Source: a virus
IMG/VR virus record: IMGVR_UViG_3300045988_159113
Reading direction: 5' to 3' (one strand)
DNA length: 64,000 bases
The notes under the pieces: model-generated
Seen by the model: the letters and a program-made list of their open reading frames with translations, nothing else
Databases searched by the model: none
What the model was told of the DNA's origin: nothing
In this document: positions 1 to 64,000 of the stretch, piece by piece
How the letters are laid out: the number at the start of each line of letters is the position of its first letter
How positions within the stretch are numbered: position 1 is the stretch's first letter
Position numbers and translations under genes: made by a program

Positions 1-582
1 ACTGGCGAAAAGTTTGTAAAAAAAATACAAGAAGAGCAGGCTGGTTATTATTTTTGTCAACTAGAAGCAATAAGAAAAAAAAAAGAAAAGGAAAAATTTA
101 TCTCTTGCTTAAATTCGCAAGAGACAGAACGGCAAAAGAAAAAAGGAGAAAAGCCTTGCTCAGATATATCAGAAAAAGAAGAGCGAAAAGAAGGAAATAA
201 AGAGCAGAAAGAAGAAGAGAAAAAGCCCTCCTCTGACTTATCTAAAACAATATCTCGCTCTTATTTGACAACTCTTCCTGGATTTGAAAGAACACAGCGA
301 AGAAAACCAAGCTCTTATTCTGATTTGTTAAATACTGAAAAATGGAGAAATAAAAGGCTTAAAATTATCAAACGGGATAACTGTCGATGTGTTTATTGTG
401 GCAATAGATTCCATTTGCACGTTCATCACAAATACTATTCAGCATATCCAAATGGGGTTCTTGTTGATCCGTGGAATTATCCAGACGATGCACTCATCAC
501 ATTATGCTCTTATTGTCATCAAAGAGTACATGCACGGAAAAAGATAAAGGTCTACCATAGAAGATATACTGATAATTATTAA
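1..582 (+). CDS. HNH endonuclease-domain protein, 5' partial (N-terminal Lys/Glu-rich region runs off the window)
   Basis: The frame of the listed ORF 265..582 is open back to nt 1 (TGEKFVKKIQEE...). The C-terminal domain reads CRCVYCG...HVHHK...LCSYCHQRVH, a Cys4/His-Me finger pattern. Stop is TAA. Confidence 0.7.
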   Translation, partial: TGEKFVKKIQEEQAGYYFCQLEAIRKKKEKEKFISCLNSQETERQKKKGEKPCSDISEKEERKEGNKEQKEEEKKPSSDLSKTISRSYLTTLPGFERTQRRKPSSYSDLLNTEKWRNKRLKIIKRDNCRCVYCGNRFHLHVHHKYYSAYPNGVLVDPWNYPDDALITLCSYCHQRVHARKKIKVYHRRYTDNY

Positions 583-599
583 CTTTTAAAAATTATAAA

Positions 600-863
600 A
601 TGAAAACAAGAATTGTAGCACTTCTGCTAGCCTGGTTTTGTGGGTTCATAGGATTCCATGATTATTACCTTGACAGAAACCTTGCTGGACAAATTAAAGT
701 GGGGATTTTTATAGCCTCTTTTTTATGTAGTCTTTCATCATTCGAGTTTTTTAATGTTATCAGTGTTATAGGTTTCGCTAGTGTTATTTTATGGACACTT
801 ATCGATTTCTTTAAACTGACATGCTTAACAGATGAAGAATTTAATAAACTTTATAACAAATAA
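600..863 (+). CDS. TM2 domain membrane protein
   Basis: ATG start. ALLLAWFCGFIGFHDYYLDRNLAGQIK matches the TM2 signature (G-x-H-x-FYLG-like) and is followed by a second hydrophobic helix. Confidence 0.7.
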   Translation: MKTRIVALLLAWFCGFIGFHDYYLDRNLAGQIKVGIFIASFLCSLSSFEFFNVISVIGFASVILWTLIDFFKLTCLTDEEFNKLYNK

Positions 864-865
864 AC

Positions 866-1057
866 ATGGAACAATCAAAGGATTATTTGCGTGGATATTC
901 TGACGGTATGGCAGACGCTCAGGAAACTATACTCAACCAGAGTTTGGCTTCAAGGATTAAAATGCTCGCAACAAACACGTTGCTTTTATGCATGTCTATT
1001 TCAATTGTCATATTATTTGGCTCGATTGTGTATCATATAATGAGGGAGATTTTATGA
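866..1057 (+). CDS. small membrane protein
   Basis: 63-aa ORF starting 3 nt after the previous stop, with a C-terminal hydrophobic helix (LLLCMSISIVILFGSIVYHI). Confidence 0.5.
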   Translation: MEQSKDYLRGYSDGMADAQETILNQSLASRIKMLATNTLLLCMSISIVILFGSIVYHIMREIL

Positions 1058-1060
1058 TTT

Positions 1061-1108
1061 GATAGATGCTTCTTGTGTACCTATAATGGTGCACTTGAAG
1101 CATCTATC
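1061..1108 (+). terminator. long intergenic hairpin, possible terminator or attenuator
   Basis: GATAGATGCTTC (1061..1072) pairs perfectly with GAAGCATCTATC (1097..1108). An inner 7-bp stem GTGTACC/GGTGCAC (one G-U pair) surrounds the loop TATAAT. The hairpin is followed by ATTTAATTATATTTT. Confidence 0.45.
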
Positions 1109-1126
1109 ATTTAATTATATTTTACC

Positions 1127-1462
1127 ATGAAAAAAGAAAAAGAAATAATAGAGTTTTTTGAAGGACTCAAACCATTCAAAACAATTGATAACATCCCGAA
1201 TATTCCAATTGTAGAAAGTGAGATATACAACAATTGTATTGTTCCAAATCTGATAAGATGTGGAGCAATACCAAAGGAAAAACTGATTACAGGAAAACGG
1301 TATGAAGGTGCTTGTAGGAATGCAAGCGAAGCAGAATGGGATGGAGAAAAGTTCATATATAAAAGGCATAAATTTGGAGATGTATATGATGAAAATATCA
1401 ATCATTTCCAAGACGATGATGGATATGATTTATTTGTGCCACTAAAAGAAATAGAAAACTAA
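1127..1462 (+). CDS. hypothetical protein
   Basis: Uninterrupted 111-aa ORF in the co-directional operon. No motif recognised. Confidence 0.55.
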   Translation: MKKEKEIIEFFEGLKPFKTIDNIPNIPIVESEIYNNCIVPNLIRCGAIPKEKLITGKRYEGACRNASEAEWDGEKFIYKRHKFGDVYDENINHFQDDDGYDLFVPLKEIEN

Positions 1463-1565
1463 CAGGATAAAAATTCTTATATAAAGAACAATAAATTATT
1501 AAAGATAACACTATAAGATTAAACCATCCGCTAGATATTTTGTCATATATTAAAAGCTTAATAAT

Positions 1566-1916
1566 ATGAAAATAATCTATAACCGGTTTATTCCGTTTAA
1601 GGGATTCATGGCGATCAATCTATTTGGTGTTTTATTTGTCCGTAAGGAATACGAAGATGATATGAACGAGTACGCAGAAGTCAAGAATATTGTAATAAAT
1701 CACGAATCAATCCATACCGCACAAATGCGGGAGCTATGGTTTATAGGGTTTTATCTTATGTATCTTTTCTATTACCTCTTTCTTCTAGCTAAGACAGGAG
1801 ATGCAAAAGCTGCATATCGAAAAATCCCATTCGAGGCTGAAGCGTACGCTAACGAAAGACAAGCTGACTATCTCGCAACACGTGAGAGGTTTGCATTTAA
1901 ACATTACAAAGTATGA
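1566..1916 (+). CDS. small HExxH-motif protein with hydrophobic segments (putative metallopeptidase-like)
   Basis: HESIH motif followed by the hydrophobic stretch LWFIGFYLMYLFYYLFLL. ATGA overlap with the next gene. Confidence 0.45.
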   Translation: MKIIYNRFIPFKGFMAINLFGVLFVRKEYEDDMNEYAEVKNIVINHESIHTAQMRELWFIGFYLMYLFYYLFLLAKTGDAKAAYRKIPFEAEAYANERQADYLATRERFAFKHYKV

Positions 1917-2614
1917 CGAAAATCAAAGTCATGGCACTAAGCGACATGCATGGCATGCTGCCAGACCTTAGAGATCACCCTGTCGATCTTGTACTTATAG
2001 CAGGAGACATAGCGCCGGAATATACGGATTACAACACAGATATCGCGATTTCTTGGTACACTCGCGAATTCTATAGATGGTGTAAGAGCTACGTATCGGC
2101 ACAAAAGGTGTTTTTTATCCTTGGATCGCATGATCATGCACTCGAAAATTTCTATCCTATGTTGTGGGAGACATTCCACAGCAACGAGATGAAAGTTCAA
2201 TTTTTACATAACGAGATCAAGATTTTCAGAAAAGAAGGTCGCGAGTTATCGGTATATGGTACAGAGTATAACCTCAACAATGGCAACCACTCGTTCAGCA
2301 AAACAGATAGAGAACTTAACAAGATCTATATGAAAAACAATGAGTTTGTTGATATAGTCCTAAGTCATGAGGCGCCGTATGGTTTCAGTGATACGAATAA
2401 TCAGACAGAAGCCGCAGGATATCAAGGAGTACATCATGGAAGTCAAGCGTTGAGAAGATACATCCAGAGAATGGAACCCGAGGTGGTAATACATGGAAAA
2501 TATCACTCGGCTACACATTTCAAGGAAAAGCTACAAGATACCGATATCTACAATGTCTGCCTCATGGATGAGAACCATGAGCTGACTTTTAAACCTTTAA
2601 TTTTTGAAATATGA
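1913..2614 (+). CDS. calcineurin-like metallophosphoesterase
   Basis: Motifs LSDMHG, IAGDI, GSHDH, LSHEAP and HGKYH occur in canonical order. Confidence 0.75.
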   Translation: MTKIKVMALSDMHGMLPDLRDHPVDLVLIAGDIAPEYTDYNTDIAISWYTREFYRWCKSYVSAQKVFFILGSHDHALENFYPMLWETFHSNEMKVQFLHNEIKIFRKEGRELSVYGTEYNLNNGNHSFSKTDRELNKIYMKNNEFVDIVLSHEAPYGFSDTNNQTEAAGYQGVHHGSQALRRYIQRMEPEVVIHGKYHSATHFKEKLQDTDIYNVCLMDENHELTFKPLIFEI

Positions 2615-3444
2615 GAATGCATTTTTTTCGTGACCCATTGGTAAACAGCGGAGTTTGGAGTTTTGAACAGAAAAACTTAGGCCCTAGAATAACTGACACA
2701 GAAGCTAGAGCTTATTTTGACCCAACTGGTAATGATGCAAAAATGATTCAGATGTATATGGAAAGTTGTGAAAGAGTCATTCAATGTATGAATAGATTAG
2801 CCGAACGTGAGAAAGCAAAACATGCGGCCAATCCTGAACCTGCAAAGCCAAAATCCGATGCAGAAATAAGAACAAAACAAATGCTGGATAAAATATGCGA
2901 CACTCTTTATGGCAGTCGGCATTCGGATTTTGATAGAGAAGTTTTGAAAAAATATTATGGATATAGCGATCATGATATTGATAAAGCAAGAGAAGAATTG
3001 AACCAAATTCACAATCATATTTCAAACAAACCTTTTGAACAAGAAGCAAAAACAGGAGATGTTGGAACTTTTAATTCTGCAACAGAAACAGGAGATGACG
3101 AACCACGTAGTACTATGATCAAGTCAGATACAGAGGATGTTGTAAATAAGGAGCCAAAAGAAAATATGGATAACTTAGTCGACCATGCCGGTATATGTGC
3201 CGAACTTACAAACACATACAGAAAGAAGAACGCAGATTACGGGAACTCTTTTTCTAGAGCAGTAGAGAAATACGGCCTCGTCTCTGCACTTACAAGAATA
3301 AGCGACAAGTTTAACAGACTCGAAAGTCTTATTCTTCATAAGGAGCAAGAAGTAAAGGATGAATCAGTACAGGATACTCTCCTCGATCTTGCCAACTATT
3401 GCATAATGACAGTAATGGAAATAAGAAAAAATGGAATTAATTGA
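2611..3444 (+). CDS. protein with C-terminal DUF1599-like (MazG-related all-alpha) domain
   Basis: The C-terminal sequence KNADYGNSF...GLVSALTRISDKFNRLESL...DTLLDLANYCIM resembles the DUF1599 pattern as I recall it. ATGA overlap upstream. Confidence 0.5.
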   Translation: MRMHFFRDPLVNSGVWSFEQKNLGPRITDTEARAYFDPTGNDAKMIQMYMESCERVIQCMNRLAEREKAKHAANPEPAKPKSDAEIRTKQMLDKICDTLYGSRHSDFDREVLKKYYGYSDHDIDKAREELNQIHNHISNKPFEQEAKTGDVGTFNSATETGDDEPRSTMIKSDTEDVVNKEPKENMDNLVDHAGICAELTNTYRKKNADYGNSFSRAVEKYGLVSALTRISDKFNRLESLILHKEQEVKDESVQDTLLDLANYCIMTVMEIRKNGIN

Positions 3445-4036
3445 TTTGGGTTTGCCTTCTGGCAATCTATGGTGTGAAATAAACCTGGGAGCTGAGAAGA
3501 TAGGAGAGAATGGTAAATGGGCAGCATGGGGAGGTCTTGAACTCCACGGCGATAAAGAAGTCGAAGAGTTCACTATGTTTTCTAATGATGGCCATGACTA
3601 TAGGCTCGCAGAAAACAACATCATAACAAAATATAATCTGGACGATCATCTTGAAAAGTTAGAACCAGATGATGATATAGCAACGCAACTATTAGGTCCC
3701 GAGTTCTCAATTCCAGGAAAGGATGATTTCCAGGAGTTAATAGAAAATACAGAGTTCAGTATTGCGACATTTAACAATTATAAATGCGCTAAACTGAAAA
3801 GTAAAATAAACAATGCGGAAATATATTTCCCAGTCCCCGGATGGTGCGCTAACGGAAAGGTAGAGTACCCAGGAGAAGGCGGGATCTATATGACGGCTGA
3901 TTTAACACCTAACCCGATGAAAGCCTACGTGGCAGTTGTTGATGGAGGAAACGGAGAAATGGCCATTTCCGGATCTGGTCTCCGTTTGTTAGGTGTACAA
4001 GTTAGAGCAATAAAAAGAAAAGACAATGAAACTTAA
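3431..4036 (+). CDS. FISUMP/DUF1566-like domain protein
   Basis: The N-terminus IDLGLPSGNLWCEINLGAE...AAWGG resembles the Bacteroidetes/Fibrobacter paralogous domain motif (DLGLxxxxLWAxxNLGA...WG). Confidence 0.5.
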   Translation: MELIDLGLPSGNLWCEINLGAEKIGENGKWAAWGGLELHGDKEVEEFTMFSNDGHDYRLAENNIITKYNLDDHLEKLEPDDDIATQLLGPEFSIPGKDDFQELIENTEFSIATFNNYKCAKLKSKINNAEIYFPVPGWCANGKVEYPGEGGIYMTADLTPNPMKAYVAVVDGGNGEMAISGSGLRLLGVQVRAIKRKDNET

Positions 4037-4640
4037 AGTATTTAATGGGTCTGAGGTGTTCTTCACCTCAGATACTCATTTTGACCATGAGGCTATTATC
4101 GGGCTATGCAACCGCCCGTTCACATGTGTCGGGGAGATGAATGCCAAGCTTATCGAAAACTGGAATGCTACAGTCGGACCAGGTGATACAGTGTTCCATC
4201 TTGGTGATTTCTCAATGAAAGGTACGCAGCGAGTGCTGCACATAAGAGAGTACCTAAACGGTAAGATTCACCTGATACTTGGCAATCATGATATTCCAAA
4301 AATAAACCTGGCATCTCCTATACAGGATGCGTTTGAGTCAATAACAGAACAGCAAAGCATCATGATTGACGGCATCAAAATCATATTGAATCATTACCCG
4401 TTCCTCTGTTTTCCTGGACAGTATAATCCGCATATGTGGCAATTGTTCGGGCATGTACATACAAGAGAAAACAACACGGGATGTGATAGGGACAGATTGA
4501 AATATCTTTTCCCTACACAGTATGATGTGGGAGTTGACAATAACGATTACCGACCGGTTAGCTGGGCTGTGGTAAAAGAGAAAATAGAAAAGCAAATAGC
4601 AGAGTATGACAAAGAAAGAAAAGCTGGGAAATGTGGCTAA
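4026..4640 (+). CDS. metallophosphoesterase (second, different subfamily)
   Basis: Motifs FFTSDTHFDHEAII..CNRPF, FHLGDF, LGNHD, LNHYPF and FGHVH. Confidence 0.8.
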   Translation: MKLKVFNGSEVFFTSDTHFDHEAIIGLCNRPFTCVGEMNAKLIENWNATVGPGDTVFHLGDFSMKGTQRVLHIREYLNGKIHLILGNHDIPKINLASPIQDAFESITEQQSIMIDGIKIILNHYPFLCFPGQYNPHMWQLFGHVHTRENNTGCDRDRLKYLFPTQYDVGVDNNDYRPVSWAVVKEKIEKQIAEYDKERKAGKCG

Positions 4641-4785
4641 TATAGCACTCTCAGCTGGAGCGATCGTTTCACTGTTAGCTGGAGCCAAAGCGATAAGCTG
4701 CTTGCTGTTTGGCTTAGTTCTGTTTATGGTAAACACAAAGTGGTTAATATTTAAAATGAAAAATAAACTATGGTGGAAAAAATAA
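4606..4785 (+). CDS. possible 59-aa membrane protein, below the ORF-track cutoff
   Basis: ATG at 4606 to TAA at 4783..4785. Encodes MTKKEKLGNVANIALSAGAIVSLLAGAKAISCLLFGLVLFMVNTKW... with two hydrophobic helices. It overlaps both neighbouring genes. Confidence 0.3.
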   Translation: MTKKEKLGNVANIALSAGAIVSLLAGAKAISCLLFGLVLFMVNTKWLIFKMKNKLWWKK

Positions 4786-5063
4786 AAGAAGCGTTTGGCT
4801 GGCTTATTCTGTTCTTTTTTAATATGCTCGGTGTTGGATGGTCTATTCTTGGAATAGATATTCTGGCAATATCGCAAGCGATTAGCCTTTTGATTGCTAT
4901 GATTTTTTTGATTGTTGGCACATCTACGGGTTATGTTTTAGCTTTTGCTCTTGCAGGGCTTTTTGGTGCTGCGAATATTCTTTCATCACTCGCATTTTTC
5001 GGATTTGTGTTTTACGTCAAAGGTGAGACATTGAAGAAAATAAAAGAGGAATTTTTATGCTAA
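4770..5063 (+). CDS. small multi-pass membrane protein
   Basis: 97 aa and almost entirely hydrophobic, with about three helices. Confidence 0.55.
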   Translation: MVEKIKEAFGWLILFFFNMLGVGWSILGIDILAISQAISLLIAMIFLIVGTSTGYVLAFALAGLFGAANILSSLAFFGFVFYVKGETLKKIKEEFLC

Positions 5064-5066
5064 TAT

Positions 5067-5348
5067 ATGAAAACAATAATAAGAGAGATTGAGATATTGT
5101 TCATGTGTTTTGTTTCCAGTATGACAGGGATCGCGTTTTTTGAAGTAAACGCAAAGTTCATTGGAAGCATTCAGTGTTTCATTTTTATCTTTGGATGGAT
5201 GTGCATTTTAGCCGGATGGAGATTTGAGGAATTGGGAATTTGTCTCTTATTGGTCAACCTGGTAATCGCAGCTATTCACACTTTAATTTTTGAAATTACT
5301 TATATAATAAAAGCGAGAGATGGAAAAGAAAATGTACCAAGTATTTAG
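5067..5348 (+). CDS. small multi-pass membrane protein
   Basis: 93 aa and hydrophobic. It ends in TAG (5346..5348); readthrough would add only 2 codons before a TGA. Confidence 0.5.
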   Translation: MKTIIREIEILFMCFVSSMTGIAFFEVNAKFIGSIQCFIFIFGWMCILAGWRFEELGICLLLVNLVIAAIHTLIFEITYIIKARDGKENVPSI

Positions 5349-5682
5349 TCTTGACATGTCATTCCAGCCATTCGAGACAGAAGAGCACTTGATAGGTGCA
5401 GAATCAGCGGCTGACCTGATAGAGCATTTGCACGACGTGTTCCCTGATCGAACATACATCGTAGAACGCGAGGACTGGATGGAAGACGAGGATTGGGAAG
5501 AAGTGCTTGAAATGGAAGAGTGTGAACCAGGGACAGAAAAAATACAGCCTGGAATTTCAGAGGAAAAAGAAGCGGAAATCAGGGAGTCTATGGAAGGACA
5601 TTTCCCGAGAGTTAAACTTGTCGAGGGATTATTTAGCGATAAGAAATACGTAATTTTATACACAGATTATCATATAGAATAA
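5320..5682 (+). CDS. acidic hypothetical protein
   Basis: 120-aa ORF, strongly Glu/Asp-rich (EREDWMEDEDWEEVLEMEECE). Confidence 0.5.
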   Translation: MEKKMYQVFSLDMSFQPFETEEHLIGAESAADLIEHLHDVFPDRTYIVEREDWMEDEDWEEVLEMEECEPGTEKIQPGISEEKEAEIRESMEGHFPRVKLVEGLFSDKKYVILYTDYHIE

Positions 5683-5683
5683 A

Positions 5684-6445
5684 ATGGAAAGATGTAATAT
5701 GTTTAAGTGCGCAATGGCTTTTCTTTGGAGTTTGTTCATTGCATTTTTTATTTTGCTTTGTCTGGCATCGTGCGAGTATGAAGAAGCGATAACTCCAGAT
5801 AGTGAGGTCGTCCAAATTAAGTTGGATTATAGCTTGCCGTTTACTGCTGGTACAAGAAGTGTTGAAGCACAAGATGTTTATGACGAATATTATGAGCAGC
5901 AAATTTTGACGAGAAAATTAACACCAAAGAATTTTGAGTTAACATTAAACGGATCCGATAAATCTCAATATTCAATTACTGGCATTTGGGGAAAAGATAA
6001 TTCTTTATGTCCAAAAGTTGGCAATTATAAAGTATACGGTAGTAGTAGACCAGCAGATAATCCACTAGTATCAGATACAGTTTCCTTCACATTTAATACT
6101 GAAATTAAAATTTCAAAAAATCAAACTGATATAATTATTCCTGCTACGTATTCAAATTCTTTATTGTTATTTAAGGATGAAAATATTAAGTCGATAAAAG
6201 CAAGAATTAATAAGCATGAAGTTGTAGATAAAGAATTTGAACCTCATAATGGCATATATGGGTTATATGTAAACTGCTCATACGATAGTGATTATTATTC
6301 TTATCAAATAATAATCACATTTGAAAACGGTAAACAATATATAATATATTACAAATCTTGTGGTTTTGAAGTTGGCAAATATTATTATTTTAATTTAGCG
6401 ACAATGGGATTTGATCTCCCTAAAATGGAAAACGGTAATGGTTAA
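5684..6445 (+). CDS. lipoprotein
   Basis: Signal peptide ending in the lipobox LASC, followed by the acidic residues EYEE. The rest looks beta-rich. Confidence 0.65.
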   Translation: MERCNMFKCAMAFLWSLFIAFFILLCLASCEYEEAITPDSEVVQIKLDYSLPFTAGTRSVEAQDVYDEYYEQQILTRKLTPKNFELTLNGSDKSQYSITGIWGKDNSLCPKVGNYKVYGSSRPADNPLVSDTVSFTFNTEIKISKNQTDIIIPATYSNSLLLFKDENIKSIKARINKHEVVDKEFEPHNGIYGLYVNCSYDSDYYSYQIIITFENGKQYIIYYKSCGFEVGKYYYFNLATMGFDLPKMENGNG

Positions 6446-6658
6446 ATGGCACGAAGAATAGTAAAGCATACATACGCAGATGGAAGATCTGAGTATGTAA
6501 TACAAACAAATCGAATTTTTGGATTCATACCTATTCCATGGTGGATAGAAGAATTTGATGAATTTGATACTGGAATATATTATACACTAGACGCAGCGAT
6601 TGACGCTTTGAATTATTCAACACTTGTAAAATCCGAAGTAATAAAAACACGTAAATAG
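6446..6658 (+). CDS. hypothetical protein
   Basis: 70-aa ORF with a TAAATG junction upstream. It ends in TAG (6656..6658), directly before a strong terminator. Confidence 0.5.
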   Translation: MARRIVKHTYADGRSEYVIQTNRIFGFIPIPWWIEEFDEFDTGIYYTLDAAIDALNYSTLVKSEVIKTRK

Positions 6659-6665
6659 AACACAA

Positions 6666-6719
6666 GGGGGTGGTGAGTATCTGGAAAAATCCAGGTATTC
6701 ATCACCCCCTTTTTTTTTT
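6666..6719 (+). terminator. rho-independent terminator of the rightward operon
   Basis: A 19-nt arm GGGGGTGGTGAGTATCTGG pairs with CCAGGTATTCATCACCCCC. The three non-Watson-Crick positions are G-U pairs only in the + strand RNA. Loop is AAAAAT, followed by T10. Confidence 0.8.
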
Positions 6720-6753
6720 AAAAATATTATTATTGTCTAAAATATTAAAAATC

Positions 6754-7434
6754 ATGGGAGATAAAGCAAAGAAAGTAAGAACGAGCATGGCGTCAAGAGG
6801 CCCAAGCTCAAGGTGTAATACTAAACAGTGCGCATAGTTTTCAAATGGTGAATTGAGAGATGCCGGTTTTAAAGTTTACGGTAATGCTTGGAATTTATCC
6901 GGAACAAAAGACGTTATCAATGGATATAGAGAAACAGGCGGCTCAAATGATAAACCATTCAATGAGGCAGAATACAACAAAATGAATGCACAAGCTGCCA
7001 AGTATATATATGATAATCTAAATACTCAAGACTTAGATACCAACAAAGTCTATACTGTGAACATGTTTCACCCTTCAAGTACATTCAAAAAGCGAGCATA
7101 TGATGAAAGCCGAAGAAGAACGTATGGCACACATACAGGTATATTGTCGTATGATCCAGGAACACAAGGTGGACACGGAGCTAGCAAATGGTATGTGACA
7201 CATAATGAAGGCGGACATGTGAAGAGAGAGCCATTTTCTACTATGCAATATTCTGGGAAAAATGGAATTCCAACAACTGGGTCATATGTCACACAGATAT
7301 CAGAACCTCTTGAAAATAGAAATATTTTTGAAAGATTCCTTGACAAATTGAGAAGTATGATTGGATTATATGAAAATGGTGGTAAGATATAGAAAAGAAT
7401 AATTCGTAGGAATTTTTTATATGATTATAAATAA
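6754..7434 (+). CDS. papain-fold (CHAP/NlpC-P60-like) putative cell-wall hydrolase; needs TAG readthrough
   Basis: ATG at 6754. There is an in-frame TAG at 6835..6837 inside CNTKQCA[TAG]FSNGELRDAGF, a Cys-motif typical of CHAP/NlpC enzymes. A His motif GTHTGIL lies downstream. The TAG at 7390..7392 would be read through to TAA at 7432..7434, just before the terminator hairpin. Confidence 0.55.
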
Positions 7435-7438
7435 GAAA

Positions 7439-7476
7439 AGGACAAGTAGGAGAATATCCTATTTGTCCTTTTTTTT
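7439..7476. terminator. bidirectional terminator between the convergent arms
   Basis: AAGGACAAGTAGGA pairs with TCCTATTTGTCCTT (14 bp, one G-U pair), loop GAATA. A T8 run follows on the + side and a T-rich tract follows on the - side. Confidence 0.7.
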
Positions 7477-10400
7477 ACTTTTCTCTTTCGTTTCTAAAAA
7501 CGTCTGGTTTGATAGCATCAAATGCTGGCTTGAATTGTCGAGATGCAGAGAATGTATTGATACATCCATCCCAGAAATCTTCATCACCAGTTGCAATTTT
7601 TAACCAATTAGATACCTGTTTCCCAGTCCATTCAAATGCAAATGGCGTCCAGTTTGTGATTGGTGTACCGATTGAATCCATGAAATTAAAATCAAAAGAT
7701 GCATTCCTTAATGAAGCAATTGCAATATTAGCTGCAGACAAACCAAGTCCTGCCATAAAATCATCAGATTTTTTGTTTTCATTCATGGCATCTTTCAACC
7801 ATTCTCTAAGAAATCCTGAGATAATAGTTCCAAATAATATCCACATCATCAAATCTGTTGTGATCTGTTTGATGTTAGATCTGAAACGTTCGCGTACATC
7901 CTTGTTGGAATTATACCACATTGAAGAAAAACCTTCTTGAATAGATCCTGTGTCATACATTGACTTTGCCATTGTAGATAACTGAAGCATCACTCCTTCT
8001 CTCCAATCTCCTACCCATTTGTATACAGGATATCCCGTGTCTTCTGTTACTGGTTCAAGATCACGACGTACATTGTTATCTTTATCAACTTGATAGTATA
8101 ATTTTTCACCTGTCTCTGGTTTTTCTATCTATTTATAGTGTCCTTGCAAAGTAACGCCACCAGGAGCAAGGAATAAGTTTTTCTTACCAGACCAATACGT
8201 CCTGAATTGCATCCACATTGAGCCAATAAGAGTTGACTATATCAATGATTTTTTTTCATGGGAATAATATCCGTAGATATTATCCGCTAAAGATTTCATG
8301 CTCTCTGCTTGTTTATTTGTATAAGCTCTAGGTAGTGGTTTGAATTTCCCTGGCTCACGTACCCATGGATTTCCATTTTCATCTTTAACTCCTTCAAGTT
8401 CAAACTACTCAGCCATTACGTCATACAGCGCTTTTTGGTGCTTGTACATTGGATCCGATGTGTGCCCGTTTACTAACAAAGTGAATCGCTTATCTGCTTT
8501 GAAATCATATTTCAATACACCATCAACTAATTTGTGAGCATCAAGACATCCGTCAGCTTCCATCTATGACCCAAAGATAATGCAACGATTATAGTAATCA
8601 GGACGAGAAGAAAACTTCATCAAGAAATTTGTAAAGTTATGAATTCCAAATCTGTCTGATTTAATCTTGTCACCATATGTGTTCATATCCATATCATTCA
8701 ATCCATATAATTCATTGATTTTCATAAATAATGTTGGATGAGATGAATCTCTAAACATATCTGCATACACTAATTTTGCAGCTTTAGTCATATTATGAAA
8801 TGTGAATGATTGATTTCCATCTGGCTATGTAATAAACAAACGAATATCTGTGAATAATCCCTGTAACATCTGATAGAAAAACTACACCGGAGATAACGCC
8901 AAAGTAGCTAGAGATGCAGCATAACGCAATGAAGTCAATTTCTCAGCCACACCTTGGTATCTTGGATCAATAATAGATTGGTTGAAAATTTTATTCATCA
9001 CATACTCTTTCAGGTACTGCCTATCATTTTTAAAACCAGAAGGATCATTTTGTAATGCAGCAGACATTGTTAAATGAATCATTGCTGCTTTAATCATTGG
9101 GAAAACACTATCCATATTTTCTTTCATAGAATATGCAAGATCGTGTTTTATTACCAATGTCTCAAGGTTATGCTCTATGTTAGCAATGCCACCCATATCA
9201 GCGATTCGTTTAATTCTATCAGGACTTTCGTCATTAGCAACGTTGAATCGGTTGATCATCTGGTAGAAATTTTCATTTGCCTATTGCTGTTTTAAATCTT
9301 TACTAGCTTCAAATACACCTTCAGCTTTCATTCTCGCCTATTCCCATGCATACTTAGGATTTAAATATCTGAATATTTCTTTGATATTAGATAATAAGCC
9401 CTTTTGAGAATGTTTTGAACTTTCTGATGCAACTTCAAGGGGAACACGAAAATATCGAATATCATGTTCATCTCTCATCTTTTGAAGTTCAGATTCTGTA
9501 TAATTACTATACCTGTTGTGATTTATCTCATTCAATACAAATTCAAGAAAATCGCGCTCTTCCTAAGTATCTAATGTGCTAGGATCAACAAAAACAAAAT
9601 CTCCGTCTGGAGTGTGTTGCGTCATGTTCACATATAGATCTGTTTGGTTTCCCAACGTGTGAGTTTGTAAACTTCCAAATCCCTTTGCCTTTTTAAGGTT
9701 TTCAACAAGCTTGCTTATCTTGATCATCTTACGTTGCATATCATCTCGAGTTAGCTGATATGCTTGTGTGACCATTTTAGTAATAGTATTTAGAGTTTCA
9801 CTTGAAAGATTTCCAGGGTTATCTGTATATGTTCCAGATATTCCTTTTGTTAATATATTCGTACTTTCTAACCATTTAGAATGATCCCTGAGCTATTGTC
9901 TGAATTTGATTCCTCTTTTATCTGCTAAAGCAATAATAACCTGATTATATAACTGCATATGTTTCTTTTGTAAATTTGAATCTTTTACACTTTCTGTATC
10001 AGCAGCAAAATCATTTTCAAGCCTTTTTCTTAATTTTTCAAGTTCTCGAATTTGTTGCTCTGGGTTTTCAATTGCGTCATAAAAAGAACTGAGCGCATCT
10101 GTATATCCTGCAAATTGATAAATTTCTCCTTTGAAATTACTTGCTTTTCCTTCCTACATTATACTCTTAAAAGTATTAAATGCAAGCTGATATTTTGATG
10201 CAAGTTGTATATTCCCATTTTTAAAATTATCAACTTCAATTGGATCAATATCATTCAATGCTTTCCAGTTGTACGCAAGCTCTTCATTGGATAATGCTAT
10301 ACCATAAGCTGATCCTGGATTCATTACTTCGATACCTGTAACTTTTACATCACCAACGTCACCAAGAGCATTCAACAATAGCATTGTTTCTATGATTTCA

Positions 10401-12268
10401 ATATTACCAATTGTTGCTTCAGCAATAAGAGAGTCAGCTTGAGACTAAAAATACACATCATCTCGTCCAATACCAGCGCAAAGGTTTTTCATAATGCCAA
10501 AATTCTTTCCTTTATTACCCTCTGCTTCCTAGAAAGTCTTTGCATTATACAAGCCATAGTCAAGATTTTGTGTGGAAATTCTTTTGATATCCAATTCATT
10601 TGTTATAACATTACGCAACATGATAACACCAAACTACTCGGCTGCATCGCAATCAACAACTTTCCATTGCTTATTGCAATACTTTGCAAATCGCTCTTTG
10701 AACCAAGTTGCAGATAATCCGTGATGATTTGCTGATGCACTTGGGAATTTTACTTCTGATGTTTCATTTTCAATTCCCTCTTTTAATGCTGCAACAGTTG
10801 CATCATATTTTATCATTCGAAGGTTTCTGTCATCTTCAATGTATTTCTTAACCTAAGCCATCAGCGTTGCTTCTGCATCAGGTCCGGCTTTAACAACAAA
10901 AGTCTTTCCAGAACCTCCTCCATATGTATATGAAAGGTTGCCATCTTTATTTGGAGTGAATCCACCAGCTTCGTTTATTTTATCTCTTAGCCATTTGTCG
11001 TCAACCTTTCTTCTATCTGAATATGTGGGAAATAATCTTGCCATTCTATCTTTTACCTTTGTTAGAATCTGATCTGCTGGTATTGATATGCTATATTTGA
11101 ATGGTAAAATTTCATTCAAGTTTGCTTGTGTCCTTTCATTAGTTAACTATACAGTGATATCTTTCAATCCCTCAGTTTTACAATTTTCAAATGAGAATTT
11201 GTCTGTTGTTTCATCTAAATGAAAGCCATCCATCTGAATAGGTAAAACATAAGCCTTCTTGTCTTTCATGCGCAAGCCTAAATCGGACAACATTCTTTGA
11301 TATAAACCAATCTGATGAAACACTGTAATTTGTTTTGCGCTTGAATAATCAGAGAAAGCGTGAATAGATGTTTTGTAATCCACAATGTGCGTTTGTCCGT
11401 GTTTATCAATAACTACCAAGTCAGCAATACCATAGAGTTGTTGTGTGCATTTTGATGCGCCAATATGCGATTTAGCAGTCAAAGGCATCTCGGTGTAAAA
11501 TGTCAATGGACCCTACAACGAACTATTCAACTAATCATAGAATGTTTTTGCAATATCAATAACCTATGAAATCTAATCTAAAGATATACGTTCTGCATTC
11601 TCCGGTTTTAACATTCCATGTATCTTGCGACGGTCTGCATCTGAATTTGCGCCTAATGTCTACAGCCTTATCTTATATTCTTCGCTCTCGCCAGATACTT
11701 TCTAAAATAACAGTTGCAAAACTTCATGGATAGCAGTTCCGGTATACGCTTGTTCTTTCCATTTCCTTGTTATTCTTTTCCTGTAATCTTTGAATGTCGC
11801 ATCATCTCCTTTTGCTAATTTATGAGTTGTGCCATCATCTCCTGGACCAAACAAGTATTCAGCAACATCTTTTGAATATTCACCTTTTTCGAATTTTTCA
11901 CGAAGATTTTTCCACAGATTATCAGAATTGAATTCAGGGACCATATGATCTCCATTGATATTTCGAACAGCACCTAGAAATTTATTCACACCAGTATAAG
12001 GAGCAACTTCGCCATTCAGAAGGTTTCCATCATCATCGAATTCAGCCCTATTTGAATGCATGAACTCATTCATCTTTTTACGCAATTTGGATGTCTCTTC
12101 ACCATGTTTTTTTATCAGTTCATCCGCCTTTATTTGCTGTTCGCTAATACTGAAAACAAGATCTTTGTATTTAGCATACAGCTCACCTTTCTACATCAAA
12201 AAATCTTCAAGTTCAAGTTCAGATGTGAAAGGATTAATTCTTCCTTTTATATAATATACACAAGCCAT
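7475..12268 (-). CDS. 1597-aa giant protein with N-terminal RecB/Cas4-type PD-(D/E)xK nuclease domain and C-terminal hydrophobic segments
   Basis: One frame runs from ATG 12266..12268 (GGAGG about 10 nt upstream; TAATG overlap with the upstream gene) to TAA 7475..7477. It contains 23 in-frame TAGs and no TAA/TGA (hand-scanned). Motifs: GTAIHE, IADLVVID, IVDYKT, QIGLY. Confidence 0.8.
11300..11740 (-). other. PD-(D/E)xK nuclease core motifs
   Basis: GTAIHEVLQ (11723..11740), D in IADLVVID (11420..11422), DYK (11372..11380) and QxxxY in QIGLYQ (about 11300). The core is interrupted by six in-frame TAGs. Confidence 0.65.
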
Positions 12269-13341
12269 TAGTCACACACCTCCTTTAATTGTCCAGATTT
12301 AAGCATTGCTGATTTCATATTGTTCAATTTTCTATGTATAGAACTATCTTCTAATGGAAAAGAATTCACTGATGTCATCTTTGATGAATTGACTAAATCA
12401 GCAATTTGTTTCAATGAATATTTCCCAATATCCTATAGTTTAAGATCTCGTATTCCAAAAGAGCCTTCTAGCATTGTATCTATCATTCTATTAACCTAAA
12501 ATTGAACTTGATATGCAATATCAGGATCTATAGAATCAAATACAGATTTCTGGCCAGTTATAAATTTAGAGTATTCAGTCACAAAGATTTCTTCATTTAT
12601 ATCATTCCTTGATCTGTTAGGATATGTGCGCGCCATTTTCTCATAATTAGGAAGCTATTCGGATAAAGATATGAGTTGCATATAAAGATCAGGCTTTGCA
12701 AACCTTAGCTATCCAATAAGCATGTGAGACAATTCATGTATAGGAGAATCAACAGAATAGTTGTTCATGTTTATATATATCTACCCATTTAGAATGAATG
12801 CTTTTGGATTTGGATCTACTGCTATCACATCTTTAAACATTGGATCATTATGCAAATCATGCAAGTATACCTATTTGAAATGTATACCATACAAAGTTGC
12901 AAGTTTTCCAAATGCTGTATCAAGTATAATTTTAGAATTAACTTCCTCGTCAGGCTTGTATCTAACTTCAAAATTATTGTTGTATTTACTTGGACGGTGT
13001 GATATATTAACAATTGATGTTTTATTTAAAGGTAAAATATCAAATTCCAAATCATTATATGTATCTTGAGTATTTAATAATACAACAGCCTCATCAACAG
13101 TGTCAACCTGAAATTTATCTGTCAATTTAGATGTTTCTGTTGTATTGTTTTCTCGCAGCTCTAAAAATTCACGAGCATGCTCAGTAGTATCAGATCCATC
13201 TATTTCTGCTGGAGTCGGCCATCTGCCATTATGCTTGTCAGCATAGTCGATTATTTCTGCTTCAAGAAATAAATCAGAGAGACCGGTCCTCTCACTCAAG
13301 GACCGGTACTCATAACTTTTTTTATTTATACATGCATTCAT
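12268..13341 (-). CDS. 357-aa zincin-like (HExxH) metallopeptidase
   Basis: ATG 13339..13341 lies 2 nt after the TGA of the upstream gene. It ends at TAA 12268..12270 and has six in-frame TAGs. The motif SPIHELSHMLIG places HELSH at 12724..12738. Confidence 0.7.
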
Positions 13342-13343
13342 TT

Positions 13344-16300
13344 TCAACAACCATTTTGTTTTTTCTTTTCTTGGGCTTTTATTACTTTAATTAGTGTATC
13401 TCTACTAATTGTTGCCGTCTTTTTATTTCTGCTTATTATGATCGGATTATTTCTTCCTTTTAACTGTTCAGCTGGAATTTTACGAACTCCATCAGAGAAT
13501 TCAATTTCAAAAGAACTCAATTTTCCTGCATTAAATTGTACAGAAATCCTTGGATAGTATTTTCGTTTTTTGCCATCTTCCTATTGTTCTATTTCTTCGT
13601 CTGGACGTTTTCCAAGTTCAATTAATCTTCTACTATCGCCTATTTCTTCAAGATTAATATTCTCAGAATCATTTTCTGGTTTATTCATATCTATTTTTTT
13701 CTTGTCAAACGTCAGCTTCTTTTCTCCATTTTCATATGTAATCTTTACAGCGCCATAACCAAAAGTGTATGATGATTCCATTACATCATTACGATTTCTG
13801 ACATCATAAATTTTGTGATAACCATATTTGTCTTGATCTGCGGCATAAATAATGATGAGATCTTCGCCATTTGGACCTGTGAATTTTACACGACTTGATT
13901 TTTGTAAAGAACCAGTTCTGAAGTACTAGGTATCAACTTTGGACCTTATTTCTTCAAAATTAGAATCATACCAATTTGCCCTTCTGATTTCTTCCGTGTA
14001 TTCGAAATCATATGGTACATCGTAATATTCATCTTCATCGTAGTAACTGTTTCCTTTTTTAGAAAAAGCATCCATATTTCTCAATGTTGTCCATTCTCCA
14101 GTATGCGGATTGCGCTTTCTAACATATCCACTGTTTGCTGTCTTTGCACTAAAAATAGGAACAACATAAGGAAGAACATCTTCCACTTTTATGTCAGCTG
14201 TATTGTACCCAACAGTGTAGCGATCGCCATGTTTATCTGCTTCAGCAATGAATTTCTCAAGTTCAGAGATTATTCTTGAATTAGAAGCATCAACCAATTT
14301 TGTGAAAGTATTTTCACCTAAATTTCTGCGCTAGGCAATTATATTATAATATGCAAAAATATCATGTATAGGAATACCTCCATATGCAACAGTGCTCAAT
14401 CTCATGTATGCATTGACATATTTGTCAAATATGTGCTAATCTATTTTCTCTCTTGGAGATAGATTGATTGTCGGAATAGAGTAGTACAACTCTTCATTAT
14501 GTGAAACCGTTTTGTTTGACGATACAACACCAAGACCTGCAACAAACTCATTTCCTGAGAATTGTGCTTTCAAATATGGGATAACATCCTATTCAACCCA
14601 AGCTCTAAACGATGCATTGTTGATATCAGAACCAAGTACCAACTCAATATCACCTTCCGTCTATATAGAATTGCCATCCTAATCAAAAACGGTTCCACCT
14701 TTTGGAATCTTGAACTTCTAGTTCTTTGAAACAAGGAACTCATCAAGCATAAGATCATCATAGAATCGCCTCAATCCTTTAATTATATCTGTATCAGATA
14801 CAGATGATAATTTTAATTGAGTCTTTACTTTTTTGTAATTATCCAATCCAAAGCGATACTTTGCAGATCTCAAACTTGCTCTAGTGGAAACTGTCAATGC
14901 CTTCAAGAATCCGTAGACATCCTCTTTCCCGAAAATGATTGCGAGAGAATTGAATGCAACTTTTTTGTTTTCAAAATCTTTGATTGCTTTATCTCTTGCT
15001 TCTTTATTGAAAACAAACTGTTCCAGATCGATAGCATTATCAACACCAAGCATTTCTTCAAGAGAAATCAGCATTCTATCTGACGAAATTTCTTCGTTTT
15101 TAAGACCTTGGTTCAAACTCAGAATCTGACCAAGAGTTTTCATCTCTTGTGCTCCTTCGAAAAGTTTTTTGAAATCTTTGAACTCTTCTTTATGTGCATT
15201 AATCACTTCTGCTTGAGTCACGTATGTGATTAACTCATCAATAGCATAGCAAACTTTTGCACTGAAATCTGTACGTCCAGCTCCTTTTCGTGCTTCTATA
15301 TATTTAGCTTTTAGTTCATTCAAGGAAGCGATTTTTTTCTCAGGTGTATCATCTTGATTTTTAGACATTACAGCTTTTTTCAATATTTCTTCACCTCCCG
15401 CTAACTGACATAACTCTTGATATACAGTTTTCTTTGTTCTCTCTCCATTTTGAGACATGAAGTTGTATTTGCGTTTCAAATAATCCCATGGTCCTTGTTC
15501 TAAATAACTAAATACACCAAATAACGTATTGAAAGAATCAGTTTGATCCGTGAAACTGTTTGCTTGCAAAATCTATATGGCAAGATCTCCAACTGGTCCC
15601 ATTATGATCTTTGTAAGTGTATCAACTGGAACTCCAATCGTTACACCAAAGATATACATACCTAATGTTGCAGGATTTGCATTCAGCTTGTTCAAGCTCA
15701 AATCCTTGGCATTATCCACAGATAAACTCAATAATGCACTGACAGCAAGAGCAGGATCATTCTATGCTCCTGCATCAAGCAATTTTCTCAGCAATTGAGC
15801 ATTTAGTGTATTTGGAGATTTTGGTCTTACGTCAGAAGGCAGGCCATAATGTCTCCCGTTTATTGTTATATTAAAATACAGAGAATTTTGTCTTGGGTCT
15901 TGATCTGAATTCATTATCAAATCATAGTAGTACTATATAGCAGACAATGCTTTCAATCCAACAGCAGCAATAGAAATACAATCCTTACCAACTTGGTTCT
16001 CAACAATACCATTTGCTTTTAATGTTACAGAACCAGGTTGTCTGTATTCAATATCGTTTTTCTTAGATGTATCTGCAATTTCATTCCATTCATCCTTACA
16101 ACTATCAATAGGCGTTCTTGATTCAATCATATTCGCAGGATCTTTTGATACTTCTATCATGGATGATATCGTGATATTGTTTGCAATCTATCTTTGTACA
16201 TGCGGAGATTTGATCCTTCTCAAATACAAATTGTGTTTATTGAAAATATACAGTAATGAATTATTGAACTTTTTAATTAGCTCTTCATCAGAAATACCTC

Positions 16301-19300
16301 TTGTACTATCAACAAATCCGTACTATTCTAATGTATCACGCAAATCTTTTGTGTCTGAAGTGTTTAGTTTTATTAACTTTGGTACAGTCTTCAACAATGC
16401 TATAATACTTGGAATGTTGACTTTCTTATCTAATTCAAAGAAGATATGTTTCTTGTCAGATGGTTTGAATAACCCGCCAAACTATTTGAAATAAGTAAGA
16501 GCTTCATTTGCACTCGTTCCATCCAAGTATTCAGTGTCATCATTAGAAGACTACATGTTATTTTCGCGAATCTTATACTCAACAGATGATGGAGCAGGAA
16601 TTCTTCTTGACTGCTGAATTTCCTCGTATGTATCATATTTTGCATACGGTGACCACAAATACAGCTTTCCTCCTTTATCAACAGAGTATGTAGCTAATGA
16701 TACAGTATCAATATCATAATCAGAACCTTGTAACCAAATCTGATCAGTAGATACGAATGCATTATTTACGTCACTGTCTACAAATCCAACCACACGCATG
16801 GGCATGAAAGAGTGCTGACACTATGCAGGAATACGAGATGCTACAATATCAAGTGTTGTTTTAAAAGATGCATACATTCTCAATCCTTCTGTTCTAAACT
16901 TTTCCAGTAAGAATTTCGAGGAGCTGCTAGACATAGATTTCAAATAATCTTTGAATACCTCTTTGATTTGTGCGCTCTCGCTGCTGTCTTTCAATTCATC
17001 TATTATATTGTTAAGCTATTCATTTGTTCCTGATTCATATACAGAAAAACAACGATCAATATACCGATCTATATTTGTATCATCTACATTGTTGCCCAAA
17101 GTTATATAGCTGTATTTGATATTATCCAAATAAAGTTCTGGATTATCTGTGACTATAATCTTCTGGCAGTACAAGTTATCCACAATAATTTTGTCATCAT
17201 TTCCAATTTGGAATAATTCTGCACCATTATCACTCAGCAAGATTTTGTTTCCGTTTATATCTATAGTTGTGCGTGGAGATATTTCGTGTACATCTTTGAG
17301 TTTCTTGGCATTAGCTTTGCTAATAATATAAAAATGTTCTCCTGTGATATTTTTGAGACATATATCATACAAATTCTTGGAAAGGATACCGTCCCAGTTA
17401 TCCATTAATCTTTTACCAAAAAATCCTAAATAATTAATATCATTAGTTGGTGTTTCGTTTTCTATGAAAGATTTAGATTCATAAGAATCCAAAATATTAG
17501 ATACTGAATCGCCTGCTTTTAATCCGTAAACAGTTGCCATAACTTTTGGCATCACAACTTCATATGGATCACATTCAACTGTTGATCTATCTACATCAAC
17601 TTCTTGTCCGTTTATTTTTACACGAGTCCGATTTGCAACAATCTGCCTCAAGATCTCTTTTTGCAAATAGAAAAATTCTGGTGTAAGTTCAAGGATTTTC
17701 CCATTGATAGTCAATTTACGTTCACCTGTTCTTCCAAGTACATAATTTACCCAGTCGCGAACTCTATCACAATATGCGATTGTATTATCAAAACCATCAC
17801 ATAATTTGTCAAATTCAGACAACAAATCCGCAGTGTTTTGCGATAAATTATTCAAATCATACTGCGATTCAATCCTAAGTTTAGAATCAATTTCTTTTAC
17901 GACTTTATTAAATCTTTCTTTGTCAGAGATTACTCCATAATCAATACCTACTGTTTTGATTCCAAATGATATCAACTCATCAAAATCTGGCTAATCTGAG
18001 GATTTGATTTTTTTGATTATTGATTTCAGTTTGAATAAGTTGCGAATTGAATCAATATCCATAAGCTGAAACTTATTTCCAGAAGTATCTCTGAATATGT
18101 AGTTTATACTAGACAATTCGTGTCCAGCATTAGCAACCTCTATGACTTTAGAAATTTTTCCTTCGTTAATCTATTCAGTTAGAGCGATATAATCTTCTGC
18201 TGATGTAAGCTTTTTCACCTTAATTCTAGCACGGTCATATATCTATCTTGCTTTTTCCTTAACTTGTTCATTCGTCAAATCTTTATTGAAATGTTTTTGT
18301 AATGCTTCATAAATTGAAAGTTCAACATATTCATTGAATGTTTGATCAGGCTCTCCGAATATTTCAAAAACATCTTTCAGATTCTACAAATCAAGTAAAA
18401 TTTGAGACCCTTCTATTCTGACACCTTCCTTTATATTTTTTCTTGTATCTCGAATTCTTATGATATCAAAATCATTGTATTTGGTAACATTCTCATCGTA
18501 TTTCCATAAGTTGGGTATAATTTTGTATGTCTTACCAATACGGATTCGTGATGTATCTATCTTCTTGAGTTTTGAATCAGATGCTAAATCAATGCCATTC
18601 TCTTGCATATATTGTTGCGATTTCATTTGTGAAATATCAGCAACATTTACATTGTTTGTTGGCTTTACCTTTACAACTATATCTCCTGGATTAGCATCAA
18701 TTGAATCACCAAATTTCTACTCTACAAGTTCATCCTTACCGATAGCATAGACAATTGGATCTTCAAGAATTTCGTATTCAATATCATTTGCATCATACAA
18801 CAAATCACCTTTTCTGAAGTCAAAACGATCATTGCTGTCTTTGAAGTTGAATGACACGATCATCGTATTATCTTCGCTGTTCTATTTGAACGATTGAAGA
18901 CCTTTGACGTTATATTTACGTGGAACTTTTACAGGTCGTTTCTATTCCAAGAAATGATTGTTTTTCTCTTGTAAGTTTTCACGAAGTGGGTTGTTATCAC
19001 TGCGCATAATAACAGCAATATTTTTTGCTCTAGTCAATGCGGTATACATCAGCTTGGATTTAACGTCATCTGTTGTCCGTTTGTTATGCATAATATCATC
19101 ATGCTGAATAAGGACAACATCATAAGTAGAACCTTGCGCTTTATGTACTGTTGTTGCATAAGAAAGTCCAACATCAACAGCATCATTGTCTTTCATCCAT
19201 TTTTTCAATCCTGGATTATTTTCTATAAAACGCTAGCCAAATTGCATTTCAGGTATTACAGTCAAAGAAACCGTATTGCCATTTGATAGTTCTACCTATA

Positions 19301-22300
19301 TTTCCTGCGTGTGGAATGAACGCTATGCATTATCTTTCCCAATCTATGCCTTTTGAGATACTGGATCTGATACACTGACAATTTTGCCCTCCATGGAATT
19401 TTCAACAATCTCTGTGGTTTGTTTCATTACGACAAACTCACCAATTCCATATTGATTCTTTTTGTACCCTAAATAGTCGTGTATCTTATTGTTGAATCTA
19501 TTCACCTCATTGTTAGTATATGCAAGTATTTTGATAGCGCTCACATTTCCAGCTTGCACAGATTCTTTTATGAATTTAAGCGTCTGATCATTTAGGTCTA
19601 AATTGCTAGAGTAGATTGCGCCACTTTCGTTTTCATTTGTGATATTCGGAGAAGTTATTCCTGGAACATTATCGTAAAATCTTTCTGCATATCTCAAAAT
19701 CGGGTTTTCACTAGATCCTTGTCTCATATTCTATTCAAGAGCGAATCTCAGTTTTACAAGATTCGGACCAGCATTTGGGCTGAGATACATGTCCGGCTCT
19801 CGCATTTCAGAATCAAATATTGTGTAGTTATTAAACAAATCGTCTTCTAATGCTGGCAACTGACCTTTGTCTCCAAGTAATAACAAGATAGAACCTGGTT
19901 TCATTTGCAATCTGATCATATCAATCTGCGAATTGCTTAACATGGAAATCTCATCCAATACAACAATATCTGCATTTTTGATTGGTGCTTGTTTACCAAT
20001 ATGTGTGTAATCAAATACTCCATCCGCATTTGGCTTTATTCCAAGCATCTATGCAAAACTCAAAGATTTATAATTTGAATATCGCCCATGCTTAATACTC
20101 TCTGATATATTGGAAGAGATTATATTTTTAGCTTTATGACTTAATGCTCCAACAATCAAATTCGCCTATGATGTTATCCTCATTGGTAAATTGCGCAATA
20201 TTGCATCCACAGTTGATGTCTTACCTGTTCCTGCTTTTCCATCAATTACGATTGTTGAAACTTTTGTTGATTCATCACCAAAGTTTTCCGTGATCAGTTT
20301 AATTGATTCGCGTACAGCCTCAGACTGTTTTTTGTTTAACTGGAAACCATTTGATATGATACTGTCAGATACACTTTCATCAGTAGGATTTAGTTCAATA
20401 TTGTCGTTGAATTTATTAGAGAAATTTTCACGCCCTTCTTGTGCATCTACATACATCATGGAAACTTCTGGATCTATGAATGTACGTCTCTCTCTAGTAC
20501 CTTGCTTTGTTATATCTATTTTTGACATAACGGAGTTTGGACCGCCGAGATATGTAATGCCATCGATACTATCAATTGCTTGTACAATAGCGTCTTTTGC
20601 TTTAGTATAGTTGTCTAGACGTTCTTTCTTACTCTTTGTTGTATCTGCAACTATTGCGAATTTAGATTTCAAATCTTCTGAAATGCCAGCAATTAAATGG
20701 TTTTCAAATTTATATCCATCTCCGCTTATATCTTTTGGACTTCTTGCTATATCTTCAAGTAAATTCAACAAATCATATAACTCATTGGCATCTTTTACAG
20801 ATTCTTGACGACCAAAACAATATGCTGTATTTTCAATATCTGTTTTTACTGAGTACAAAACTGGATCAATTCCATTCGGAGACATGTCCCAATTTGATTT
20901 ATCAAATTTACCTTCATGTATTGCTGCACAAATAGCTGATTGATCAAATGTGTCTTCAGTAGAGTGAGTTGAAAGCATTATCTTCTTATTCACCTATTGA
21001 AGCATTTGATACAAAGAAGAAGGAACATAATATTCCCATGTCTGTCCGGCCATTGCTAGCTCTTGCTTTATAAATGATGCATTTATAACCTCTTGAGAAT
21101 TAGATATTGCAAAGAAGTTTTGTCCAGCTATACGTATTGGTGCGATGATAGCATCATTGCCAAAGACCTTTTTGACATCTTCAACAGTGCCAAGTGCCCC
21201 ATCTTTTGAAAGCGATTCGTCATCACTACCGATTAGCAGAAGTGCTCCATCTCGTATCGCCAATTTCCCTTCGTCTATGATTGTTTTGTTTATATCTTGC
21301 TTCGGCTTGCTCTTTGGATTCAATGTGCAAATCAGTACAATATCACCATTTTGATACTATGAACAGTTGACTACATCTGGATCTTGTTTTAGTGCCATTG
21401 TGACACTGCGCTCAGACAAATAATTTTTTTCGCTATTTTCCGCAGATGGCAAATATCCTATATATTTGTTTGATATCTAAGCCATGACATTGAGCTGTTC
21501 AAAATCTTTTTGTATTTCCTGTTTCTTTGAAAATACAGGCTCGAGATTCGCTGTCTCAAATTCATACGCCCAAGATACATTCTCCAAAAGTTCTGCAAGT
21601 ATTCTTGCAAGGCTTCTGCTTGCTGGCTATCCATCATATATTACCTTTGACGTATCTTTTGCCATCATGTTTTTATAAGCAAGAATAAGTTTCGGATTTT
21701 GATATGCCCACAATTCATATAATGGTTTCAAAAATGTCTCGTATTCTTCTTCTCCATATTTTGATGGCTTAGTATCTGTTGCTTTGTTATAATCATCTAT
21801 TATTTGTTTGATTGATTTACCTGAAATGTCTTGCAAAGAATCTTTTTTCGCTGTAGATCGTGGTGGTCTCTTTGTAAATACAGGCTCTTTTCCTGGTTTT
21901 TTAGGCTCTTCGCCAGTTTGCGTTTCTTCCCATTTCTAATATTTAGCTTTTGCTTTCTCCCATTTAGCATGTGCATCTTCAAATTCTTTGTGTTCTTTTA
22001 TATATGCATCATGTCTTTTGTTGAATGATTCAATTGCTTCTCTTTGCTTTTCTTCATAGAATCCTTGAAGCTTTTGAAATATAGTGTCTGGCAAATAAGT
22101 TCCGGGTTTAAATGTTGCATTTGCTGGTAATAATGCACCAAAAGATGTCTGAAAATTGAAATATTCACCTGTTGGCAACTACTATGACCAGCGGTCTTTT
22201 GCCGGTCTATCATCAAATACAAATGTTTTTTCACGATATATACATTTACCTCCATTGATCACAGCCCAATCTTGATTAAGATGTTTTGCACTCATTACAG

Positions 22301-25300
22301 CAGCATATCCAATACCAGATTGTCCATCAGATAAGATTCTGATTTTTTGATCTCCTATGCTAGTTGTTATACCTTGTATAATTCCAACAAACGTTCTATT
22401 GAAATCTGATTGCTATATGAATTTGCTTTTGAACTTAGTAATATCATCGCCTATTATACAAATATTTCTTTTGTCTGTTGTATTAGCAGCTTTGATATTT
22501 TCAACAATAGTTTCGATTGTATTATTGATGAAACTCTAATTTCCAAGATCTGTGTCAGATATTTCTATTATATGCAAAAGTTTCTTTTTGTCTTTTGCTT
22601 TTTTATTTGCTGCATCTATGCGTTGCTGTAAATTAAGAATATCCTTTTGGTTTTTATCTTTTGTGAACACGTAAATCTCATCAGATTCTACCATCAACTA
22701 TTGATATAGCTATGAACGTCTCCCTTGTTCTAAGAATGTAAAATGCTCATCAAATTTTTCCCCATCAGTTTTCTCTTGTGTCTACTCTTCGCTTCTCTAC
22801 AACACATTCCGTTCCATTTTGGGAATTATTATCTTTGACTTATCTTCTGAAAATGCATAAGCATCAGCAATACTCTAATCATTTGCAAGACCATCAGCAG
22901 CATCATGCTCGCTATTGCCTTCAATAACATCCAAGAAGCCATATTCCCTGAACATCTCATAGGTTTTGAGATTATCTTTGCTAACTTCAGAATTTGCAAA
23001 TCTTATATCCTTGCCAATAGGAACAGCATTTGTAATAGCTGAGAATAAACTTGAAAGCTATTCTTCTGTCAATCCGTTTGTGTCCATATTGAATATGATA
23101 TCATATTCATTTGTCTAGAAATTGTATGTCAAATCTATATATCCATCATGGCCGTTTATACTATAGCGTGTAGCATCTACGTTCATGTGTTCTCCGTCAG
23201 CGTTTGATGCGGAAAGTGTGATTTGTTTAATATCTACATCTGTATTTCTATGCAAATCAAAAGCAGCATCTTGATCATATGAATTTTGTAAAGCGTTTAT
23301 TTCTGAATCAAAATCAGCGAAATCTTTTTTTAGTTTACCATTACCGTAAACGAGTACACAGTTATATGATGGAGTTAACACACTCAATGATCCAGATATC
23401 TTGTGCTTGATACCTTGCTTTGTGAGTATTGATGCAATAGATGATATAGCTTGTCTATATATAGATTTTGCACTGAATGGAATTTCCAATTCGGCATAAT
23501 CAATAACCTAGCCATGTCTTTCTTTATCCAATATTTCCTGGGCATACTGCTTTGCTCTATCTGTTTTGCCTGCTCTATTTGCTAATGTCTTTATGAGGCT
23601 TTTATTTATAGCAGCATAGAATTCTTTTGTTGCGTCGGCTACCTATGATTCTGTAGATTTCGGATCAAGCATTTTCTCAAATGGAACAATGAAATCTCGT
23701 GTTCCAACTTTATTCAAAGAATATAGGGCTTTGTACAAATTCTGTGCAACATCAAATGTGAATCCTCTAAATGCACATGCATTCATCACCTGTGTCATCA
23801 TCGAAAGCTCAGCCTCGTCTGCTTGGTGCTCCTTATCAAGCTGTATTCCAAACTGAGTTGTCAAGAAGTATGACCAATTTAATTTAGCATTTTCATCATT
23901 ATATACAGTATTTGGATTCATGTTGCACTGGAACATCTTAACAGCCCCCTCAGTTGGCATATAGTGTATATTGGCATGTTTAAGAACCTAATAGAAATAT
24001 TTGACACTATCACCATCTTGTATTTTTACAAAATCAAGCTCATTGTCAGTCGGGTCAAGTTGATCCTTAACAACACCTATATCATTTGCCATATCAGCAA
24101 TCATCTGTACGGATCGCTCTGAGAGAACAAGCTTGCCTTCTGTATTCTTTGAATACGAATTTTCTCCTCCGAAAATTTCCCAAAGTGTGTAGTTGTTGTC
24201 AATTTTAACAGCCTCACCTGTTGGCATGTTTTTGATAAGATTACCATAAGCATCAACCTATTGCAACTTTACATAATACATGTTAATGCCAGGAGCTTTT
24301 TCAAGAGAAACACGATAAAATTCTCCATTCTCTTTTTTATAGACAGGTCTCGTTGAGAAATCTATACGATTGCCTTCTATTGTCCTAGTAATATCTCCGT
24401 CCCATTCAGTACCATCTGGATTTATCCATTTCAAAGATGCGCTCATTCTGAACAGATTACGATATACGCTTGAACCACGCATGTTTTCATTATTCAATGG
24501 GAATGCGGCTGTCTTCATCATTCCAGCACACATGAGCCTCTCATTATAATAATGAGCATACGGTTTCTTTGTCTAGCCCACTCTAGCACTGGCAAGCGAA
24601 TTGTTTTCCCAATATACTTGCATTGGACTTGTAAATGTCGCACCATCAAACGGTTTCACTCTATCAGTTTGACCCAAGTTGTTATAAGCGGATGCATATA
24701 TGTCTTGAATCAATGCTAACTTTGCACGAGTTGTTATGCCATTCCTCTGCCCAAGCTGGGAACCTTCCATTGCTGCTGTAAGTGATACATTACGTTTTGT
24801 TTGAGCAAGATAACGCAACGATTCGGCTGCCATTATCTTTTCACGTTCTGTAATTGCAGAAGTCTTTCCTTTAGGTATATGAGAAATAATTGATCCAACA
24901 GAGCAGTGAGTATATTCAGAAGAAAGTAAATAATCCACAAGATTATACTGTTCCAACAATGGGTTCATCTCAACGTCAAATTTCCCATCTTTCAAAAATT
25001 CCTTTTCTGTTACGTTCGGATCAAGCAAATAGAGATCTGTGTAATTTTTTATATCGTAAATTTTACCGTCTTTTTTAATTTTTGCAATAATCATCTAGCC
25101 AGAATTCTCATCATACCAGAACACTCCTTCTTTCTGACGGATTGCATCAAAACGAGCCTTGAGATCAACAATTTCCGGATTATTTCCTCTTGCCTCTTTC
25201 ACTGCTGCTGATTGCCCGTTTGTCGCAAATGCAAGACTCAGGTCTATTGCAAAATTATTTTGCAATAAATCCCAGACAGTTTTCTTGTTTTTATAATTAA

Positions 25301-28300
25301 AGAATTCATCTATAGTATAAAAATCAGATAGGTTGATCGGTGTTAATCCTACATTGCCAATCTGTGTATTAAGATTCTCGACATAGTCTTTGTTGAACCT
25401 GTACAACAAAGAAATGATTGTGTCGTTGAACTTAATATTTTCATTTTTATCAAATGTGCAATCTACCTAATTATATAATTCTGCAGGGTTCACTCTTCCA
25501 TTATCTTCGGTATTATACCACAGCAAAGCTTTATCGAACAACTATTTGTGTGTATTGATTCCTATTTCTTTCAATCGTCCAGCATTTTCATTGAACCAAT
25601 TATAGAAAGACTAAAATCCAGATAATGCATGCGGTTCGTTTGCGTAAAAATTAAATTGAGGAATTCCCCATTTATCAATATATTTGTTTATAACGGTAAA
25701 AAACCCATTGCTACTGTTCACGAAATCTTCTGAGATATTTTCATATACCCTTCTGTATTGCAAACCAATTTCATTGCGTATAACTCGAAGCAATGTGTCT
25801 TTTTTCTGCTATGTATTCATGTTTTGATCATTCAACACCTTATACATAGTTTGATTATTATCCAATTTGAATAGAGCAAGATTGAATATCGCTGTGTTCA
25901 CTTCACTTTTATCTGAGTTCGTTGTTGGAAGTATACCAATAACACCATCACCAAAAATGTCTTTGCTAGTCGATCCTGTTATTAAGTTTTGGCTAGATGA
26001 TTTTTTCATTAGTCCAGATATGAACTGATACAAAAATCCTCCATACATAAATTCAGCCGTGTTGAATTTTACGGTTCGTTTGCCTTTCTGTGCATACGAA
26101 TAGCTTTCAAGATTCTTGGCAACGCCAACAAACAATCCTGGCATTTTGACAAAAGCAGAATCTTTTGTTGCTGAATCTTCTTTTGTACATTGCAGCTCGA
26201 CCTATTCCTAAATACTACCCAGTAATCTGCTCATGCTATATGGTGAATATGCTGATCCATTTCCAGATTTCACAATTGATGGCATATTCATTTCTTTCAC
26301 AGCAAACACAGCTCGTGCTATTCTTATAAATTCAGGAGTCATCGTTGGAGTTATCAAAGAAAAACTTTTTCCTAATAATTCCGGCGCATCATTACTTGGG
26401 AAATATTTTTCAACTAATGCAACCTTATCATCACGTGTTTTTTCATTTGATAAACCCGTTTGCAACTAATCTTTCAATATAGCATTTGCTTTTATTTGAT
26501 TAGCAAACAAAAACAGGTCTTTGACAGCATTAAAATCACTTCCAGATCCCTTGTATTTTTTGAAAAGATAATCATTATATCCAAACCCAAGACAAGTCTG
26601 ATTCGATACAAATCGCTTCAATATTCCAATAATATTACCAGCATCTTTGCTTGGAAGATTATCGAAGAAATCCTTCACACTCTAATCAGATAATACAATC
26701 CGACCTGAATCTGTGTTTAATAAAGTTATCGTAGGCTTTTTTGGATTTTTTGTGTCTGTTTTTACGGTAATTTTATACCCGTCTCCTGTAATCCAATATG
26801 TGATTTTGTTTGGGTTCTTTTCGTCAACCTACGCATTATGTCCTTCAACTGATAATTTTAAAGCATGAGATCCGTTGATATTGTTTTCAAGCCTGATTTT
26901 CAAATTATCAAATTCCTGATCAAAAAGATATCTGACTCTAGTTCTTCCTCTTCTGTCTGTATAATATTGCGTGATTGCATTTTTATATATAGTTGCAGCG
27001 TTTTGCGTAAAATTATACAGAATGTCACGATTCACATCGAGATGATACAAAGAATCACTTTCTGAGGAAAATATGCCTCTATAAATAGAGAACAATTTGT
27101 CTTTCTTTTCTTTTGTATCATATCCATACTGTGCAAACAACTATTTGATTATCTCTTCATTTTGAAATTTAGCATTGTTTAATAATTCCAAAACATACCG
27201 TATGTTGTTTTCCATGTCAAGTTTCATTGATGTGATACAACGCCGTAATGTTTTGTGCTTTTCAACATATGTTTGTGTTTCTTTACTAAGGCCAAGATCG
27301 GATATTTTTGCGCTAAATAATCCATCAGCTCCTATTTCTACATAAGCGCCTGGAGATGATGCCATTGTTTTAATGTCTGCAATTACAGTTGCAAAATCAG
27401 AATAACTCAAATACAAATCTGGCTTTGCTTTTTTAGTTACAGAATCATATTCAGATGTTGTTTCGATTCCACCTTTTACAATGTAATTGATTAACTTGTC
27501 AACTATAATCTCATCTGCTTCAGCATGCGTCGTTCTATTTGTGTGACTTTTATTTGCCAAAGCATATGCCATATATCCGTTGTGTTGTTGCTATGTACTT
27601 GGCAACATCTCAATATCTTTTCCAAATAGTACAGTCAGGAAGGAATCAAAATTTGACAACAGAACAAATGCATTGTACGCATCAATAAATGCTTGAGCTT
27701 TCTTTCCGTTTTCAGTTTTCGGTTCACTCTCTGCAATATTTGCTTGTTCCAAAATATCTTCTGATGTGAATCGGTTGAAAAAGTCTTGTAATCTTGTTTT
27801 GTTCAGATCAAAAAGATATGTTGGCATTAAATTGTCACTTGCATCTTTCCTGTATAATGTGCCCGTGATAGAATTTTCACCTTGACCTTTATTTGCATTG
27901 TAGTACTCTACAAGAATCCCAAATTGGGATTCCTGTAAAGTTTTGAGATTATTATTCATCTAAAGTTGTGAAGTCACTGCACCGGCATTATCTTCTCCTC
28001 CTATCGAGCCTCTATTGATGAAGCATGATTCCCAGATGTATCTTGTGAATTTATCCTCGAATCTAGACCTTAACAGATACATACCACGAAATGCATAATC
28101 AAGGAATAGCAAATTCAATTCATTATCAGCATGCTTTCCATACACACTTTTTGTAGTCTCAACATTTGATTGTGTAGTACTTGGAGTTTCTGGATCAGCA
28201 GTTGCTTGTGTTACACCAGTGATTGCTCCTCTAATTATTGGACCGAAATCAAAATTGCTAAATCCTGAAGCATTTGAAAGTATTGTGTAATAAAGAGACG

Positions 28301-28535
28301 ATTTGATTATTGGCTCTGCAAGTCCAATAAAATCATCAACATGATCTTTTATGTCTGGGCTAGAATTCAAAATGTTTTCTCCGATATGTTTGCATATTGT
28401 TTGTGCCCAAGCAACAAATTTTTTTTCTGGAGTTGAATTCTATTTCATTACGTCCATAAATATGGACGTGCTGCCCATTAAAGTGGTACGAACAACAGAT
28501 TTTGCTGTTTCTTCATTAAATTTACATTTATTCAT
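13344..28535 (-). CDS. 5063-aa giant multidomain protein: SLOG-like motif, Dda/RecD-type SF1B helicase core and beta-prime-like DxDxD RNA polymerase catalytic loop
   Basis: One frame runs from ATG 28533..28535 (first ATG after in-frame TAA 28551; 11 nt after the upstream gene's TAA) to TGA 13344..13346. Every gap between track ORFs was hand-scanned: 66 in-frame TAGs and zero TAA/TGA. Confidence 0.8.
16707..16721 (-). other. DYDID (DxDxD) metal-binding motif of a two-barrel RNA polymerase
   Basis: The reverse complement GATTATGATATTGAT encodes DYDID. Context: IVASRIPA[TAG]CQHSFMPMRVVGFVD..NNAFVSTDQIWLQGSDYDIDTVSL. This parallels bacterial beta-prime NRAPTLHRLGIQAFEP...NADFDGDQMAV. Confidence 0.65.
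19023..20240 (-). other. SF1B (Dda/RecD-like) helicase core inside the 5063-aa ORF
   Basis: Motif I GKAGTGKT (20217..20240), II VVLDEISM, III LLLGDKGQLP, V ATTVHKAQGSTYD, VI YTALTRAK (ending at 19023). The motifs are in canonical order and are separated by seven in-frame TAGs. Confidence 0.75.
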
Positions 28536-28545
28536 ATCATCAATT

Positions 28546-31500
28546 TTAACTTATAGAAAGGACTATTGAACAAATTCCTGTTTGATTTTCTTCAATATCT
28601 TGTTTGAGCTTTTGTGCTAGTGTTTCAAGCTGATCGACTGCAGTTTTTAAATCTATTTGCCCATTTTGAATATCTTGTATTATAGTAAGATTTTGACTAG
28701 TTAACATTCCTATAAGGATATTTACTCCTTCATCTAATCTGGTAAACGAGCTTAAAATATCAATTGCCTGTATAAAGTTACTAATTTCCGTCTTGATAGA
28801 ATCTTCATATTCAATTTTCTAAGTATTACCATTTTCATCAGGTATCATTTTCTCTATTATCTTTTTTCCTTGATTGCTCAAAATAGGTGTAGGAGGAGTT
28901 CCTGGCGCGCCAACAATGCTAACATTGTTCATTATTATATTTGCATCGCTACCCAACTAGACCTATACACCACTACTTGATCCTCCTTCACTTCTGGATT
29001 CTGGATGCTTTTCAACTGAGTAGTTTACACGTAATTTTCCGGTTGCCATATCAGATTCAAAATTTATGGTTAATTTATCACCATTTGAGTTTTTAAATTC
29101 AATACCCAACAATGTTTCTGCATTTTCATCGCTAATTAAATCAATATCAATATCATCTGTAAATTCAAAATCTATATTTTCAAAATTTATATTTTGATAT
29201 TGCGGTATTGAATTGAAAATCGCCTTCCAACTTGTAAGAGAGTGTGAGATGACTGGATACTATATAGTTTGTCCGTTTAACGTACCATTGAGTTGAGTGC
29301 ATTTTCTAATGTTGCACACAAATGCAGTATATTGCATATTTTGAATATCATTCGGTTTTATCCTTCTTGCATTTTTCGGTGGGAATATATCAGCATCTCC
29401 GTCTAATACAATGTCAAGAAAACTCTCATCACCTCCAAATAAATGTTTTGCTACTTCAGCCTTAAATTCTTCATCAGTTAATGCTCTGCTTCTACTTCTA
29501 CCTCTTGATTGAGATCTCGTGTAAAAGAATGGGTGTGGCTTTCCGGTTCTTCTATCAATATTTGTGTATCCATACAAATCGTCATAGCCATTTCTTTTGT
29601 TCTCTTGCTCAGCATGATCAATTGTTTCCAAAAACAAATTGTATAAATTAGTTAGGTTAACATTAAATGCTGGTGTATCAAGTTTTCCATATACAGTGCA
29701 AGGCCTACCTTGTAACGAGTACGTTGTAAAACCATACATATCTCTATCTTGGTCTATTAATCTAAAATCATCCTGTCTGTCTTCATTACTTTGATGCTTA
29801 AACTTAGCAACCGATCTCACTGCATATTCATCTCCAAGTAATGCTTTAAATGCATTAATCCTTGCTGTGTTTATCGTGTCTGAATTATTATCATATGCTA
29901 TGTGATGTAATAAATCATTACATAAAGCTGTGAGTGAGTGCTATGTGGTTATGTCCTGAAGCCCTTGTTTTACAGTTCGTGTGATTGTTATATTATCTAT
30001 GTCGGTATAATTATATTCTCCTCTTATGGTATGTGCTATTGCATTTAATATCGTATGAGCTAATCCATGCGACGCTGTTTCCACAGTCGAGGTTGCCAGT
30101 TGCCAGCTTCTTGATGTGTTCTTGTATTTTGCAATATCAGATCCATCAAGGAAATTCCTCAATTTAGTCAATCTGTTATTATCAACTTTCCCATCAGATC
30201 CAATGATTGCATCTCGCAAGATCTTATATGATGAGAATTTGTTTCCAATTCTGAAATTACCAGAAGCACTGCGAGTTAATATTCCATGAAGGTTTTCACA
30301 ATATTCTTCAACACTATAAAGAGGTGTGTATACATAGGCGTAGAAAACATCTTTTCTTGAATTAGGATTATTTCTCTACTCTTTAAATTTATCAATCAAA
30401 TCTCCTTTTGTGTATGCAGGATTGAAAGAATACAAGACGAACGGCATACCAGATTGAACCTCTATTTTTTTACCAGGTTGAATCTCTATGTTTTGAATTT
30501 GTGATGTCAGCATTAGCATGTCTGTTTTTATACACATAGGATTAGACAAAGCTTTTGCAACTTCTGTTGCGTTCATTTTATCTTCAGCCTTGAATCCCAA
30601 ACGTGGATCTAATGCAGTAGATCCTCTTTCGGTTGATCTTGTATTTGACTGTGGGTTGCCTATACTTGCAAGATTAGTATTTTTTGGCAAAAAAACGATG
30701 TCATGATTAGTACTGTCAAAGAACTTAAATGACTATAAAAGCCATTTTAAAGTGTTTATCTTTTTCTTGTTTTTCGCAGTATTTGCATTTGATGCACTTT
30801 CTCTTGCCTCAATCTCTGTTTTCAAAACAGTCTATATACTTGTAGACTTATTATGCGTTTCGTCACCAGAGGTCAATACTCTATCGATTTTTTTGAGAAT
30901 ATTATTTTGAATAGTATTCTCATCATTAAACAGATCTAAAAACTCTTGACTCTAAATCAGTGAGAATGGATTGTTTAATGTCATCATTGGTAATTCCAAG
31001 AATAGCTGTGATGTGTTTTTCCCATCTGCGTCCTCGCTCTCAATTCCAATAAATGAGACAATTTGATTTGGACTTGGTGGGATATCCATGTCTTGATTAA
31101 ATTCAAGACGCTCCGCTTCGTTTCTGTTAAAGATTCCGTATCTTTGACCACTGTAGTTTGTTTGATCTTCCAATGTATTTCCATCTGGTCCATATTTCAC
31201 AAATCTTGTTTTTATTGCATGATCTATGAACAGATTGCCTATTTCAGCATTGAAAACATCTTCTTTTACATTAGCTCTTGTACCATCTATTTGTATATTT
31301 TGACTTTGAACTTTTGACTTTACAAAAGCAAAAACATTTGTACATGCTGATTTGATCTATTCTTTTAGTGTATCATTATTTACAGTACTTAAAAGTGCAG
31401 CTCTAAATGGAGCAATTAGTTTGATAGCATCTTCTCTAGTAAAAAGACTGCGGAATGTATCAAATACGTCTTTGTTAATAGCAAAATTGTCATATCCGCA

Positions 31501-34500
31501 CCAATGAGCAGCGAGTTTCGCAATACCATTGATACTGTCAATTCTATGTGAATTATGTTCATAGTCGCTTTTTCTTTCTCCTGTTGTGACTATTTTCCCA
31601 TTGCCATCCCAAATAGCACCTGTCTCAAATGTATTGAAACTGAAAATCAAGCCTTTCAATCCGTCTGGATTATCAAAATCCACAAAATGTTTTTCTTCTT
31701 TAGATCCTGTACCACTATTGCCTGTTGGTGGTTCTTCTCCAAAGCTATCATCAAACTCATCCCAATTCACATCATCAAAAGATTCTGGTTGAATTCTTTT
31801 TTGGAGTACAAACTCATTGAAAGCATCCTGTAAAAAATCAAGTATTCTGTTATCGTATTCAATAACATCTCCATATTTATTTCCTGCCGTTTTATTTTCA
31901 TCAATACTCATATCTATGACTTCAGAAAATGTGTCAGGTTTAATTATGTTATAAATATGCAAATTACCAAATTTTGTTTTTAATGCTTGAGTTAGTGATG
32001 TAAGTTCTGGGCTAGATTTTACATAAGAATCTGCCATAAATGGAGAACCACCTATCAACAAATCCCATTTCCCGTTTGGCCTTAATATTGCACAAATCTC
32101 TGCATTATGATTGATTCCATGTGGATCAATACCAAATCGAATTCCAAGAGTTCCGTCATCGTTAATCTTTGCAATATACTTTTGCGAACCATCGCTTGCA
32201 ACCCAAGGAATCGGCATGAGTTCTAATTCTTCACCATCATATTCAATTTTGATTTTTGGATCACTCTCAAATGCAGATATGGCTTCGTCGATATTAAGAA
32301 CAAATGAATCTATTCCGCTATTAACGTACCCATTATTGTTTAATATATCAAAAAGCTATTCAAACGATAGTGTGTTGATATCTCCATTTTCATCAATATA
32401 TTGAATAGTGTTTGCGTCTTCGTCAAAATTTAAAATAGTGATTTTTTTATCTGTAGTTGAATAAGACAACCCCTACGTGACACTTGCCTTGAATACATCA
32501 AATGCAGAAGGAATAACCGGTGGAGGAGTTAATTTGATTAAACCTCTAGTGATTCGATCGTTAAACTCATCATAATCCATTGTGTGTTCTGTTGTTGCAT
32601 CTGAGTATTTAATATCTACCTATTTTGTAGCTTTTACTACTACATCAATAAATGTATGCTCCTCTATTGTTCCAGGCGAAGTTTCCATGTAAAATTTAAT
32701 GCCTGGAGTGTATCCTTTTGCTTGCATCTCGCCAAGTCTTAAAGACCTTTCGATTGCCATTTCTGCTGCATTCCACGTAGTTCTTGGAGCATGGCCTCCT
32801 CCAGTTCCACCACTAGGACTTGGTCCAGAACTAGGTGCTGGAGATGGACCTGATCCAGGTACAGAAGTAGTTGGTCCGGTTCCAGGAGTAGGACTTCCTC
32901 CAGGTGCTGGAGATGGACCGCTGCCTGGTGTAGGACCAGAACCAGGAGTAGATCCTTGAGTAGTAGGTGCAGCAATAACTGTTCTTTCTTTGTATTCAAC
33001 ATCATCACTGGCATTTGCCAATGCTGCAGTCAAAATTGTTTCTTTCTTTATTGCGTAGTTTTCAATTGCTTTTTCTGAAAGTTTTTCTAATTGATACGAA
33101 GATTCTTGTTCACAACTCAAATTTATACGACCAGAACCATCGATTGATTGAATATTCGGATATACAGTATTCCCTATGCTGTTCGTAAAATTTAAAATAG
33201 TAGCAATTTCAGAACGAGTTTGTGCAGTATATAAATCTTTCAAGAATGATTTCGTACTTTTACTTTTTTCAGATCCTACGTCATCAATGTTAAAATCAAC
33301 AATGTAATATTTACCTTCAGATCCTTGAGCAGATGTACCAGGATACATTTCTATTTTATCAGCATAATGAGTTGTCAAATATTTGTACATGTCACTATTT
33401 GTGTCATTATAGATGTATCCAACTTTTTCTCCATCTGCTAATTTTGCAAACATTGAATCTATAAATTTATGGTCAGCGCTAGGATTTATTGTTTGAATAA
33501 AATCACCAATCAAACCTTCATCATTAGAATAGTAATATTTTAGTTTTACATCACCACCAGATTTGTTTTCTTGTAATGTTAAAAGCTGTTTCCCATTGAT
33601 GTTCTTCAGATTGTTTCTTGTGCGCATTGAGAGTCCCATCTTGTAACTATGGCAAAAATTTTGACGTTCAATTTCGCTTTCCCATTTATACATTACACCA
33701 TTCAACTCTACATCAAATGCACCATATGACTATGACTGATTTGTGTCACCAGATATAATTACAGCAATACCATGTCTTTCTGCAAATTTTTGTAGAAGAT
33801 CAAGTTCACAACTATTGAATTGTGAAATTTCATCTATTATTATAATTTTTGGAGCATCACTTTTTGTTGATACATTAAATTTGGCGCGAAGTTCATTTTC
33901 ATCATCAAATTCAAGATCTTCACTTTTAACATTAATTGTACCATCTTCGTTTACGCTGTATATTTCATAATCTGGTGCAGCATATTTCATCAGCTATTTT
34001 TTATTCATTACATTAGCTGAATCTACACCACAATCTTCTGCAAGTTTTTGTGATTTTTCTGTAGATTTTACATTGTCTGCATCATTATATCTATCTGCAC
34101 CATGACAAACAATTGCGCCTTCAAGAAGATCAGGACGATATTTCTTGATCATGCTTACAACCATAGCGTCACACGCTGTAGTTTTTCCAGTTCCAGGACC
34201 TCCTTCATTAAGCACAAAGTTTTTGTATCTGAAAAAGCCAAATACATTCATGATGTATTTATCGTTCTCTGGTTTCAGCAAATTTGCATATTCCCTCTTA
34301 AAATTCTTTATTGCTCTTTTATCTGCTTCTGAAAAACTAGCCCATTCTTTCATTATGGCCTTCTTGACCGCAGACTCAAACTTTGTATACATATCACCAT
34401 TGAACACAAACGCAACTTGGTTCAAAATATTTGCCTCTTGTGTTGTTATTGGAGCATATTTTGAATTTATGGATTTTCGTGTATTCAAATACATTTTGTG

Positions 34501-37500
34501 TAGCTTGCTTGACTTTACCGCTGCACATCTCATTAAATATGTAACAAAAGCAATAGGATCAACTTCATTCAAATTTTTTGTCAATGAATAGGTCTTGTTT
34601 TCATAAAGATTCAATTTTCTTGGCTTAATAATTCTTGCCAGTTCATCTTCTGTTAAGCTATTAAATAAATCGTAGAGTTTGTCCTCAATTCGAAGAGACT
34701 ATTTTGTTATATTGATCTATTCTTCTTGACTTGGTACTGACGTGATTCCAGAATCTAGCAATCCCTACAAAAGATTGCTTTTATTCTCTAGAATATCTTT
34801 CAATTCCTTAAAATGAACGTTGTTTTTTATATCATCGTCATCATCGTCCAAAATCTACACAAATGTTTTCACGCCTTTGAAATTCAATCTGTGCAAATTC
34901 ATTGACACTTTATCTTGTTCTTGTAATTTCTGGCCTTCGTTTATATCCATCAGTGTCTTAGCAAACTAAACTTTTGCTATAAGAGCATCAACATCATTCA
35001 GAAAAACATCAGCTATATCTTTATCAATCTCGGCTAAATCTGTCCAATCCTCAGTACCCTATGCATGATTGATATCATTCAATGCTTTACTATATCCATA
35101 TATATTTAAAATGTCAGCATTATCAACTCTTGATCCACTGATAGCAGCACGATACATTTTTAGTAATTCCAAAGCATTATCAAATGCTTCACGCATTGTT
35201 GGATCAAACTAGACATCTCGCAAATTATGCTTTGCATTGTCCATTGCTGTATATGCAGCATTTATTAATTGGAGGATATCAGTGTACTATCCAGTCAAAG
35301 CAATTGAAAATTGTTTCAGACTTTCAGAGATTGGAGAATTCGCCTTTTCTCGTATAGCTATTTCTGCAGCTGCGAGTTTACTCTGTAATGATGTCAATCT
35401 ATCTATTACAATATCTTCGTCTTCAGGTGACAAAAATTCACCTGTTCCTTCTGTTAATTTCTTTAGTTTAGTTTTTACGTTTTCGTTTAAATTTTTTAAA
35501 AATGTCAAAAGTGCAGATTTTACTTCTGGATGCAAAAATTCCTAAGATGTAAACTTTTCAATAATTGAATCAAAATTATCGTAGAGTATGTTTTCTTGTT
35601 TATCCTAATAATCTTTTTGTTTTAGTTCTAGTTTTTCTTGTAAAGCTGGAATAGTTGGATCTGAATCATCTAATTCAGCGATTTGCTATTTGATATTATC
35701 AATTTCATCAGAAAGTGTATTCAAAAGTCCAATTTCATATCCCGATCCCTCTTGCTCTGTCAAAAATTCTTTGAGATAGTTTTGTTGAGAGCCTATTGCA
35801 TTCTGTGCATTTTCCATCCAGATATCTTCGCCAAGTTCTGTTGGCATATTAGACATCATGTACAGTTCATGAATCAGCTAAGTAAGACCTCCAACGGTTG
35901 CGTTGTTAGCCTGTGCTTTATATGCATCAGCCTAAGTTGATAAGATATTGCTTGTTCCGCGCAATACATCAACAAATTGTGTAGCAATGTCATGTATTTT
36001 TTGTTTACCTTCTCCATTTTTCAATTCGTTAAACTTCGCAACAGCATCGCTAATTTCAGACTCAGTTAATTCATTGTATTTTTTATCGTACAATTTTTCT
36101 GCATATAGCGGTAAGATTACAGTTGTCAATTGTCCACTCAATGCGGTATTCATTTCAAATAATGCATCTTGTATGTATTTGGCAGCGTGCTTTCCATTTA
36201 CGAAATCTTGCACTTTCTTTTGTGCTTTTTCATAATCTTCAGTAAGTTTCTTCAGCTGATTTTCCTCAATTATAGTAGTTTCCTCTTTCCTTTCCGCTGC
36301 TTTTTTAGCATCTGTTTCTGGTTCGTGCGAATGTTGAAAATCATTCAATAATTTAGAAGCTTTAACTAAATCCGTGCATGCTGTGTTAAATTGCTACAAG
36401 TACATTCCTGCTGTTGTTGCTTTTCTTAAAGCATAGAAACGTAAATCTTTCAACGCACTCTAATCCAAGAAACTATCGTCATCAATAGCAGCACCTTCGG
36501 CATTAAGAGTGTCAACTATCAAATCAACCTATTTTTTTACTGCATTCTTTATATCGATAGTTTGATTGTGTTTTTTATCGCCTGGTTTATAGATAATGTT
36601 GCCATCTTCATCTGTCGTAGTTTCGAAAGTCAAGCGTTTGTTTCCAATTTGTAAATCATTGAAATCCATTTTGTCAATTGACTTTTTAAACTCAGAAACT
36701 TGTTTCGGATCTCTGCATATACTGACCAATTCCTATATAGCTGTATCATAATCAAGGGATTTCATATATCGCATACCTTGATAGCTGGTGAATGCGTTTG
36801 TAAAACTACCACCAGCCATACCGCCAAAAAATGACATGAGATATCGGTCTTTTGCATTTTCCCAGGCCCCCATCTTATGCTCATCGTCTCCCTGCAACCA
36901 CTTTACTGTATTATAGCAAGATTTTGTAAAGTCAGCAGAAAGTTCCTCAATAACCTCTTCTATACCTTCGCCAAGTCCACCAGCCAATGTCGCTTTTGTC
37001 ATAAGGCCAGGTGTGCCATTGGCATATTCTGCCTTTGCTATCTTTTTACCAATATTGAACAAGCGATATATGTATTGCTTTTTACCCTCATTTGGCAATT
37101 TCTTGATTGAACGCTCAACAAGGTCACCTCCGGTGTCTTTCATATCTTGAGTGATAGCTTTAACTAAAGCCTTGTTTTTGAATTTATCAGCACGTAATTC
37201 AGGCAAGATCCATTCTCCTATTCCTGTATTTAAGATTGCGGCTTCTTGTGCAGCATACCCAATAGCGACCATTGCAGCTTCAAGATCAGTTGCTCCAGCT
37301 TCTTTTGCTTCACCATAAGTATCTAATGTTGTGATACCGTTCATGTAGGCCTTACTAAGTACTTCGCCAACCTTTTGATATCCTTTCAGGAAAGTGTTCA
37401 TGTCTCGCTCTGCATTTATTGCAGCCACAGCCAACAACTCATTTCTCGCTTTATCTGCTGAAAACTGATCAATAAATGTCCGCGATTTAGTGAGATCTTG

Positions 37501-38685
37501 AAAACGCCTCTCTGCAGCTGTTTTATATGCTTTTTCTATTTCTGCTGCTTTCTTCATTTGCCTTGATTCACTAGCGCCACCAATACCTTTGAAAAGAGCT
37601 GGTGCTTTCTCAAACAAGAAACGTTGTTCTTTTAGCTATGCTGCAACATCTCCTATCAGATTGATCCAGTTTTCAAGACACCAAGTGTTTTCCTGTGCAT
37701 ATTCACTTTTTGCCATCTGCCTGTTTAAAGACTTAGACCAACCTTCCATTGCAGATAATGTTGGACTATCGCTTCCAACAAGGATCTTACCAAGTGTTCC
37801 AAATAAGCCAACAGCTTGTGTTGCCACAGATAATCCGGCAACAGCTGGTCCAACATATGGAATGAACATGGTACCAACCAGTGCAGCATTTTTCAATAAA
37901 GTTTTGCCAACACCATTTTCTTCAAGATTATCAGAATCAAAAAAGTCGTATTTGTTCCAATCTGAACCGTCAACTGTTAAGGTATTCAATTTACTCAATA
38001 CACGCCTACCATAGATACTTCTGCCATCAAGATTTTCATAATAGAACGTGCCATTGTCATTGAGTTTCAAATCTCCTTTTTTATGTTCAATTGTTTCTCC
38101 GCTTATAGGATCCTTATGTGTTCCATCTTCGTCCCATTGTGCAAGCACACGAGTATCAAAGAAATCAGTGAAAAAGCTATCATTTGGAGAATCATGGTAA
38201 ATCGGTGCTGCGCCATTCTCAACTTCAACTGGATTTGCAAGTACTTTTTCTGCTTGCGCTATTTCATCAATTGACTTTGTCCTTTTACCAGGTTTACCAA
38301 GTTCGGCTATGCTGCTAGTAATTTGATAAGGATTTGACGCTTTGACAAATTCAGAATCAAAATCATCTCTCCTTTGCTTGTCAGGTGCGAAAAAGTTATC
38401 ACGATGAAATGAAACAAAATTTGAAAAATCCTGTTCTTGTTCCTATGTTGCCATTACATTATACATTGACAACACATTATCATAGAATCCTTTGAATTCT
38501 TTTTCATTAAAATTCCCACTTTCTGTTTTAAAAGCCTACTGTACCAATTCGTTACTTTTGTATTCATCGTAGTCTTTTACAGTGCTATTGTCTGCAGTAA
38601 TTCCAACAGTCTATAAATCACCCATGCTAAGGGTCGGATTTACGAGCACGTTAAGCAGCAAATCATTTTTCTTTTCCTCATTCAT
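28546..38685 (-). CDS. 3379-aa giant protein: N-terminal glycine-zipper/hydrophobic segments, coiled-coil-like region, second SF1 helicase core, Pro/Gly/Ser/Thr linker
   Basis: ATG 38683..38685 lies 3 nt after the upstream TGA (TGAcatATG). It ends at TAA 28546..28548. It has 36 in-frame TAGs and no other stops (hand-scanned). Confidence 0.8.
32776..32970 (-). repeat. low-complexity Pro/Gly/Ser/Thr linker (GC-rich, internally repetitive)
   Basis: Encodes APTTQGSTPGSGPTPGSGPSPAPGGSPTPGTGPTTSVPGSGPSPAPSSGPSPSGGTGGG. An approximately 18-nt unit, aggtgctggagatggacc, occurs twice. Confidence 0.8.
33208..34203 (-). other. second SF1 helicase core
   Basis: Motif I GGPGTGKT (34180..34203), II IIIDEISQ, III IISGDTNQS, V-like GTSAQGSEGKYYIV, VI LYTAQTRSE (ending at 33208). 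The core spans the TAGs at 33994 and 33730. Confidence 0.65.
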
Positions 38686-38688
38686 ATG

Positions 38689-40608
38689 TCAAAGTTTTGA
38701 AGGATCAACATACCTTGCTTTTACATCATCTTTGTGTTTAGTTATCTATTGCTATGTCTCTATTACCTATGAATATGCAGGAGGTAACTTCTCACCTGAT
38801 CCAGATTGGGCAGAGAAATAATCAACTTTGACTGGAACAAATACGGTTCCTTTGTAATAGTGATCATGACCATTCCAATCGTACCAGTTATCTTCATCAA
38901 ATTCAAATCCTCCTTCACCATCTTTCTCCCAGTTATTCGCTTTCTTAATTTGGGCTGTGATATTTTTGATTCTATTGTCATCCTTAATCTCTTCCAGATA
39001 TTGATTTTCATCAAAATCAGCATCACCCATTGCCTTATCATATGCTATAGCATTGATGACTCCAAATCTTCTCCATGCTCCATTTTTTATCAACTGACCA
39101 GTCTTGTCATATGCAACCGGCAATTGATGTTGCTGATATACTTGGTTTATTTCGTCGACATGCTCAGCAATCTATTCTGGACTATTCATCAAGATACCTT
39201 TTTCTCTAAGTTCCTGATCAGCTTTCGTCTTCCTTTGCATAGCATCAAAATCTGGAGCAATCTCTCCTTGCTGTGCTTTCTCTAAATCAATAGGCATATC
39301 TACAGAATGAATAACGCTGTCATTGGTCAACACTTGATTCATTGTTTCAGGATTGAGTTTTTGACCGCCAATTGATGCATTAGTCCAATCAAGTATTCCT
39401 GTATACTGACTTTTTGTAATATCCTATATTGTTGAAATAGCGCCATATGGTGTGCCCTCTTTTGACACAATTGGTAAATCATTACCGAAAGTTTTAATGC
39501 CATCCACGGTTTGGTTTTGAATAACAAACTAGCTTTTGTTTCCGTAGCCAAGCATCCACTATGTTGCCACATTCATATCCTATCCATCTTTTGTTGCAGT
39601 AGCTTTTGCTCCTGGCTTATTTCCTGTTGTATCTTCTACAAGATTGCGATCAATAGTTTGTTTTGAAGATGTCGTCATTCCGACCTTCTGTCCAATGATG
39701 ACATTCTTGATATAATTCAGCGCTTCTTTATCACTTGCCTTTCCGCTTTTAATATGCAGCAACTATTTCGCATTTTCTGGCAATTGGTTATATATATAAC
39801 TGATTGCTTCCTGTGCTTGTCTTGCCTGTGTCTCTGTTAAAGATTTAATCTTATACAAGCCATCAACAGAAACAGACGCAATATCTTCGCCATTGTATGC
39901 CTTTTCAACAAGAGCCTATAAAGCTTGCTGTCTTTGCTATGTCTTTTTTGATATGTACTGACTTGATGATTCTTCATCTTTCCCTAGACTCATCATGTAC
40001 TATTTGATAAGTTTGTCAACTTGCTCTAACCCAATGCCATTGTTGACTATTTCCATTACCGTATTATCATATGCTGAATTTTTATTTTGTGCTCTATAAT
40101 CCAACAGATTAGAATTTGTGTAAAGGCTATATTTGCTTGGGTCCTGCAAATATGTTTCTATCTTTATTGGTTTAGGCTCATTTTTTTCGTTACGAACAAA
40201 CACATATCCTCCTTGTCCTATAGCAACCTCATTTAGGCCCTTGTTCTAGCTCACAGTCTTGTATGCTTTATCATATTCCTGTTTATTAAATTCTGCGCGT
40301 TTAAGGTCATGCATAGCACTAAGATATTGTGTCGATAAATCACCAGTGCTTATTCCGAGATCTTGCAAGTCAAAAAACCTTGACAATCTGGAGTATATCT
40401 GTTCCATATCAGAAGGTAAACCTTTAATATTTCCAAGAAGATTCATCAAGTCCTTATTCGTAAGTTGTCCCTTGTCTTCTTTTGTTTTTGTTGTAGTATC
40501 ATCGGTTTCCACTTGTCTGGATAGTCCCAAATCAACAGTCACTGGCCTATATACTGAGAACGGGGGCATTGATCCCCCGCTCTACATCTAGTTAATTTTA
40601 TATATCAT
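38689..40608 (-). CDS. 639-aa virion-block protein (alternative start at 40569 gives 626 aa)
   Basis: Same frame as the 3379-aa gene but closed by TGA 38689..38691. ATG 40606..40608 forms an ATGA overlap with the upstream gene's stop. It has 13-15 in-frame TAGs and no recognised motif. Confidence 0.65.
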
Positions 40609-43600
40609 TTTATGAATCGTTTAATTGCATTCAATTCATCCTTTGACAATCTATCTATTGATTTTGATAATAATTTGCAACTATCAGCTATTTGCTTTGC
40701 AAGTCTATCATTGTTACTTTTTGATCTTTTCACATCAGTATCATCTATTTTTATGCCTTTCTTTGCTTCTGGTATACCTGTAACAGTATAGCTATCAATC
40801 GATCTCTTCGTGGGTGAACCAGAACGCAAATCCATCATATTGTATAATTTCAAGCCCTTTCTCTTAGCCAATTCATTATATATATCAATCTTGTCTTGCA
40901 GTCCTTTTGTTGCTTCGTACTATTGCAATTGAAGCTTCCTCTTGTAGAATTCCTCAGGTGAAATATTCGGATCAAGCAGCGATTTCTTCAGCTTGTTATA
41001 TTCAGGTCTGCTGTTCATCCATTGCTAGAAATTAAGTGGCATCATTATACTATCATACTTGTTTTGTGCATATTCTTTCTTTTGGCGATCTTGCGCCCAA
41101 AGCGTTCCACGCGTATTTTGAATTGCACCAAGATAATTCTGCGTGCTGTCATTGTCATATGCAATATATGCTGACTTTGCCCTTGTCTTATTGTTTGCAA
41201 GTTCTGCTAATGCAGCACTATTCTATGTCTATGTCTTGAGATTATCCTGATATACATTTTGATTCAGACTGAGCTAATTTTCACCAGTCTTGTACATCCG
41301 ATCATTATATATAGCATTGCCCTGCATATTCATCTTACCAGCTGTACTTGCACCTTCAAGTGCTGCCGCATTGTTTATATTTGCATCAGATGACTTTGCT
41401 TTTCCAGCTTGTGATTGAATCTGTGCGCCTTGCTATCTTTGACTCTCTTGACCGAGGTAATCACCATATGTATATCGGTGCATGTTCATCGGATTCTTTA
41501 ACGAAGTCCTGATGTTCAACATTTCCTGAAGTCTGCGCTTGTTATTCTTTCTGTTAGAAAGATAACGACCAAATCCAAGTGCATCGTATGCAAGCTTATT
41601 CATATTGCCATCAAGATAGGTTCGCACTTTGTTGAGCCAATTACTACCTTCGCCTTCTCCATCTCCACCAGTATTGAATCCACCACCGCGTCCGGTATTT
41701 TCTCCAGTAATCTCTCCAGCTGCAGGTTTTGGTTTCCCTTCATTCATTAATGAATTAGCCTGTTCTTCTGTTAACTTTGCAATATCACCATTGGCTTTTT
41801 TATATACATATGCAGTTTCACCATTTGACAATTTAATAGGATGAATTCTTGACATCTTACCTTCAAGTGTATCCTTGTCCCACTCTGTCTTATATCGGTC
41901 CATTCGACGCATCCAGGTTTGGGTTCCCATTGTGTCATCGATATTGTCCTGATATCCAATGTTCCAGTTTATACCTCTATTATTTGAATTTTGGCTTCTA
42001 TTATAGAACATCTATTTGAACAATCGGTTGTGATCTTGTATATTCTGGCCTTTATCGGTGTTTGCACTGTATGCCGTATCTATAGTTGAGCCATCAGGCT
42101 GCACACCCCAGAAACTCCTGATCTTACCAGCATCTGTGTTGTAATGACTTATGAAATCATCGATATTGTCAGTGTTATATGCTGTTTGATAGTATCGCTG
42201 CAAATCATCGCCTACTATATCTGCTTGTGATGTATATGCGTCATTTTTTGCAGCAGCCTGTCCAAGATCGAAATTTTTATTGTGATCATTTGCATTCAAA
42301 TCAGAATTTGCAAACTGGTTCCTATTTCTAAGATTTGCATTTCCAAGATTCTTCTATTTCCACAGGTCATTATACCATGCCCAATCTTCTGGGTTCTGTA
42401 CAACTTTATCTCCGTCTGCAGCCTTTAAGATGCCACCTTTAGCGTTAGATGATATGGCGGTGGAATCAATATCATCTGAGGTAAAATTTACGTCACGCAA
42501 AGATCTCATGCGTTCAAGAACACCACCATGCTTAAATGGAGGTGCTGTTGTTGTACTGCCTCCAGCGGGTGTTGGTGCAGTAGTAGCTGATGGTGGCGTT
42601 GTTGGTGCAGCAGTTCCTCCAGTTGGAGCTCCGCCTGTTGTTGGCGTGGTAGTAGTACCGCCTCCTGTGGTGGGTGTCACTGCAGGTCTCGGCCTTGGAC
42701 GTGTTGTTCTCGGTGCTTTTACTTTAATCTCTATTGAATCATCGGCATTCATGATTCTATCCATCAAATTGTCAAGATCAACAAATGAACCACGCTTTGC
42801 TTTCCTTATCGCATTAGCAAATTCAGCTTCAATGTCAGCTACTGTTTTACTTGTTCCGTGAACTTCTTGCAAAAGATAATTTTCTATATCGATTTTTACA
42901 TCTCTGCCATTCACATCATGCAAATTTTCTGGAAGCATATCTTTTAATCTGTCAGTCACAACATCAATATCTCCAAGAATCTGATTTTTCTCTGTTTCAG
43001 TTTTGACGGTCAATTTCCCTTTTAGCTTTGTGCTTAATTTATTATTAGCTGCGGCAATCTAACTTTTAGCAGCATTTTCTGCTCTTTGTGCGTTTGCTTT
43101 ATTTATTGCGTCCTTTGTTTGAGCTCTACGTTCAATAAACTGTCTTGTTTTTGTATTGAGTTCATATTCACTCATATCTGGATGTCTTGTTTTCAGATTA
43201 TCTCGTCTTGCTTGTGCGTATGTCTATATTTCTGCAATTTCGTCAGGATCGAAACCATAGCTTGCAACTTTTCTGGCTGTTGCTTTCTCTGCGGCTTCAT
43301 CAGTACGTATAAGTCTTAACTCGTTCTGTATATCTATATCTGTCAATGCAGAACCTGTTCCAGTTTTAGAAAACTCATCATTGTTTTTGTTTATATAATC
43401 ATTGAGTTTCTGCTTTTCAGAATTTGTCAATCCTCCACGTGTAGCCTCTGCTGCTTCTAAACGGTCAAATGCTGATTTGTTAGCATTATATCTATCTCTT
43501 AAAGCTCTAAACTCAGCCTCTGATACGGTAGAGCCAGCCGCTCTTGCTCTAAGCTCTGCATTATTAGACATTTCTGAACCAGCTGATGCCTTCCATGCTT

Positions 43601-46600
43601 CAAGCTCGCCAAGGGATTTTGCAGTATCAAATTTAGTTTGAAGTTCTGCGTTTACAAGTGCAGTATGCGTAGGATCATTCGATAATTTATAAACAGCCGT
43701 GACATCAGAATCATCAGCTGCTGCTATACCATTGCGACGTGCATAATCAGCAAGATCATTCAGTTTTGTTCTTGATGTAGTAGTAGCGTATAAATCATCA
43801 GCTATCAAATTGCCGGCTGCATCTTTTGCACCATATGTTCCAACTCTTCCCTCAATGAGTCTTTGATTTGCAATTTCTCCAGACTTCAAGCCTCTACCCA
43901 TATCTTCGCGAAGCATCAATGCTATATCTATGTCATCAGCATATCTTGGCGTTGCTGCGTTCGGATCAAAATTAGGATCAATCTTGCCGGAATAATATTC
44001 ACGAAGTGCCTTCTGCTGTTCAGGATTAAGACCATCAAAAAGATTGTCCATGATCTTTGGACCAGCTCCTGCAGTTCCTTTCAGATATTCTTTCGCAAGT
44101 TGTGTCTTCTTATATTGAGGCTGTGGGCCATGCACTCTTTCATAATCTGCTATATAATCAAGCACTGGCTGCTTATCTTTTCTTGTTCCAAACCAATCCT
44201 GGAATTGCTTTGCATCATATGCTTTTGTTCCGGGTTTTCCAGCCTGTTTTTCAATCTCTCTTTCAGTTATTATTTTGTTATCGAGCATATTATCAGTCCT
44301 TGTTCTAACTGCTCCCATGCCACGCGACATTTCAGCATTGGTATTGAGGTAATCCATGGCCCAACCTAAACCTTTACCTAAGTATGCGCGATCAGCTGCT
44401 CTTTGGCCAACTCTCATTCTAAGATTGCGCAATCCATCGGCAGTCTTTGGATCATAAGCGTACCCACTTTTAGTTTTCATTCCATCCCAGAATCCAACCT
44501 CATCGGTAAAGTCTCCAATCTTCGGACCACGTTTGAAATGACTTGTCCAACCTGTTGCCTTAGTCCAACCATCAGGCATAACAACAGGAGCATTTGGATT
44601 TACACCAACAGATATATCATGAGCTTTTACTTGGTTCAATCCTTCAAATTTAGATTTGGCAGCATCAAGTCCAGCAACTTCCTATAATTCAGCAAGTTTT
44701 GTATCATATGCTGTCTTTTCTGCAGCACTCAAACTTGATATTTCAGTATCGGCAGGCTTGCCGATTCCTTTCATGACTTGATCTTTGCCTATTGCATCAG
44801 CTGCCGTCTTATATGCTGAACGCATATTCTTTTGATCCTATACGCTCAGTTTTATTTCTGCTGCATTACCGTCTACATCAACCATATTCAAAACTTTTGG
44901 AGATGTAGGATCAGCATTGTTTGTCAACCAATTGCCAGCATGGACATCATCACTCCAAAGTACATTTGCCTAATGTCTTGTGTTAGAGTACTACAATGCT
45001 TGTTCTGGAGTTCCTGCTTTAGCCCAAGCTTCACCGACAGCCTTATTGACACTTTCTGATGTTGCGCCTTCTGCTTTTACAGCTTTATCAAAAGCTGCCT
45101 TCATTGCTTTCTTCTGCTTAGCTGATACTTTTATCTCGTTGCCATTAGCATCAGTGAAAAGGAAACTATTGCCACGTCCTGCGCCTTCTGATGTTGATGC
45201 CATAGGCTGATAAAGACCTCTAAATGCAGCCTTCGCATTTCTACCAGGAGATAATGCAAGGATAGGATCACTGACAAACGCTGCTGCTTTTCCTGCTATA
45301 TTATTGCCAAATTTAGCTGCAGCTTGTCCAGACAGTGATTTGGTACCAGTAGCAGCTCCGGAAGCCATAGAATAATAAGCATCAAGTTCTCGTGCTTCTT
45401 CGTGAGAAAGCGTGCCTGCTTTATCCTTTGCTCTCAACTCCTTGATTCTATCGAGATTTGACAGAACATTGTAAGCACCCAAGCCTGTCATTCCGAGCTG
45501 TGCTGCTGCCTTTCCTGCTTTTACAAGACCTCCACCAGGTATGAGCATCAAGCCGGTCATTCCTGCGTTTATAGCAAGGTTGCGCATCATCTCACTACGC
45601 GATACGCTGTCATCCATTGCATCAGCTATTAAGTTGCCGACTGTTCCAGCTGTTCCTCCAATGGCACCTATAGCATTACCAATAACAGGAACAAAAGAAG
45701 CAATACCGCTTGCAATATCAAGGTTTGTGCTCCATTTGCGAAGAGATGAACCTTTTTGAGTTCCGGCTTTTTGCTTGCCTTTCTTTACATCTTCAACAGA
45801 CATATTCCTGGCCTTAGCTTCTGCTTCGTATCTCAGTTCACGTTCTGCATCGTTCTACTGATTAGCTTGCTGTCCAAGAGCTGCAAGATCATAACCACTA
45901 GCAGCTTTGATAATTCCACCTGTACGCAAAGCTTCAAGTTTAGCACCATATTTAGCCCAGACATGAGCGCCTCCAGCTGATGTTCTACGACGTCTTGGAT
46001 TCTTCTTTTGATATTCAGATTTTAGATACTGGTATAAAAGTGGAGTTTCTGAATCACTCACATGTACTCTAGAGAATTGTTTTGTTTTCTTGTTGTACAT
46101 CAAAGCGGTTCCGTTCTCGTAGTTTATTGTTTTGTTAAGATAGAAACGATCCTCGTCAACAGGCGTGATATAAGAAGGATTCTTTTCAAATTCCATCATG
46201 ATACCACGCAAAATATTAGAGTTGGTCATTCCATTGGGGCCTAATTGGTTAGGATTAATACGCTGTCCATTCATAACCAACTCGAGCAACTTATCTGCAT
46301 ACTGTGCGTTTCTCTGATCAGAAAGCCAAGATGGTGTAGAATCAGCCTCGCTAGTTCCAGAAATGCCGCTCCATTTATCATGCATTGCCTGATCCCAAGC
46401 TCTGGTATCAAGTTGCTGCTCTTCATTGAATGTGTCGCCTGTCCATCCCCAGTGATTGTTTGCCCAATTCTAATAGTTGCGATTGTATGTTGCATCTCCG
46501 TATTTTCTATCTTTCCAATCTTCCGTGAATTCCTGAAGTGCTGCACGGTACTCTTCTTGAGTAATAACTCCTGCCTTGAGCTCTGCATCAAGCTCCTTCT

Positions 46601-47447
46601 TCTTCATCTTGAGCTGATTATTGTATGATTCAGGATCATCATCAACTTCCTCTTCTTGACCATTGCCAAGTAAACGTTCACGTAATGATCTGCCAAATCC
46701 TATAGCGTCTAATGCTGTTGCATCATTATTGTCGTATGTTCCATCTGCTAATGATGCGGCTGCTTCTGCGAGCTTCTGCTTATAATCTGCAAGATCATGG
46801 AATGCACTACCCTGAAAATCAAACGAGTCATCGTTTAGAGTTCCTGCATAATCGGTAAGCATCTGTGCAAGAGCGTTTGCTCTATTTGTATTACCACGTA
46901 CTCCATTATCGTCTAATGCATCACGATCAACCCAAGATTGAAGATCTGCATCCTCATTTCCGCCATAGAATCTATTCCAGAAATATTTTCTAAGAGCGCC
47001 AAAGTTATACTTTTCTTTTTCTTTAGCTTTAGGTGCTTCATATTGAGGCGCTGATTCCAAAATCTTGTCTAACAAGCCAAGACCATATGATTGCATCTTG
47101 TTATCATCTCCAAGAAATGTTCCAGAGTAGATCATACCATCGCCACGTCTCAAAGACCCATCACGCAGTCCTTGCTGGATTTTTGCAGCTTCATTCAAAA
47201 ACTGATTATATTTCTTGCTGCCTCTACGGAATCCTATATGCTCAGCAAACAAAGGAATATTCTTTTCGTAAAGTTCTGCAAGCTTAGCAGCATCATATTT
47301 CCCACTTGATGTCTAAAATAATACGGGCTGCTCTTCATCGGAAACGGGGGCCTCTACAACTACCTATTCCTTAGGCACAGATGGATCACTTCCAACTACC
47401 GTTCCGCCTGTTTGTAATTTTTTAATATATTGACTCATATTTTGCAT
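40605..47447 (-). CDS. 2280-aa giant protein with glycine-zipper/hydrophobic region and Thr/Pro/Gly linker (ejection or cargo-type candidate)
   Basis: ATG 47445..47447 is the first ATG after in-frame TAA 47448 and lies just downstream of a terminator. It ends at TGA 40605..40607. It has 18 in-frame TAGs and no other stops (hand-scanned). The segment IASGIASFVPVIGNAIGAIGGTAGTVGNLI...MTGLMLIPGGGLVKAG is glycine-zipper-like. Confidence 0.8.
42537..42713 (-). repeat. low-complexity Thr/Pro/Gly/Ala linker
   Basis: Encodes PRTTRPRPRPAVTPTTGGGTTTTPTTGGAPTGGTAAPTTPPSATTAPTPAGGSTTTAPP. This is a local GC spike that spawns spurious ORFs on both strands. Confidence 0.8.
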
Positions 47448-47454
47448 TTAAACT

Positions 47455-47486
47455 AAAAAAGGAGGTATAAATTATTATATACCTCC
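47455..47486 (-). terminator. rho-independent terminator after the small GC-rich gene
   Basis: On the - strand, GGAGGTATA-TAATAATT-TATACCTCC forms a 9-bp stem followed by TTTTTT. It lies 30 nt after TAA 47516..47518. Confidence 0.75.
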
Positions 47487-47515
47487 TCCGTCCTTAAACC
47501 ATTAATTTCTATTTA

Positions 47516-47887
47516 TTACCTACGGATGTAGCCTACGAGTTTACCACCTCTGCGATACACGGGCTCGCCCTGAGGAGCTTCCTGCTTGGGTGCGCCTCCG
47601 CCCTGCTGCATCATCTGGATAAACTGCACAATGCCATCGCAAGCCTGCATAGCAGTATTGCAGTCCTGACTCTGTAAAGCCTGAGCTGCCATCTGGCCGA
47701 TCTGCATCAACATTTCCATTGGATCACCGCCACCCTGAGGTGCACCGCCCTCCTGGGGCTGCTCTGCGGGTTCCTCTTCCATGGGAGCCTCAGCGGGAGC
47801 TCCACCTTCAGCTGGTGCGTCTACAGGACCGCCCTGCTGGAACTTCTTAACGCCCACAACGGGCACATTACGAAATCGAATATTCAT
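47516..47887 (-). CDS. 123-aa Gly/Ala/Pro/Gln/Glu-rich protein with basic termini (abundant virion or scaffold-like candidate)
   Basis: Complete ATG-to-TAA ORF at about 55-58% GC. It has no TAG codon, its own downstream terminator and a repeat-rich upstream region. Confidence 0.7.
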   Translation of the reverse strand: MNIRFRNVPVVGVKKFQQGGPVDAPAEGGAPAEAPMEEEPAEQPQEGGAPQGGGDPMEMLMQIGQMAAQALQSQDCNTAMQACDGIVQFIQMMQQGGGAPKQEAPQGEPVYRRGGKLVGYIRR

Positions 47888-47974
47888 ATTTGTTGTTAAG
47901 TTTAATTAAACGTTTCGAGAATTAACGCAACAATTATAGTATTAAATTATCACATTATATGAATTACTTTTTAA

Positions 47975-48107
47975 TGGACACGAAAAATATAGTATATATA
48001 CTGGATACGAAAAGACCGCTATGGTGGACACGAAAAAACATTTTTCCTCATTCAAGTTTAAGCGTATACTGGACACACCTTTTTTACTTATATACTTGGA
48101 CACACCT
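47975..48107. repeat. five direct copies of TGGACAC (GTGTCCA on the - strand), three extended to TATACT(T)GGAyAC
   Basis: Copies lie at 47975, 48002 (TGGATAC), 48025, 48070 and 48097, giving spacings of 27, 23, 45 and 27 nt. The first three are followed by CGAAAAA and the last two by ACCT. They sit in the intergenic region upstream of gene 47516..47887. Confidence 0.7.
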
Positions 48108-48111
48108 CGAA

Positions 48112-49986
48112 TCACTCTTCTCCTCTTTTTGTTCCTCCTTGGATAAGCTTTCCGTTTAAGTTTAGCCAATTCTCCGGATTTTCTCTAGTTTGGAAATATC
48201 TGATATATTCCTCATCTGTATATTGTGTTCCGTCTTTCTTCTTATGATCCTTTGGCGGTGTATAGATCCACCTGTCCCCGTCTTGTTTCCATGCATCTTT
48301 ATTTACTCCTGGCCATGTGATATGCGGTTCTAATTTATAGTCTCCGTTCATATGCGGCCAGTTCCAGAATTTATTTTTTGGTGCTTCTTTAGCTGCTTCT
48401 CGATCTTTCTTTTGCCACTCGTCGTATTCATTTTCGAAAAACGTGTGATAATCGTATGTTCCATCATCTACATCTATCCCTCTACCTCTTAACATATCAA
48501 GGAAAGCCTCGTATTGCCAATCTGTCTTTTTTCCTGGGATTGGATAAGCAGCTTGTACTTTTCCGCGGTATTTCTCACCATCTCCGAATATGAAGCCGAT
48601 GCTAGAGGGCAACCACTCGGTGGCTTTTATATAGTCCTCTTTTGTGTATGGCTTACCGTTCTCGTCAACCTGTCCCTCTGTTGGCCTTATAAACCAATCG
48701 CCGTTGAATAATATAAGGTTCGGGTACCAATCATCAGGTCCCTTTTTCCCGATGTATCTAACATCGTAAGGATTAAAGGCGTAATCTTGCAACTCATCAG
48801 CTATATATGAGTTTTGCGCGTTTCTGTAATTCTTAAACACTTCTGGTTCGTGTTTCTTTTTAATACTTCCGCCTTTTTTATGTTCCTCGATTTTCTCTTT
48901 ATCTTCGGGTTTATCAAAGTCTTTCATCTTTATGACAAAACGGCCATCAACTTCACGATTGCGCATTTTCTGATACGCCTCATCTATAGCTTCTGCTGTG
49001 GGTTCTATCTCTTCAACAATAGGGAAGATGTTGGCTTTAATAGAGAAATCAACGCATAGCTATGTCTCGCTTATTCCTCCGATCAGACTTCCGAAAAGTT
49101 CAACACCTGGAAACTCAAGTATCAAGTCTTTGATAGAGATGTCGGGACATTCATCATATGGAGGAATGCCTACTATTGCAAGCTTTCCGCCACAATGCAA
49201 GAGTCTCATGTATTTTTTGAGGTCGTAATTATACGGGATTGTTATAATTCCAAAATCAAACTTTTTCTCAAAAGACTCATCAATCTCTCCGTCCTCCTCT
49301 ATTTTTGCAAACTTTACATCTACTGCACGTGCTAATTCTTCCCTATCCTCTATATCAAAAGCTACAACCTGGCAGTTTATAGCTTTGAGATATTGGGCCG
49401 CCATATGGCCAAGACCACCAAAGCCTGCAACAAAAACAGTTGAACCTTCCTCTACGTTAGCCTGTCTGATAGGTGAGAATGTAGTAATACCAGCACACAT
49501 GAGGGAAGGGATCTTTGGGAGATCTTCCTCTTTACAGTCTACCTTTATTGCAAAGTCTTGCTTTACAACATAACACGTAGAATATCCGCCTTGTGTTATC
49601 TCATCGTTATCATCCCAGTTTTTAGCGTTGTAAGTGAGAACCATTTTCTTGCATTCCTGTTCTCTGCCATGATCGCAAGCACAACACTCACCGCATGAGT
49701 TAATCATGCAGCCTATGCCTGCATAATCTCCAGCTTTGAATTTCTTGACATCCTTTCCGCAACGGATAACTTTTCCAACTATCTCATGACCAGGCACAAG
49801 TGGAAAGTTAGCTTCTCCCCAATGGTTTTCCACAGCGTGGAGATCACTATGACAAATACCAGCATATAAAATTTCAATAAGTATATCATCATCACTAATA
49901 GCGGGACGTGTAAATTCTATCCTCTGGAAATTTTGATGTGGGCCTTGAAGACCAAAGCCTACACATTTTATTCGTTCAATATCCAT
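48112..49986 (-). CDS. 624-aa fusion: Zn-dependent alcohol dehydrogenase (cinnamyl-ADH/YahK-like, about 345 aa) plus a C-terminal domain of about 270 aa with unknown function
   Basis: ADH motifs: GICHSDLH, GHEIVG, a structural-Zn Cys cluster CMINSCGECCACDHGREQEC and GFGGLGHMAAQ. A single in-frame TAG at 49060..49062 gives LIGGISET[Q]LCVDF...IDEAYQKM...GRFVIKM. Stop is TGA 48112..48114. TAATG junction upstream. Confidence 0.8.
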
Positions 49987-51098
49987 TACTTTTTGTTTTT
50001 GTCAAGCTGTACATACTCTGCATCTCTTCCATCCTGTGCGTCTAATTCTTTGAAGACATAACGCCCAAGACTTGCGCAATATTTCTCATATTCCGGACGT
50101 TTCCGATTTTTCCACGCCCTCTTTGCTTTTGTTATTATTACTTTTGTTGATTTTCTTGACATGATACGCTGGCCGGATTTGAGCTGGTACTAAGTCTCCC
50201 CATCACTTCCCAAAACTTCCATAACGTATTCATCATCATCTCCTGGAAGCTCAAGCTCATCTCCTGGTTTTACATCAGCATCTGGGTTAAGCTCTACCAC
50301 AAACTACACATCGTCTTCGTGGATAAGGTTTTCAGATAATGGTGCACCTTCTTTGACAGAGATGCATTCGAAATCTTCATTGAAAAAGCAGATTTTGAGG
50401 GGTATCTCTGTGTCTTTCATCCAATAGTCAACACTACACGGTTTGTCGTAGTAGAAGATCATACCCTGATCTTTTCCAAGATAGCTGACATTTTGCAAAC
50501 CTTCGGCTTTCTCCTCTTCGGTCTTAGCCTCCCAGAGATGGTAGGTGTTGTTCCCTATCTTCGCCTCTACTGTTGGCTTCTCTGGTTGCTGTTTTGACTC
50601 TTCTTGTTTTGCTCCTTGCTATTCTTTCTGGATATTTCCGCCAGTCTTGAACAACTGCATTCCATTGAATGCACGCAATACATGGTCATCATCCATAAGA
50701 GCCAAAAGCTTCTTCATAGATGAGCCGTGCTTTTTCTTGTTTTCTCTTATCTCTTTGATATCTTCGACTGTGTATTTCTTGTCAGATTTAACTGATCCGA
50801 TCACATCTTTCAGCATATCAGAGAACCCGTCGGTCTCGTACGCTATATCAGGGCCTCCCATAGTTATGATGATCTCACTATTACCTCCAAGGATCTTTTC
50901 AAGTCGTGAAGGTTTATAATCATCAAGGCCGTTTGTAAGCCCAAGAGCTTTTAATACAGAACAGATAAGGCAGTCGAGGTTATCGCTATCATTCAGAACT
51001 GCCTGAGGTTTCATTTCCTCCTTTATTTCCTCCTCCTTCTTCGGCTCTTTCTCCTGTGGTATTGTCTCCTCCACAAGATCCTTGAATGTCTTTTTCAT
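49986..51098 (-). CDS. 370-aa protein with central DUF192 (COG1430-like) domain
   Basis: ATG 51096..51098 to TAA 49986..49988. In-frame TAGs at 50619, 50304 and 50190. The DUF192 pattern reads GLQNVSYLGKDQGMIFYY...DYWMKDTEIPLKICFF...DDV[Q]FVVELNPDADVKPGDEL. Confidence 0.7.
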
Positions 51099-51495
51099 GA
51101 TAATATGCCAAATAAAAATATTTTTTCTTTATATAATCACCATTTAATTCTCGCCTGGCCTGTGCAAACATCTCATAATAGTTGGGAATTTCCACCATAT
51201 CCTGCAACTCTTCGAGTTCCATTTCTCGTATGGCTTCCATTTCCACATTCTCGAGTTGTTCTTTTGTAAGCTATGCATCGTGATATTTGGATCTCATATC
51301 AAACGCTGGGGCGTTCTCTTTTATGAATTGTTTGTATTTATACATCACGATCATCATTTCGATAGAGATCCCAAGCGCAGACTCAAACCCATAATACATA
51401 TAACACGGAAGATCCACATAGTGGAATTGTACGGGGTCTCTCCATATGAAAAATTTTTTCTTTAGATTGACCCCGTATTTTATGCTTCTTTTCAT
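50989..51495 (-). CDS. 168-aa hypothetical protein
   Basis: ATG 51493..51495 (ATGA overlap upstream), one TAG at 51271, TGA at 50989. The last 110 nt overlap the next gene in a purine-rich tract, so the true 3' end is uncertain. Confidence 0.5.
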
Positions 51496-52676
51496 ACTTT
51501 GATCTGCTTAATCAACCCGACGCGGTCGTCGGTGTTCTCCATCATCTCTTCAGCGATAAGCTTACCGGCTTCAATAGCAAACTCTTGTTTCTCTTGTGCG
51601 TCATCGCTCTCGTTATACTTATCGCGCAGTTTCTCTACTTTCTCTGTGAGATCAGCGGAAAGGATCCATTCAGAATGTTCTATCTCTGCCACCTATTCCA
51701 CTTGCTACCCATCTTTTGCTATCGTCACGACGGGGATGCCCTTATGTGTTATTTCACCTTTAAGGTCATCCCTCACCTCTTCGATATGGTGTTTGTCTTT
51801 ATGGAGTGCACCCTCTGGCAAAAGAGACATCTGCCCTCCATTCTGGAACATATCGATCGTGTCAATGACTGGCACGTATTCTATCGGTTCCTGTTTTGCG
51901 TGTTGCTTCCTGTGATTATATGCCACACGGTGAGCTATCTAATACTAAGATGGCAATATTCCGCCTTTCTTAGCACTCATCGGCATAGCCGACCAATCCG
52001 TACCATTCATCATATTTTGATATTGCTGGTTATTCATATCTTGCTGATTGGCTAATGCATCCATCAGCATTTTGTTTTGGTTCATTATAGATGCCATGTT
52101 GTTTTGTAGTCTTCCAGCTGCTGCCATCTCATCATTTGCTCGGCCTAATGCTTTCCTACTAAACAGGCCATATTTCTTTCCTGACTTCTCTGCTGCATCC
52201 ATAACATCATCGGCAGCTCCTGAATAAGAATCACCACCAAGTGCCAAGGTCTAGGTGTCAGCTTCCATAGTGTCGGATTTCTTAGCTCCTAAAGCATTGA
52301 TGAGCCCGAAAGGAGTAAGAGCCATAAATGACGAATCCAAGAACGCATCAGTCTTTGTCATTCCCGAAGTCCCGACTCCCATAGAATGCAAGGCTTTTGC
52401 CCCCAATGCTCCGAGCTTCATAATACCGCCAGCCATTGGGTTAATCTAACCGACAGCATCAGCAACGCCATTGTATCCTGCATCTAGTCCTGCGGACAGA
52501 TTGCCATATCTTCCTTGGTAGTTATCAGGTTCAGGGAACAAACCACCTAGTGCATTTGCAGCATTGCCTACTGTTCCCCAGATGGCACCAGGAGAAGCTG
52601 CTGTTTGTTTTAGTCCATCGCTTCCTTTACCGGTACTTACGACTCTACCGCTTGCTGCGTTATTTTCTGTACTCAT
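51492..52676 (-). CDS. 394-aa virion-module protein
   Basis: ATG 52674..52676 (ATGA overlap upstream) to TGA 51492..51494. Six in-frame TAGs at 52446, 52251, 51945, 51939, 51705 and 51693. The frame was hand-scanned and has no other stops. Confidence 0.75.
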
Positions 52677-55600
52677 GATGCGCTTTTATTGTATAATGTC
52701 AAGACACCACCAACCACTGCAAGCTCATCGCCTGTATAACGGATGCGGATCTTGATATATTTATCCTTTAATTTCATCTCTTTCCTATCGCTCCACTTCT
52801 CGAAGCTTACATCTTCTGTATTATATGTTGTGCCAAATTTATCATTCAGTATATCCAAATCAAAATCGGTAGCCTTAGCATCGTCTGGTATTGGGTTATT
52901 CCCTAGGTTGATGATAGGTTTACCGGTAAATGGGCGATCAACATATTCATTTTTCTGCATGTATGTTATCGATGGAATCTGAACGTACCAGCAATCTTCT
53001 TTGTAGTGCATATTTCCACGTATTCGACCCTCTTTCTTCATATCGACACCTTTAACATGACACCATATCCTGAACTCGTTAAGGAGTTCGTTATACACAA
53101 TTTCAGATCCTGAGAGGTTCTAATAATCAAATCCTGTTTTCTTCATCAGCTAGTAGTAGCTCTCAACATCATTTGCGTCGTGAATCCTTCGATAGTATAA
53201 GGGGAACATTGTAGATTTGGATATATTCGCGCCTACATTAAGTGCAAGCTTTGGCGTTATATGTGTAAAGTCTGGGTTGTATTTGATGCGTGAACCAAGG
53301 CACAGGTTATATAGCGCTTTTGTTATTTCTTGCCTATAGTACATGTTTGGTTTATCATTGCCTAGATCATAACATTCACCGATCACTTCATAATGGAATG
53401 ATTCAGGCGCCGCTTTATTGCTTAGTATCCTCAGATCGTTGAAGATTTTGTGAACACTTGCATCTTTACGTACTACAAACTCAAATTCGAATGGATGCTG
53501 TGTGCCATACCAGAACGTGGGTTTGATAGTCTCCTCTGTCATAACAGCGTCGGACTGCCCATGTTTCCATAGGAAATGTGTAGTTCCTCCATCGTGTATA
53601 TTGGAATGATCTAATCCCAAGATGTGCCTGTTGACTTGATGGTCGAGGGTTATCATACAGTTCCCGATGTTCCCTGATATTGCAGGAAGCCAAGAATAGA
53701 ACGTCTGCCATCCTCCACCTTTCGTTGCTCCGTGCAAATTATAGCATAAGCTCCACATGGTATCATCACAATAAGCGGTAAAGATCACGTCGCCTTTAAA
53801 CATGTTATAGTGGGATTTGATATTCACTTTGCCAATGTCTGGATTCATTCCATCCATTGGCAACGCATCATTGAGGAATGACTGAATCCTAAAATCTGAG
53901 ATCATCTAAACGGTTGATCCATCACATGCCCAGATTTTCTTGGCGTTCGAATCAACACCAAAGACTCCGTAAGGTGTAGATATAACACTCTCAGGCCATG
54001 TAGATCCGAAATCTTCAGATAATATTTTCGGAGTTTCCGGCAACACGTTTGAGGTGTTGATATATACGAATCCACCGGCTCCCTCTCCTGCAAGTGCTCG
54101 CTCATTGACTGGTACCAACATGATACCATGCTCGCATACTACCAATAGATAACTTGCCAATGATACGATTTTTGTAATTGCTCCGTATTGATCGGTGTAA
54201 TCTCTATAATGATTGGCAAGGAAAACACGGTTTCCATTTTCAAAGTTCCCGTTTACAAGGATATTTGAATATTGGATTCTGTTTTTGTAGTAGTTATTCT
54301 CCCAGATATAGTTGTTTTGATTGAAGTGTAGCCTATCACCTCCTGACTTACTGAATCCCTCGTTGTAGTTATCGGATTCTCTTAACTTATAAGATCCGGA
54401 TGGGTCTATACTGTGCAATGGGTAGAACGACCTAGCATTTCCACTATGTGCCTTTTCATCTGTCCATGCTTCATTTGTGCTTCTTATGCATATATTCCTC
54501 GATGATCTACACGGGAAAGTAACCCATGAGCCCATCTGCACAGCATTCATATCGCCAAGGTTTACATCAAGGGCAACGTCTGGATTCTTAGTTAAATCAA
54601 AGCTTCTGTATTCAATCGAGAATAGCTTATTCAAAGCATTTGTGAAACACATTCCCTAAAGGATCGTGTCATTATATGGAGCGGATGAGTCATTGAAGTT
54701 TCTATTTACTCTGTGAGTATACCATCCAATGAAACAATCGCCACGGTAGCAATCAATATCTCTTGTGCTTATATCCTGACTGTCTGATATTCTATAATAC
54801 TGGCGTCTGTCGTTGAAGCGAGTGGTAAAATATCCGCCCATATTGTCTTCGCTGTATCCTGGAATATATAAGTTAACGATCTTATTAGCTATGTCTTGAC
54901 CTTTAGATTTACCGTTTTCTTCTGTATATGGATAAAGTCCGACATATGAACCATATAATCCTCTCATCAGGTTATATGGCTTTTGCATCGAGAGCCTACC
55001 CATCTTGTCGGTCGGAGTATATGATAAGTCAGGTCTTACCTACGCAAGGAATTTGGCACCAGCAAAACTGAATGTCTTAGTCGTCACATCTCCGGCTTTA
55101 GCAGAGAAGAACACATTGTCGTCGTGTCTTATAGAGTTCTCTTTTACTATCGCCTTTTTATGTAAGATTGTACCGAGAGACATTCCCTCTTCAATACTCA
55201 AACCGAAAGATTTGAAGAATTTAGATGTGCTGATATCTGTGTTGTTATATTGATATAATCTTTGAACGTTGCTTTGTAAATAAGCGCTCGATGTTATTGT
55301 TTTTGCGACTAGCTCCTAACCTGTGAAAATATTATTGTAATATGGCATATTAAGTTCATAATCCGGGCAGAACATAGCAAAGCTGTTATTCTCCATCGGG
55401 TTATAGATATAGGCCATATTGCCATAGTTTCCATTTTCCTTTTTCTTAGGATAGTCATATTTTCCGTTGTATGTGCTGATATCGAACTCGTAACCACTCA
55501 TGGTTCCATCTGTAACCAAAGTGCCAGCCTGAGATCTTGCATTGACTACTCTATCGCGTATTCTCTCAGCATAGCTATTTTTGGCTGAGTCAATATTTTC

Positions 55601-58600
55601 AATATCATCAGCACCTATCGCATAGTCTTGGAATTCGTACCATATACCGTCCAGTTTGACAAGCAGATTTTGGTATGGCGTGGCTGGTATAGTCCCGTCT
55701 TTATTCATCTGACCGTTTACATGGAAAGTAACAGATGGATATTCTTCGTCTTTTTTCAGTAGATCATTCGAATAAGCACACGGTGAACTTGTCTCCACAT
55801 TATAACCTCTGCCATCTGTGGATATTCCATAAATGGAAACGTTGAGACTATACTTGTTTTTTGTTATAGATGCCGATATGGCAGAACCTTCTGCGTACTG
55901 GTAGATGATATCCCCGTTTTTATAAGTGGTAGGATTCAAGAGTGTCATATCGTTTTCACTGTATACCTACTCTACAAATTCGAGATTTTCCTAATTATAA
56001 GAGTCAGCGAATCCAGCCTCTCCATATTCAAGACCCTTGAGCCTGTATTTATTGTACCTTGCATCTCCACTTCCTGTGCTCCATGTGTTATCTACGCCAT
56101 ACTTCATAGGTTCATCACACGCAATAGTGCAGAGCTAGAGTTCCTTTCCCTTCGAGTCGTCGAAAATCTTAAACTCTCCCTTCTTATCATACTGAATTCT
56201 TATTGGTGTCATAGAATCCTCTATGATTACATCAGTTGCCAAGCACTGAGCCAGCGCGTAGTACCACTCATAAGCCGGCAATTTATTGCCGCCTATGTTT
56301 TTTATGGTTCTCTTGCTGTCGTAGAAGTGCTGAAAATATGAAGTGTAGATGTTCTGCTGTTTTACATCTTTCGCCCAATTGAAAGTGTTATGGTCAGATG
56401 TTGTAGATGGAAATATGGGGATATCTGTTGTATTCCCTAAGTGGATTATTTTATCCTATAGTCCGTGTTCGTCTATTTCTTTTTCAGCCAAGAAAACACC
56501 ACCAAGTCTACACTCATTATTTCCTGCTGTGCTTCTACCGTTTAAGGTTATCATGCAGTATTGCTAGCCTGCGGAATTTTGATATCTGTAATTAAAGACT
56601 GCCAGTTTCCTTTTTTCCCAACCATCATAGATGCAGTTGCCCATCATCGAGATATCCTGGTTGAGTTCTTGCTGCCACATGACCGTTATGGCACGGCTAC
56701 TGTCGCTGTCTAACTTGTCAAAGAATGCGAGGACTTTATCAGGTAATGAGAACAGTCTCTGATAGTATCCATTGAGAAGTACGCCCTGGCTTCCTATTTT
56801 CTGAGGGTAAAAGTTGGGGTAGTCTTCGCGCCACTATGCATCCATAAACTGGAACCCTGCGCTGCAAAATGACTCGTACATATGATACGGCATTTTGACT
56901 TTCACATTCATCCCTCCAACATTTACATCCACCTCTTGCTCAACATTTATACTTGGAAGGAAAGACTCCTCGCATATATTCGTCGCGTATCCCTAAGCAA
57001 TAAGTGTAGGAATTCGTTTCTGCCTTACGAAAAAGTACCCTTTGTAATTTTCCGCATTTGGCATTTTCTGTGTAAAAGAGAAATGAACACCAACAACTTG
57101 CATAAGGTCAGAGATGACCGATTCATTGATGCGACAGACACCTTTGATATTGTAAGGGTAGGCTTCACTGTATATATCACTAAAACTTACGTTATCTTTA
57201 GATGTACCAGATGTACAGTATGGCTTACTCTCTTCGAGTTCGATATTCTCAAAGTTGATAATTGGAAGATCACCCTTTGTTTTCATATTGTTCACTCCGA
57301 GCACATCGAAAACAGAAGTGAAAGAGTTGTCTTTTCTTATATATACAATGCCAAAACGGTAGATCTCGCCAGGATGATATCCTGTGAACTTGTACGTGAA
57401 ATCACTGTTGTAATATGAATTATTTTCTCCCTCGTATGAGTAATCACTAGCCATATTGACTTTTTTATCCACTACTGCATACGGAATAATAGAGAGGCTG
57501 TAATTCTTCAGTTTCTCGTATTCTTTATTTTCCTGATTTTCCTATGTAAGGTTAGCCTAAAACAAGATGTTGCTAACCATAGCCTGAGATTTTACTTTAT
57601 CGGCGTTGAAATACTAGACATTGATATCGTTGGTTGTTATCTGTTGCGTGTTCTCGAAGCCAGTGATAAAAATATCTGTCTTGTCATCTTCAACGTAAAA
57701 CACATCGTCTATTTTATATGCTGACGTTATAAGGTTCTCATTATTGGCAGAGCTTGCCCTAGTGTAGCATATCTTGATATATTTAATGTTATCAGTGCCA
57801 ATAAGTCGAAGCTTGACGGATTTATCAGTTCGCATATTCTCCGATCCTCCGTTTATACTGAAAGGGTCGCCATCTGTTCCGATAAAGACAGGAATAACTC
57901 CGGACTCAGCTATTATATCTGACTCGTTGCCGTCTTTATCACAAGCGATAGCATAGAAAACATAATTTCCCACCATCAGCTTACCATCTGTACCAAGTCC
58001 AAGGTATGCAAAATTGACAATCTTATCCGTGTCATTATACAAAGAGGTGCTGATATCAAAAGCTGTCTCATCATATAACGGATGCCTGTTTGTGTTATTT
58101 TTGCCGAAACGGTCGATAATGTGATAAGTTCCGTCTTCCTATACAGCAAAGCCTGTGTTTATTATTCTCGGCTTATTCTTATTGTCTGTAAGTATCAAGT
58201 TGATACTTCCGTCGTAGCTATTGTCAACGTTAATCTCTACGGGATGCTATAAATCAAAACGGAAATATTCAGTACGGAGAGGATAGCCTGTCTCATCTCC
58301 GTCTTTGTCAATCTTTCCAACATGAAGAGGTTGATATTTATTGACGAGTTTATTTTTTGGACTGTCATAATCAGGAGATGGGAAAGATCCAATTTCTCCT
58401 ATCCCGTCTTTCGTAACGCTTACAATATACATAATGCGCCCGAAAGTCTTAGCTCCAATAGGTATAGCTCCATCAGGGAGCTTTGCATACTAGACGTTGT
58501 TGTCCTCGTCTCTGTATGTAATCTTGGCATTACCCATATCATTTTGGAGCAGCTGCTCGTTGCCGTTGAATGTCGACATTGTGGCATTCAAAGCATCAGT

Positions 58601-58678
58601 GAGGATATTATCGGGAACCGTTCCGACGTTGTAGTCCATAACGATCCCACCCTCGAATGTGTTCTGGGCGTATTCCAT
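52673..58678 (-). CDS. 2001-aa tail-like structural protein (the last 141-157 aa could be a separate product if the TAG at 53150 terminates)
   Basis: ATG 58676..58678 to TGA 52673..52675. It has 19 in-frame TAGs and no TAA/TGA (hand-scanned). The sequence is beta-rich and Asn/Gly/Tyr-rich, typical of tail or receptor-binding proteins. Confidence 0.7.
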
Positions 58679-58691
58679 ATTTTATTTTTTT

Positions 58692-59318
58692 TTAAAAATG
58701 TTTATGCCTCAAACCAAAACGTACGCATAGATTGCGGTATTCGATAATCATTCGCCGCCTGGTTGTTTTTGGCCTGTACAATATCAATTGAAAACGTGAG
58801 ATATGAAGTTTGAAATTCCACCATACGATCCTATGCTGAGTGAAGCACTTAGGCATTTCTACACGGAAAATTCGTTTTGACTAGTGCGTGCTTATGATAC
58901 ACTCCTCAAGTATTCTATACAATGTGATCTTCCCAAAATCAAACTGTGTCCTGAGATGGCACCTTCGTTGGTTCATGTATTTCTTGTACTTGGTAGTTCC
59001 CAAAGCGAAATAATAGTAGCACGGCTCATTGTCATCCTGTTTTTTAGCGTATCGATAATATAAAGTTCTGATCTTTTTTATTAATTTCTGCCTGTAATAT
59101 GACTCATATGCTTTTTCTGTCTGTTGCACTGGGCCTATTACTATAGGATGATTGTATGCCTTCTCCTACACTATCACATCGTGCCCTTTTGATATTGTCC
59201 TTGCTATCGCAGACATACCAAACGATAATATATTCATCAGGTCTCTTTCTGATAGCAGTTTGTTTTTCCTTCTTACTCTTTTGACTGTATTATATACTTG
59301 CCTGTATTTCATGATCAT
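58692..59318 (-). CDS. possible 208-aa very basic Arg/Lys/Tyr-rich protein
   Basis: This is the only long frame in the 610-nt gap. It runs from ATG 59316..59318 to TAA 58692..58694 with TAGs at 59166 and 58881. The composition is odd and it overlaps the upstream gene by 29 nt. Confidence 0.3.
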
Positions 59319-59772
59319 AGGTCATTCCTTCATTCAACAATTCTGCTAAAAGCTTATCGGTATCGTCGTCGAGTGTTATAATCTTCTCGAATGTCCTTGT
59401 CCCTGATTCGACATAAAAAAATGGGTAGTATGCAGTCATGGCACATTGTGCAATATCCACATCTTTGAAATATCCTTTTCGCGCCATCTCGTTAAACTGC
59501 TCGCCTTTGAATCGTTTCATGTATATTGTGATCTTGTAAGATCCAAAACGTCCAACGAACATATTCCCGGTCATCATCACCTCTTTGACTATGTTATAGA
59601 ACATATTTTGAAAAAGATTTCTGACATATCCTCCCGGATCATTAATTCCTGCAAGCTTGAGTCCGACGCCTCCTAGGATTGTTTTATCTTCCCATTTCTT
59701 AGCTATCTCATCAAGATCGAAAGCGTAACCGTAAGCGTTCCTATTATGGCAAGCTTTCCCGTGGTTCTTCAT
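59290..59772 (-). CDS. 160-aa hypothetical (head-tail region)
   Basis: Complete ATG-to-TAA ORF with no TAG. ATGA overlap with the upstream gene. Confidence 0.65.
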   Translation of the reverse strand: MKNHGKACHNRNAYGYAFDLDEIAKKWEDKTILGGVGLKLAGINDPGGYVRNLFQNMFYNIVKEVMMTGNMFVGRFGSYKITIYMKRFKGEQFNEMARKGYFKDVDIAQCAMTAYYPFFYVESGTRTFEKIITLDDDTDKLLAELLNEGMTYDHEIQASI

Positions 59773-60464
59773 TTCGTCGTCGGTTTATACGATTTACCGT
59801 ACAGTTTACGATTCCAGTTTGTCTTTGCGTCAAGTATCGTATCCATCATGTTCTGGTCTATCTGCTGCGGTACTCGTGCATGATCGCATTTAATCAGCCA
59901 CATCTGCCTTAACTGATTCGCAATTTCCAGTAGGTTTGCATTCATGGTCGTTATGCCTTCTTTGTATTTAGTGACATATGAGACATAAACAGCCAAAGCG
60001 TCGACCTCATTATCCGTAAGGTATGGCAAACCGTCATCATCGAGTTCCTGGCCTTCGTATAAGATATCAACTTCAGGATAGGGAAATTCAAAATATAACT
60101 TTTCACCAATCCGTGTATAATGTATCAGCTTACCTTTTGCATATGTTGGATCATGAAATATTTTCATAGCTTCAGTGTACGATTCCGTGAACATACTAGC
60201 AACATCTCCGTTGCTGTTTATTCCGTCGACGTTCTTGTAGTCTTCCATCGGGATCGTTACAGCTTCTATATTTTCAACATTGCATGGCAATTCTACACTG
60301 TTATCTTCTTTGTTAACAGGCAAAACGATATGATAATATCTAACGTTTTGGTTGCCTATGTCATGGTAGCCAATAAGTGCGAGTTCTTCAAACTCGCTCT
60401 CGTCTGTAAATTCTACGCCATACAACAGGTGCGCCTGGTACATGGCTTCCTTAAAATTTCTCAT
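59769..60464 (-). CDS. 231-aa hypothetical (head-tail region)
   Basis: Complete ATG-to-TGA ORF with no TAG. TAATG junction with the upstream gene. Confidence 0.65.
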   Translation of the reverse strand: MRNFKEAMYQAHLLYGVEFTDESEFEELALIGYHDIGNQNVRYYHIVLPVNKEDNSVELPCNVENIEAVTIPMEDYKNVDGINSNGDVASMFTESYTEAMKIFHDPTYAKGKLIHYTRIGEKLYFEFPYPEVDILYEGQELDDDGLPYLTDNEVDALAVYVSYVTKYKEGITTMNANLLEIANQLRQMWLIKCDHARVPQQIDQNMMDTILDAKTNWNRKLYGKSYKPTTK

Positions 60465-61150
60465 TATCCTTCAGCGTATGCCTGATTGTTCGGTAAAATC
60501 TGAGTCTTCATCTGTCTGTAAATGTTAACTTTCTACTGAACAATTCGTTTTTGTATTTCTTCATCTATCCAAGAGTACTGATTGGCCAGGTCTTCATTGC
60601 AGCATCCAAGTTCTTCCACCTGTCTCAAGTCTTTGAACATTGCGACCATCGTGATCGTCTTCATAAGTGGAGCATTGAAAACGTAGCAGTCATACATGCC
60701 GTTTTCGTTTGGTGTTGTATCAATGAAGATATACGGCTTGTTTTTTCCTCTTCTCTTGTATTTATGGTACAGACTCCACTATGCAATGCTTGTGTAAACC
60801 TCAAATGGATTCTGTCTGTCAGGGCTTCCAACATAAGCTATCGACTTGATCCCGAAATCAGTGATGATTTGCGGAATCTCGAAATGCATGATAAGTTCGC
60901 CCTTCTTCTTATTGCTGCAAATAGGGCATCGTTCGATGTCCTTACAGTCGATGTTGATACAGTTAATAGACAGCAATAAATCACGACTAGGCAATACTCC
61001 GTTCATCTGGTATTCCTTAATAACTTTTAGCCTTGTCTGTACTATCTCATCCTCTATCTGTTCAATAGTCAAAGACATATTAGCGTGAGCACCGCGAAGT
61101 CCTGAGATTATGTCGTTCTGTATCCTTGATGCTAGCTTGTCGTAAATCAT
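60464..61150 (-). CDS. 228-aa hypothetical (head-tail region)
   Basis: ATG 61148..61150 to TAA 60464..60466, with TAGs at 60779 and 60533. The track shows only the first 123 aa. Confidence 0.65.
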
Positions 61151-61154
61151 GATA

Positions 61155-61193
61155 TAAAAACAAAAAAGCGGAAGGCGTTGTTGCGCCCTCCGC
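61155..61193 (-). terminator. rho-independent terminator after the candidate capsid gene
   Basis: On the - strand RNA, GCGGAGGGCG-CAACAA-CGCCUUCCGC forms a 10-bp stem with one G-U pair, followed by UUUUUUGUUUUU. Confidence 0.8.
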
Positions 61194-61224
61194 CTAAAAC
61201 TTAAATTTTACGTTTATTAGAGAA

Positions 61225-62223
61225 TCAATCCTTCTTCTTTGCCTTCACTACGGGCTCGTGTGTATAGTCAGCGGTAGTATAAGCTACTACGTTGCCATCT
61301 ACCTTCTTAGCAAGAGCTACCTCAAAGTTGCTGGCCTCATCGGTACCAACAAAAGCCTTGATGAACTTCTCTTCTGCTACGTCTGCGGGAACCCAGAATA
61401 CGTGGGTTGTCTCGCTGGTTACTTGCTGACCAACAGCACCCATACCACCAACATGACCGCGGTGTACGGTGTAGTGGATGGTGATCTGATCGTACAGAAC
61501 ACCTGGACGGGGCATCTCGTCTGCCTGAGGACGCTTCCAGCGAAGGTTGGCAGCAGTGGGAAGGCGATAATCCTTCTCGAGATTCTCGAAGGTACCGAAG
61601 CCCTCAGCGCCAGTGTAAACGCCAGACTCCTTGAGGTCAGAGATTACATCCCAGCCGCCATTCTCGTTCTCCTGCTCCAGAACAGCCTTGGTGATGCGCA
61701 TGTACTCGTTAGCACATACAATAGCCTTTGCAGTCTTAGCATCGGCTGTGGGCTCTGCGTCAGCAGCTGTTACGGTGCTCTTCAGACCCTCAGCAGTAAG
61801 CTTTGCGGAGAGATCTGCAGCTGTAGGAATCAAAATCTGATGGTCGAAAGTAACGTTCAGGTACTTGTTCAGATTCTTGATAAGTGTAGCCTTAACGTCG
61901 TCCGTCTGCTCAGAGTGGAACTCTACAAATACGGGACGGCCCTTGTGAACCAAATCATTGGCAAACATGGGGTCAGCATTACCGATAGATGTGATGTAAA
62001 GAGCGAGACGGTAGTTCTCAGTGCCAAGCTGGGGCAGAGAATCCAAGTTCAGAACATCAAGGTAGCCCTCGTGGCCCTTAGACCAGTAAAGGCAGATGTG
62101 ATGGTTAGCATCGTTGCGATATACACCCTGACGGTAAATCTCAACCTGCTTGTTAGCCTTGTCAGCGACAATCTTCTTGTAAAGGTCGCCATTCCAAAGA
62201 GTGGTACTAGTAAATTCGTACAT
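61225..62223 (-). CDS. 332-aa abundant structural protein, candidate major capsid protein
   Basis: Complete ATG-to-TGA ORF at about 50% GC with G/C-ending codons, in contrast to neighbours at about 30%. It has no TAG codon and a dedicated strong terminator. It sits upstream of the head-tail and tail genes. No family motif was recognised by eye. Confidence 0.45.
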   Translation of the reverse strand: MYEFTSTTLWNGDLYKKIVADKANKQVEIYRQGVYRNDANHHICLYWSKGHEGYLDVLNLDSLPQLGTENYRLALYITSIGNADPMFANDLVHKGRPVFVEFHSEQTDDVKATLIKNLNKYLNVTFDHQILIPTAADLSAKLTAEGLKSTVTAADAEPTADAKTAKAIVCANEYMRITKAVLEQENENGGWDVISDLKESGVYTGAEGFGTFENLEKDYRLPTAANLRWKRPQADEMPRPGVLYDQITIHYTVHRGHVGGMGAVGQQVTSETTHVFWVPADVAEEKFIKAFVGTDEASNFEVALAKKVDGNVVAYTTADYTHEPVVKAKKKD

Positions 62224-62286
62224 AGTTTTTTGTGTTTTGTGGTTGTCTCTACAACCGTTAAAAATATGATCTGAGAATTAATAATC

Positions 62287-62664
62287 TTATGACTACGTAG
62301 CGGCAGGACTAGCTATACTCTACGAAACAGCCGCATGAGTTTGCAATCGCTGGTCACTAGCATTTTCCATTATCAGATGCACGATCTCGTTAACTATCTC
62401 ATTACATCCGTAATCTGGAAATTCCAAGACTTGCGATGTATCGATCTAGCTGTCAAGTTCGTCCTGTGTTAATCTTATAGTTTGTGGTGTCTTTAAATAA
62501 TCGACAACCACAGAATCCAGTTTGTATATTCGATCGTCGCCATATCGGATTTCCATCCGTGGCTTGCTGGCATTACCAAAACGATAGCCTGCTTGACGGT
62601 CAACCGTACTTGCGGAATCTGATCCGTACTGGACAGTACGGGGAAAAGAAACAATCTATCCCAT
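62287..62664 (-). CDS. 125-aa protein invisible in the standard-code track
   Basis: ATG 62662..62664 (in-frame TAA at 62689 upstream) to TAA 62287..62289. Four TAGs at 62656, 62446, 62320 and 62293 cut it into pieces shorter than 60 aa. The translation is protein-like: ...RLTQDELDSQIDTSQVLEFPDYGCNEIVNEIVHLIMENASDQRLQTH.... Confidence 0.6.
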
Positions 62665-62696
62665 ACGGCAACAATTATAGTATTTTTTTTATTAAA

Positions 62697-64000
62697 TTAA
62701 AGTCCAGGATTAAATTTATCATAAGAATCCGGAAGTGTTGAATTTCCGACTGTTGAAATAATTTCTCCCTCTTGCTTTAAACATCTTATAATATTCTCGC
62801 TTATCCAGAACATCCCGAAATAGTAGCTATTAGAAGACGAAGCTGTTAAGTCATTTAAAACCTTCTAGTCCTCTATGGTTAAAGAATGAGGAACAAATGA
62901 GATGTCAAAATTACTATTCGTGTAATCTGTCGTAGCATCAGCTCCTGGCTAATAATCACCGAAGCCACCAGTCGTTACGCGGACCATGTCGTAGAACGTT
63001 TCGATTTTTCCATATTTATTTTCTTTGTCATATCGTCTATTTGGCAAGACTGTGAAAATATAAGTGTTGTTATTTGGGTCAGTTTTGTCTTCGTCTTTTA
63101 TATTAACACCCCACATGTTGAAATACTTATCTATAGACTCAACAGCCATGCTATGCCTTAAAAGATCAGAATAGCTGATTCTCAAATCAACATTAAATTC
63201 GTCATATTTAGTCATTGCCGTCGTATCGTAAGCCAAACTACCACGCAAAAATACACCACCGCCGCATTTCAAATTGACGCATCTGATTCTTACGTTAGTC
63301 GTTCTATATTGATTGACAAACCTGATATACTGGCTGACATCGTCGGTAGTAGTTAATCCTCGACTACTGAATGTATCCTAAATAACTAATCCAGATTCTC
63401 CATTACTCCATGGCTATTGTTTGTAAAGATAGGCTGGCATATCTATGACTAACGACTCGTTATTTTGGTTTGCTTCCCTTGTGTCATAAATCAAAACATT
63501 CGGGCCGTACTTTGTAAAATTGAAGTAATACCAAACATTTCCGCTTGAGTCTGTGCTCTTTTCCAAATCAACTACGTTGATTCTTACCTCGCTCGTACTA
63601 GTAGCTAACCCGTTAATCTTAGAGTCAACACCGCTACAAACAACGCGTCCGTCGGCATATACTTTAAACGCTGCATTTTTGCCAACTGTACCGCCAGCAG
63701 CTCCTCCAACTCCTGTTTTCTTACCATCTATCATTTGGTAATCTCCAACCCAAAGTACCAAATTGTCTTCTTTTGTTCCAGGTTCTTTGAATGTTTCTGA
63801 CTCGCTATCACACATACCGCCGATATATCCATTTTGAACATTTCCGTCATACTTTAGTAGTATCTCACGTGCAGATATACCGTTTGTATCTATAGCGTTT
63901 GCTATCATTGTCTCGGTAATAAGTGCGCCAAACTGGTCGGCTTGTTGCCAATATCCACCACTAGTTTTCGGGTTCTCTCCCATACTATTCGCCTTTGCCT
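62697..64000 (-). CDS. virion structural protein, 5' partial (frame open to the window end)
   Basis: TAA at 62697..62699. In-frame TAGs at 63414, 63378, 62949 and 62865. The frame is still open upstream of the ATG at 63983. Composition is Gly/Asn/Thr-rich. Confidence 0.65.

Follow-up and report, generated by a model that had tools for sequence, protein, structure and literature searches.

The window, i.e., the whole stretch of 64,000 nucleotides that was analysed, very probably belongs to a human-gut crAss-like phage with a genome of ~197 kb and two coding regimes, in which TAG stands for glutamine in the late genes. In these genes TAG is a sense codon and not a sign of decay. Its reading as Gln is supported by three sequence comparisons: codon exchange among relatives, the alignment of an alcohol dehydrogenase (ADH), and the likelihood against MT835470.1, a standard-code relative.

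The late arm uses TAG as a sense codon

The minus strand from 7475 to 64000 is filled by 19 genes, each in a single frame, see Table 1. Their 18,712 codons contain 206 in-frame TAG and not a single TAA or TGA. An earlier, sequence-only reading of this DNA had estimated about 200, and its counts for individual genes (66, 36, 23, 19, 18, 15 or 13 from a later ATG, 6 and 6) are reproduced here. Late genes terminate at TAA or TGA only, and the compact junctions that it had described (TAATG, ATGA and TGACATATG) are all found, as is the in-frame pair of consecutive TAGs in g3.

Table 1. Features of the window with their positions and their use of TAG.
Feature	Position	Strand	Remarks
14 early genes	265..6658	+	standard-code compatible; 2030 codons, no in-frame TAG
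Hairpin, strong, intrinsic-terminator-like	6665..6710	+	20 bp stem, T10 tail; ends the early operon
Recoded gene, 226 aa	6754..7434	+	in-frame TAG at 6835 and 7390; stop TAA; behind the early-operon terminator
Hairpin	7433..7475		between the stops of two convergent genes, 6754..7434 and g1
g1, 1597 aa	7475..12268	-	23 in-frame TAG; stop TAA; collinear homologue in MT835470.1
g2, 357 aa	12268..13341	-	6 TAG, 43% of its Gln codons
g3, 5063 aa	13344..28535	-	66 TAG, including the TAG-TAG pair at 22179..22184
g4, 3379 aa	28546..38685	-	36 TAG; homologous to a 2970-aa protein of MT835470.1
g5, 639 aa	38689..40608	-	15 TAG (13 from a later ATG); two within the first 9 codons
g6, 2280 aa	40605..47447	-	18 TAG
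g7, 123 aa, Gln/Gly/Pro/Ala-rich	47516..47887	-	17 CAG, 0 CAA, 0 TAG
g8, 624 aa, Zn-dependent alcohol dehydrogenase (aa 5-356)	48112..49986	-	one TAG, 49060..49062
g9, 370 aa, DUF192 domain (50250..50528)	49986..51098	-	3 TAG
g11, 394 aa	51492..52676	-	6 TAG
g12, 2001 aa, crassvirus muzzle protein	52673..58678	-	19 TAG
g13-g19, virion genes	58692..63998	-	2, 0, 0, 2, 0, 4 and 4 TAG

Calling the genes again both ways, as had been proposed, separates the two codes clearly. Coding density is 99.1% if TAG counts as sense, against 54% under the standard code, and the longest open reading frame on the minus strand is 15.2 kb versus 1458 nt. With TAA and TGA as sole stops, the frames reach 5068, 3380, 2280, 2002 and 1598 codons. 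Each of the two off-frames carries 428-1092 TAA or TGA, and the probability of finding none in the 5063-codon gene by itself is e^-242.

TAG makes up 24% of all Gln codons in the late genes. The sequence-only reading had extended the recoding across the whole late arm; this holds for the arm as a unit with its 206 TAGs, but not for every gene, as g7, g14, g15 and g17 are TAG-free. Among these, g15 and g17 strongly prefer CAG over CAA (7:1 and 9:1), while g14 has 2:2. Annotation with the standard code loses nearly half of the late arm and breaks its giant virion proteins (5063, 3379, 2280, 2001 and 1597 aa) into ~225 pieces; TAG recoding must be allowed for in annotating this genome.

Late proteins and the identity of the phage

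The phage is crAss-like, as judged from a predicted muzzle protein, ring proteins (weak matches), a PD-(D/E)xK nuclease, a DxDxD motif and group I introns. The muzzle protein g12 matches crAss_MUZ with 42.7 bits (Pfam gathering score 27) and crAss_MUZ_C weakly. The adjacent g15 and g16 match CrAss_Ring_1 (22.7 bits) and CrAss_Ring_2 (18.5 bits), both weak and below the gathering score of 27. In g1 the nuclease domain covers aa 172-357 (11198..11755; PDDEXK_1, 32.8 bits, gathering score 22). The DxDxD motif, a putative RNA-polymerase motif, occurs once in g3, as DYDID at 16707..16721 (aa 3939), and it lies in the block that is best conserved versus MT835470.1 (46.6% identity); this region has no sequence match among solved structures. 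Just beyond the right end of the window, in the MCP region, at least four RF00028 group I introns score above the gathering score, accompanied by NUMOD/GIY-YIG-type ORFs. The ADH part of g8 is followed by a C-terminal extension of 270 aa, and g19 corresponds to the C-terminal portion of a fibre-like protein of ~1323 aa. The TerL, portal and MCP genes lie outside the window; TerL of MT835470.1 has 2653 homologues. Independent sister contigs are 193-199 kb long.

Pfam domains extend over TAG positions. The TAGs that had been claimed inside single domains do lie there: six within the PDDEXK_1 match of g1, seven within the SF1 helicase of g3 (AAA_19/AAA_30 and UvrD_C_2; Pfam bounds 19005..20264), and one at 50304..50306 within DUF192 of g9, where DDV[TAG]FVVE aligns with EDDVQFVLE of MT835470.1, i.e., TAG is opposite Q. 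Collinear matches to MT835470.1 proteins are reported for 17 of the 19 late genes (g1-g18 without g8 and g10), and these alignments also cross TAGs.

TAG corresponds to glutamine

Two alignments of homologues, a check suggested by the sequence-only reading, point to Gln. The single TAG of g8 had been proposed to be the Gln of the IGGxxETQ motif, and it is indeed opposite the invariant Q of IGGxxETQE in all four PDB homologues (3two, 1uuf, 5z0c and 6k3g). Over 96 sites aligned to MT835470.1, Q is the maximum-likelihood residue for TAG, with a margin of 10.9 log-likelihood over Lys. Q is also the commonest residue opposite TAG (15%), followed by K and E with 11% each, while ordinary Q codons are opposite Q, E and K in 27%, 10% and 9%. 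Since Q is rarer opposite TAG than opposite ordinary Q codons, TAG favours sites under weak constraint, and this makes the second test less telling.

The exchange of codons was followed in 3-5 relatives of about 85-98% identity. At 77 of the 103 variable TAG sites the partner is CAG (66 distinct sites) or CAA (11). Counted as codon-by-relative comparisons, CAG is replaced by TAG 69 times and by CAA 44 times. TAG changes to CAG in 6.5% of its comparisons, which equals the rate of the synonymous change from CAA to CAG (6.5%) and is ~30 times that of the same T-to-C change from TAT to CAT (0.2%). No in-frame TAA or TGA is found in the late genes of the relatives. In the public gene calls of the sister contigs, TAG is already rendered as Q.

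Early genes and the boundary

The early genes encode, among others, an HNH endonuclease, a protease-like protein and two phosphoesterases. Over their 2030 codons 11.8 in-frame TAGs are expected and none is observed (P = 1.4e-6). They stop at TAA (8), TGA (4) and TAG (2); behind the two TAG stops, at 5346 and 6656, a TGA in the same frame comes 2 and 6 codons downstream, respectively. In the sister contigs the rightward early genes run ~60 kb further left, and in this early arm of the lineage 5 of ~90 genes stop at TAG.

The gene at 6754..7434 had earlier been counted into the leftward arm. It is actually a plus-strand gene, and it carries two in-frame TAGs; in a relative (L006) one more of its CAG codons is replaced by TAG. 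No Pfam or PHROG match was found for it. The recoding thus tracks transcription units and not simply the strand.

Decoding machinery

The sequence-only reading saw no suppressor tRNA in the window, which is borne out by zero tRNAs of any kind in the 64,000 nt, both with ARAGORN (run with default settings, with introns allowed and with a relaxed threshold) and with Rfam at the gathering score. The genome was rebuilt from near-identical or related contigs (at least 80% protein identity). Window and sister contigs together cover ~156 kb of ~197 kb (~79%), with ~41 kb outside. Within these ~156 kb, ARAGORN and Rfam again find no tRNA of any kind; E <= 1 was used for Rfam on six outer contig-walk loci only. 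Among the subset of proteins scanned there are no release-factor or GlnRS domains. In a survey, TAG suppressors were detected in just 40% of TAG-recoded genomes, leaving ~60% without a detectable one (Borges et al. 2021, bioRxiv 10.1101/2021.08.26.457843).

It can be speculated, and we consider it rather doubtful, that the complete ~197-kb genome is without a recognisable tRNA and that Gln is inserted at >200 UAG codons by an undescribed mechanism. Candidate mechanisms would then be a non-canonical suppressor RNA, a host tRNA(Gln) that the phage causes to be edited or modified, or near-cognate decoding together with an inactivated RF1. If so, this abundant tRNA-free lineage would be a clean system for finding the missing machinery of the code switch. 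The decoding of UAG is the one point of wider interest, with no tRNA seen in the searched four fifths of the genome.

Alternative readings

Decaying pseudogenes, or TAGs that are sequencing or assembly artefacts, would account for the shattered view of the late arm in the standard code (225 fragments, median 55 aa). However, only one of the three stop codon types interrupts the frames, there are zero frameshifts in 15.2 kb, and in the relatives in-frame TAA/TGA or indels at a neutral-decay rate are not found. Further, 169 of the 206 TAGs are the same in independent assemblies from other samples, homology and protein domains run on past them, and this is an abundant lineage, represented by many contigs of 193-199 kb. 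We give practically no credence to decay or artefact. TAG could also be a sense codon for another residue (Glu, Lys, Tyr, Trp, Leu, Ser or pyrrolysine). The partners other than CAG and CAA, 26 sites together, do include GAG (8) and GAA (5) as the next commonest, TAT at 4 sites and TCG/TCA, and K and E are frequent opposite TAG in MT835470.1. These minor partners are, however, the usual replacement spectrum of Gln, as seen at ordinary Q codons, and they are far outnumbered by CAG and CAA. TGG is a partner only once, though it is one transition from TAG, the likelihood prefers Q to both K and E by ~11 log units, and the ADH has an invariant Q opposite TAG. A residue other than Gln is thus very unlikely.

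With TAG read as Gln, it can still be asked whether the codon is truly reassigned and by whom. TAG may remain a stop where an inefficient, programmed read-through attenuates expression, which would agree with the TAG stops of early genes in the same genome and with the suppressor tRNA not being found in the ~79% searched. However, at 90% read-through per site only 0.1%, 2% and 9% of full-length product would be made from the genes with 66, 36 and 23 TAGs, and among the multi-TAG genes are those of conserved virion proteins, e.g., the muzzle protein. Attenuation sites are also expected to be conserved and not to drift, while TAG swaps freely with CAG like a synonymous codon. Read-through of this kind is very improbable; because there are 66 TAGs in one gene, decoding of UAG should be nearly fully efficient, i.e., a reassignment and not a leaky read-through. 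Alternatively, the host itself could decode TAG as Gln and the phage would mirror its code without any switch, in agreement with no phage tRNA in 79% of the genome. No bacterium is known to read TAG as Gln. The early genes, with no in-frame TAG (P = 1.4e-6) and with TAG stops in 5 of ~90, fit a host in which TAG is a stop, the close relative MT835470.1 keeps to the standard code over its whole genome, and surveys predict standard-code hosts (bioRxiv 10.1101/2021.08.26.457843). We therefore regard a recoded host as highly unlikely.

A proposed switch of code during infection

We suggest that the early rightward genes (265..6658), with no in-frame TAG and an occasional TAG stop, would be readable by a standard-code host. 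The late set consists of the leftward virion and transcription genes at 7475..64000, continuing to the right, together with 6754..7434, and uses TAG as a third Gln codon. Judging from published recoded phages, the late genes would not be translatable to full length early in infection, and a phage-directed change of decoding would later place Gln at UAG. From published work, the likeliest agent would be a CUA-anticodon tRNA that receives its Gln from the host GlnRS. A lower share of termination by RF1 possibly helps the decoding of UAG, and RF2 alone would then be sufficient for every late-gene stop.

Comparison with known recoded phages

Recoding of late-gene TAG to Gln is already known in crAss-like phages (Yutin 2021; Borges 2021; Peters 2022), and the sequence-only reading was correct in naming it as genetic code 15 (PMC7886860, PMC9523058, bioRxiv 10.1101/2021.08.26.457843). 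The same late-gene TAG pattern has been described in these phages (Yutin et al. 2021, PMC7886860), Gln at TAG has been validated by proteomics in other crAss-like phages (Peters et al. 2022, PMC9523058), and a model for the timing of late genes and lysis has been proposed (Borges et al. 2021, bioRxiv 10.1101/2021.08.26.457843). Compared to these code-15 phages we find no difference in kind. In common are in-frame TAGs limited to structural, transcription and late genes, standard-compatible early and replication genes, the equivalence of TAG to Gln, a suppressor tRNA that is not always detectable, and a code that varies between close relatives, here the standard-code MT835470.1. However, annotated suppressor tRNAs are present in the published examples that have proteomic support, in contrast to zero tRNAs in ~156 kb here, and the genome is about twice as large as those of the ~105-kb crAss-like phages of Borges et al.

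The Lak megaphages and the Agate, Garnet, Amethyst and Topaz clades (Borges et al.) likewise use TAG for Gln in structural and lysis genes, and a code switch during infection has been proposed for them, but these lineages are unrelated to this phage. Lak and Agate phages carry genes for both RF2 and suppressor tRNAs; here, RF2 is not seen among the proteins scanned, nor a suppressor tRNA in the searched ~156 kb.

Likeness is also found in the Zeta group (Yutin et al. 2021, PMC7886860), also from the human gut, with genomes of 145-192 kb, slightly below the ~197 kb here. Shared features are giant "transcription block" proteins of several domains, here with one candidate DxDxD motif, a PD-(D/E)xK nuclease, a rich set of nucleotide-metabolism and replication genes (NrdD, primase-like), and a major-capsid-gene region that lacks recoded stops and is interrupted by several group I introns carrying endonuclease ORFs. 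The code in this group is TAG-recoded, TGA-recoded or standard depending on the branch. The phage extends the known cases by a further very large crAss-like lineage in which a deviating genetic code holds back the late genes, and its standard-code sister genome MT835470.1 shows that the code has changed over a short evolutionary distance.

TAG is a sense codon in the late genes

In a six-frame scan with varied stop sets, the longest minus-strand reading frame is 1458 nt under the standard code, stays at 1458 nt when either TGA or TAA is set as sense, and reaches 15,207 nt once TAG is no longer a stop. The 19 leftward late genes (g1-g19, 18,712 codons) contain 206 in-frame TAGs and not a single TAA or TGA, while the two off-frames over the same DNA hold 428-703 TAA and 445-1092 TGA. 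At the off-frame density of 4.7% per codon, a frame of 5063 codons would be free of TAA and TGA with a probability of e^-242. The sequence-only reading proposed to compare the two code tables; genes cover 99.1% of 7475..64000 with TAG as sense. Under the standard code the coverage is 54%, counting true-frame pieces that start at ATG and are 60 aa or longer, and the late arm breaks into 225 fragments (median 55 aa).

The gene boundaries and per-gene TAG counts of that reading (66, 36, 23, 19, 18, 15, 6 and 6) match our stop-to-stop list exactly, and its start codons and junctions (TAATG, ATGA and TGACATATG) are found where it placed them. Its claim that TAG interrupts conserved domains also holds: seven lie within the Pfam helicase match of g3, six within the PDDEXK_1 match of the nuclease gene g1 and one within DUF192. 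The consecutive TAG-TAG pair is in frame, and the TAG of the alcohol dehydrogenase is located as described, see the table.

Features of the window and of related contigs (L-numbers are loci from related contigs)
Feature	Position	Strand	Remark
Early genes, including HNH endonuclease, protease-like protein and two phosphoesterases	within 265..6658	+	
Early TAG stops	5346, 6656; L116 10892; sister early arms		
Early-operon end	6665..6710	+	20-bp hairpin and T10 tail
Gene behind the terminator	6754..7434	+	
g1	7475..12268	-	PD-(D/E)xK nuclease
g3	13344..28535	-	
Helicase match in g3	19005..20264	-	AAA_19/AAA_30 and UvrD_C_2
TAG-TAG pair	22179..22184	-	in g3
TAG-free late genes g7, g14, g15, g17	47516-47887, 59290-60464, 61225-62223	-	
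g8	48112-49986	-	Zn-dependent alcohol dehydrogenase
TAG in g8	49060..49062	-	
g12	52673..58678	-	Crassvirus muzzle protein
Major-capsid region introns	L001 1100-3284; L100 7519-13282		about 1-10 kb right of 64000; RF00028, 52-74 bits, above gathering score
Tandem paralogues, early arm	L113 538-12054; L116 10001-20535		
OrfB_IS605/Cas12f1-like_TNB-type gene	L113 14620-15849		early arm of one relative
RVT_1 reverse transcriptase	L117 17758-18993; L119 18188-19423		standard-code relatives
Early gene P0154	L116 10001-10909		
Portal and TerL of MT835470.1	101.2-103.4 kb; 103.6-105.9 kb		L015-L017

TAG is read as glutamine

Three independent lines of sequence evidence point to glutamine as the meaning of TAG: close relatives, the alcohol dehydrogenase and a standard-code relative. 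For the first, each window codon was aligned to six IMG/VR human-gut contigs, whose identity to the window is about 85-98%. TAG is present in all relatives at 169 of the 206 sites. Where a relative differs, it has CAG at 23 distinct sites, CAA at 6, GAA at 3, GAG and TAT at 2 each, and singletons at 6. In the other direction, the window codon opposite a TAG in a relative is CAG (43), GAG (6), CAA (5), TAT (2), GAA (2) or a singleton (8). TGG is paired with TAG only once, although the two are one transition apart. CAG is replaced by TAG in 69 comparisons, against 44 for the synonymous CAA. The rate of TAG to CAG, 6.5%, equals that of CAA to CAG (6.5%) and lies far above that of the amino-acid-changing T-to-C counterpart, TAT to CAT (0.2%); therefore TAG drifts as a synonymous glutamine codon. 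None of the close relatives has an in-frame TAA or TGA among the aligned late-gene codons.

The alcohol dehydrogenase g8 has one TAG. Opposite it, all four of the best solved structures (3two, 1uuf (YahK), 5z0c and 6k3g; E-values 3e-84 to 2.5e-59) have the Q of the conserved motif IGG(I/M)xETQE(M)xDF, the residue that the sequence-only reading had assigned from this motif.

The third line comes from MT835470.1, a 117 kb phage from human faeces that uses the standard code, lacks tRNAs and runs collinear with the late arm. Opposite 96 aligned TAG sites, the check which the same reading had proposed for homologues, Q is the commonest residue (15% against a background of 3.9%). Q is also the maximum-likelihood identity, ahead of K by 10.9 and of E by 11.2 log units, with substitution rows estimated from the MT835470.1 alignments themselves. 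Where the surrounding sequence is well conserved, TAG matches Q directly: DDV[TAG]FVVE in DUF192 corresponds to EDDVQFVLE, RIPA[TAG] to RIPAQ and DINV[TAG]Y to DINIQY. The late arm has 206 TAG, 247 CAG and 402 CAA glutamine codons, a TAG share of 24%.

Recoding tracks transcription units

The 2030 codons of the 14 rightward early genes include no in-frame TAG; with 49 glutamine codons and the late-arm share, the expected number is 11.8 (P = 1.4e-6). Two early genes end at a TAG stop, with an in-frame TGA 2 or 6 codons beyond. Across the early TAG stops of the window and its relatives, a back-up TAA or TGA follows at a distance of 1-13 codons (median 4, n=5); the median distance to the next in-frame stop is 9 after TGA stops and 12.5 after TAA, a sample too small to call.

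Behind the terminator of the early operon, a separate plus-strand gene contains two in-frame TAGs, and its homologue in one relative has a third in place of CAG. Recoding therefore tracks transcription units and not simply the strand, and it is because of this gene that the recoded interval was earlier taken to start at 6754. Its product has a Cys-containing N-terminus, no Pfam or PHROG match and no detectable homologues outside the lineage. A lysis-enzyme reading is unsupported, and an AlphaFold model of 6838..7389 is unusable (pLDDT 36).

The description of the whole late arm as recoded stands for the 206 in-frame TAGs but not for g7, g14, g15 and g17, which have none. The CAG:CAA ratio is 17:0, 7:1 and 9:1 in g7, g15 and g17, and 2:2 in g14. 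The strong CAG preference of the first three would fit highly expressed structural proteins. The giant late genes favour CAA. Together these ratios suggest that codon choice within the recoded arm is linked to expression.

Gene content, genome size and relatives

The muzzle protein g12 scores above the Pfam gathering score, and the adjacent g15 and g16 match crAss ring proteins 1 and 2 below threshold. The giant gene g3, a single reading frame of 5063 aa, carries an SF1 (UvrD/RecD-like) helicase together with a single DYDID (DxDxD) motif in its most conserved block; the DxDxD region has no sequence match among solved RNA polymerases. Its counterparts in MT835470.1 are split over at least two proteins (2281 and 991 aa). 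The alcohol dehydrogenase, complete in itself, is encoded among the virion genes. Of the solved structures, 3two ('mannitol dehydrogenase') matches it best (E = 3e-84). The phage enzyme is fused to a Lys/Asp/Trp-rich C-terminal extension of 270 aa without a family match.

Independent human-gut sister contigs (ORRO01000007, OLXI01000008, OLWK01000011 and ERZ assemblies of 197,356, 197,365 and 198,839 bp) span 193-199 kb, so the genome is about 197 kb. ORRO01000007.1 has 197,477 bp, and the window corresponds to its positions 53,011..117,010. A genome of about 142 kb, with the 197-kb contig as a concatemer, was dropped since several independent contigs have the full length. The capsid-gene region, which adjoins the window on its right, is split by group I introns, four or more of them, and has endonuclease ORFs of the GIY-YIG/NUMOD type; unlike their neighbours, the ORFs of this region lack TAG. 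The left arm encodes NrdD, a primase-like and a sigma-70-like protein, and the early arm has about ten tandemly arrayed paralogues of 300-345 aa with 25-35% identity. An OrfB_IS605/Cas12f1-like_TNB-type gene was seen in one relative. In standard-code relatives, the block downstream of the portal contains a reverse transcriptase gene, and a gene that faintly matches a fibre repeat follows a few kb further on; this may be a diversity-generating retroelement.

GenBank phage records have no megablast match to 44000..64000, and tblastn with g17 and g15 finds only MT835470.1 and MT835492.1 there, at 31-48% identity. MT835470.1, an unannotated record ('UNVERIFIED: Bacteriophage sp.'), matches 17 of the 19 late genes, within g1-g18; g8 and g10 are unmatched. 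With its TerL as query, none of the best 120 of 2653 matches is from the lineage of the window, and the two TerL loci examined are standard-code relatives without tRNAs. NrdD was rejected as a family marker, as it is widespread among unrelated phages; its 78 loci are uninformative on the family. The accessions of the lineage are absent from the supplementary text of Yutin et al. and from the literature searched.

The missing tRNA and a possible mechanism

No suppressor tRNA was noted from the sequence, and neither ARAGORN nor Rfam finds any tRNA in the 64-kb window. In the coordinates of ORRO01000007, a walk through sister contigs runs from about 187 kb round to about 146 kb and covers about 156 of 197 kb, its two outermost left steps being relatives at only 80-96% protein identity; a genome scan made for this walk gave no hit. 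ARAGORN (default, introns allowed and relaxed threshold) finds no tRNA in the loci of the lineage; its positive control worked. Rfam finds none at gathering score in the window and six walk loci. At E <= 1, where six loci from the two outermost stretches of the walk were covered, Rfam likewise finds none. Relaxed-threshold ARAGORN matches in unrelated NrdD-bearing contigs are probably false. By analogy with MT835470.1, the remaining 41 kb or so should hold the rest of the tail fibres, portal, TerL and the junction of the two arms. The residual interest of this phage is that no tRNA is found in four fifths of its genome.

Weak read-through can be ruled out, because with 66 TAGs in one gene even 90% per site would leave 0.1% full-length product. 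Most likely, a phage tRNA(CUA) would be charged with glutamine by a host enzyme and expressed ahead of the late genes. Among TAG-recoded phage genomes, published surveys report a TAG suppressor for only 40% (bioRxiv 10.1101/2021.08.26.457843), and the agreement between recoding and suppressor tRNAs is imperfect (Yutin et al., PMC7886860).

Annotation and comparison with known recoded phages

A public protein collection already reads TAG as Q in sister contigs (calls P0223 and P0154). These code-15 calls cover whole contigs, and early gene P0154 is run past ...FENIP[TAG]ITCL, where the TAG is probably a genuine early-gene stop. Whole-genome use of code 15 mis-annotates dual-coded phages.

The reading of TAG as glutamine is correct, and annotation needs it. 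The phenomenon itself is already known: late-gene-confined TAG-to-Gln recoding has been described in crAss-like phages (PMC7886860), modelled (Borges et al., bioRxiv 10.1101/2021.08.26.457843) and confirmed by proteomics (PMC9523058).

Follow-up and report, generated by a model that had tools for sequence, protein, structure and literature searches.

A crAss-like phage giant-gene block with a helicase-bearing insertion in its RNA polymerase

Six adjoining genes fill most of a viral DNA stretch of 64,000 nucleotides (IMG/VR record IMGVR_UViG_3300045988_159113, here called the window), and RNA polymerase, helicase and nuclease modules had been recognised in their products. What kind of phage module is this, and which of its features are new?

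Layout of the block and its phage setting

With only TAA and TGA taken as stops, ORF calling gave six minus-strand ORFs lying end to end at 7475-47447: g1 (40605-47447, 2280 aa, 18 in-frame TAG), g2 (38689-40608, 639 aa, 15 TAG), g3 (28546-38685, 3379 aa, 36 TAG), g4 (13344-28535, 5063 aa, 66 TAG), g5 (12268-13341, 357 aa, 6 TAG) and g6 (7475-12268, 1597 aa, 23 TAG), with 164 in-frame TAG codons in total. The gene number and lengths given by the first-pass annotation were all reproduced exactly, and its estimate of 62% of the window in six co-directional genes agrees with the 62.5% obtained here. The junctions ATGA (g1/g2), TGAcatATG (g2/g3), TGAAAATG (g4/g5) and TAATG (g5/g6) also match, but the gap between g3 and g4 is 10 nt and not 11 nt. 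The gene spacing fits the translational coupling claimed earlier, and it is the spacing alone that suggests such coupling. Terminators had been placed at both ends of the block. Where g6 ends and plus-strand genes converge on it, a hairpin with a 19-bp stem at 7433-7475 is terminator-like in both directions (one site found, 0.4 expected from shuffled sequences). At the other end, a minus-strand hairpin with a 12-bp stem and a T-run lies at 47458-47489, 10 nt upstream of the g1 ATG; since one site was found and 1.0 was expected, this hairpin is not above chance and is weak by itself.

Just upstream, at 52673-60464 on the same strand, stand genes for a muzzle-like protein of 2001 aa (52673-58678) and a ring-protein-1-like protein (59769-60464). 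The identical genes of the 142,026-bp source contig carry crAss_MUZ and CrAss_Ring_1, respectively, on record; the direct CrAss_Ring_1 match in the window (E 7e-5) was below the Pfam cut-off. These two genes mark the phage as crAss-like. It is a large-genome crAss-like phage (about 142 kb), probably of the Zeta-type lineage; the window contains no TerL, MCP or portal gene. Zeta-type phages are described as having genomes of 145-192 kb and almost no BLAST matches to known phages (PMC7886860).

Five distant relatives (L004, L005, L010, L011 and L012) have counterparts of g2 to g6 in unchanged order. The order g2, g3 with its SF1 ATPase, polymerase, g5 with HExxH and g6 with PD-(D/E)XK is kept across a deep clade, and the source genome shares the helicase-like domain of g3, g5 itself and the nuclease of g6 with the clade as a whole. 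The first-pass annotation had left it to a survey of relatives whether helicase and nuclease are separate genes elsewhere; the g3-type ATPase and the g6-type nuclease were found embedded in large proteins of clade members as well.

No Pfam or PHROG family, crAss_CARG1 and crAss_CARGO2 included, matched g1, which by its position is a candidate ejected channel or cargo protein. It has a hydrophobic segment (aa 578-596) in a glycine-zipper/hydrophobic stretch (about aa 578-660, window about 45468-45716) and a Thr/Pro/Gly-rich linker. Similarly, g2 had no significant Pfam match and did not match the crAss cargo families; its homologues (32-38% identity) stand before the g3-like gene in L004, L010 and L011. 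Further hydrophobic segments were found in the N-terminal part of g3 (aa 267-287, 37825-37887) and at the C-terminus of g6 (aa 1469-1487, 7808-7864), in keeping with the stretches expected near 45.4-45.7, 36.8-38.0 and 7.6-7.9 kb.

The SF1 helicase called at 33208-34203 corresponds to a helicase-like ATPase at about aa 1490-1830 of g3 (about 33196-34218, minus strand), of which aa 1490-1655 match AAA_30/AAA_19 in Pfam (E 6e-9). The Walker A, Walker B, GDxxQ, QGxE and TR motifs are kept in the homologues of L010, L011 and L004, which are 32-37% identical over about 1900 aa, that of L010 being annotated with AAA_30 on record. The RecB-type nuclease called at 11300-11740 was likewise confirmed, as a PD-(D/E)XK domain in the N-terminal part of g6 (aa 172-364, about 11177-11755, minus strand; PDDEXK_1 in Pfam, E 2e-8), and g6 also matched the exonuclease family phrog_69. 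Full-length homologues with PDDEXK_1 occur in L004, L005, L010, L011 and L012 (29-41% identity) and keep the H, D, DxK and QxxxY motifs; downstream of the nuclease, a conserved body of about 1200 aa leads to the C-terminal hydrophobic segment. As for g5, the HExxH motif (HELSH, aa 202-206) is present at 12724-12738, where a zincin had been proposed, and together with a downstream D..EE it is invariant or nearly so across the g5 family. In more distant homologues (P0111, P0106, P0109, P0092, P0087 and others) the same module forms the C-terminal domain of the polymerase. The motif, its conservation and its place beside the polymerase thus stand. The protease identity does not stand equally, Pfam giving no match and a fold search remaining below significance; g5 is a candidate zincin-like module, and the protease label is drawn from the invariant motif only.

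The polymerase and its insertion

The 5063-aa product of g4 is a member of the crAss-type single-chain RNA polymerase family, for which 204 members were found, with a typical length of 3100-3800 aa. Two parts of g4 align with P0018, its closest full-length relative: g4 aa 1-1784 with P0018 aa 1-1682, and g4 aa 3427-4878 with P0018 aa 1677-3142. The N-terminal part (aa 1-1784, 23184-28535, minus strand) is most conserved at about aa 1200-1735, where K/R, DG and K columns are invariant (aa 1200-1700 are covered by 119 of 123 homologues); the second, beta-like barrel probably lies within it. The C-terminal part (aa 3427-5063, 13347-18257, minus strand) carries the beta'-like barrel signature RIPAQ..HSFMPM...LQGSDYDID. 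Its DxDxD motif reads DYDID (aa 3939-3943) and occupies 16707-16721, exactly where an RNA polymerase loop had been called; the R, P, Q, Q, S and D-x-D-x-D columns are invariant across 61 homologues. An AF2 model of P0018 aa 1100-2299 (pLDDT 78.5, pTM 0.75) had a single significant PDB match, the phi14:2 virion RNAP (6vr4_A, E 4.4e-5, probability 1.0), followed by bacterial beta' chains; this match was obtained on P0018, which is 30% identical to g4, and not on g4, and the global TM-score is low (0.14). Matches of a Foldseek search against BFVD were crAss-like giant proteins. The recommended comparison with phi14:2 gp66 was positive in the 6vr4_A fold match and in weak but colinear BLAST matches of g4 to the DxDxD regions of crAss001 gp50, cr118_1 gp14 and the phi14:2 RNAP, and negative in that sequence and profile searches of PDB did not recover phi14:2 gp66. 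Taken together, the g4 and g5 evidence supports the earlier description of a crAss-like giant-gene block centred on an RNA polymerase, with a zincin-like module adjoining.

In the g4 lineage and one other, an insertion of about 1,640 aa (g4 aa 1785-3426, 18258-23183, minus strand), seen as a gap in the homologue alignment, separates the N-terminal conserved block from the DxDxD barrel. None of the 123 homologues covers aa 1900-3300; at a stretch of about 1885 residues in g4 they have a median of 176. The insertion gave no match in a word-indexed search of 5.8 billion proteins and is common only to g4 and P0124 (5043 aa; 38% identity, 30-39% within the insertion). It contains the SF1B Dda/RecD-like helicase that had been recognised at 19023-20240, now placed at aa 2758-3177 (19005-20264, minus strand). 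In Pfam, aa 2758-2897 match AAA_19/AAA_30 and aa 3115-3177 match UvrD_C_2 (E 1e-10), with Viral_helicase1 also found. Motifs I (GKAGTGKT), II (DEIS), III (GDKGQ), V (HKAQGST) and VI (TALTRAK) are intact and are kept in P0124, and the PDB sequence matches include 9kwf_B (E 6.7e-9), RecD2 3e1s, 8jx6 and RecD 1w36_D.

The first-pass annotation had overlooked that this intact helicase lies inside an insertion in mid-polymerase, and it is because of this insertion that g4 reaches 5063 aa. This arrangement is new, and it is the sole unusual feature of an otherwise known type of block. The broader novelty suggested for helicase and nuclease modules in giant proteins does not hold: Yutin et al. 2021 (PMC7886860) had described a PD-(D/E)XK domain within a large protein of the crAss-like transcription block, a review (PMC10136315) restated it, and polymerase-helicase proteins of Suoliviridae are already in RefSeq.

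Proposed function and alternatives

We consider it likely that the block is the transcription/cargo module of a large-genome crAss-like phage in which TAG encodes glutamine and the polymerase carries a helicase insertion. Virion packaging of the block proteins is plausible by analogy with two cultured phages, phi14:2 and crAss001, in whose particles mass spectrometry detected the corresponding giant proteins. On this analogy the proteins would be late products that enter the capsid and leave it together with the DNA or before it. In g1, g3 and g6 the hydrophobic, glycine-rich segments may help to form the passage through the envelope, and g4 would then transcribe the standard-code early genes of the opposite strand. 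The injected host-takeover or anti-defence toolkit put forward by the first-pass annotation, possibly matured by the zincin, is hypothetical in the same way. We propose that the g4 helicase may be a covalently tethered 5'-3' single-strand DNA motor that opens the incoming double-stranded genome or feeds it to the polymerase, a pairing also present in Suoliviridae as a C-terminal fusion. More speculatively, the ends of phage or host DNA might be substrates of the g3 ATPase and the g6 nuclease, and giant precursors might be trimmed by g5. Passage of the 5063-aa, about 580-kDa g4 through the tail is a demanding requirement and counts against ejection.

Alternatively, g3, g6 and the helicase, if not the whole block, could be an intracellular DNA-processing and transcription machine and not virion cargo. 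A RecBCD/AddAB-like helicase-nuclease, made after infection, would then work with the polymerase in recombination, replication restart, host-DNA degradation or anti-defence. Two SF1 ATPases and a RecB-type nuclease do read as an end-processing parts list, and crAss-like phages have several PDDEXK nucleases to which no role is assigned (PMC7886860). We nevertheless hold this to be rather improbable, since the genes end the TAG-recoded late/structural strand right after the tail genes, MS-verified virion proteins of phi14:2 and crAss001 occupy the same position, the hydrophobic glycine-rich segments fit membrane insertion, and the characterised member of the polymerase family is virion-packaged (6vr4 title).

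Less likely still is that the g4 insertion is a mobile element (a giant intein or an in-frame intron-encoded ORF) that is excised from the RNA or the protein, leaving the helicase as a separate product or selfish cargo. Such an element would fit an insertion confined to one site in the family alignment, the polymerase ORFs of many homologues, which break exactly at conserved motifs including DxDxD, and the introns and inteins with which Zeta-type crAss phages are reportedly riddled, polymerase genes included (PMC7886860). However, Pfam found no Hint, intein, LAGLIDADG or HNH in g4, and neither the four near-identical contigs nor P0124 (38% identical) has a TAA or TGA within the 1,640 codons. 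Substitutions in the insertion are mostly synonymous and third-position, like those in the flanks (91 synonymous and 37 non-synonymous; 25/16/93 by codon position against L007), which indicates purifying selection. The entire insertion, not the helicase alone, is kept at 30-39% identity, and Suoliviridae fuse the same kind of helicase to a polymerase without interruption.

In the standard-code relative L004, Gln is aligned to TAG sites in 21 of 71 cases (30%, against a background of 4.4%), and TAG<->CAG makes up 25 of the 43 TAG exchanges with three IMG/VR contigs that are 96.6-97.7% identical to window 8945-30345. TAG thus appears to behave as a glutamine codon in the block, which supports the earlier re-translation into six genes. 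Frameshifts or TAA/TGA stops that might split the frames were looked for, and the three contigs have no indel and no new TAA or TGA across the 5063 g4 codons; their changes are mostly third-position and synonymous. The six genes are real and under purifying selection. It is exceedingly improbable that the giant frames are a TAG read-through artefact covering about 170 small proteins or pseudogene debris: although the longest standard-code ORF within the block has 485 aa and neither the window nor the fetched loci yielded a suppressor tRNA, homologues of 3,100-5,043 aa align across TAG sites, TAA and TGA are absent from the 13,315 codons of the block frames, and TAG reassignment is documented for crAss-like late genes (PMC7886860). 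TAG as a true stop is ruled out by the homologue alignments, the Gln at TAG sites and the TAG<->CAG exchanges.

Comparison with known systems

The block resembles the Zeta-type transcription block, as far as PMC7886860 describes it, in PDDEXK within one large protein, in TAG/TGA reassignment and in polymerase ORFs of relatives broken at DxDxD. It differs in that the polymerase ORF of the source genome is unbroken, at 5063 aa, and has an internal helicase insertion; an insertion of this kind is not mentioned in the accessible text of that paper.

Like the phi14:2 RNAP gp66 (PDB 6VR4; GenBank gp077, 2180 aa), g4 is a single-chain polymerase with DxDxD, although sequence similarity is limited to about 100 residues around that motif. 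In phi14:2, too, giant late genes follow one another up to a boundary where early genes, a metallophosphatase gene among them, converge on them; gp076-gp081 are annotated as structural from MS/MS in the GenBank record. Unlike g3, g4 and g6, the giant proteins of phi14:2 (gp076-gp078, 1421-2180 aa) are without a Pfam helicase or nuclease, and phi14:2 has no recoding. Mass spectrometry of crAss001 virions detected gp45, gp46, gp47, gp49 and gp50 (Bayfield et al. 2023, PMC10172136). As in crAss001, our block directly follows the muzzle gene, its first protein has a transmembrane segment, and three giant proteins come next, one with DxDxD. In contrast, g1 and g2 match neither crAss_CARG1 nor crAss_CARGO2, no helicase or nuclease is recognisable in gp47, gp49 or gp50, and the crAss001 block is split over two strands whereas the present one is on a single strand.

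T4-like and jumbo phages (RaK2, 121Q and others) encode stand-alone Dda-like/RecD-like helicases with the same motif set as the g4 helicase. Those of jumbo phages are the best sequence matches of the g4 helicase by tblastn (26-27% identity, about 90% coverage), but these helicases are free replication/recombination proteins of about 410 aa. Fusion to a polymerase is found in two RefSeq Suoliviridae proteins, cr118_1 gp14 (4946 aa, annotated 'exonuclease V') and cr50_1 gp059 (4774 aa, annotated 'DNA helicase'). Each is, like g4, a polypeptide of about 5,000 aa in which a DxDxD polymerase is joined to a complete SF1B RecD/Pif1-like helicase, and there is homology between the helicases (E 9e-20). 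The gene next to cr118_1 gp14 showed no PDDEXK. In Suoliviridae the helicase is appended at the C-terminus, about 1,200 aa beyond DxDxD, whereas that of g4 lies about 750-1,200 aa before DxDxD, in the insertion between the two conserved halves, and this difference in position implies independent fusion or rearrangement.

Reading frames and genetic code of the giant-gene block

When only TAA and TGA were taken as stops, the minus strand at 7475-47447 resolved into six ORFs of 2280, 639, 3379, 5063, 357 and 1597 aa (g1-g6), the same lengths that the first-pass annotation had obtained by re-translating TAG. In-frame TAG codons number 18, 15, 36, 66, 6 and 23 in g1 to g6 respectively (164 in 13,315 codons), and under the standard code the longest ORF in the block is 485 aa. 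The gene junctions ATGA, TGAcatATG, TGAAAATG and TAATG were found as they had been described, except that the spacer between g3 and g4 is 10 nt and not 11. Hairpins followed by T-runs lie at 7433-7475, between the convergent genes (19-bp stem), and at 47489-47458, upstream of g1, the latter of a kind no more frequent than in shuffled sequence. A strong Shine-Dalgarno-like AAGGAGGTG is present at 12271-12285 (minus strand), 8 nt 5' of the g6 start codon and overlapping the end of g5; Bacteroidota, the usual hosts of crAss phages, make little use of such sites. Long low-complexity linkers rich in Thr, Pro, Gly and Ser occur in g1 (aa ~1620-1680, ~42400-42590) and g3 (aa ~1905-1965, ~32790-32970), and may be flexible tethers or cleavage regions of these giant proteins.

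Three IMG/VR contigs of 117, 142 and 197 kb, which come from a single metagenome, match the window at 8945-30345 with 96.6-97.7% identity. Over the full 5063 codons of g4 they are free of indels and of additional TAA or TGA codons, and the split frames that had been named as a danger to the giant-gene reading did not appear. Substitutions in g4 fall mainly on third positions in every part of the protein, with 235/105, 279/173 and 337/146 synonymous/non-synonymous changes in the three contigs. Judging from these sequence comparisons, we regard g1-g6 as genuine genes, and the view that the giant frames are an assembly artefact is rejected.

Among the near-identical contigs, TAG<->CAG was the commonest exchange involving TAG (25 of 43), and Gln stood at 21 of the 71 TAG sites that could be aligned to the standard-code relative L004, against a background of 4.4%. 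Both results speak against the standard-code reading, in which TAG would be a stop, and it was rejected. TAG in g1-g6 is accordingly translated here as glutamine, a code 15-like reassignment in late phage genes. Most plus-strand genes at 1-7434 are free of in-frame TAG. Neither the window nor ten related loci yielded any tRNA gene, a suppressor tRNA(CUA) included. L004, a 178-kb contig, has 0-1 TAG in its g3 and g6 homologues, and its g3 and polymerase homologues are each divided into several genes; four further loci (L005, L010, L011 and L012) share the TAG recoding of the window, with for example 57 TAGs in the g3 homologue of L010.

Surroundings of the block, the polymerase g4 and its companion genes

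A 142,026-bp contig, recorded as Logan SRR31145710_996 and IMG/VR 3300045988_146335, carries a TAG-free gene of the window with 100% identical flanking DNA, and the identical neighbour genes on it are annotated as PF24228 CrAss_Ring_1 and, weakly, as PF25731 crAss_MUZ. By these records the ring-protein gene occupies 59769-60464 and the muzzle gene 52673-58678 of the window; scored directly, the window gene reached 22.7 bits with CrAss_Ring_1 (cut-off 27). Crassvirales signature tail genes (ring and muzzle/stabilisation) adjoin the giant-gene block, which therefore follows the muzzle gene after a few intervening genes; in crAss001, cargo and RNAP-associated genes hold this position.

Variants of the same phage (L002 9990-13026 and L003 4352-5560, 93-97% identical) carry an HNH endonuclease gene of 402 aa, and L002 additionally an IS605 OrfB/TnpB-like gene of 393 aa; these insertions adjoin the ring-protein gene, and the window lacks both (corresponding position ~59309-59772). 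Just upstream of g1, a 624-aa ORF at 48112-49986 (minus strand) begins with about 350 residues resembling a zinc-dependent alcohol dehydrogenase (phrog_2640, E 4e-40), fused to a W/Y/K-rich C-terminal part of about 270 aa; among tail-proximal genes this is an odd place for a dehydrogenase. The plus strand at the other end holds an HNH endonuclease fragment (1-579), two metallophosphoesterases (1913-2611 and 4026-4637) and a DUF1599 'nucleotide modification associated' protein (2611-3441), and in phi14:2 a metallophosphatase likewise lies just beyond the giant-gene block. A PHROGs scan of g1, g2, g3, g5, g6 and ten neighbouring ORFs was nearly blank. Megablast of g4 DNA against 50,697 phage records gave no match, and tblastn with the conserved polymerase block returned two unannotated faecal contigs only.

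Starting from the C-terminal third of g4, an initial search found 13 proteins of the g4 family; a profile search raised the number to 204, typically of 3,100-3,800 aa and located on contigs of 100-197 kb. At g4 aa 3898-3943, SRIPAQCQHSFMPM...LQGSDYDID contains DxDxD, the metal-binding motif of the beta'-like double-psi barrel, with the preceding RxPxxxxxS-type strand, and in an alignment of 61 homologues the R, P, Q, Q and S (RxPxQ..QS) and the D-x-D-x-D columns are invariant. The same alignment shows several invariant K, R and DG columns in an N-terminal block (aa ~1200-1735), which is a candidate for the second, beta-like double-psi barrel. The polymerase ORF of many relatives stops within or just after WLQGS-DYD (DxDxD), or at the conserved LSALLSLATD (P0001, P0003, P0005, P0007, P0009, P0010, P0036 and P0049; also P0026, P0028 and P0037), a pattern that resembles the gene disruptions reported for Zeta phages; g4 is uninterrupted at both sites.

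The fold was examined on aa 1100-2299 of P0018, the closest full-length relative, which is 30% identical to and colinear with g4. The model obtained (pLDDT 78.5, pTM 0.75) had a sole PDB match at E<=0.001, namely 6vr4_A, the virion-packaged RNAP of phi14:2 (E 4.4e-5, probability 1.0, 745 columns, with a low global TM-score). Bacterial beta' subunits ranked next (E 0.07-1), and among predicted viral structures the model matched giant proteins of crAss-like phages. At the sequence level, BLAST of g4 in a small database aligned about 100 residues around DxDxD to the phi14:2 polymerase (E 7e-4), and short colinear matches in this region extended to crAss001 gp50 and cr118_1 gp14. Searches of the polymerase against PDB sequences by phmmer and a 14-sequence profile gave no match, gp66 included, and a local HMM of alignment A3 had none among phi14:2, crAss001 and Suoliviridae proteins. 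When crAss001 gp45-gp50 were compared directly with g1-g6 by BLAST and phmmer, the outcome was a single marginal match, at DxDxD. At the level of motif and modelled fold, g4 is assigned to the crAss-type single-chain virion RNA polymerase family of phi14:2 gp66.

All modules proposed by the first-pass annotation were recovered at their places as Pfam matches, motif positions or hydrophobic segments: AAA_30/AAA_19 at g3 aa 1490-1655, AAA_19/AAA_30 with UvrD_C_2 in g4, DYDID at g4 aa 3939, HELSH at g5 aa 202, PDDEXK_1 in g6, and hydrophobic glycine-rich segments in g1, g3 and g6. Gene order is kept in L004, L005, L010, L011 and L012 (29-41% identity), where g2-like, g3-like, polymerase, g5-like and g6-like genes are followed by convergent genes; in these relatives the g3-like protein is ~3,080 aa (AAA_30), the g5-like ~352 aa and the g6-like ~1,590-1,630 aa (PDDEXK_1).

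Within g3 aa ~1490-1830, a candidate SF1 helicase, Pfam matched the N-terminal P-loop domain only (AAA_30/AAA_19, E 6e-9), and three relatives keep the strings TSAQGSEG, which resembles motif V, and YTAQTRS, which resembles motif VI. The PDDEXK_1 match of g6 (aa 172-364, E 2e-8) passes the cut-off, and its GIADL, IVDYKTS and HQIGLYQR motifs (H, D, DxK, QxxxY) are kept in four relatives; we predict a PD-(D/E)XK nuclease of the RecB/Cas4-like branch with QxxxY. Neither the g3 helicase region nor the g6 nuclease region matched PDB sequences by phmmer or profile. In g5, HExxH and a D..EE farther downstream show little or no variation among 10-14 family members, and in more distant members the polymerase itself has the g5-type module as its C-terminal domain. 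Pfam gave no match to g5, even at E 5. In the AF2 core of the module, built on a relative (pLDDT about 70-87), HExxH lies on a helix after a small sheet, and the best Foldseek match was the metalloprotease MATCAP (E 0.47); at the motif level g5 is a putative zincin protease. The Pfam crAss cargo models PF25725 and PF25712 gave nothing at E<=0.01 with g1 and g2; as controls, crAss001 gp45 and gp46 matched them at E 2e-66 and 6e-219.

The inserted segment of g4 and its helicase

Comparison with P0018 shows where g4 has been enlarged: g4 aa 1-1784 aligns to P0018 aa 1-1682, and g4 aa 3427-4878 to P0018 aa 1677-3142. Coverage by homologues (n=123) reaches 119 at g4 aa 1200-1700 and ~100 at aa 3700-4800, and is 0 at aa 1900-3300; the spacing between the conserved blocks is ~1,885 residues in g4 against a homologue median of 176. 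The inserted segment of ~1,640 aa (g4 aa 1785-3426, window 18258-23183) consists of a Dda/RecD-like helicase with all motifs intact and ~1,200 residues of no recognisable family. The helicase (aa 2758-3177) matches AAA_19/AAA_30 and UvrD_C_2 at E about 1e-10, covering both RecA-like domains. Its motifs I, II, III, V and VI (GTGKT, DEIS, GDKGQ, HKAQGS and TALTRAK) are kept in the family member P0124, and its PDB sequence matches were 9kwf_B, RecD2 3e1s, 8jx6 and RecD. By these matches it is classed as an SF1B helicase of the RecD/Dda/Pif1 type.

With the whole insertion, a word-indexed search found no match, and Pfam at E<=5 found none for three pieces of it. A TAG-free 275-aa piece, searched exhaustively with HMMER against 1.84 billion representative proteins, returned one match, P0124 (5043 aa). 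This protein aligns to g4 from end to end with an overall identity of 38%, the insertion reaching 30-39% and the polymerase parts 43-45%, and its locus has the same gene order as the window block. The insertion is therefore old, conserved, under selection and confined to a sub-lineage.

An intein as the source of the insertion was rejected, as Pfam finds no Hint, intein or homing-endonuclease family in g4. A recent common origin of the g4 and g3 helicases was likewise dismissed, their similarity being at the motif level only. A conserved I-x-S/T-DGQSG motif of SLOG-like look lies at g4 aa ~2060-2100 (window ~22240-22360) and is also found in P0124; the SLOG/cpYpsA-like reading of DGQSG (aa ~2070) was supported neither by PDB sequences nor by Pfam. 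In P0031 a cpYpsA SLOG domain was matched in the C-terminal part (aa 2852-2994, E 1e-22), a different location from that of the g4 motif. L012, the only other genome with an insertion-bearing polymerase, encodes at 25585-28443 (minus strand) a 952-aa HsdR-like type I restriction subunit (HSDR_N, ResIII, EcoR124_C) convergent on the end of its block.

Proposed working of the block and comparison with known systems

Counterparts of the block products were detected in virions by mass spectrometry in crAss001 (PMC10172136) and, according to the record annotation, in phi14:2. By analogy with these two phages, g4 and the other products of the block are inferred to be present in virions: they would be produced late, enclosed in the capsid and then ejected into the host, where g4 would transcribe the standard-code early genes. 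The hydrophobic segments of g1, g3 and g6 could contribute to envelope passage. More speculatively, the g3 ATPase and the g6 nuclease might process DNA ends or attack host DNA, and g5 might trim precursors.

Movement along single-stranded DNA in the 5'-3' direction is known for SF1B helicases, Dda and RecD among them. We propose that the embedded helicase could serve as a tethered DNA motor of 5'-3' polarity, opening the incoming genome or feeding it to the polymerase. A bolder idea, which we consider rather unlikely, is that the Dda/RecD-type helicase belongs to the polymerase as a functional component between its catalytic halves, making a self-contained unwinding-and-transcribing motor that opens, and perhaps reels in, incoming double-stranded DNA without host factors. 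If this were true, the independent covalent couplings of this helicase type to the polymerase, internal in g4 and P0124 and C-terminal in Suoliviridae, would point to a solution reached repeatedly by crAss phages. We know of no characterised RNA polymerase with a helicase spliced between its catalytic halves, and the window genome supplies an uninterrupted, selection-tested polymerase of 5063 aa with a complete SF1B helicase between conserved halves.

Similarity of the window phage to the Zeta group of crAss-like phages (PMC7886860, PMC12386605) rests on genome size, TAG recoding, a lack of BLAST relatives and disrupted polymerase ORFs, which in the window phage's relatives break inside DxDxD; the TerL, MCP and portal genes lie outside the window and the fetched loci. 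A PD-(D/E)XK domain within a large transcription-block protein of crAss-like phages had been reported by Yutin et al. 2021 (PMC7886860); a review (PMC10136315) restates this and gives polymerase genes of up to about 6,000 aa. In the literature we found no description of helicase domains in the giant transcription proteins of these phages; RefSeq records nonetheless show them. The first-pass annotation had thought helicase and nuclease modules unfamiliar in such proteins, and this did not hold: two Suoliviridae proteins, cr118_1 gp14 (4946 aa, 'exonuclease V', DFDID at aa 3209) and cr50_1 gp059 (4774 aa, 'DNA helicase', DFDID at aa 3154), already link a helicase to the polymerase. Both have AAA_30-type SF1B helicase domains at about aa 4250-4910, with UvrD_C_2 also matched in cr118_1 gp14, and the cr118_1 helicase is homologous to that of g4 (E 9e-20). 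The earlier interpretation is thus supported in part: the crAss polymerase block stands as genuine by motif, fold and synteny, a nuclease and a polymerase-linked helicase are not new to the group, and virion packaging and host takeover are proposed functions.

Other crAss polymerase ORFs are annotated as DprA-like, DUF1768 or ART-PolyVal. From the Suoliviridae fusions, these annotations and the cpYpsA-bearing family member, accessory-domain shuffling on the crAss polymerase is therefore judged to be common, and polymerase-helicase fusion to be recurrent. Taken together, the internal helicase of g4 and the C-terminal fusions of Suoliviridae suggest that crAss polymerases repeatedly recruit a DNA motor, a concrete and testable hypothesis on early transcription or genome entry. 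Both crAss001 and phi14:2 differ from the window phage in that no helicase or nuclease was found in their giant proteins. In Suoliviridae the helicase is C-terminal, whereas in g4 and P0124 it is internal, before the DxDxD barrel; this position and the size of the inserted segment are what is new in g4.

Follow-up and report, generated by a model that had tools for sequence, protein, structure and literature searches.

A 5063-codon, TAG-recoded gene of a crAss-like phage encoding a putative giant homologue of virion RNA polymerases that carries a helicase insertion

Background

The closest described systems are the crAss-like virion RNA polymerases phi14:2 gp66 (2,180 aa) and crAss001 gp50 (2,412 aa), single-chain proteins whose genes stand in a block of giant late genes adjoining the tail and muzzle genes. 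For gp66, both its presence in the virion and its transcription of the early genes are established (Drobysheva et al., bioRxiv 10.1101/2020.03.07.982082). The same study reported that gp66 is efficient on single-stranded and denatured DNA and barely transcribes dsDNA, and that QDE-1, its structural relative, requires the helicase QDE-3. The sole characterised enzyme among the crAss-like virion polymerases is thus good only on ssDNA, whereas phage DNA is double-stranded.

Giant DxDxD (‘RNApB′’) proteins have been described in the Zeta group (Yutin et al. 2021, PMC7886860; proposed Echekviridae, PMC12386605), in which 160–200 kb contigs with late-gene TAG recoding carry a transcription block in which giant multidomain proteins bear the DxDxD motif and a PDDEXK domain. 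In addition, RefSeq holds two giant CDSs of the Suoliviridae that combine a GSDFDID polymerase core with accessory enzyme domains: YP_010110216.1 of cr50_1 (named ‘DNA helicase’, 4,774 aa) and YP_010112838.1 of cr113_1 (named ‘DprA-like...’, a single frame of 4,328 codons with 73 in-frame TAGs). Very large proteins that deliver an RNA polymerase to the host cell, where it carries out the earliest transcription, are also known from N4-like phages (~3,500 aa, PMC13434306) and from P23-45 (5,002 aa, bioRxiv 10.1101/2022.12.01.518664). Here, we analysed a 64,000-nucleotide stretch of viral DNA (‘the window’; IMG/VR record IMGVR_UViG_3300045988_159113), in which one gene encodes a putative giant homologue of these crAss-like virion polymerases.

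Results

The gene lies at 13344..28535 of the window (minus strand, as are all features located by coordinates below) and runs from an ATG at 28535..28533 to a TGA at 13346..13344 through 5063 sense codons, with 66 in-frame TAGs and neither TAA nor TGA before the terminal TGA. These limits and counts agree exactly with those of an earlier note on this DNA, made from the letters alone, which had also held that such an open frame is not accidental. Indeed, the remaining five frames of the same stretch contain 138–496 TAA/TGA apiece, and at their mean TAA/TGA frequency (5.2% per codon) the probability of 5063 TAA/TGA-free codons by chance is ~1e-118, which bears out that judgement. The G+C content is 33–36% locally and 37% over the whole window, higher than the ~30% first estimated. 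The proposed start is the sole in-frame ATG downstream of the preceding in-frame TAA, and the termini of the protein (MNKC... and ...NGC) are those conserved in its family (MxxC... and ...C), a family of 3,000–3,700-aa proteins from 160–200 kb phage contigs of which the giant is a full-length member. Since it is collinear with these members from end to end and both termini are conserved, we consider the frame to be one gene and not several. The intact protein would be of ~580 kDa and, as had been suspected from its size, is extreme for a phage: it is the longest among all relatives compared (family proteins up to 3,721 aa, P0166 5,043 aa, cr50_1 4,774 aa, cr113_1 4,328 aa and Fpv3 4,287 aa).

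The frame was replicated in independent assemblies. In three further IMG/VR contigs (96.6–97.7% nucleotide identity) it is open at codons 546–5063, with no new TAA/TGA and with all alignment gaps compensated, and the first 560 codons, read in two of the three, meet stops solely at the TAG positions of the window. Moreover, L006, which comes from a different sample and is only distantly related (38% aa identity), has a collinear frame of 5043 codons with 129 TAGs and no TAA/TGA ahead of its terminal TAA. The frame-breaking assembly error named in the earlier note as a possible refutation was looked for in these four contigs and not found, and the frame is not an assembly artefact. Purifying selection, calculated across independently assembled contigs, acts on the frame in every region, insertion included (pN/pS 0.07–0.17).

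The TAG codons themselves fall at informative places. In the homologues, Gln occupies the position of the giant's TAG 778 in 22/28 sequences, of TAG 1023 in 19/28, of TAG 1516 in 26/28 and of TAG 3905 (16821..16823), the Q of the RIPAQ motif which aligns with gp66 Q1326, in 28/28. In addition, 12 of the 66 TAG positions carry Q in P0166, TAG<->CAG/CAA is the most frequent exchange among close relatives, all 18 minus-strand ORFs terminate at TAA or TGA, and the recoding is the same in all late genes of the window. The four TAGs on nearly invariant Gln columns and the TAG/CAG/CAA swaps show that TAG is read as Gln (genetic code 15), in agreement with the initial observation that TAG must be a sense codon in this frame. 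Amber-recoded Zeta phages usually carry a suppressor tRNA (PMC12386605); no tRNA, and hence no suppressor tRNA(CUA), was found on searching the 64-kb window and 119 kb of the relatives' flanks, the genome being of at least 197 kb. This absence from the window, together with the 67 pieces into which the standard code splits the frame, is what could be put forward for an artefact, in which TAG would be a true stop and the region a set of many short proteins, a pseudogene or a misassembly. Such an explanation has practically no probability and is already refuted by these data, given the chance estimate, the TAGs on invariant Gln columns, a homology that continues across all TAGs from end to end, the purifying selection, the independent assemblies and a recoding common to all late genes of the window.

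A catalytic module (aa 3893–4326, 15558..16859) consists of a beta′-like barrel (RIPAQ...GSDYDID) followed by bridge-helix-like and trigger-loop-like segments, and compared with the Steigviridae polymerase profile it matched gp66 1314–1664 with an hhalign probability of 98.4–99.0% (E 1e-14 to 4e-18). In this profile alignment, the DYDID motif (D3939-Y-D-I-D3943, 16707..16721), whose three Asp are invariant across the family, falls on DFDID at gp66 1361–1365, and R3901 and Q3905 fall on R1322 and Q1326 of the RxPxQ/H strand that precedes the barrel. By profile alignment only, without a structure, the bridge-helix-like segment (4183–4195) is placed within gp66 1543–1554 (bridge helix 1529–1559) and the trigger-loop-like segment (4264–4285) within gp66 1600–1623 (trigger loop 1598–1636). 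On these profile comparisons, the giant is homologous in its catalytic module to the crAss-like virion RNA polymerases (phi14:2 gp66, crAss001 gp50). The earlier note was right that the long frame is real and had recognised neither the RNA polymerase nor the crAss-like context.

It should be mentioned that this link needed sub-profiles and hhalign, the full-length family HMM being uninformative against the crAss001 proteins. Up to E 10, neither the C-terminal third nor the family profile matched any PDB sequence; Pfam and PHROGs gave no match for the N- and C-terminal thirds, and GenBank phages gave none for the gene by megablast. An 89-aa catalytic fragment between two TAGs of the window was modelled by AF2 with a pLDDT of 57, and its matches were meaningless. 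With tblastn, the C-terminal third and the catalytic region of a homologue retrieved only MT835470 and MT835492, two unannotated human-gut records on which a literature search found nothing. The homologues from which virion packaging and activity are extrapolated to the giant share only ~10–30% identity with it in the core.

The N-terminal core (aa 1–1732, 23340..28535) starts at the conserved MxxC and aligns collinearly with every family member's N-terminal half; as an example, giant 1–1750 and P0140 1–1654 are 28.5% identical over 1,750 aa (E 1e-163). Near its end, a Connector-like segment (aa 1512–1729, 23349..24002; GIQLDKEH..., IPFS..., SGSLSVLTPS) was matched to gp66 1044–1249 (hhalign probability 87–93%, E 4e-6 to 5e-7), a range that includes the gp66 Connector, the domain joining the two barrels within one chain (1095–1238; domain limits after bioRxiv 10.1101/2020.03.07.982082). 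The description of the N-terminal ~2500 aa as free of nameable motifs therefore holds in part only: it does not apply to aa 1–1730, which are the conserved core of the family with the Connector-like aa 1512–1729. Just upstream of this segment, in a collinear position, the first (beta-like) double-psi barrel may correspond to a strongly conserved candidate block, KRNV..DGATF..ENNSL..KKP (aa ~1240–1350, 24486..24818), in which K, R, D, DG and K columns are invariant. The equivalent block of a homologue was modelled confidently by AF2 (pLDDT 83) and is beta-rich; Foldseek with this model gave no match below E 0.5 in the PDB, and hhalign of the candidate against gp66 1013–1053 was not significant (probability 0.3%). 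Two further regions complete the family architecture, namely a family-specific region (aa 3436–3892, 16860..18230) common to the 3,000–3,700-aa proteins with no counterpart in gp66 or gp50, and a C-terminal region (aa 4327–5063, 13347..15557) conserved in the family to ~aa 4900 and followed by a ~160-aa tail ending in the conserved Cys.

When compared to gp66 and gp50, the giant is thus similar in its catalytic module, its upstream Connector-like segment and its single chain, but it is more than twice as long and TAG-recoded, its first barrel is a candidate only, and its N-terminal ~1,500 aa and C-terminal ~740 aa have no detectable similarity to gp66. The main difference lies between Connector and catalytic barrel, where gp66 has 64 residues and the giant ~2,160 aa, made up of the 460-aa family-specific region and a ~1,700-aa lineage-specific insertion (aa ~1733–3435, 18231..23339). 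As judged from these alignments, the extra length of the giant is this insertion, which typical family members (3,000–3,721 aa) do not have: its occurrence is limited to close relatives and P0166 (27–35% identity), and it is absent from all 165 other family proteins. It consists of a RecD/Dda-type SF1B helicase and ~1,200 conserved aa without assignable function.

The DNA helicase domain (aa ~2677–3177, 19005..20507) was identified by profile matches and by its motifs (Walker A GKAGTGKT at 2766, DEIS at 2861 and TVHKAQG at 3129). It matches the Dda-like helicase phrog_325 (E 2e-48) and, above the Pfam cut-offs, PF13245, PF13604, PF13538 and PF01443 (AAA_19, AAA_30, UvrD_C_2 and Viral_helicase1); its match to TIGR01447 recD (E 8.5e-19) stays under the equivalog cut-off, and we therefore do not regard it as RecD itself. 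Among the remaining window proteins, the 165 family proteins and a set of six known crAss polymerase giants, the insertion matched nothing but the cr50_1 helicase. Upstream of the helicase, the earlier note had reported a SLOG-like patch (~aa 2020–2100), which is not supported: aa 1741–2720 have no Pfam (E up to 5), PHROG or NCBIfam match. A SLOG/DprA identity was rejected, as the patch has no profile support and no alignment to the cr113_1 giant named DprA-like in RefSeq; the patch holds only a DGQSG-type conserved motif common to the giant and a distant relative.

The restricted distribution of the insertion raises the question of a selfish or recently acquired mobile module (intein-like, intron-encoded or a captured gene) sitting in a permissive loop and useless to the polymerase. 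Introns and inteins abound in Zeta-group genomes (PMC7886860), the insertion site is variable in the family with unrelated inserts in other members, and none of the 165 family proteins has a homologue of the insertion. We nevertheless hold this origin to be very unlikely. The insertion remains in frame over ~5.1 kb with no TAA/TGA, its pN/pS (0.09–0.14) equals that of the core, and it matches no Hint/intein or homing-endonuclease family in Pfam, PHROGs or NCBIfam; on the open frame, the selection and the absence of Hint/endonuclease domains, an intein or intron origin was rejected. Moreover, it is kept at 27–35% identity in a lineage just 38% identical overall, which indicates that it is old and has been selected as protein.

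The neighbouring genes provide the phage context. In the same block, an upstream 3379-aa protein with 36 TAGs and its own P-loop (28546..38685) ends 10 nt before the ATG of the giant; on the other side, a 357-aa HExxH (HELSH) protein (12268..13341) begins 2 nt past its stop and corresponds to a module that some relatives carry as a C-terminal fusion to the polymerase (P0155/P0151, E 1e-63 and 4e-61), and a 1597-aa protein with a PD-(D/E)xK nuclease domain (7475..12268; PF12705, 29.6 bits against a cut-off of 22) is syntenic in L001 and L006. Elsewhere on this strand are a 2001-aa homologue of the crassvirus muzzle protein (52673..58678; PF25731 crAss_MUZ, E 6e-6, and PF25729 crAss_MUZ_C, E 4e-4, both obtained from TAG-free fragments and under the Pfam cut-off) and a homologue of crAss tail ring protein 1/tail tubular protein (59769..60464; PF24228 CrAss_Ring_1, E 7e-5; crAss001 gp43 by blastp, E 2e-4). 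Note that PHROGs gave only a Zn-dehydrogenase for ten neighbouring proteins, and that terminase, portal and capsid genes were unrecognised in the 64-kb window or are located beyond it. The giant block on one strand is followed by early genes with metallophosphoesterases on the other, as in cr50_1; these opposite-strand early-type genes are low in TAG, and the giant is a TAG-rich late gene beside the tail genes.

Discussion

The muzzle, ring-1 and PDDEXK matches and the cr50_1-like layout place the phage among the crAss-like phages. It is TAG-to-Gln recoded and, by its features, most like the Zeta group, as given in PMC7886860 and PMC12386605. The likeness extends to contig size, late-gene recoding and the transcription block, to relatives' polymerase genes with introns and breaks, and to the few BLAST matches to known phages; in contrast to the many Zeta polymerase genes that are fragmented, the gene of the giant is uninterrupted. 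RefSeq already contains giant polymerase genes studded with TAG (cr113_1, cr50_1), and what differs here is a helicase inside the core, between Connector and barrel. Indeed, the cr50_1 SF1 helicase is homologous to that of the giant (23–31% identity, E 3e-7 and 4e-5) but is found at aa 4247–4715, C-terminal to DxDxD (3152), whereas the helicase of the giant lies upstream of DxDxD. Beyond helicase, catalytic motif and the same genome layout, cr50_1 and cr113_1 have no detectable similarity to the giant. The likeness to the N4-like polymerase, which is T7-like and not two-barrel, and to the P23-45 polymerase, which is two-barrel and fused to tape measure, is one of size class and delivery role.

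Altogether, we consider it probable that this is a late gene of a recoded crAss-like phage whose product, with a helicase module inserted in it, is homologous to the virion-packaged, single-chain two-barrel DNA-dependent RNA polymerase of crAss-like phages. By analogy with phi14:2 gp66 and crAss001 gp50, the giant would be made late, once a TAG suppressor is present, then packaged in the particle and ejected into the host with the DNA, where it would transcribe the standard-code early genes. The helicase may supply single-stranded template, or pull in DNA, for a polymerase poor on duplex; we propose this role because gp66 is poor on dsDNA, QDE-1 needs QDE-3 and cr50_1 also carries a helicase fusion. 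More tentatively, and with less than even confidence, the giant could be a self-sufficient ejected transcription machine, with the helicase and ~1,200 aa of unknown enzymes in its core opening or reeling in duplex and feeding itself ssDNA.

A different fate of the same chain has to be weighed here, in which it is translated as one precursor and works as a polyprotein, a cut before packaging or after ejection separating the two polymerase halves and setting free the helicase or further cargo enzymes, possibly through the HExxH neighbour. The gp66 authors left open the need of proteolysis for activation (bioRxiv 10.1101/2020.03.07.982082), the HExxH gene follows downstream after 2 nt and, in relatives, forms a fusion with the polymerase, family members function as two ORFs, and the insertion coincides with the domain boundary that separates the Connector from the catalytic barrel. 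However, the HExxH protein had no protease family match in PHROGs, the sequence of the giant contains no cleavage motif or processing-site mark, and typical family members and gp66 are single-chain, with full-length recombinant gp66 being active (bioRxiv 10.1101/2020.03.07.982082). We therefore regard processing as improbable and retain the single-chain polymerase with its inserted helicase as the preferred reading.

A helicase within the polymerase chain has been conserved in two or more divergent lineages, the homologous helicase of cr50_1 standing at a different place, and this recurrent fusion suggests that helicase and polymerase work together. The helicase-in-polymerase gene is a natural construct for testing such joint action. 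If the self-sufficient machine were true, it would be an in-cis answer to how gp66-type enzymes, hardly active on dsDNA in vitro, initiate on phage DNA, and its 5063 aa would make it the largest single-chain RNA polymerase in this analysis. The gene is also a case for annotation, since under the standard code it becomes 67 fragments and the polymerase goes unrecognised.

It was also observed that several family members are encoded in two ORFs, with an intron in L001 and with breaks within DxDxD, indicating that function does not require one continuous chain.

Results

The minus-strand frame described in the earlier note, from ATG (28535..28533) to TGA (13346..13344), was recovered as such: it comprises 5063 sense codons with 66 TAGs and not a single TAA or TGA, against 138–496 of these two stops in each of the remaining five frames across the same 15.2 kb. 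Given their mean TAA/TGA rate (5.2% per codon), such a run has p ~1e-118, in agreement with the claim that the frame is not open by chance, but local G+C is 33–36% rather than the 30% then proposed. An assembly error, i.e., an indel breaking the frame, was one alternative to be considered, and the frame proved intact in three IMG/VR contigs (of 117, 142 and 197 kb, all of a single metagenome) that are 96.6–97.7% identical to the window, as well as in the gene of P0166, a 5043-aa homologue. Indeed, codons 546–5063 are open in all three contigs (no new TAA/TGA, alignment gaps all compensated), and over the first 560 codons, in two of the three, stops are confined to codons that are TAG in the window, with an identical start context. 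Substitutions between the giant and its close relatives are mostly synonymous (pN/pS 0.07–0.17), and this holds for every region: both cores (N- and C-terminal), the large insertion, its helicase and the tail.

When a 275-aa stretch of the insertion that is free of TAG was run exhaustively with HMMER against 1.84 billion representative proteins, P0166 was the single hit. Its alignment with the giant starts at residue 92 and runs through to the C-terminus (38% identity over 5,172 columns; 42–44% in the cores and 27–35% in the insertion), and the P0166 gene, which derives from another sample and has 28% G+C, displays 129 in-frame TAGs and no TAA/TGA until the terminal TAA, followed by the same 357-aa and PDDEXK-bearing genes as the giant. 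The proposed start is the sole in-frame ATG past the upstream TAA, 10 nt beyond where the preceding gene (3379 aa) terminates, and the termini (MNKC and ...NGC) fit those of the related protein family, in which an initial MxxC and a final Cys are conserved. Altogether, the giant is a real, conserved and single gene, and not an assembly artefact.

Alignment of the giant with 28 diverse homologues indicates that TAG is glutamine in this gene. Gln is the commonest homologue residue at its TAG columns (14.5% vs. a 4.5% background), with a share at conserved columns of 22/28 (position 778), 19/28 (1023), 26/28 (1516) and 28/28 (3905), the last being the Q of the RIPAQ strand beside the catalytic motif, aligned to Q1326 of gp66, the characterised virion RNA polymerase of phi14:2. 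In three close relatives, TAG to or from CAG/CAA is the most frequent exchange at these codons, and 29% of the gene's Gln codons are TAG. Note that no tRNA gene, and thus no suppressor, was found in the window or in the relatives' fetched flanks. Recoding extends beyond the giant to other genes: with TAA and TGA as sole stops, the minus strand from 7475 to 63998 consists of tightly packed ORFs (1597, 357, 5063, 3379, 639, 2280 ... 2001 aa), all terminated by TAA/TGA, and the giant ORFs carry 8–23 TAGs per 1000 codons. TAG use is uneven, as plus-strand early-type genes (1–7940) are mostly without TAG, some plus-strand ORFs terminate with TAG or would need read-through (6655–7434 has 2 TAGs), and the ring and adjoining structural genes (59769–62223, minus strand) have none. 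G+C also varies, from ~33–35% around the giant genes (1–36000) to 40–44% in the tail/structural part (42000–64000).

Our search of 5.8 billion proteins yielded one relative in a first pass, which was used to find more, and finally a family of >217 clusters of 3,000–3,721-aa proteins on contigs up to about 200 kb, with no Pfam domain and no name. Family and giant are collinear end to end (giant 1–1750 with 1–1654 of the member P0140, E 1e-163; 3427–4881 with 1690–3158, E 1e-159), the difference being a ~1,700-aa block. In family alignments A1–A5, nearly all members start with MxxC and have a Cys in the final 1–4 residues; the giant has C4 (28524–28526) and a C-terminal Cys (13347–13349).

Judged by its catalytic module, the giant belongs to the crAss-like virion RNA polymerase family. 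Against ten crAss001 proteins, the family sub-profiles matched solely the polymerase gp50, at four collinear places, and the gp50 segment ...YRVPTE...SGSDFDVDKLYIM has ...SRIPAQ...QGSDYDIDKAYIM as its family counterpart. Using hhalign, the family (giant 3860–4330) matched a profile of gp50, gp66 and relatives with 98.4–99.0% probability (E 1e-14 to 4e-18), and D3939-Y-D-I-D3943 aligned onto 1361-DFDID-1365 of gp66, in which Ala replacement of each Asp abolishes RNA synthesis (bioRxiv 10.1101/2020.03.07.982082). Residues 4183–4195 and 4264–4285 aligned within the gp66 bridge helix and trigger loop, respectively, and 1512–1729 with gp66 1044–1249 (hhalign, 87–93% probability), where the Connector domain joins both barrels (bioRxiv 10.1101/2020.03.07.982082). 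A candidate first-barrel block (KRNV..DGATF..ENNSL..KKP, about aa 1240–1350) is strongly conserved and in the expected place; it gave no significant alignment with gp66, and a confident AF2 model of this region from a homologue (pLDDT 83) had no PDB match. The ~1,500 N-terminal and 740 C-terminal residues show no resemblance outside the family, as is likewise the case for most of the gp66 structure according to its authors (bioRxiv 10.1101/2020.03.07.982082).

The insertion (roughly residues 1733–3435) follows the conserved ...SGSLSVLTPS motif at the family's length-variable site, is absent from the 165 family proteins compared and has no similar protein elsewhere in the window. In the gp66 alignment, residues 1730–3892, i.e., the ~1,700-aa insertion and a ~460-aa region common to the family, replace gp66 1250–1313, thus placing the extra material between Connector and catalytic barrel. 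Residues 2677–3177 are an SF1B RecD/Dda-type helicase (Walker A at 2766, DEIS at 2861, TVHKAQG at 3129). The other ~1,200 aa include blocks kept in P0166 (e.g., KDNLKTYEMFREYGF, DGQSG, QDISGKSI, NKYIGYLP and MSPNGIDP) and have no Pfam, PHROG or NCBIfam match, and for this reason the SLOG-like patch suggested earlier (about aa 2020–2100) is a motif-level impression without support.

Different inserts were read by eye at other sites in P0009, P0014 and P0015 (P-loop kinase-like with GHPGIGKTT, HExxH-like, and a segment akin to the giant's LPLY..WA..NP block); as a scaffold, the polymerase seems open to passenger domains of various kinds. In the standard-code relative L001, a 300-nt gap (L001:17413–17742) divides the polymerase gene into ORFs of 2482 and 748 aa; this gap fits the RF00028 model of group I introns (50.6 bits, E 6e-12) and breaks a trigger-loop-like motif between SAATD and NAKEL. 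The ORFs of P0002, P0014 and P0025 stop exactly after LQGSDY, within the catalytic DxDxD, the rest being called as a second ORF, in agreement with unexplained breaks reported in Zeta-group polymerase genes; another split pair, P0040 (2394 aa) and P0038 (1086 aa), compares with the single P0012 (3481 aa).

Discussion

The gp66 polymerase travels in the virion, is delivered into the cell together with the DNA and carries out early-gene transcription, the middle and late genes being transcribed by the host polymerase (bioRxiv 10.1101/2020.03.07.982082). Within the tail-proximal block, the giant gene is late and rich in TAG, and we infer that its product is packaged and not processed. Opposite it, the genes on the plus strand (metallophosphoesterases, DUF1599 protein) contain TAG rarely or not at all, as expected if they are expressed ahead of suppressor action. 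Note that gp66 is efficient on single-stranded or denatured DNA with hardly any duplex transcription, and that its structural relative QDE-1 is helicase-dependent (bioRxiv 10.1101/2020.03.07.982082), which makes a helicase in cis a plausible means of supplying template or of drawing DNA in. The finding, now of moderate interest, would gain more if the built-in helicase drives duplex DNA transcription.

Comparable giants are annotated among RefSeq crAss-like phages, namely a 4,774-aa 'DNA helicase' in cr50_1 (GSDFDID at 3152, homologous SF1 helicase at 4247–4715), a 4,328-codon CDS with 73 in-frame TAGs labelled 'DprA-like' in cr113_1 and a 4,287-aa 'structural protein' in Fpv3; TAG-studded giant polymerase genes with fused accessory enzymes are therefore already known. 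In contrast to these, the giant has the greatest size in this analysis, a helicase within the polymerase core and not at its end, and unassigned domains alongside it.

The neighbouring genes point to a crAss-like phage, since the 2001-aa ORF matches crassvirus muzzle protein families and the 231-aa ORF tail ring protein 1 and crAss001 gp43; the 1597-aa ORF has a PD-(D/E)xK domain. Placed by features and not by phylogeny, the phage fits the Zeta group (PMC7886860, Yutin et al. 2021; PMC12386605) in contig size (up to ~200 kb), in the restriction of recoding to late genes, in a 'transcription block' made up of giant proteins, with a DxDxD protein and a PDDEXK domain among them, and in the introns of its relatives.

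A 357-aa HExxH protein (motif HELSH; 12268–13341, minus strand), which begins 2 nt past the giant's stop, could be a candidate maturation protease. In P0155 and P0151, the polymerase itself ends with this module as its last ~350 aa (35% identity, E 1e-63 and 4e-61), and P0003 and P0016 likewise have it at the polymerase C-terminus, so gene fusion and fission occur at this boundary. Upstream, the 3379-aa protein (28546–38685, minus strand; 36 TAGs), homologous to a 2930-aa protein of L001, has Pro/Gly/Ser-rich linkers and its own SF1-like P-loop (GPGTGKT, IIIIDEIS; weak AAA_19 match), and the block may therefore hold a second helicase-like module. In the tail/cargo block, a 624-aa protein with only 1 TAG (48112–49986, minus strand) combines 350 N-terminal residues that match a family of zinc alcohol dehydrogenases (phrog_2640, E 4e-40) with an unassigned C-terminal half. 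On L006, the contig encoding P0166, a gene resembling the R subunit of type I restriction enzymes (HSDR_N, ResIII and EcoR124_C domains; L006:25585–28443) lies on the opposite strand right after the PDDEXK giant.

Follow-up and report, generated by a model that had tools for sequence, protein, structure and literature searches.

The window analysed here is the whole 64,000-nucleotide stretch of the virus record IMGVR_UViG_3300045988_159113. Near the end of a late, TAG-recoded structural block with giant proteins on either side, its minus strand carries a 5,063-aa ORF, which we assign below to an RNA polymerase (RNAP) related to gp66 of Cellulophaga phage phi14:2. The neighbouring ORFs and the landmarks of the protein, several of them predicted by alignment to gp66, are as follows (aa numbers refer to the giant protein, except for those of gp66).

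28546..38685, minus strand: upstream giant ORF, 3,379 aa, 36 TAG codons, with an SF1 helicase P-loop domain
13344..28535, minus strand: giant RNAP ORF, 5,063 aa, ATG at 28535, TGA stop at 13344-13346
23859..24896, minus strand: predicted partner (beta-like, DPBB-B) barrel region, aa 1214-1559, aligned by full-length hhalign to gp66 880-1094
24783-24797, minus strand: KRNVS in the partner-barrel region
24702-24719, minus strand: anchor LALIQD, matching gp66 VAVLEN (posterior 8-9)
23931-23948, minus strand: anchor GAVKMF with the conserved Lys, matching gp66 GVKVGA (posterior 8-9)
17544..23858, minus strand: connector between the barrels, aa 1560-3664, equivalent to the gp66 Connector (1095-1238) and greatly expanded
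18126..23210, minus strand: in-frame, lineage-specific insertion in the inter-barrel connector, aa ~1776-3470, about 1.5-1.7 kaa
18996..20468, minus strand: Dda/RecD-like SF1 helicase domain within the insertion, aa ~2690-3180 (Pfam and PHROG)
16536..17543, minus strand: beta'-like (DPBB-A) barrel region, aa 3665-4000, enclosing 16551-17015
16686..16853, minus strand: catalytic block LDIVASRIPAQCQHSFMPMRVVGF...LQGSDYDIDTV, aa 3895-3950, the best conserved of the family (posterior 9)
16821..16823, minus strand: in-frame TAG codon, aa 3905, in the column of the RIPAQ Gln, which is invariant
16707..16721, minus strand: DYDID, aa 3939-3943, with the predicted Mg2+-binding aspartates D3939, D3941 and D3943
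15936..16031, minus strand: bridge-helix equivalent, aa 4169-4200, NQVGKDCISIAAVGLK, aligned with gp66 1529-1559, GGKSGVGITANML (posterior 9)
15642..15758, minus strand: trigger-loop equivalent, aa 4260-4298, SALLSLSVDNAKD, aligned with gp66 1598-1636, SAFLNAFVDNAKD (posterior 9)
12268-13350, minus strand: downstream ORF, 360 aa, with a HELSH motif
7475-12268, minus strand: downstream ORF, 1,597 aa, with a PD-(D/E)XK nuclease domain

The giant ORF is genuine under TAG readthrough. It contains 66 in-frame TAG codons and is open only if TAG is read as Gln; the readthrough frame spans 5,068 codons with neither TAA nor TGA, and the longest standard-code ORF of the window has 485 codons. In standard-code homologs, Gln makes up 13% at the columns that hold a TAG codon here, close to the 16% at canonical Gln columns (background, 2.9%), which suggests that these columns behave as Gln columns. 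Recoding is confined, within the window, to the minus-strand block, the opposite-strand block having no in-frame TAG, and no tRNA gene, suppressor or other, was found in the window. The sequence-only reading had pointed to a TAG-encoded residue inside a conserved polymerase segment; this residue (aa 3905) falls indeed in the invariant Gln column of RIPAQ, where gp66 reads RIPNQ. With TAG encoding a Gln of the catalytic motif, production of the enzyme requires suppression.

The same reading had interpreted 16551-17015 as the catalytic loop of a beta'-like polymerase domain. The reverse-complement translation of this interval corresponds to aa 3841-3995 and contains the quoted LDIVASRIPA[TAG]CQHSFMPMRVVGFVDSDVNNAFVSTDQIWLQGSDYDIDTVSLA. 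A bare DxDxD motif is uninformative, as a protein this large with 7.4% Asp should contain about two (2.07) by chance alone; one is observed. The conservation of the motif was analysed in a homologous family comprising at least 68 IMG/VR phage loci. The three aspartates of DYDID are invariant in 20/20 non-redundant homologs, aa 3901-3950 form the conservation maximum of the whole protein (mean identity 60%), and LQGSD[YFL]DID is invariant across members using the standard, TAG-recoded and TGA-recoded codes. It is known that Ile at position 4 of DxDxD marks the crAss-like RNAPs, the gp66-type criterion being Ile or Val, not Gly, at this position (bioRxiv 10.1101/2020.03.07.982082). DYDID carries Ile there, as does the family consensus GSD[YFL]DID.

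The helicase was the sole match of whole-protein Pfam and PHROG scans, which did not detect the polymerase; the HMMER profiles A1, A3 and A4 did not match gp66, although it is among the PDB sequences searched; megablast against the phage collection returned no match; and tblastn returned only two records, MT835470 and MT835492, both unannotated. The following lines of evidence come from profile-profile comparison (hhalign). First, the family profile aligned locally with the gp66 family over 1,091 columns with 98.2% probability (E 3.4e-14), the control with a reversed template giving E 0.77. Second, the catalytic block alone matched the gp66 family (97.1%, E 7e-11), as did, each independently, further sub-regions (E 2.5e-10 and 1.6e-6) and the connector segment, which aligned with gp66 1042-1250 (92.9%, E 3.7e-7). 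Third, colinearity with gp66 (posterior 8-9) extends from the partner-barrel region through the connector and DFDID to the bridge helix and the trigger loop. Fourth, the proposed parallel from the R-x-P turn to DxDxD holds at the residue level, gp66 reading YRIPNQGQSS..IVGI...GSDFDIDK where the window protein reads SRIPAQCQHS..VVGF...GSDYDIDT. The trigger loops of both proteins share VDNAKD; an assignment of the DNAK block to the bridge helix was rejected, as the mapping onto gp66 places this block in the trigger loop.

The structural comparison was carried out with an AlphaFold2 model (pLDDT 84, pTM 0.72) of aa 1130-2010 of P0004, a homolog 33% identical to the window protein; in this model, the place of the bridge helix is taken by a helix of 41 residues. 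In a Foldseek search against the PDB, gp66 itself (6VR4_A) was the sole match with E<=1e-3 (E 1.7e-5, probability 1.00, 688 columns), with a low TMq of 0.28; ranks 2-50 were all RNAP beta'/Rpb1 chains, individually non-significant (E 0.06-0.4). Against BFVD, the matches were giant proteins from crAss-like viruses. Both the profile and the structural comparisons thus support the catalytic-loop assignment and the kinship with gp66 that had been suggested. The link to the RNAi-type polymerases did not stand as a direct one: neither QDE-1 nor YonO appeared among the top 50 PDB matches of the homolog model, and both are related only transitively, via gp66 (bioRxiv 10.1101/2020.03.07.982082).

The expected partner DPBB domain with its conserved Lys is supported less firmly, and in part. 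The alignment suggests that a second barrel lies upstream in the same chain (aa 1214-1559), colinear with gp66 880-1094, with the NIAVI.D strand and the G.K.G Lys as anchors at posterior 8-9, and a beta-rich segment (pLDDT 80-92) occurs at this place in another AlphaFold2 model, which covers both barrels. The N-half alone did not match the gp66 family significantly (E 0.03-0.13), and the two-barrel model had no significant Foldseek match in the PDB (top E 0.18).

The likeness to gp66, a virion-packaged RNAP of Crassvirales (PDB 6VR4), extends to the layout of the single chain, in which the predicted DPBB-B is followed by the connector, DPBB-A, the bridge helix and the trigger loop, to the RIPxQ strand, GSD[YF]DID with Ile at position 4, the GK..GI.A bridge-helix motif and the VDNAKD trigger-loop motif, and to the location of the gene, which lies where the late structural block ends, with giant proteins flanking it. 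The two proteins differ in that their identity is about 13-15%, so that the kinship is seen by profile-profile or structure comparison only; in size, gp66 having 2,180 aa and the TAG-recoded window protein 5,063 aa with its helicase-bearing connector insertion; and in the DPBB-B region, where the window family has an elaboration of its own (DGATF...KK...IIKTAGF). No equivalent of the cleft-blocking domain of gp66 was identified in the window protein. The R-x-P strand, DxDxD loop, bridge helix and trigger loop are also shared with cellular RNAP beta'/Rpb1 (DPBB, NADFDGD), whereas the latter has Gly where the window protein has Ile at motif position 4, and the window protein would have both barrels in one chain.

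From these data we propose that the 5,063-aa ORF very probably encodes a single-polypeptide, two-barrel, DNA-dependent RNAP homologous to the gp66-type virion RNAP of crAss-like phages. The flagged stretch would be its beta'-like barrel, in which D3939, D3941 and D3943 would bind the catalytic Mg2+, and the active centre would be completed by the RIPAQ strand, the bridge helix and the VDNAKD-bearing trigger loop, the beta-like barrel lying upstream. In the late block TAG would be read as Gln, and one such codon would supply the Gln that is invariant in RIPAQ. The analogy with gp66 suggests that the protein may be packaged in the virion and ejected along with the DNA, and that it may then transcribe the early genes, which use the standard code.

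The single unusual feature of this RNAP is the helicase insertion between its catalytic barrels. The insertion is missing from 65/68 related loci and occurs only in three that are ~96% identical (L001-L003); its TAG density is 17/1000 aa versus 11/1000 elsewhere in the protein. The embedded helicase matches Pfam Viral_helicase1, AAA_19, AAA_30 and UvrD_C_2 as well as PHROG 325 (E 1e-50), and its motifs are intact: Walker A GKAGTGKT with its Lys at aa 2772, Walker B IVVLDE, III GDKGQL, V TVHKAQG and VI YTALTR. The possibility that it duplicates the helicase of the neighbouring ORF was rejected (best E 0.02). Lying in the connector, a clamp element, the helicase plausibly confers DNA unwinding or translocation on the polymerase, and we tentatively suggest, as one possibility, that it is a functional Dda-like SF1 helicase covalently coupled to the polymerase to melt or reel in the incoming DNA.

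It is rather unlikely that the giant protein is instead a polyprotein, cleaved around the insertion so as to free the SF1 helicase and leave the beta-like and beta'-like halves as a split two-subunit RNAP. Some crAss-like phages do fuse their RNAP and virion neighbours into huge, probably cleaved, polyproteins, beside which a zincin protease is encoded (bioRxiv 10.1101/2020.03.07.982082); in the window, the insertion sits exactly between the barrels and the 360-aa downstream ORF bears the HELSH motif. However, no cleavage sites were found, Pfam gave no protease domain, and the relatives that are free of the insertion keep both barrels on one chain.

That the insertion is a selfish, intein-like or mobile element, removed from the RNA or the protein to leave a mature RNAP like that of the ~3.1-3.4 kaa relatives, is much less credible. 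Introns and inteins abound in the Zeta group of crAss-like phages (Yutin 2021, PMC7886860). Furthermore, the insertion is limited to one shallow clade, and the RNAP gene of most relatives is interrupted by LAGLIDADG-bearing elements. Yet this insertion is in frame, uses TAG as elsewhere in the gene, bears an intact helicase and shows no Hint, intein or homing-endonuclease domain in Pfam/PHROG. Moreover, it is located in a variable loop, not at a conserved site, and inteins and introns typically home to conserved sites.

Hardly any more likely, and indeed slightly less so, is the reading of the protein as a virion cargo or structural component that resembles an RNAP but is catalytically dead, with DxDxD as a relic. 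The functional evidence is indirect, the divergence of the sequence is extreme and the DFDID conformation in the gp66 crystal is itself incompatible with catalysis, but gp66 with this very motif is an active RNAP (bioRxiv 10.1101/2020.03.07.982082), and the Asp triad, RIPAQ, GK..GI.A and VDNAKD are (near-)invariant over a deep family in which three genetic codes are in use. Finally, a chance DxDxD in a giant protein with no kinship to polymerases, be it a tail protein or otherwise structural, as the size of the protein and the lack of a polymerase match in Pfam and PHROG might have suggested, is refuted by the gp66-family hhalign result with its clean reversed control, by Foldseek, in which 6VR4 as the unique significant match is followed by 49 RNAP large subunits, and by the invariance of DxDxD in the family.

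With regard to its origin, the single-chain gp66-type RNAP fits the RNApB' already described for the Zeta group of crAss-like phages (PMC7886860; proposed Echekviridae, PMC12386605), likewise a DxDxD-bearing giant ORF among large multidomain proteins of human-gut phages. In that group, RNAP ORFs are interrupted inside DxDxD by LAGLIDADG-bearing introns (Yutin 2021, PMC7886860). Similarly, genes of the window's relatives are broken in DxDxD by LAGLIDADG-bearing elements: about 80 of the 102 database homologs terminate at LQGSD[YF] or LQGS, and LAGLIDADG_2 ORFs come after the broken RNAP ORFs in loci L151 and L153. The close relatives of the window phage use the TAG, TGA or standard code, as in the Zeta group, where reassignment mainly concerns late genes, and their contigs span 98-197 kb, Zeta genomes measuring 145-192 kb. 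From these traits, the source phage is most likely a Zeta-group crAss-like phage. Unlike the Zeta-group RNApB', the window copy is unbroken at the motif and has the extra helicase insertion. As for the neighbourhood, PDDEXK domains, such as that of the 1,597-aa downstream ORF, have been described in transcription-block proteins (Yutin 2021, PMC7886860); no TerL was identified within the window, and the structural neighbours had no PHROG matches.

A crAss-type RNAP is otherwise expected in a crAss-like phage and is of a kind already known. What the present analysis provides is the identification of a highly divergent giant ORF, unseen by Pfam and PHROGs, as the crAss-type RNAP of a TAG-recoded gut phage. 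It also maps to the residue the beta'-like and the predicted beta-like barrel, DYDID, the bridge helix and the trigger loop, in a lineage where introns and recoding usually break up the RNAP genes. Being free of introns, the window copy is a handy full-length reference for the family.

The association of the RNAP with an SF1 helicase takes several forms in Crassvirales. In the 4,946-aa 'DNA helicase' QOR58373 of the uncultured phage cr118_1 (Suoliviridae, Crassvirales), a gp66-like RNAP core (aa ~2630-3420) is also joined to a RecD/Dda-type SF1 helicase with the same Pfam families as the window helicase (AAA_30, AAA_19, UvrD_C_2 and Viral_helicase1), which is, however, C-terminal (aa ~4440-4910) to the core, whereas that of the window protein is inter-barrel. 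In all relatives of the window protein, the helicase is found in a separate giant neighbour; the equivalent of the upstream ORF (3,043-3,053 aa, with AAA_30) also precedes their RNAP gene. If the coupled helicase of the window protein is functional, it would supply the virion RNAP with single-stranded template from the incoming phage DNA. Together with the other Crassvirales fusions, the inter-barrel helicase raises the possibility that virion polymerases of this kind may depend on an SF1 helicase of their own, and the recurrence of RNAP-SF1 helicase fusion at varied positions would suggest that a helicase is an obligatory partner of crAss-type early transcription.

Under the standard code, the minus strand between 8 and 32 kb is broken into short ORFs only, and the longest ORF of the whole window spans 485 codons. 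With TAG readthrough, a single frame is open over 5,068 codons (13344-28550, minus strand), a gain not approached in ORF lengths across the window by the recoding of TGA or TAA. The peptide quoted in the sequence-only reading, which had assigned a segment of this frame to the beta'-like catalytic loop of a two-barrel RNA polymerase (RNAP), occurs verbatim in its translation. The relevant features are as follows.

13344-28535, minus strand: RNAP ORF (ATG at 28535, ending in TGA), 5,063 aa, 66 in-frame TAG
16551-17015, minus strand: the assigned segment, exactly aa 3841-3995
16821-16823, minus strand: TAG within this segment, aa 3905
16707-16721, minus strand: DYDID, aa 3939-3943

The bare DxDxD motif occurs no more often than by chance, because 2.07 occurrences are expected in a protein of this size with 7.4% Asp and one is observed; its weight rests on the context. 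This context is provided by 68 related loci, which a DNA-level search located in IMG/VR on phage contigs ranging from about 33 to 197 kb (mostly 98-197 kb). The full-length homologs, mostly of 2,900-3,900 aa, use the standard, a TAG-recoded or a TGA-recoded code, and LQGSD[YFL]DID is invariant throughout. Two IMG/VR members (L057 and L061) reach 3,921 aa, about 600-800 aa above the typical size. When 21 non-redundant family members were aligned with MAFFT, the highest conservation in the window protein falls at aa 3901-3950 (60% mean identity), and all three Asp are kept in 20/20 non-redundant homologs.

The TAG-encoded residue does lie inside the conserved segment, where it occupies the column of the invariant ARIPAQ Gln (RIPNQ at the equivalent position of gp66, the virion RNAP of the crAss-like Cellulophaga phage phi14:2). 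Over all 66 TAG columns, the Gln share in standard-code homologs is 13%, for a background of 2.9% and a value of 16% at canonical Gln columns. To judge from these alignments, TAG is read as Gln in the window protein. In-frame TAG occurs in 14 of the 18 minus-strand genes, none of which is TAG-terminated, and supplies up to 43% of the Gln positions in minus-strand genes (16-30% in the seven giant ORFs). In-frame TAG is absent from the 11 plus-strand ORFs (0.2-7.4 kb), one of which (6853-7392) terminates in TAG. The genetic code is split between 1-7400 (plus strand) and 7475-64000 (minus strand). No tRNA gene, hence no suppressor, was found within the window. The GC content is 0.32-0.36 in the giant-ORF transcription block (8000-36000) versus 0.37-0.44 in the structural genes (36000-64000).

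Direct Pfam and PHROG scans of the window protein returned nothing beyond an SF1 helicase (aa ~2690-3180), and HMMER profiles of the family matched no PDB sequence, though gp66 (6VR4) was in the library. Using hhalign, the 21-member family was compared with 56 non-redundant gp66-family sequences from IMG/VR, and the domain limits of gp66 (bioRxiv 10.1101/2020.03.07.982082) were mapped onto the window protein.

Profile-profile comparison with gp66 (hhalign probability; E-value)
Full length, 1,091 aligned columns: 98.2%; 3.4e-14
Reversed-template control: 0.1%; 0.77
aa 3860-4010: 97.1%; 7e-11
aa 4010-4400: 96.8%; 2.5e-10
aa 1420-1750: 90.1%; 1.6e-6
Connector segment, deeper profile (gp66 1042-1250): 92.9%; 3.7e-7

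Domain correspondence (gp66; window protein)
Beta-like partner barrel (DPBB-B) region: 880-1094; 1214-1559
Connector: 1095-1238; 1560-3664
DFDID: 1361-1365; 3939-3943
Bridge helix: 1529-1559; 4169-4200
Trigger loop: 1598-1636; 4260-4298

The sub-regions matched gp66 independently and in colinear order. Posterior confidence was 8-9 for RIPAQ...GSDYDID (gp66 RIPNQ...GSDFDID), NQVGK..I.IAA (GGKSGVGITA), SALLSLSVDNAKD (SAFLNAFVDNAKD), LALIQD (VAVLEN) and GAVK (GVKVG). Furthermore, motif position 4 is Ile or Val in all crAss-like RNAPs and Gly in all others (bioRxiv 10.1101/2020.03.07.982082); the window protein carries the crAss-like hallmark, Ile. At the level of sequence profiles, this comparison settles the identity of the protein as a gp66-type RNAP.

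For structure prediction we folded a database homolog, P0004, with 33% identity to the window protein over the module. A first model comprising both barrels (aa 351-1550; pLDDT 75.9, confidence dropping past the motif where the alignment thins) had no significant match in the PDB, and in BFVD it matched chunks of giant crAss-like virus proteins (ctYsL76, E 3e-12; also cr108_1, cr118_1 and others). A second model, covering the beta'-like barrel, bridge helix and trigger loop (aa 1130-2010; 36-row alignment; pLDDT 84.0, pTM 0.72), had a sole match at E<=1e-3 among 350,542 PDB chains, namely the phi14:2 virion RNAP (6VR4_A; E 1.7e-5, probability 1.00, 688 columns). Ranks 2-50 were bacterial beta' or Pol II Rpb1 chains throughout (E 0.06-0.4). 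Together, the gp66 profile and 6VR4 fold matches, the latter through a 33%-identical homolog, support the proposed beta'-like DYDID loop of a two-barrel RNAP.

The weakest point of the identification is the partner barrel, for which the evidence is inconclusive but leans positive. The sequence-only reading had called for a second barrel with its conserved Lys; aa 1214-1559 are indeed colinear with gp66 DPBB-B, with two high-confidence anchors, one bearing the conserved Lys, and the region is beta-rich in the first P0004 model (pLDDT 80-92). On the other side, the N-terminal half by itself is not significant against gp66 (E 0.03-0.13), and the family-specific centre, DGATF...KK...IIKTAGF, does not align to gp66.

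In a single respect the architecture of the window protein is novel: the connector between the barrels, described as part of the clamp (PMC10770324), contains an inserted SF1 helicase.

18126-23210, minus strand: insertion of ~1.5-1.7 kaa, aa ~1776-3470 (MAFFT alignment)
18996-20468, minus strand: Dda-like SF1 helicase, aa ~2690-3180 (PHROG 325, E 1e-50), all motifs intact

The insertion is in frame with normal TAG density, is shared with three ~96%-identical IMG/VR loci (L001-L003) and is lacking from the other family members. Pfam and PHROG detected no intein or endonuclease domain in it, and its remaining ~1,100 aa have no recognisable domain. One stretch, SDGQSGIGYAA, resembles SLOG/DprA on visual inspection alone. 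This phage is not alone in associating a helicase with its RNAP. Among 143 crAss-like phages with annotation, gp66 orthologs are labelled RNA polymerase, DNA helicase, DprA-like or DUF1768. The labels DprA-like, DUF1768 and, on other gp66 orthologs, nuclear-pore-like are erroneous. The 4,946-aa 'DNA helicase' of cr118_1 (MT774379, Suoliviridae; L154:1123-15963) has a gp66-like RNAP core at aa ~2630-3420 and an SF1 helicase of the same type at its C-terminus (aa ~4440-4910), whereas that of the window protein is inter-barrel.

The following ORFs accompany the RNAP gene in the window.

28546-38685, minus strand: upstream giant ORF, 3,379 aa, 36 TAG, SF1 P-loop
12268-13350, minus strand: adjoining downstream ORF, 360 aa, PIHELSHML (HExxH motif)
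7475-12268, minus strand: downstream ORF, 1,597 aa, PD-(D/E)XK nuclease domain (aa 172-364, E 1.9e-8)
48112-49986, minus strand: ORF in the structural block, 624 aa, N-terminal 350 aa of the zinc-dependent alcohol-dehydrogenase family (PHROG 2640, E 4e-40) fused to a C-terminal half of unknown type

The upstream ORF, with a Pro/Gly/Ser-rich low-complexity linker, has a 3,043-3,053-aa counterpart preceding the RNAP gene of the relatives. Its SF1 domain (Walker A at aa 1495, GGPGTGKT) is unrelated to the embedded helicase, and comparison of the two showed the latter not to be a recent copy of it. The 360-aa ORF, without a Pfam match, could be the counterpart of gp65, the zincin-like protease flanking gp66 in phi14:2.

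About 80 of the 102 database homologs (P0002, P0003, P0008-P0091) stop exactly at LQGSD[YF] or LQGS, and at two loci a LAGLIDADG_2 homing-endonuclease ORF (L151:9577-10554, L153:7880-8566) lies between the N-terminal and C-terminal parts of the gene, a pattern that points to the homing of an intron into the codons of the catalytic DxDxD. This intron is missing from the window's RNAP copy. The genome size, the mixed genetic codes, the DxDxD introns (those of the relatives) and a transcription block whose giant multidomain proteins include PDDEXK domains agree with what has been described for crAss-like phages of the Zeta group and for their RNApB' gene (Yutin et al. 2021; PMC12386605). The evidence places the window protein in the known family of crAss-like virion RNAPs, as a new member of unusually large size and with no intron. 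By homology and context, it would be packaged in the virion and would transcribe early genes, and its helicase may unwind or translocate DNA for the polymerase.

Follow-up and report, generated by a model that had tools for sequence, protein, structure and literature searches.

The RNA polymerase gp66 of the Cellulophaga phage phi14:2 (PDB 6VR4) is the only characterised enzyme of the crAss type. It transcribes single-stranded and denatured DNA efficiently, but native phi14:2 DNA only weakly and double-stranded M13 DNA not at all (bioRxiv 10.1101/2020.03.07.982082), and neither a specificity factor nor a melting factor is known for it. The Neurospora polymerase QDE-1 requires the helicase QDE-3 plus RPA (bioRxiv 10.1101/2020.03.07.982082). 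In phage PhicrAss001, homologous RNAP-associated giant proteins were identified as virion cargo by mass spectrometry (PMC10172136). For this family, all that is known of virion presence and RNA synthesis comes from the homologs in phi14:2 and PhicrAss001. How crAss-type virion polymerases engage a double-stranded genome is the question on which the helicase-polymerase fusions described here bear.

The window analysed, a 64-kb stretch of viral DNA, carries a single open reading frame, g5063, in which a polymerase of this type is joined to a helicase. The gp66 protein comprises 2,180 residues, with no helicase and no Pfam domain, whereas g5063 comprises 5,063, includes a 1,660-residue insert that carries the helicase, and reads TAG as Gln. 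The two share a homologous core, with the RIPxQ...GSD[FY]DID signature and a bridge-helix/trigger-loop region, and the same position in the row of cargo genes. The parts of g5063 are as follows.

13344..28535, minus strand: g5063, giant protein of virion RNA polymerase type, 5,063 codons, predicted mass 574.8 kDa, terminated by TGA
23193..28535, minus strand: N-module, residues 1-1781, from blastp/tblastn to L004-L007, P0049 and P0057
18216..23192, minus strand: clade-specific insert, residues ~1782-3440 (~1,660 residues), from junction mapping
22254..22715, minus strand: within the insert, a domain of Rossmann-like alpha/beta type, residues ~1941-2094, containing LSDGQSGIGYAAVMSA
18996..20333, minus strand: SF1B Dda/RecD-like helicase domain, residues 2735-3180, from motifs and Pfam, PHROG and PDB profiles
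13806..18215, minus strand: catalytic core of the RNA polymerase, a homolog of phi14:2 gp66, residues 3441-4910
16707..16721, minus strand: catalytic motif DYDID, residues 3939-3943, within SRIPAQCQHSFMPMRVVGF...LQGSDYDIDT

Translation of 19023-20240 on the minus strand gave exactly seven stops, every one TAG, with codon starts at plus-strand positions 20166, 20049, 19731, 19344, 19323, 19296 and 19233 as the preliminary description had listed them; these correspond to residues 2790, 2829, 2935, 3064, 3071, 3080 and 3101. Its further claim, that the frame runs unbroken from the helicase to the DYDID loop with TAG as the only stop, was also borne out, the whole forming one 5,063-codon ORF. TAG is never used as an ORF terminator, and the plus-strand genes contain none. 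TAG is a sense codon here, most likely for glutamine, as judged from the pattern of codon usage and exchange. The source is a large (~190-200 kb) gut phage of Crassvirales type in which TAG encodes glutamine in the late/cargo genes; it probably belongs to the Zeta group. Table 11 does place seven stops in the helicase region, and no tRNA genes were found within the 64-kb window, as would be expected if the TAG codons were true stops and the apparent fusion either a string of small separate genes or a degenerate pseudogene. That reading is refuted and retains almost no probability, given 66 in-frame TAG codons against zero internal TAA or TGA across 15.2 kb; the dominance of TAG<->CAG among codon exchanges with L001-3 (24 of 36, with none to TGG or TAA); a suppressor tRNA with a CUA anticodon in a complete 197-kb relative (G002); dN/dS of ~0.1 in all segments of g5063; and collinear orthologs of ~5,000 residues at identities down to 38%.

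The helicase motifs occur in the order GKAGTGKT, VVLDEISM, LLLGDKGQLP, ATTVHKAQGSTYD and YTALTRAK, so that all five previously reported motifs were recovered in canonical order and at their reported positions; we assign them as motifs I (GKAGTGKT), II (DEIS), III (GDKGQLP), V (TVHKAQGS) and VI (YTALTRA). Profile searches matched the two families that had been proposed, AAA_30 (42.1 bits, cut-off 27) and UvrD_C_2 (41.5 bits, cut-off 27.4), as well as Viral_helicase1 (48.8 bits, cut-off 21) and AAA_19 (45.6 bits, cut-off 25.1). PHROG 325 ('Dda-like helicase') matched with an E-value of 3.9e-51. With Pfam scores above cut-off and this PHROG match, the motifs are not a chance occurrence. The best PDB profile matches are SF1B enzymes (9KWF_B, 2.7e-15; RecD, 3.3e-6; RecD2, 1.1e-4; Dda, 2.4e-4), with nidovirus helicases of the MERS-CoV/SARS-CoV-2 nsp13 type weaker (E 0.011-0.45), and Walker A, Walker B and motifs III, V and VI of SF1B are all present. 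Across five orthologs the catalytic motifs are invariant, although overall identity falls to 38%, and the dN/dS of the domain (0.08-0.15) is the same as that of the polymerase core. By these sequence measures residues 2735-3180 form a genuine SF1B helicase of Dda/RecD type that is under purifying selection and would be expected to hydrolyse ATP and to translocate with the polarity of its family.

The partner had been described as a virion-type RNA polymerase, and three lines of evidence agree with this: profile alignment to gp66, structural similarity to 6VR4 and a crAss_MUZ gene upstream. Aligned by hhalign, residues 3893-4325 match gp66 1314-1663 with a probability of 88.2% (E 2.9e-6, 330 columns), an alignment that covers only the second barrel and the bridge-helix and trigger-loop region of gp66, and that places DYDID on gp66 1361-DFDID-1365. 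An R-x-P...S strand precedes the DxDxD metal-binding loop of this beta-prime-type barrel (SRIPAQCQHSFMPMRVVGF...GSDYDID), an arrangement conserved in 756 homologs. The AF2 model of the core has a pLDDT of 81.3 and a pTM of 0.76. In Foldseek its top match, and the only one at E<=0.001, was 6VR4_A (E 7.6e-6, probability 1.00, 832 columns, with low TM-scores of 0.20/0.12); weaker matches were mostly RNAP beta-prime chains. Direct phmmer and HMM searches of the PDB with g5063 did not find gp66. The first double-psi beta-barrel probably includes the invariant PYEVVMPK (residues 3657-3664), to judge from beta strands in the model. From sequence and model together, g5063 is a virion-type RNA polymerase protein of the gp66 family, probably with two barrels, and we infer that it is packaged in the virion.

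The helicase was originally placed upstream of the polymerase. The fusion stands but the position needs refining: the domain lies inside the ~1,660-residue insert, with the N-module before it and the core after. All relatives have the N-module, either fused to the core or as a separate protein of ~1,730-1,820 residues, and in relatives without the insert (L005, L006, P0049 and P0057) the N-module/core junction spans 9-105 residues. The insert is kept by orthologs down to 38% identity and is absent from ~100 other cluster representatives; the helicase is present in just 2 of 148 representatives of core homologs. Its dN/dS is 0.06-0.15 and its TAG density, 16-19 per 1,000 codons, is close to that of the rest of g5063. 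Orthologous giants keep the fusion with no TAA or TGA boundary: P0007 (95% identity), P0008 (69%) and P0009/P0010 (38%) are 5,043-5,093 residues long and collinear with g5063 from end to end. At the level of sequence, then, the helicase-polymerase gene fusion is real and conserved in the g5063 clade. The Rossmann-like domain was modelled poorly overall by AF2 (local pLDDT 65-87); it had no match in Pfam, and in Foldseek matched generic Rossmann-like folds alone (E>0.02). No function could be assigned by Pfam, AF2 or Foldseek to the ~1,200 residues of the insert beyond the helicase, which include a K/E/P-rich, linker-like stretch (residues ~2160-2235).

The preliminary description named no described case of a helicase covalently linked to a virion-type RNA polymerase. 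Such fusions occur widely among crAss-like phages from metagenomes, and one is present in GenBank, in crassvirus cr118_1, whose 4,946-residue protein QOR58373.1 combines a gp66-like polymerase and a helicase under the annotation 'DNA helicase'. Among the giant helicase-bearing proteins retrieved, 37 of 41 contain the motif GSD[FYL]D[IV]D, with the helicase N-terminal, internal or C-terminal, and the fusion recurs in the genomic contexts of L022 and L023. The fused helicases of relatives match Pfam PIF1. At least five different domain orders occur, and this recurrence points to selection for delivering the two modules together and in proximity, not for one fixed geometry. We found no paper text describing helicase-vRNAP fusions, and reference crassvirus genomes label the polymerase giant just "DNA helicase" or "exonuclease V". 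The novelty of the fusion was therefore overstated; on sequence evidence, helicase-vRNAP fusions are common but unremarked in this phage order.

The genes around g5063 belong to the same row of cargo genes, which starts upstream with the muzzle gene and is syntenic with that of phi14:2 (order g067-g066-g065) and with L023, where it is accompanied by crAss_CARG1/CARGO2.

52673..58678, minus strand: g2001, crassvirus muzzle protein (Pfam crAss_MUZ, 51.4 bits, cut-off 27)
28546..38685: g3379, the upstream giant, containing a divergent SF1-like helicase core
33211..34218, minus strand: second, very divergent SF1-like helicase core, g3379 residues ~1490-1825
12268..13350, minus strand: g360, 360 residues, with an HExxH motif (HELSH, residues 205-209, 12724..12738)
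7475..12268, minus strand: g1597, last gene of the block, N-terminal PD-(D/E)xK nuclease domain (PDDEXK_1, PHROG 69)

The g3379 core has the motifs GGPGTGKT, IIIIDEIS, GDTNQS and YTAQTRS, scores 36.4 bits with AAA_30 and 33.6 bits with AAA_19, and has marginal pairwise similarity to the g5063 helicase; AAA_30 is also found in the orthologous upstream giants of L006, L007 and L022. The gene g1597, whose nuclease domain scores 35 bits with PDDEXK_1, is syntenic in L004-L007 and L022. The HExxH motif of g360 is conserved in its L005 and L006 orthologs, making g360 a candidate zincin-type protease with the giant proteins as possible substrates.

We consider it about an even chance (probability roughly 0.5) that g5063 is a gp66-type polymerase whose inserted SF1B helicase hands single-stranded template to the tethered core. 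The protein would travel inside the capsid and be ejected into the cell together with the DNA or before it. On the arriving genome the helicase would load at a nick or a single-stranded end, translocate 5'->3' with ATP, unwinding duplex DNA or stripping proteins off it, and pass the single strand in cis to the polymerase core. We infer this coupling to transcription, and the role of template supplier, from the limitation of gp66 in vitro to single-stranded or denatured templates. Most relatives, phi14:2 included, have no helicase in the polymerase chain, and the helicase is thus not essential to the enzyme class; since g3379 in the same block has an SF1-like helicase, that of g5063 could also serve a different job. 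More tentatively, the fused Dda-like helicases may be a dedicated, ancient partner family, the DNA-opening factor that these two-barrel, sigma-less polymerases otherwise lack, with g5063 a self-contained helicase-polymerase machine. If so, g5063 would need no host factors to begin transcribing the incoming duplex, and the QDE-1/QDE-3 pairing would have a counterpart in a prokaryotic virus.

Gene fusion might, however, ensure only co-expression and co-packaging, with the 575-kDa product being a precursor cut into N-module, insert/helicase and polymerase, and g360 the candidate protease, rather than a covalent machine. The gp66 study reports that the three block proteins of some phages are fused into a huge polyprotein that is 'likely cleaved' and that gp65 orthologs (phi14:2 gp65) hold a zincin-like protease domain (bioRxiv 10.1101/2020.03.07.982082); the conserved HExxH of g360 and its orthologs, the linker-like stretch of the insert and the relatives that encode N-module and core, or two core halves, as separate proteins fit such processing. 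PhicrAss001 virions nevertheless hold intact RNAP-associated proteins of 262-277 kDa (PMC10172136), and the zincin may act on peptidoglycan instead, so that we regard cleavage as rather improbable, if a real contender. That the helicase and other insert domains are an injected 'polyvalent protein' payload, with no direct part in transcription and with the polymerase as its carrier, seems to us unlikely. Such a payload would clear host proteins, restriction complexes or R-loops (e.g. CRISPR effectors) from the entering genome, or attack host DNA. Giants of relatives do carry ART-PolyVal, DUF1848, NADAR-like (PF08719) and cpYpsA domains, variable add-ons occur at the N-module/core junction and both termini, and virion polyvalent proteins with helicase dyads are an established theme (PMC5512222); yet the polyvalent helicases described there are SF2/SNF2 or UvrD-like, not Dda-like, g5063 has no polyvalent hallmark domain in Pfam, and the association of helicase giants with polymerase proteins in 37 of 41 cases is a specificity unexpected for a generic payload.

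Very unlikely, in our estimate, is a Pif1-like role in which the SF1B helicase peels nascent RNA from the template or clears R-loops, thereby releasing transcripts or recycling a polymerase that has none of the RNA-separating elements of cellular RNAPs. The PIF1 matches of related fused helicases agree with it, and enzymes of the gp66 and QDE-1 type copy ssDNA and would leave RNA:DNA duplexes; but gp66 alone, with no helicase, yields free RNA that is DNase-resistant and RNase-sensitive (bioRxiv 10.1101/2020.03.07.982082). Returning to template supply, an SF1B helicase joined repeatedly to this polymerase, in several orders and under selection, indicates on comparative grounds that the two work as partners, and suggests how crAss-type virion polymerases get a single-stranded template.

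A close parallel to g5063 comes from the uncultured crassvirus cr118_1 (Besingivirus coli, Suoliviridae), in which one ORF likewise encodes a complete SF1B helicase together with a gp66-homologous polymerase (BLASTP E 2.7e-42, GSDFDID at 3207); it differs in its C-terminal helicase (4439-4911), standard code and ~93-kb genome, and the helicase tree places that domain apart from the clade holding the one of g5063. T4 Dda, RecD and RecD2 (3UPU, 1W36_D and 3E1S) have the same motif set and are the best sequence matches of solved structure, but are free-standing replication/recombination enzymes of ~440-600 residues, ~26% identical, whereas the g5063 helicase is embedded in a polymerase. Described polyvalent proteins (Iyer et al. 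2017, PMC5512222) are also giant, multidomain and co-delivered with DNA, some with helicases, but the helicases described are SF2 methylase-helicase dyads, SNF2 or UvrD-like rather than Dda-like, and the passages found mention no RNAP fusion. None of their hallmarks (MuF, ART-PolyVal, LPD or the methylase-SF2 helicase dyad) was matched by Pfam in g5063, ART-PolyVal being seen only in the distant relatives P0005 and P0040. In the siphovirus P23-45, a Thermus phage, the 5,002-residue gp96, an injected protein of ~5,000 residues, likewise joins a two-barrel virion RNAP to a second functional module, which is the tape measure protein instead of a helicase. QDE-1, a two-barrel single-chain RNAP and structurally the nearest to gp66, needs a helicase and a ssDNA-binding protein for its single-stranded template; there, in contrast to g5063, the components are separate proteins, QDE-3 belongs to the RecQ (SF2) helicases, and the setting is eukaryotic RNA silencing.

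The helicase and the DYDID loop lie within a single minus-strand ORF, g5063 (window 13344..28535), which runs for 5,063 codons with 66 in-frame TAG codons and no TAA or TGA, bearing out the preliminary description of an unbroken frame between the two; its predicted product is 574.8 kDa. Minus-strand translation of 19023-20240 gives the five helicase motifs in the order first read (GKAGTGKT, VVLDEISM, LLLGDKGQLP, ATTVHKAQGSTYD and YTALTRAK), and the only stops in this interval are seven TAG codons, at exactly the positions first reported, which become residues 2790, 2829, 2935, 3064, 3071, 3080 and 3101. Comparison with relatives divides the protein as follows.

g5063 residues about 1-1781, minus strand: N-module
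g5063 residues about 1782-3440, minus strand: insert of ~1,660 aa
g5063 residues 3441-4910, minus strand: catalytic core
g5063 residues 3939-3943, minus strand: DYDID loop, in the same ORF as the helicase

A reading of this frame as a row of fragments was excluded by the TAG-free ORF ends (0/28 ORFs in the window), by the codon exchanges at TAG, by a cognate tRNA in a relative, and by dN/dS values of ~0.1 across every segment of g5063. Comparison with three IMG/VR relatives of ~97% identity showed 36 codon exchanges involving TAG: 24 are between TAG and CAG and two more are to CAA, with none to TGG or TAA. A tRNA with anticodon CUA is encoded by the complete 197,477-bp genome of a relative (G002), ~17.6 kb from a small cluster of Lys, Leu and Gln tRNAs (G002 ~182.2-182.5 kb; L021 2245-2523); no tRNA genes were found in the window.

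G002:C1:164663-164739 (L020 4663-4739), minus strand: tRNA-CUA, amber suppressor (ARAGORN label Pyl)

In-frame TAG occurs at 8-24 per 1,000 codons in the minus-strand cargo genes, unlike the eight plus-strand genes at 1127-6445, which have none. TAG recoding is thus limited to part of the genome, and its usage matches the partial TAG=Gln recoding of late genes described for crAss-like phages (PMC7886860). Elsewhere in the window a 123-codon ORF (47516-47887) encodes a small Gln-rich protein with 17 CAG, no CAA and no TAG, a codon usage that differs from its neighbours'.

Profile searches, proposed in the preliminary description, recovered AAA_30 and UvrD_C_2 above the Pfam gathering thresholds, together with AAA_19 and Viral_helicase1, and PHROG 325 ("Dda-like helicase") matched with E 3.9e-51. 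Solved relatives found with the sequence and with an ortholog profile were SF1B enzymes only (9KWF, RecD, RecD2 and T4 Dda), and identity to free-standing phage Dda/RecD helicases is ~26%. Five aligned orthologs share only ~40% identity overall, yet motifs I, II, III, V and VI do not vary among them, and dN/dS for the helicase (0.08-0.15) equals that of the polymerase core (0.09-0.14). We take this domain to be an active SF1B helicase, its polarity and ATPase activity being predicted from family membership.

Direct sequence searches of Pfam, PHROGs and the PDB with the C-terminal module gave no match, a full-length ortholog profile against the PDB returned helicases and no polymerase, no GenBank phage matched the gene by megablast, and cluster names carried no annotation; the polymerase identity therefore rested on profile-profile alignment and fold search. 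A deep search with residues 3780-4900 yielded 756 homologs, and an alignment of 41 of these was compared by hhalign with gp66, the virion-packaged two-barrel RNA polymerase of Cellulophaga phage phi14:2; the two aligned over 330 columns (probability 88%, E 2.9e-6). The alignment sets RIPAQCQHS...GSDYDID on RIPNQGQSS...GSDFDID of gp66, including the catalytic 1361-DFDID-1365, and places NQVGKDCISIAAVG on the bridge-helix region and ALLSLSVDNAKDL on the trigger-loop region. Modelled with AlphaFold (pLDDT 81.3, pTM 0.76), residues 3441-4640 had a sole significant PDB match, the phi14:2 virion RNA polymerase 6VR4 (E 7.6e-6, prob 1.00), with the low TM-scores expected for a multidomain protein; the weaker matches below it were mostly RNA polymerase beta-prime chains. 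A crassvirus muzzle protein (Pfam crAss_MUZ) is encoded upstream, and the order giant, polymerase, zincin-plus-nuclease mirrors g067, g066 and g065 of phi14:2. The original identification of a helicase fused to a virion-type RNA polymerase is supported by the profile matches, the gp66 alignment and the 6VR4 fold match: a complete helicase under purifying selection shares its reading frame with a gp66-type polymerase core, in a row of cargo genes.

The fusion had been described as lying upstream of the polymerase module. The helicase does precede the core in the same ORF, ~470 aa ahead of its first conserved strands, but it occupies an internal insertion of ~1,660 aa rather than the front of the protein, since relatives bridge the same junction with 9 to ~105 aa. 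A single 2,256-aa ORF in L006, a locus from a relative, matches residues 284-1812 and 3441-3938 with ~105 aa separating the matches; the corresponding gap is ~55 aa in L005, 70 aa in P0049 and 9 aa in P0057, the last two being single-chain homologs. On the question of whether orthologs keep the fusion, the insert is retained by orthologs that are collinear over their full length at 95%, 69% and 38% identity. The lack of a TAA or TGA boundary in P0008 and P0010 was judged from called proteins, as IMG/VR scans with the helicase segments of these two recovered no source contig. Because its TAG density and selective constraint equal those of its surroundings and collinear orthologs keep it, the insert is not a recent arrival. 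It is also clade-specific: among the 148 best core cluster representatives, of which 103 reach 2,500 aa or more (3,000-3,900 aa being typical), only two have a helicase, the ortholog P0009 and P0073, where it is C-terminal to the core. The rest of the insert modelled poorly in AF2 (pLDDT 50), giving only generic Rossmann-like matches in Foldseek and no credible match in relaxed Pfam searches. Within it, a Rossmann-like domain at 22254-22715, with the patch LSDGQSGIGYAAVMSA, looks SLOG/YpsA-like by eye; neither Pfam nor the fold search returned a family match for it.

Several relatives have divided polymerase genes. The ORF is broken exactly at DxDxD (g5063 3938/3939) in L006, where the break (8756-9932) holds a LAGLIDADG endonuclease gene, and at the same point by a ~1-kb insert in the standard-code phage locus L004 (MT835470.1, 15174-16241). 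These interruptions are probably group I introns in the catalytic site; the g5063 gene, unlike both, is uninterrupted there. L005 has two polymerase ORFs (329-5785 and 5736-9533), the break separating the putative first barrel (g5063 ~3694) from the second (~3718 onward), an organisation that resembles a beta/beta-prime-like two-subunit arrangement. Just past the cargo block of distant relatives lies a sigma-70-like gene (L007 22096-22905; L022 27095-29175), which in L022 seems to be interrupted by a GIY-YIG endonuclease gene, leaving two ORFs.

Upstream of g5063, the giant g3379 carries a very divergent helicase of its own, so that of g5063 is an additional one.

g3379 (window 28546-38685) residues ~1490-1825, 33211-34218: second SF1-like helicase core, highly divergent (Pfam AAA_30)

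The corresponding giants of relatives also carry an AAA_30 helicase core. The idea that relatives house the helicase in the upstream giant rather than in the polymerase protein was dropped in view of the g3379 helicase, and recent duplication from g3379 was rejected, pairwise similarity being marginal. A free-standing 452-aa ORF in G002 (G002:C1:46322-46639) shows weak similarity to the P-loop half (E 1e-6) and may be a replicative SF1 helicase.

The fusion, first thought undescribed, is not rare: of 41 giants (2,800-8,900 aa) retrieved with the g5063 helicase region, 37 carry an exact GSD[FYL]D[IV]D, the helicase lying N-terminal, internal or C-terminal to it according to lineage. Helicase-bearing giants occur in crassvirus cargo blocks; L023 combines Pfam crAss_CARG1/CARGO2 with a 3,744-aa helicase and DFDID protein in the standard code, and in L022 a 3,545-aa DUF1848, helicase and core protein adjoins a separate N-module. 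The passages of literature text found yielded no description of a helicase in a DxDxD protein, though a published figure may already depict one. In a helicase tree the g5063 domain belongs to a clade of 20 helicases, all polymerase-fused, that has good support (100/99) and outside which lie all five free-standing controls, cr118 and P0073. That these form one dedicated family is kept only as a lead, because a length filter was applied in gathering the fused set, and the tree is arbitrarily rooted and contains several long branches.

Giants homologous to g5063 are packaged in virions and ejected (PMC10172136). gp66 did not transcribe double-stranded M13 DNA, transcribed native phage DNA only weakly and single-stranded or denatured DNA efficiently, and its structural relative QDE-1 requires the helicase QDE-3 and RPA (bioRxiv 10.1101/2020.03.07.982082). 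We propose that the tethered SF1B helicase would open or clear the incoming duplex and then supply single strand to the polymerase core. The variable order of the domains argues that selection acts on their co-delivery and proximity. Cleavage of g5063 as a polyprotein by the conserved HExxH protein encoded next to it (360 aa, 12268..13350) is the most credible rival, though we consider it unlikely. That the helicase is a payload used in conflict, as in polyvalent proteins, seems more doubtful still, and we regard a role for it in resolving RNA:DNA hybrids as improbable.

The main value of the template-opening reading is as a testable hypothesis for how crAss virion polymerases get their template. 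Giant multidomain polymerases of this type are already known. That of the ICTV-classified cr118_1 (Suoliviridae), a 4,946-aa CDS homologous to gp66 by BLASTP (E 2.7e-42) with GSDFDID at 3207, has a complete SF1B helicase at its end; the record (MT774379.1 16381-31221, L031) names only "DNA helicase" (RefSeq "exonuclease V") and leaves the polymerase part unannotated. phi14:2, by contrast, has no fused helicase. What is new in g5063, whose lineage probably belongs to the Zeta group, is a Dda-like helicase inserted between N-module and core, in a TAG-recoded lineage.
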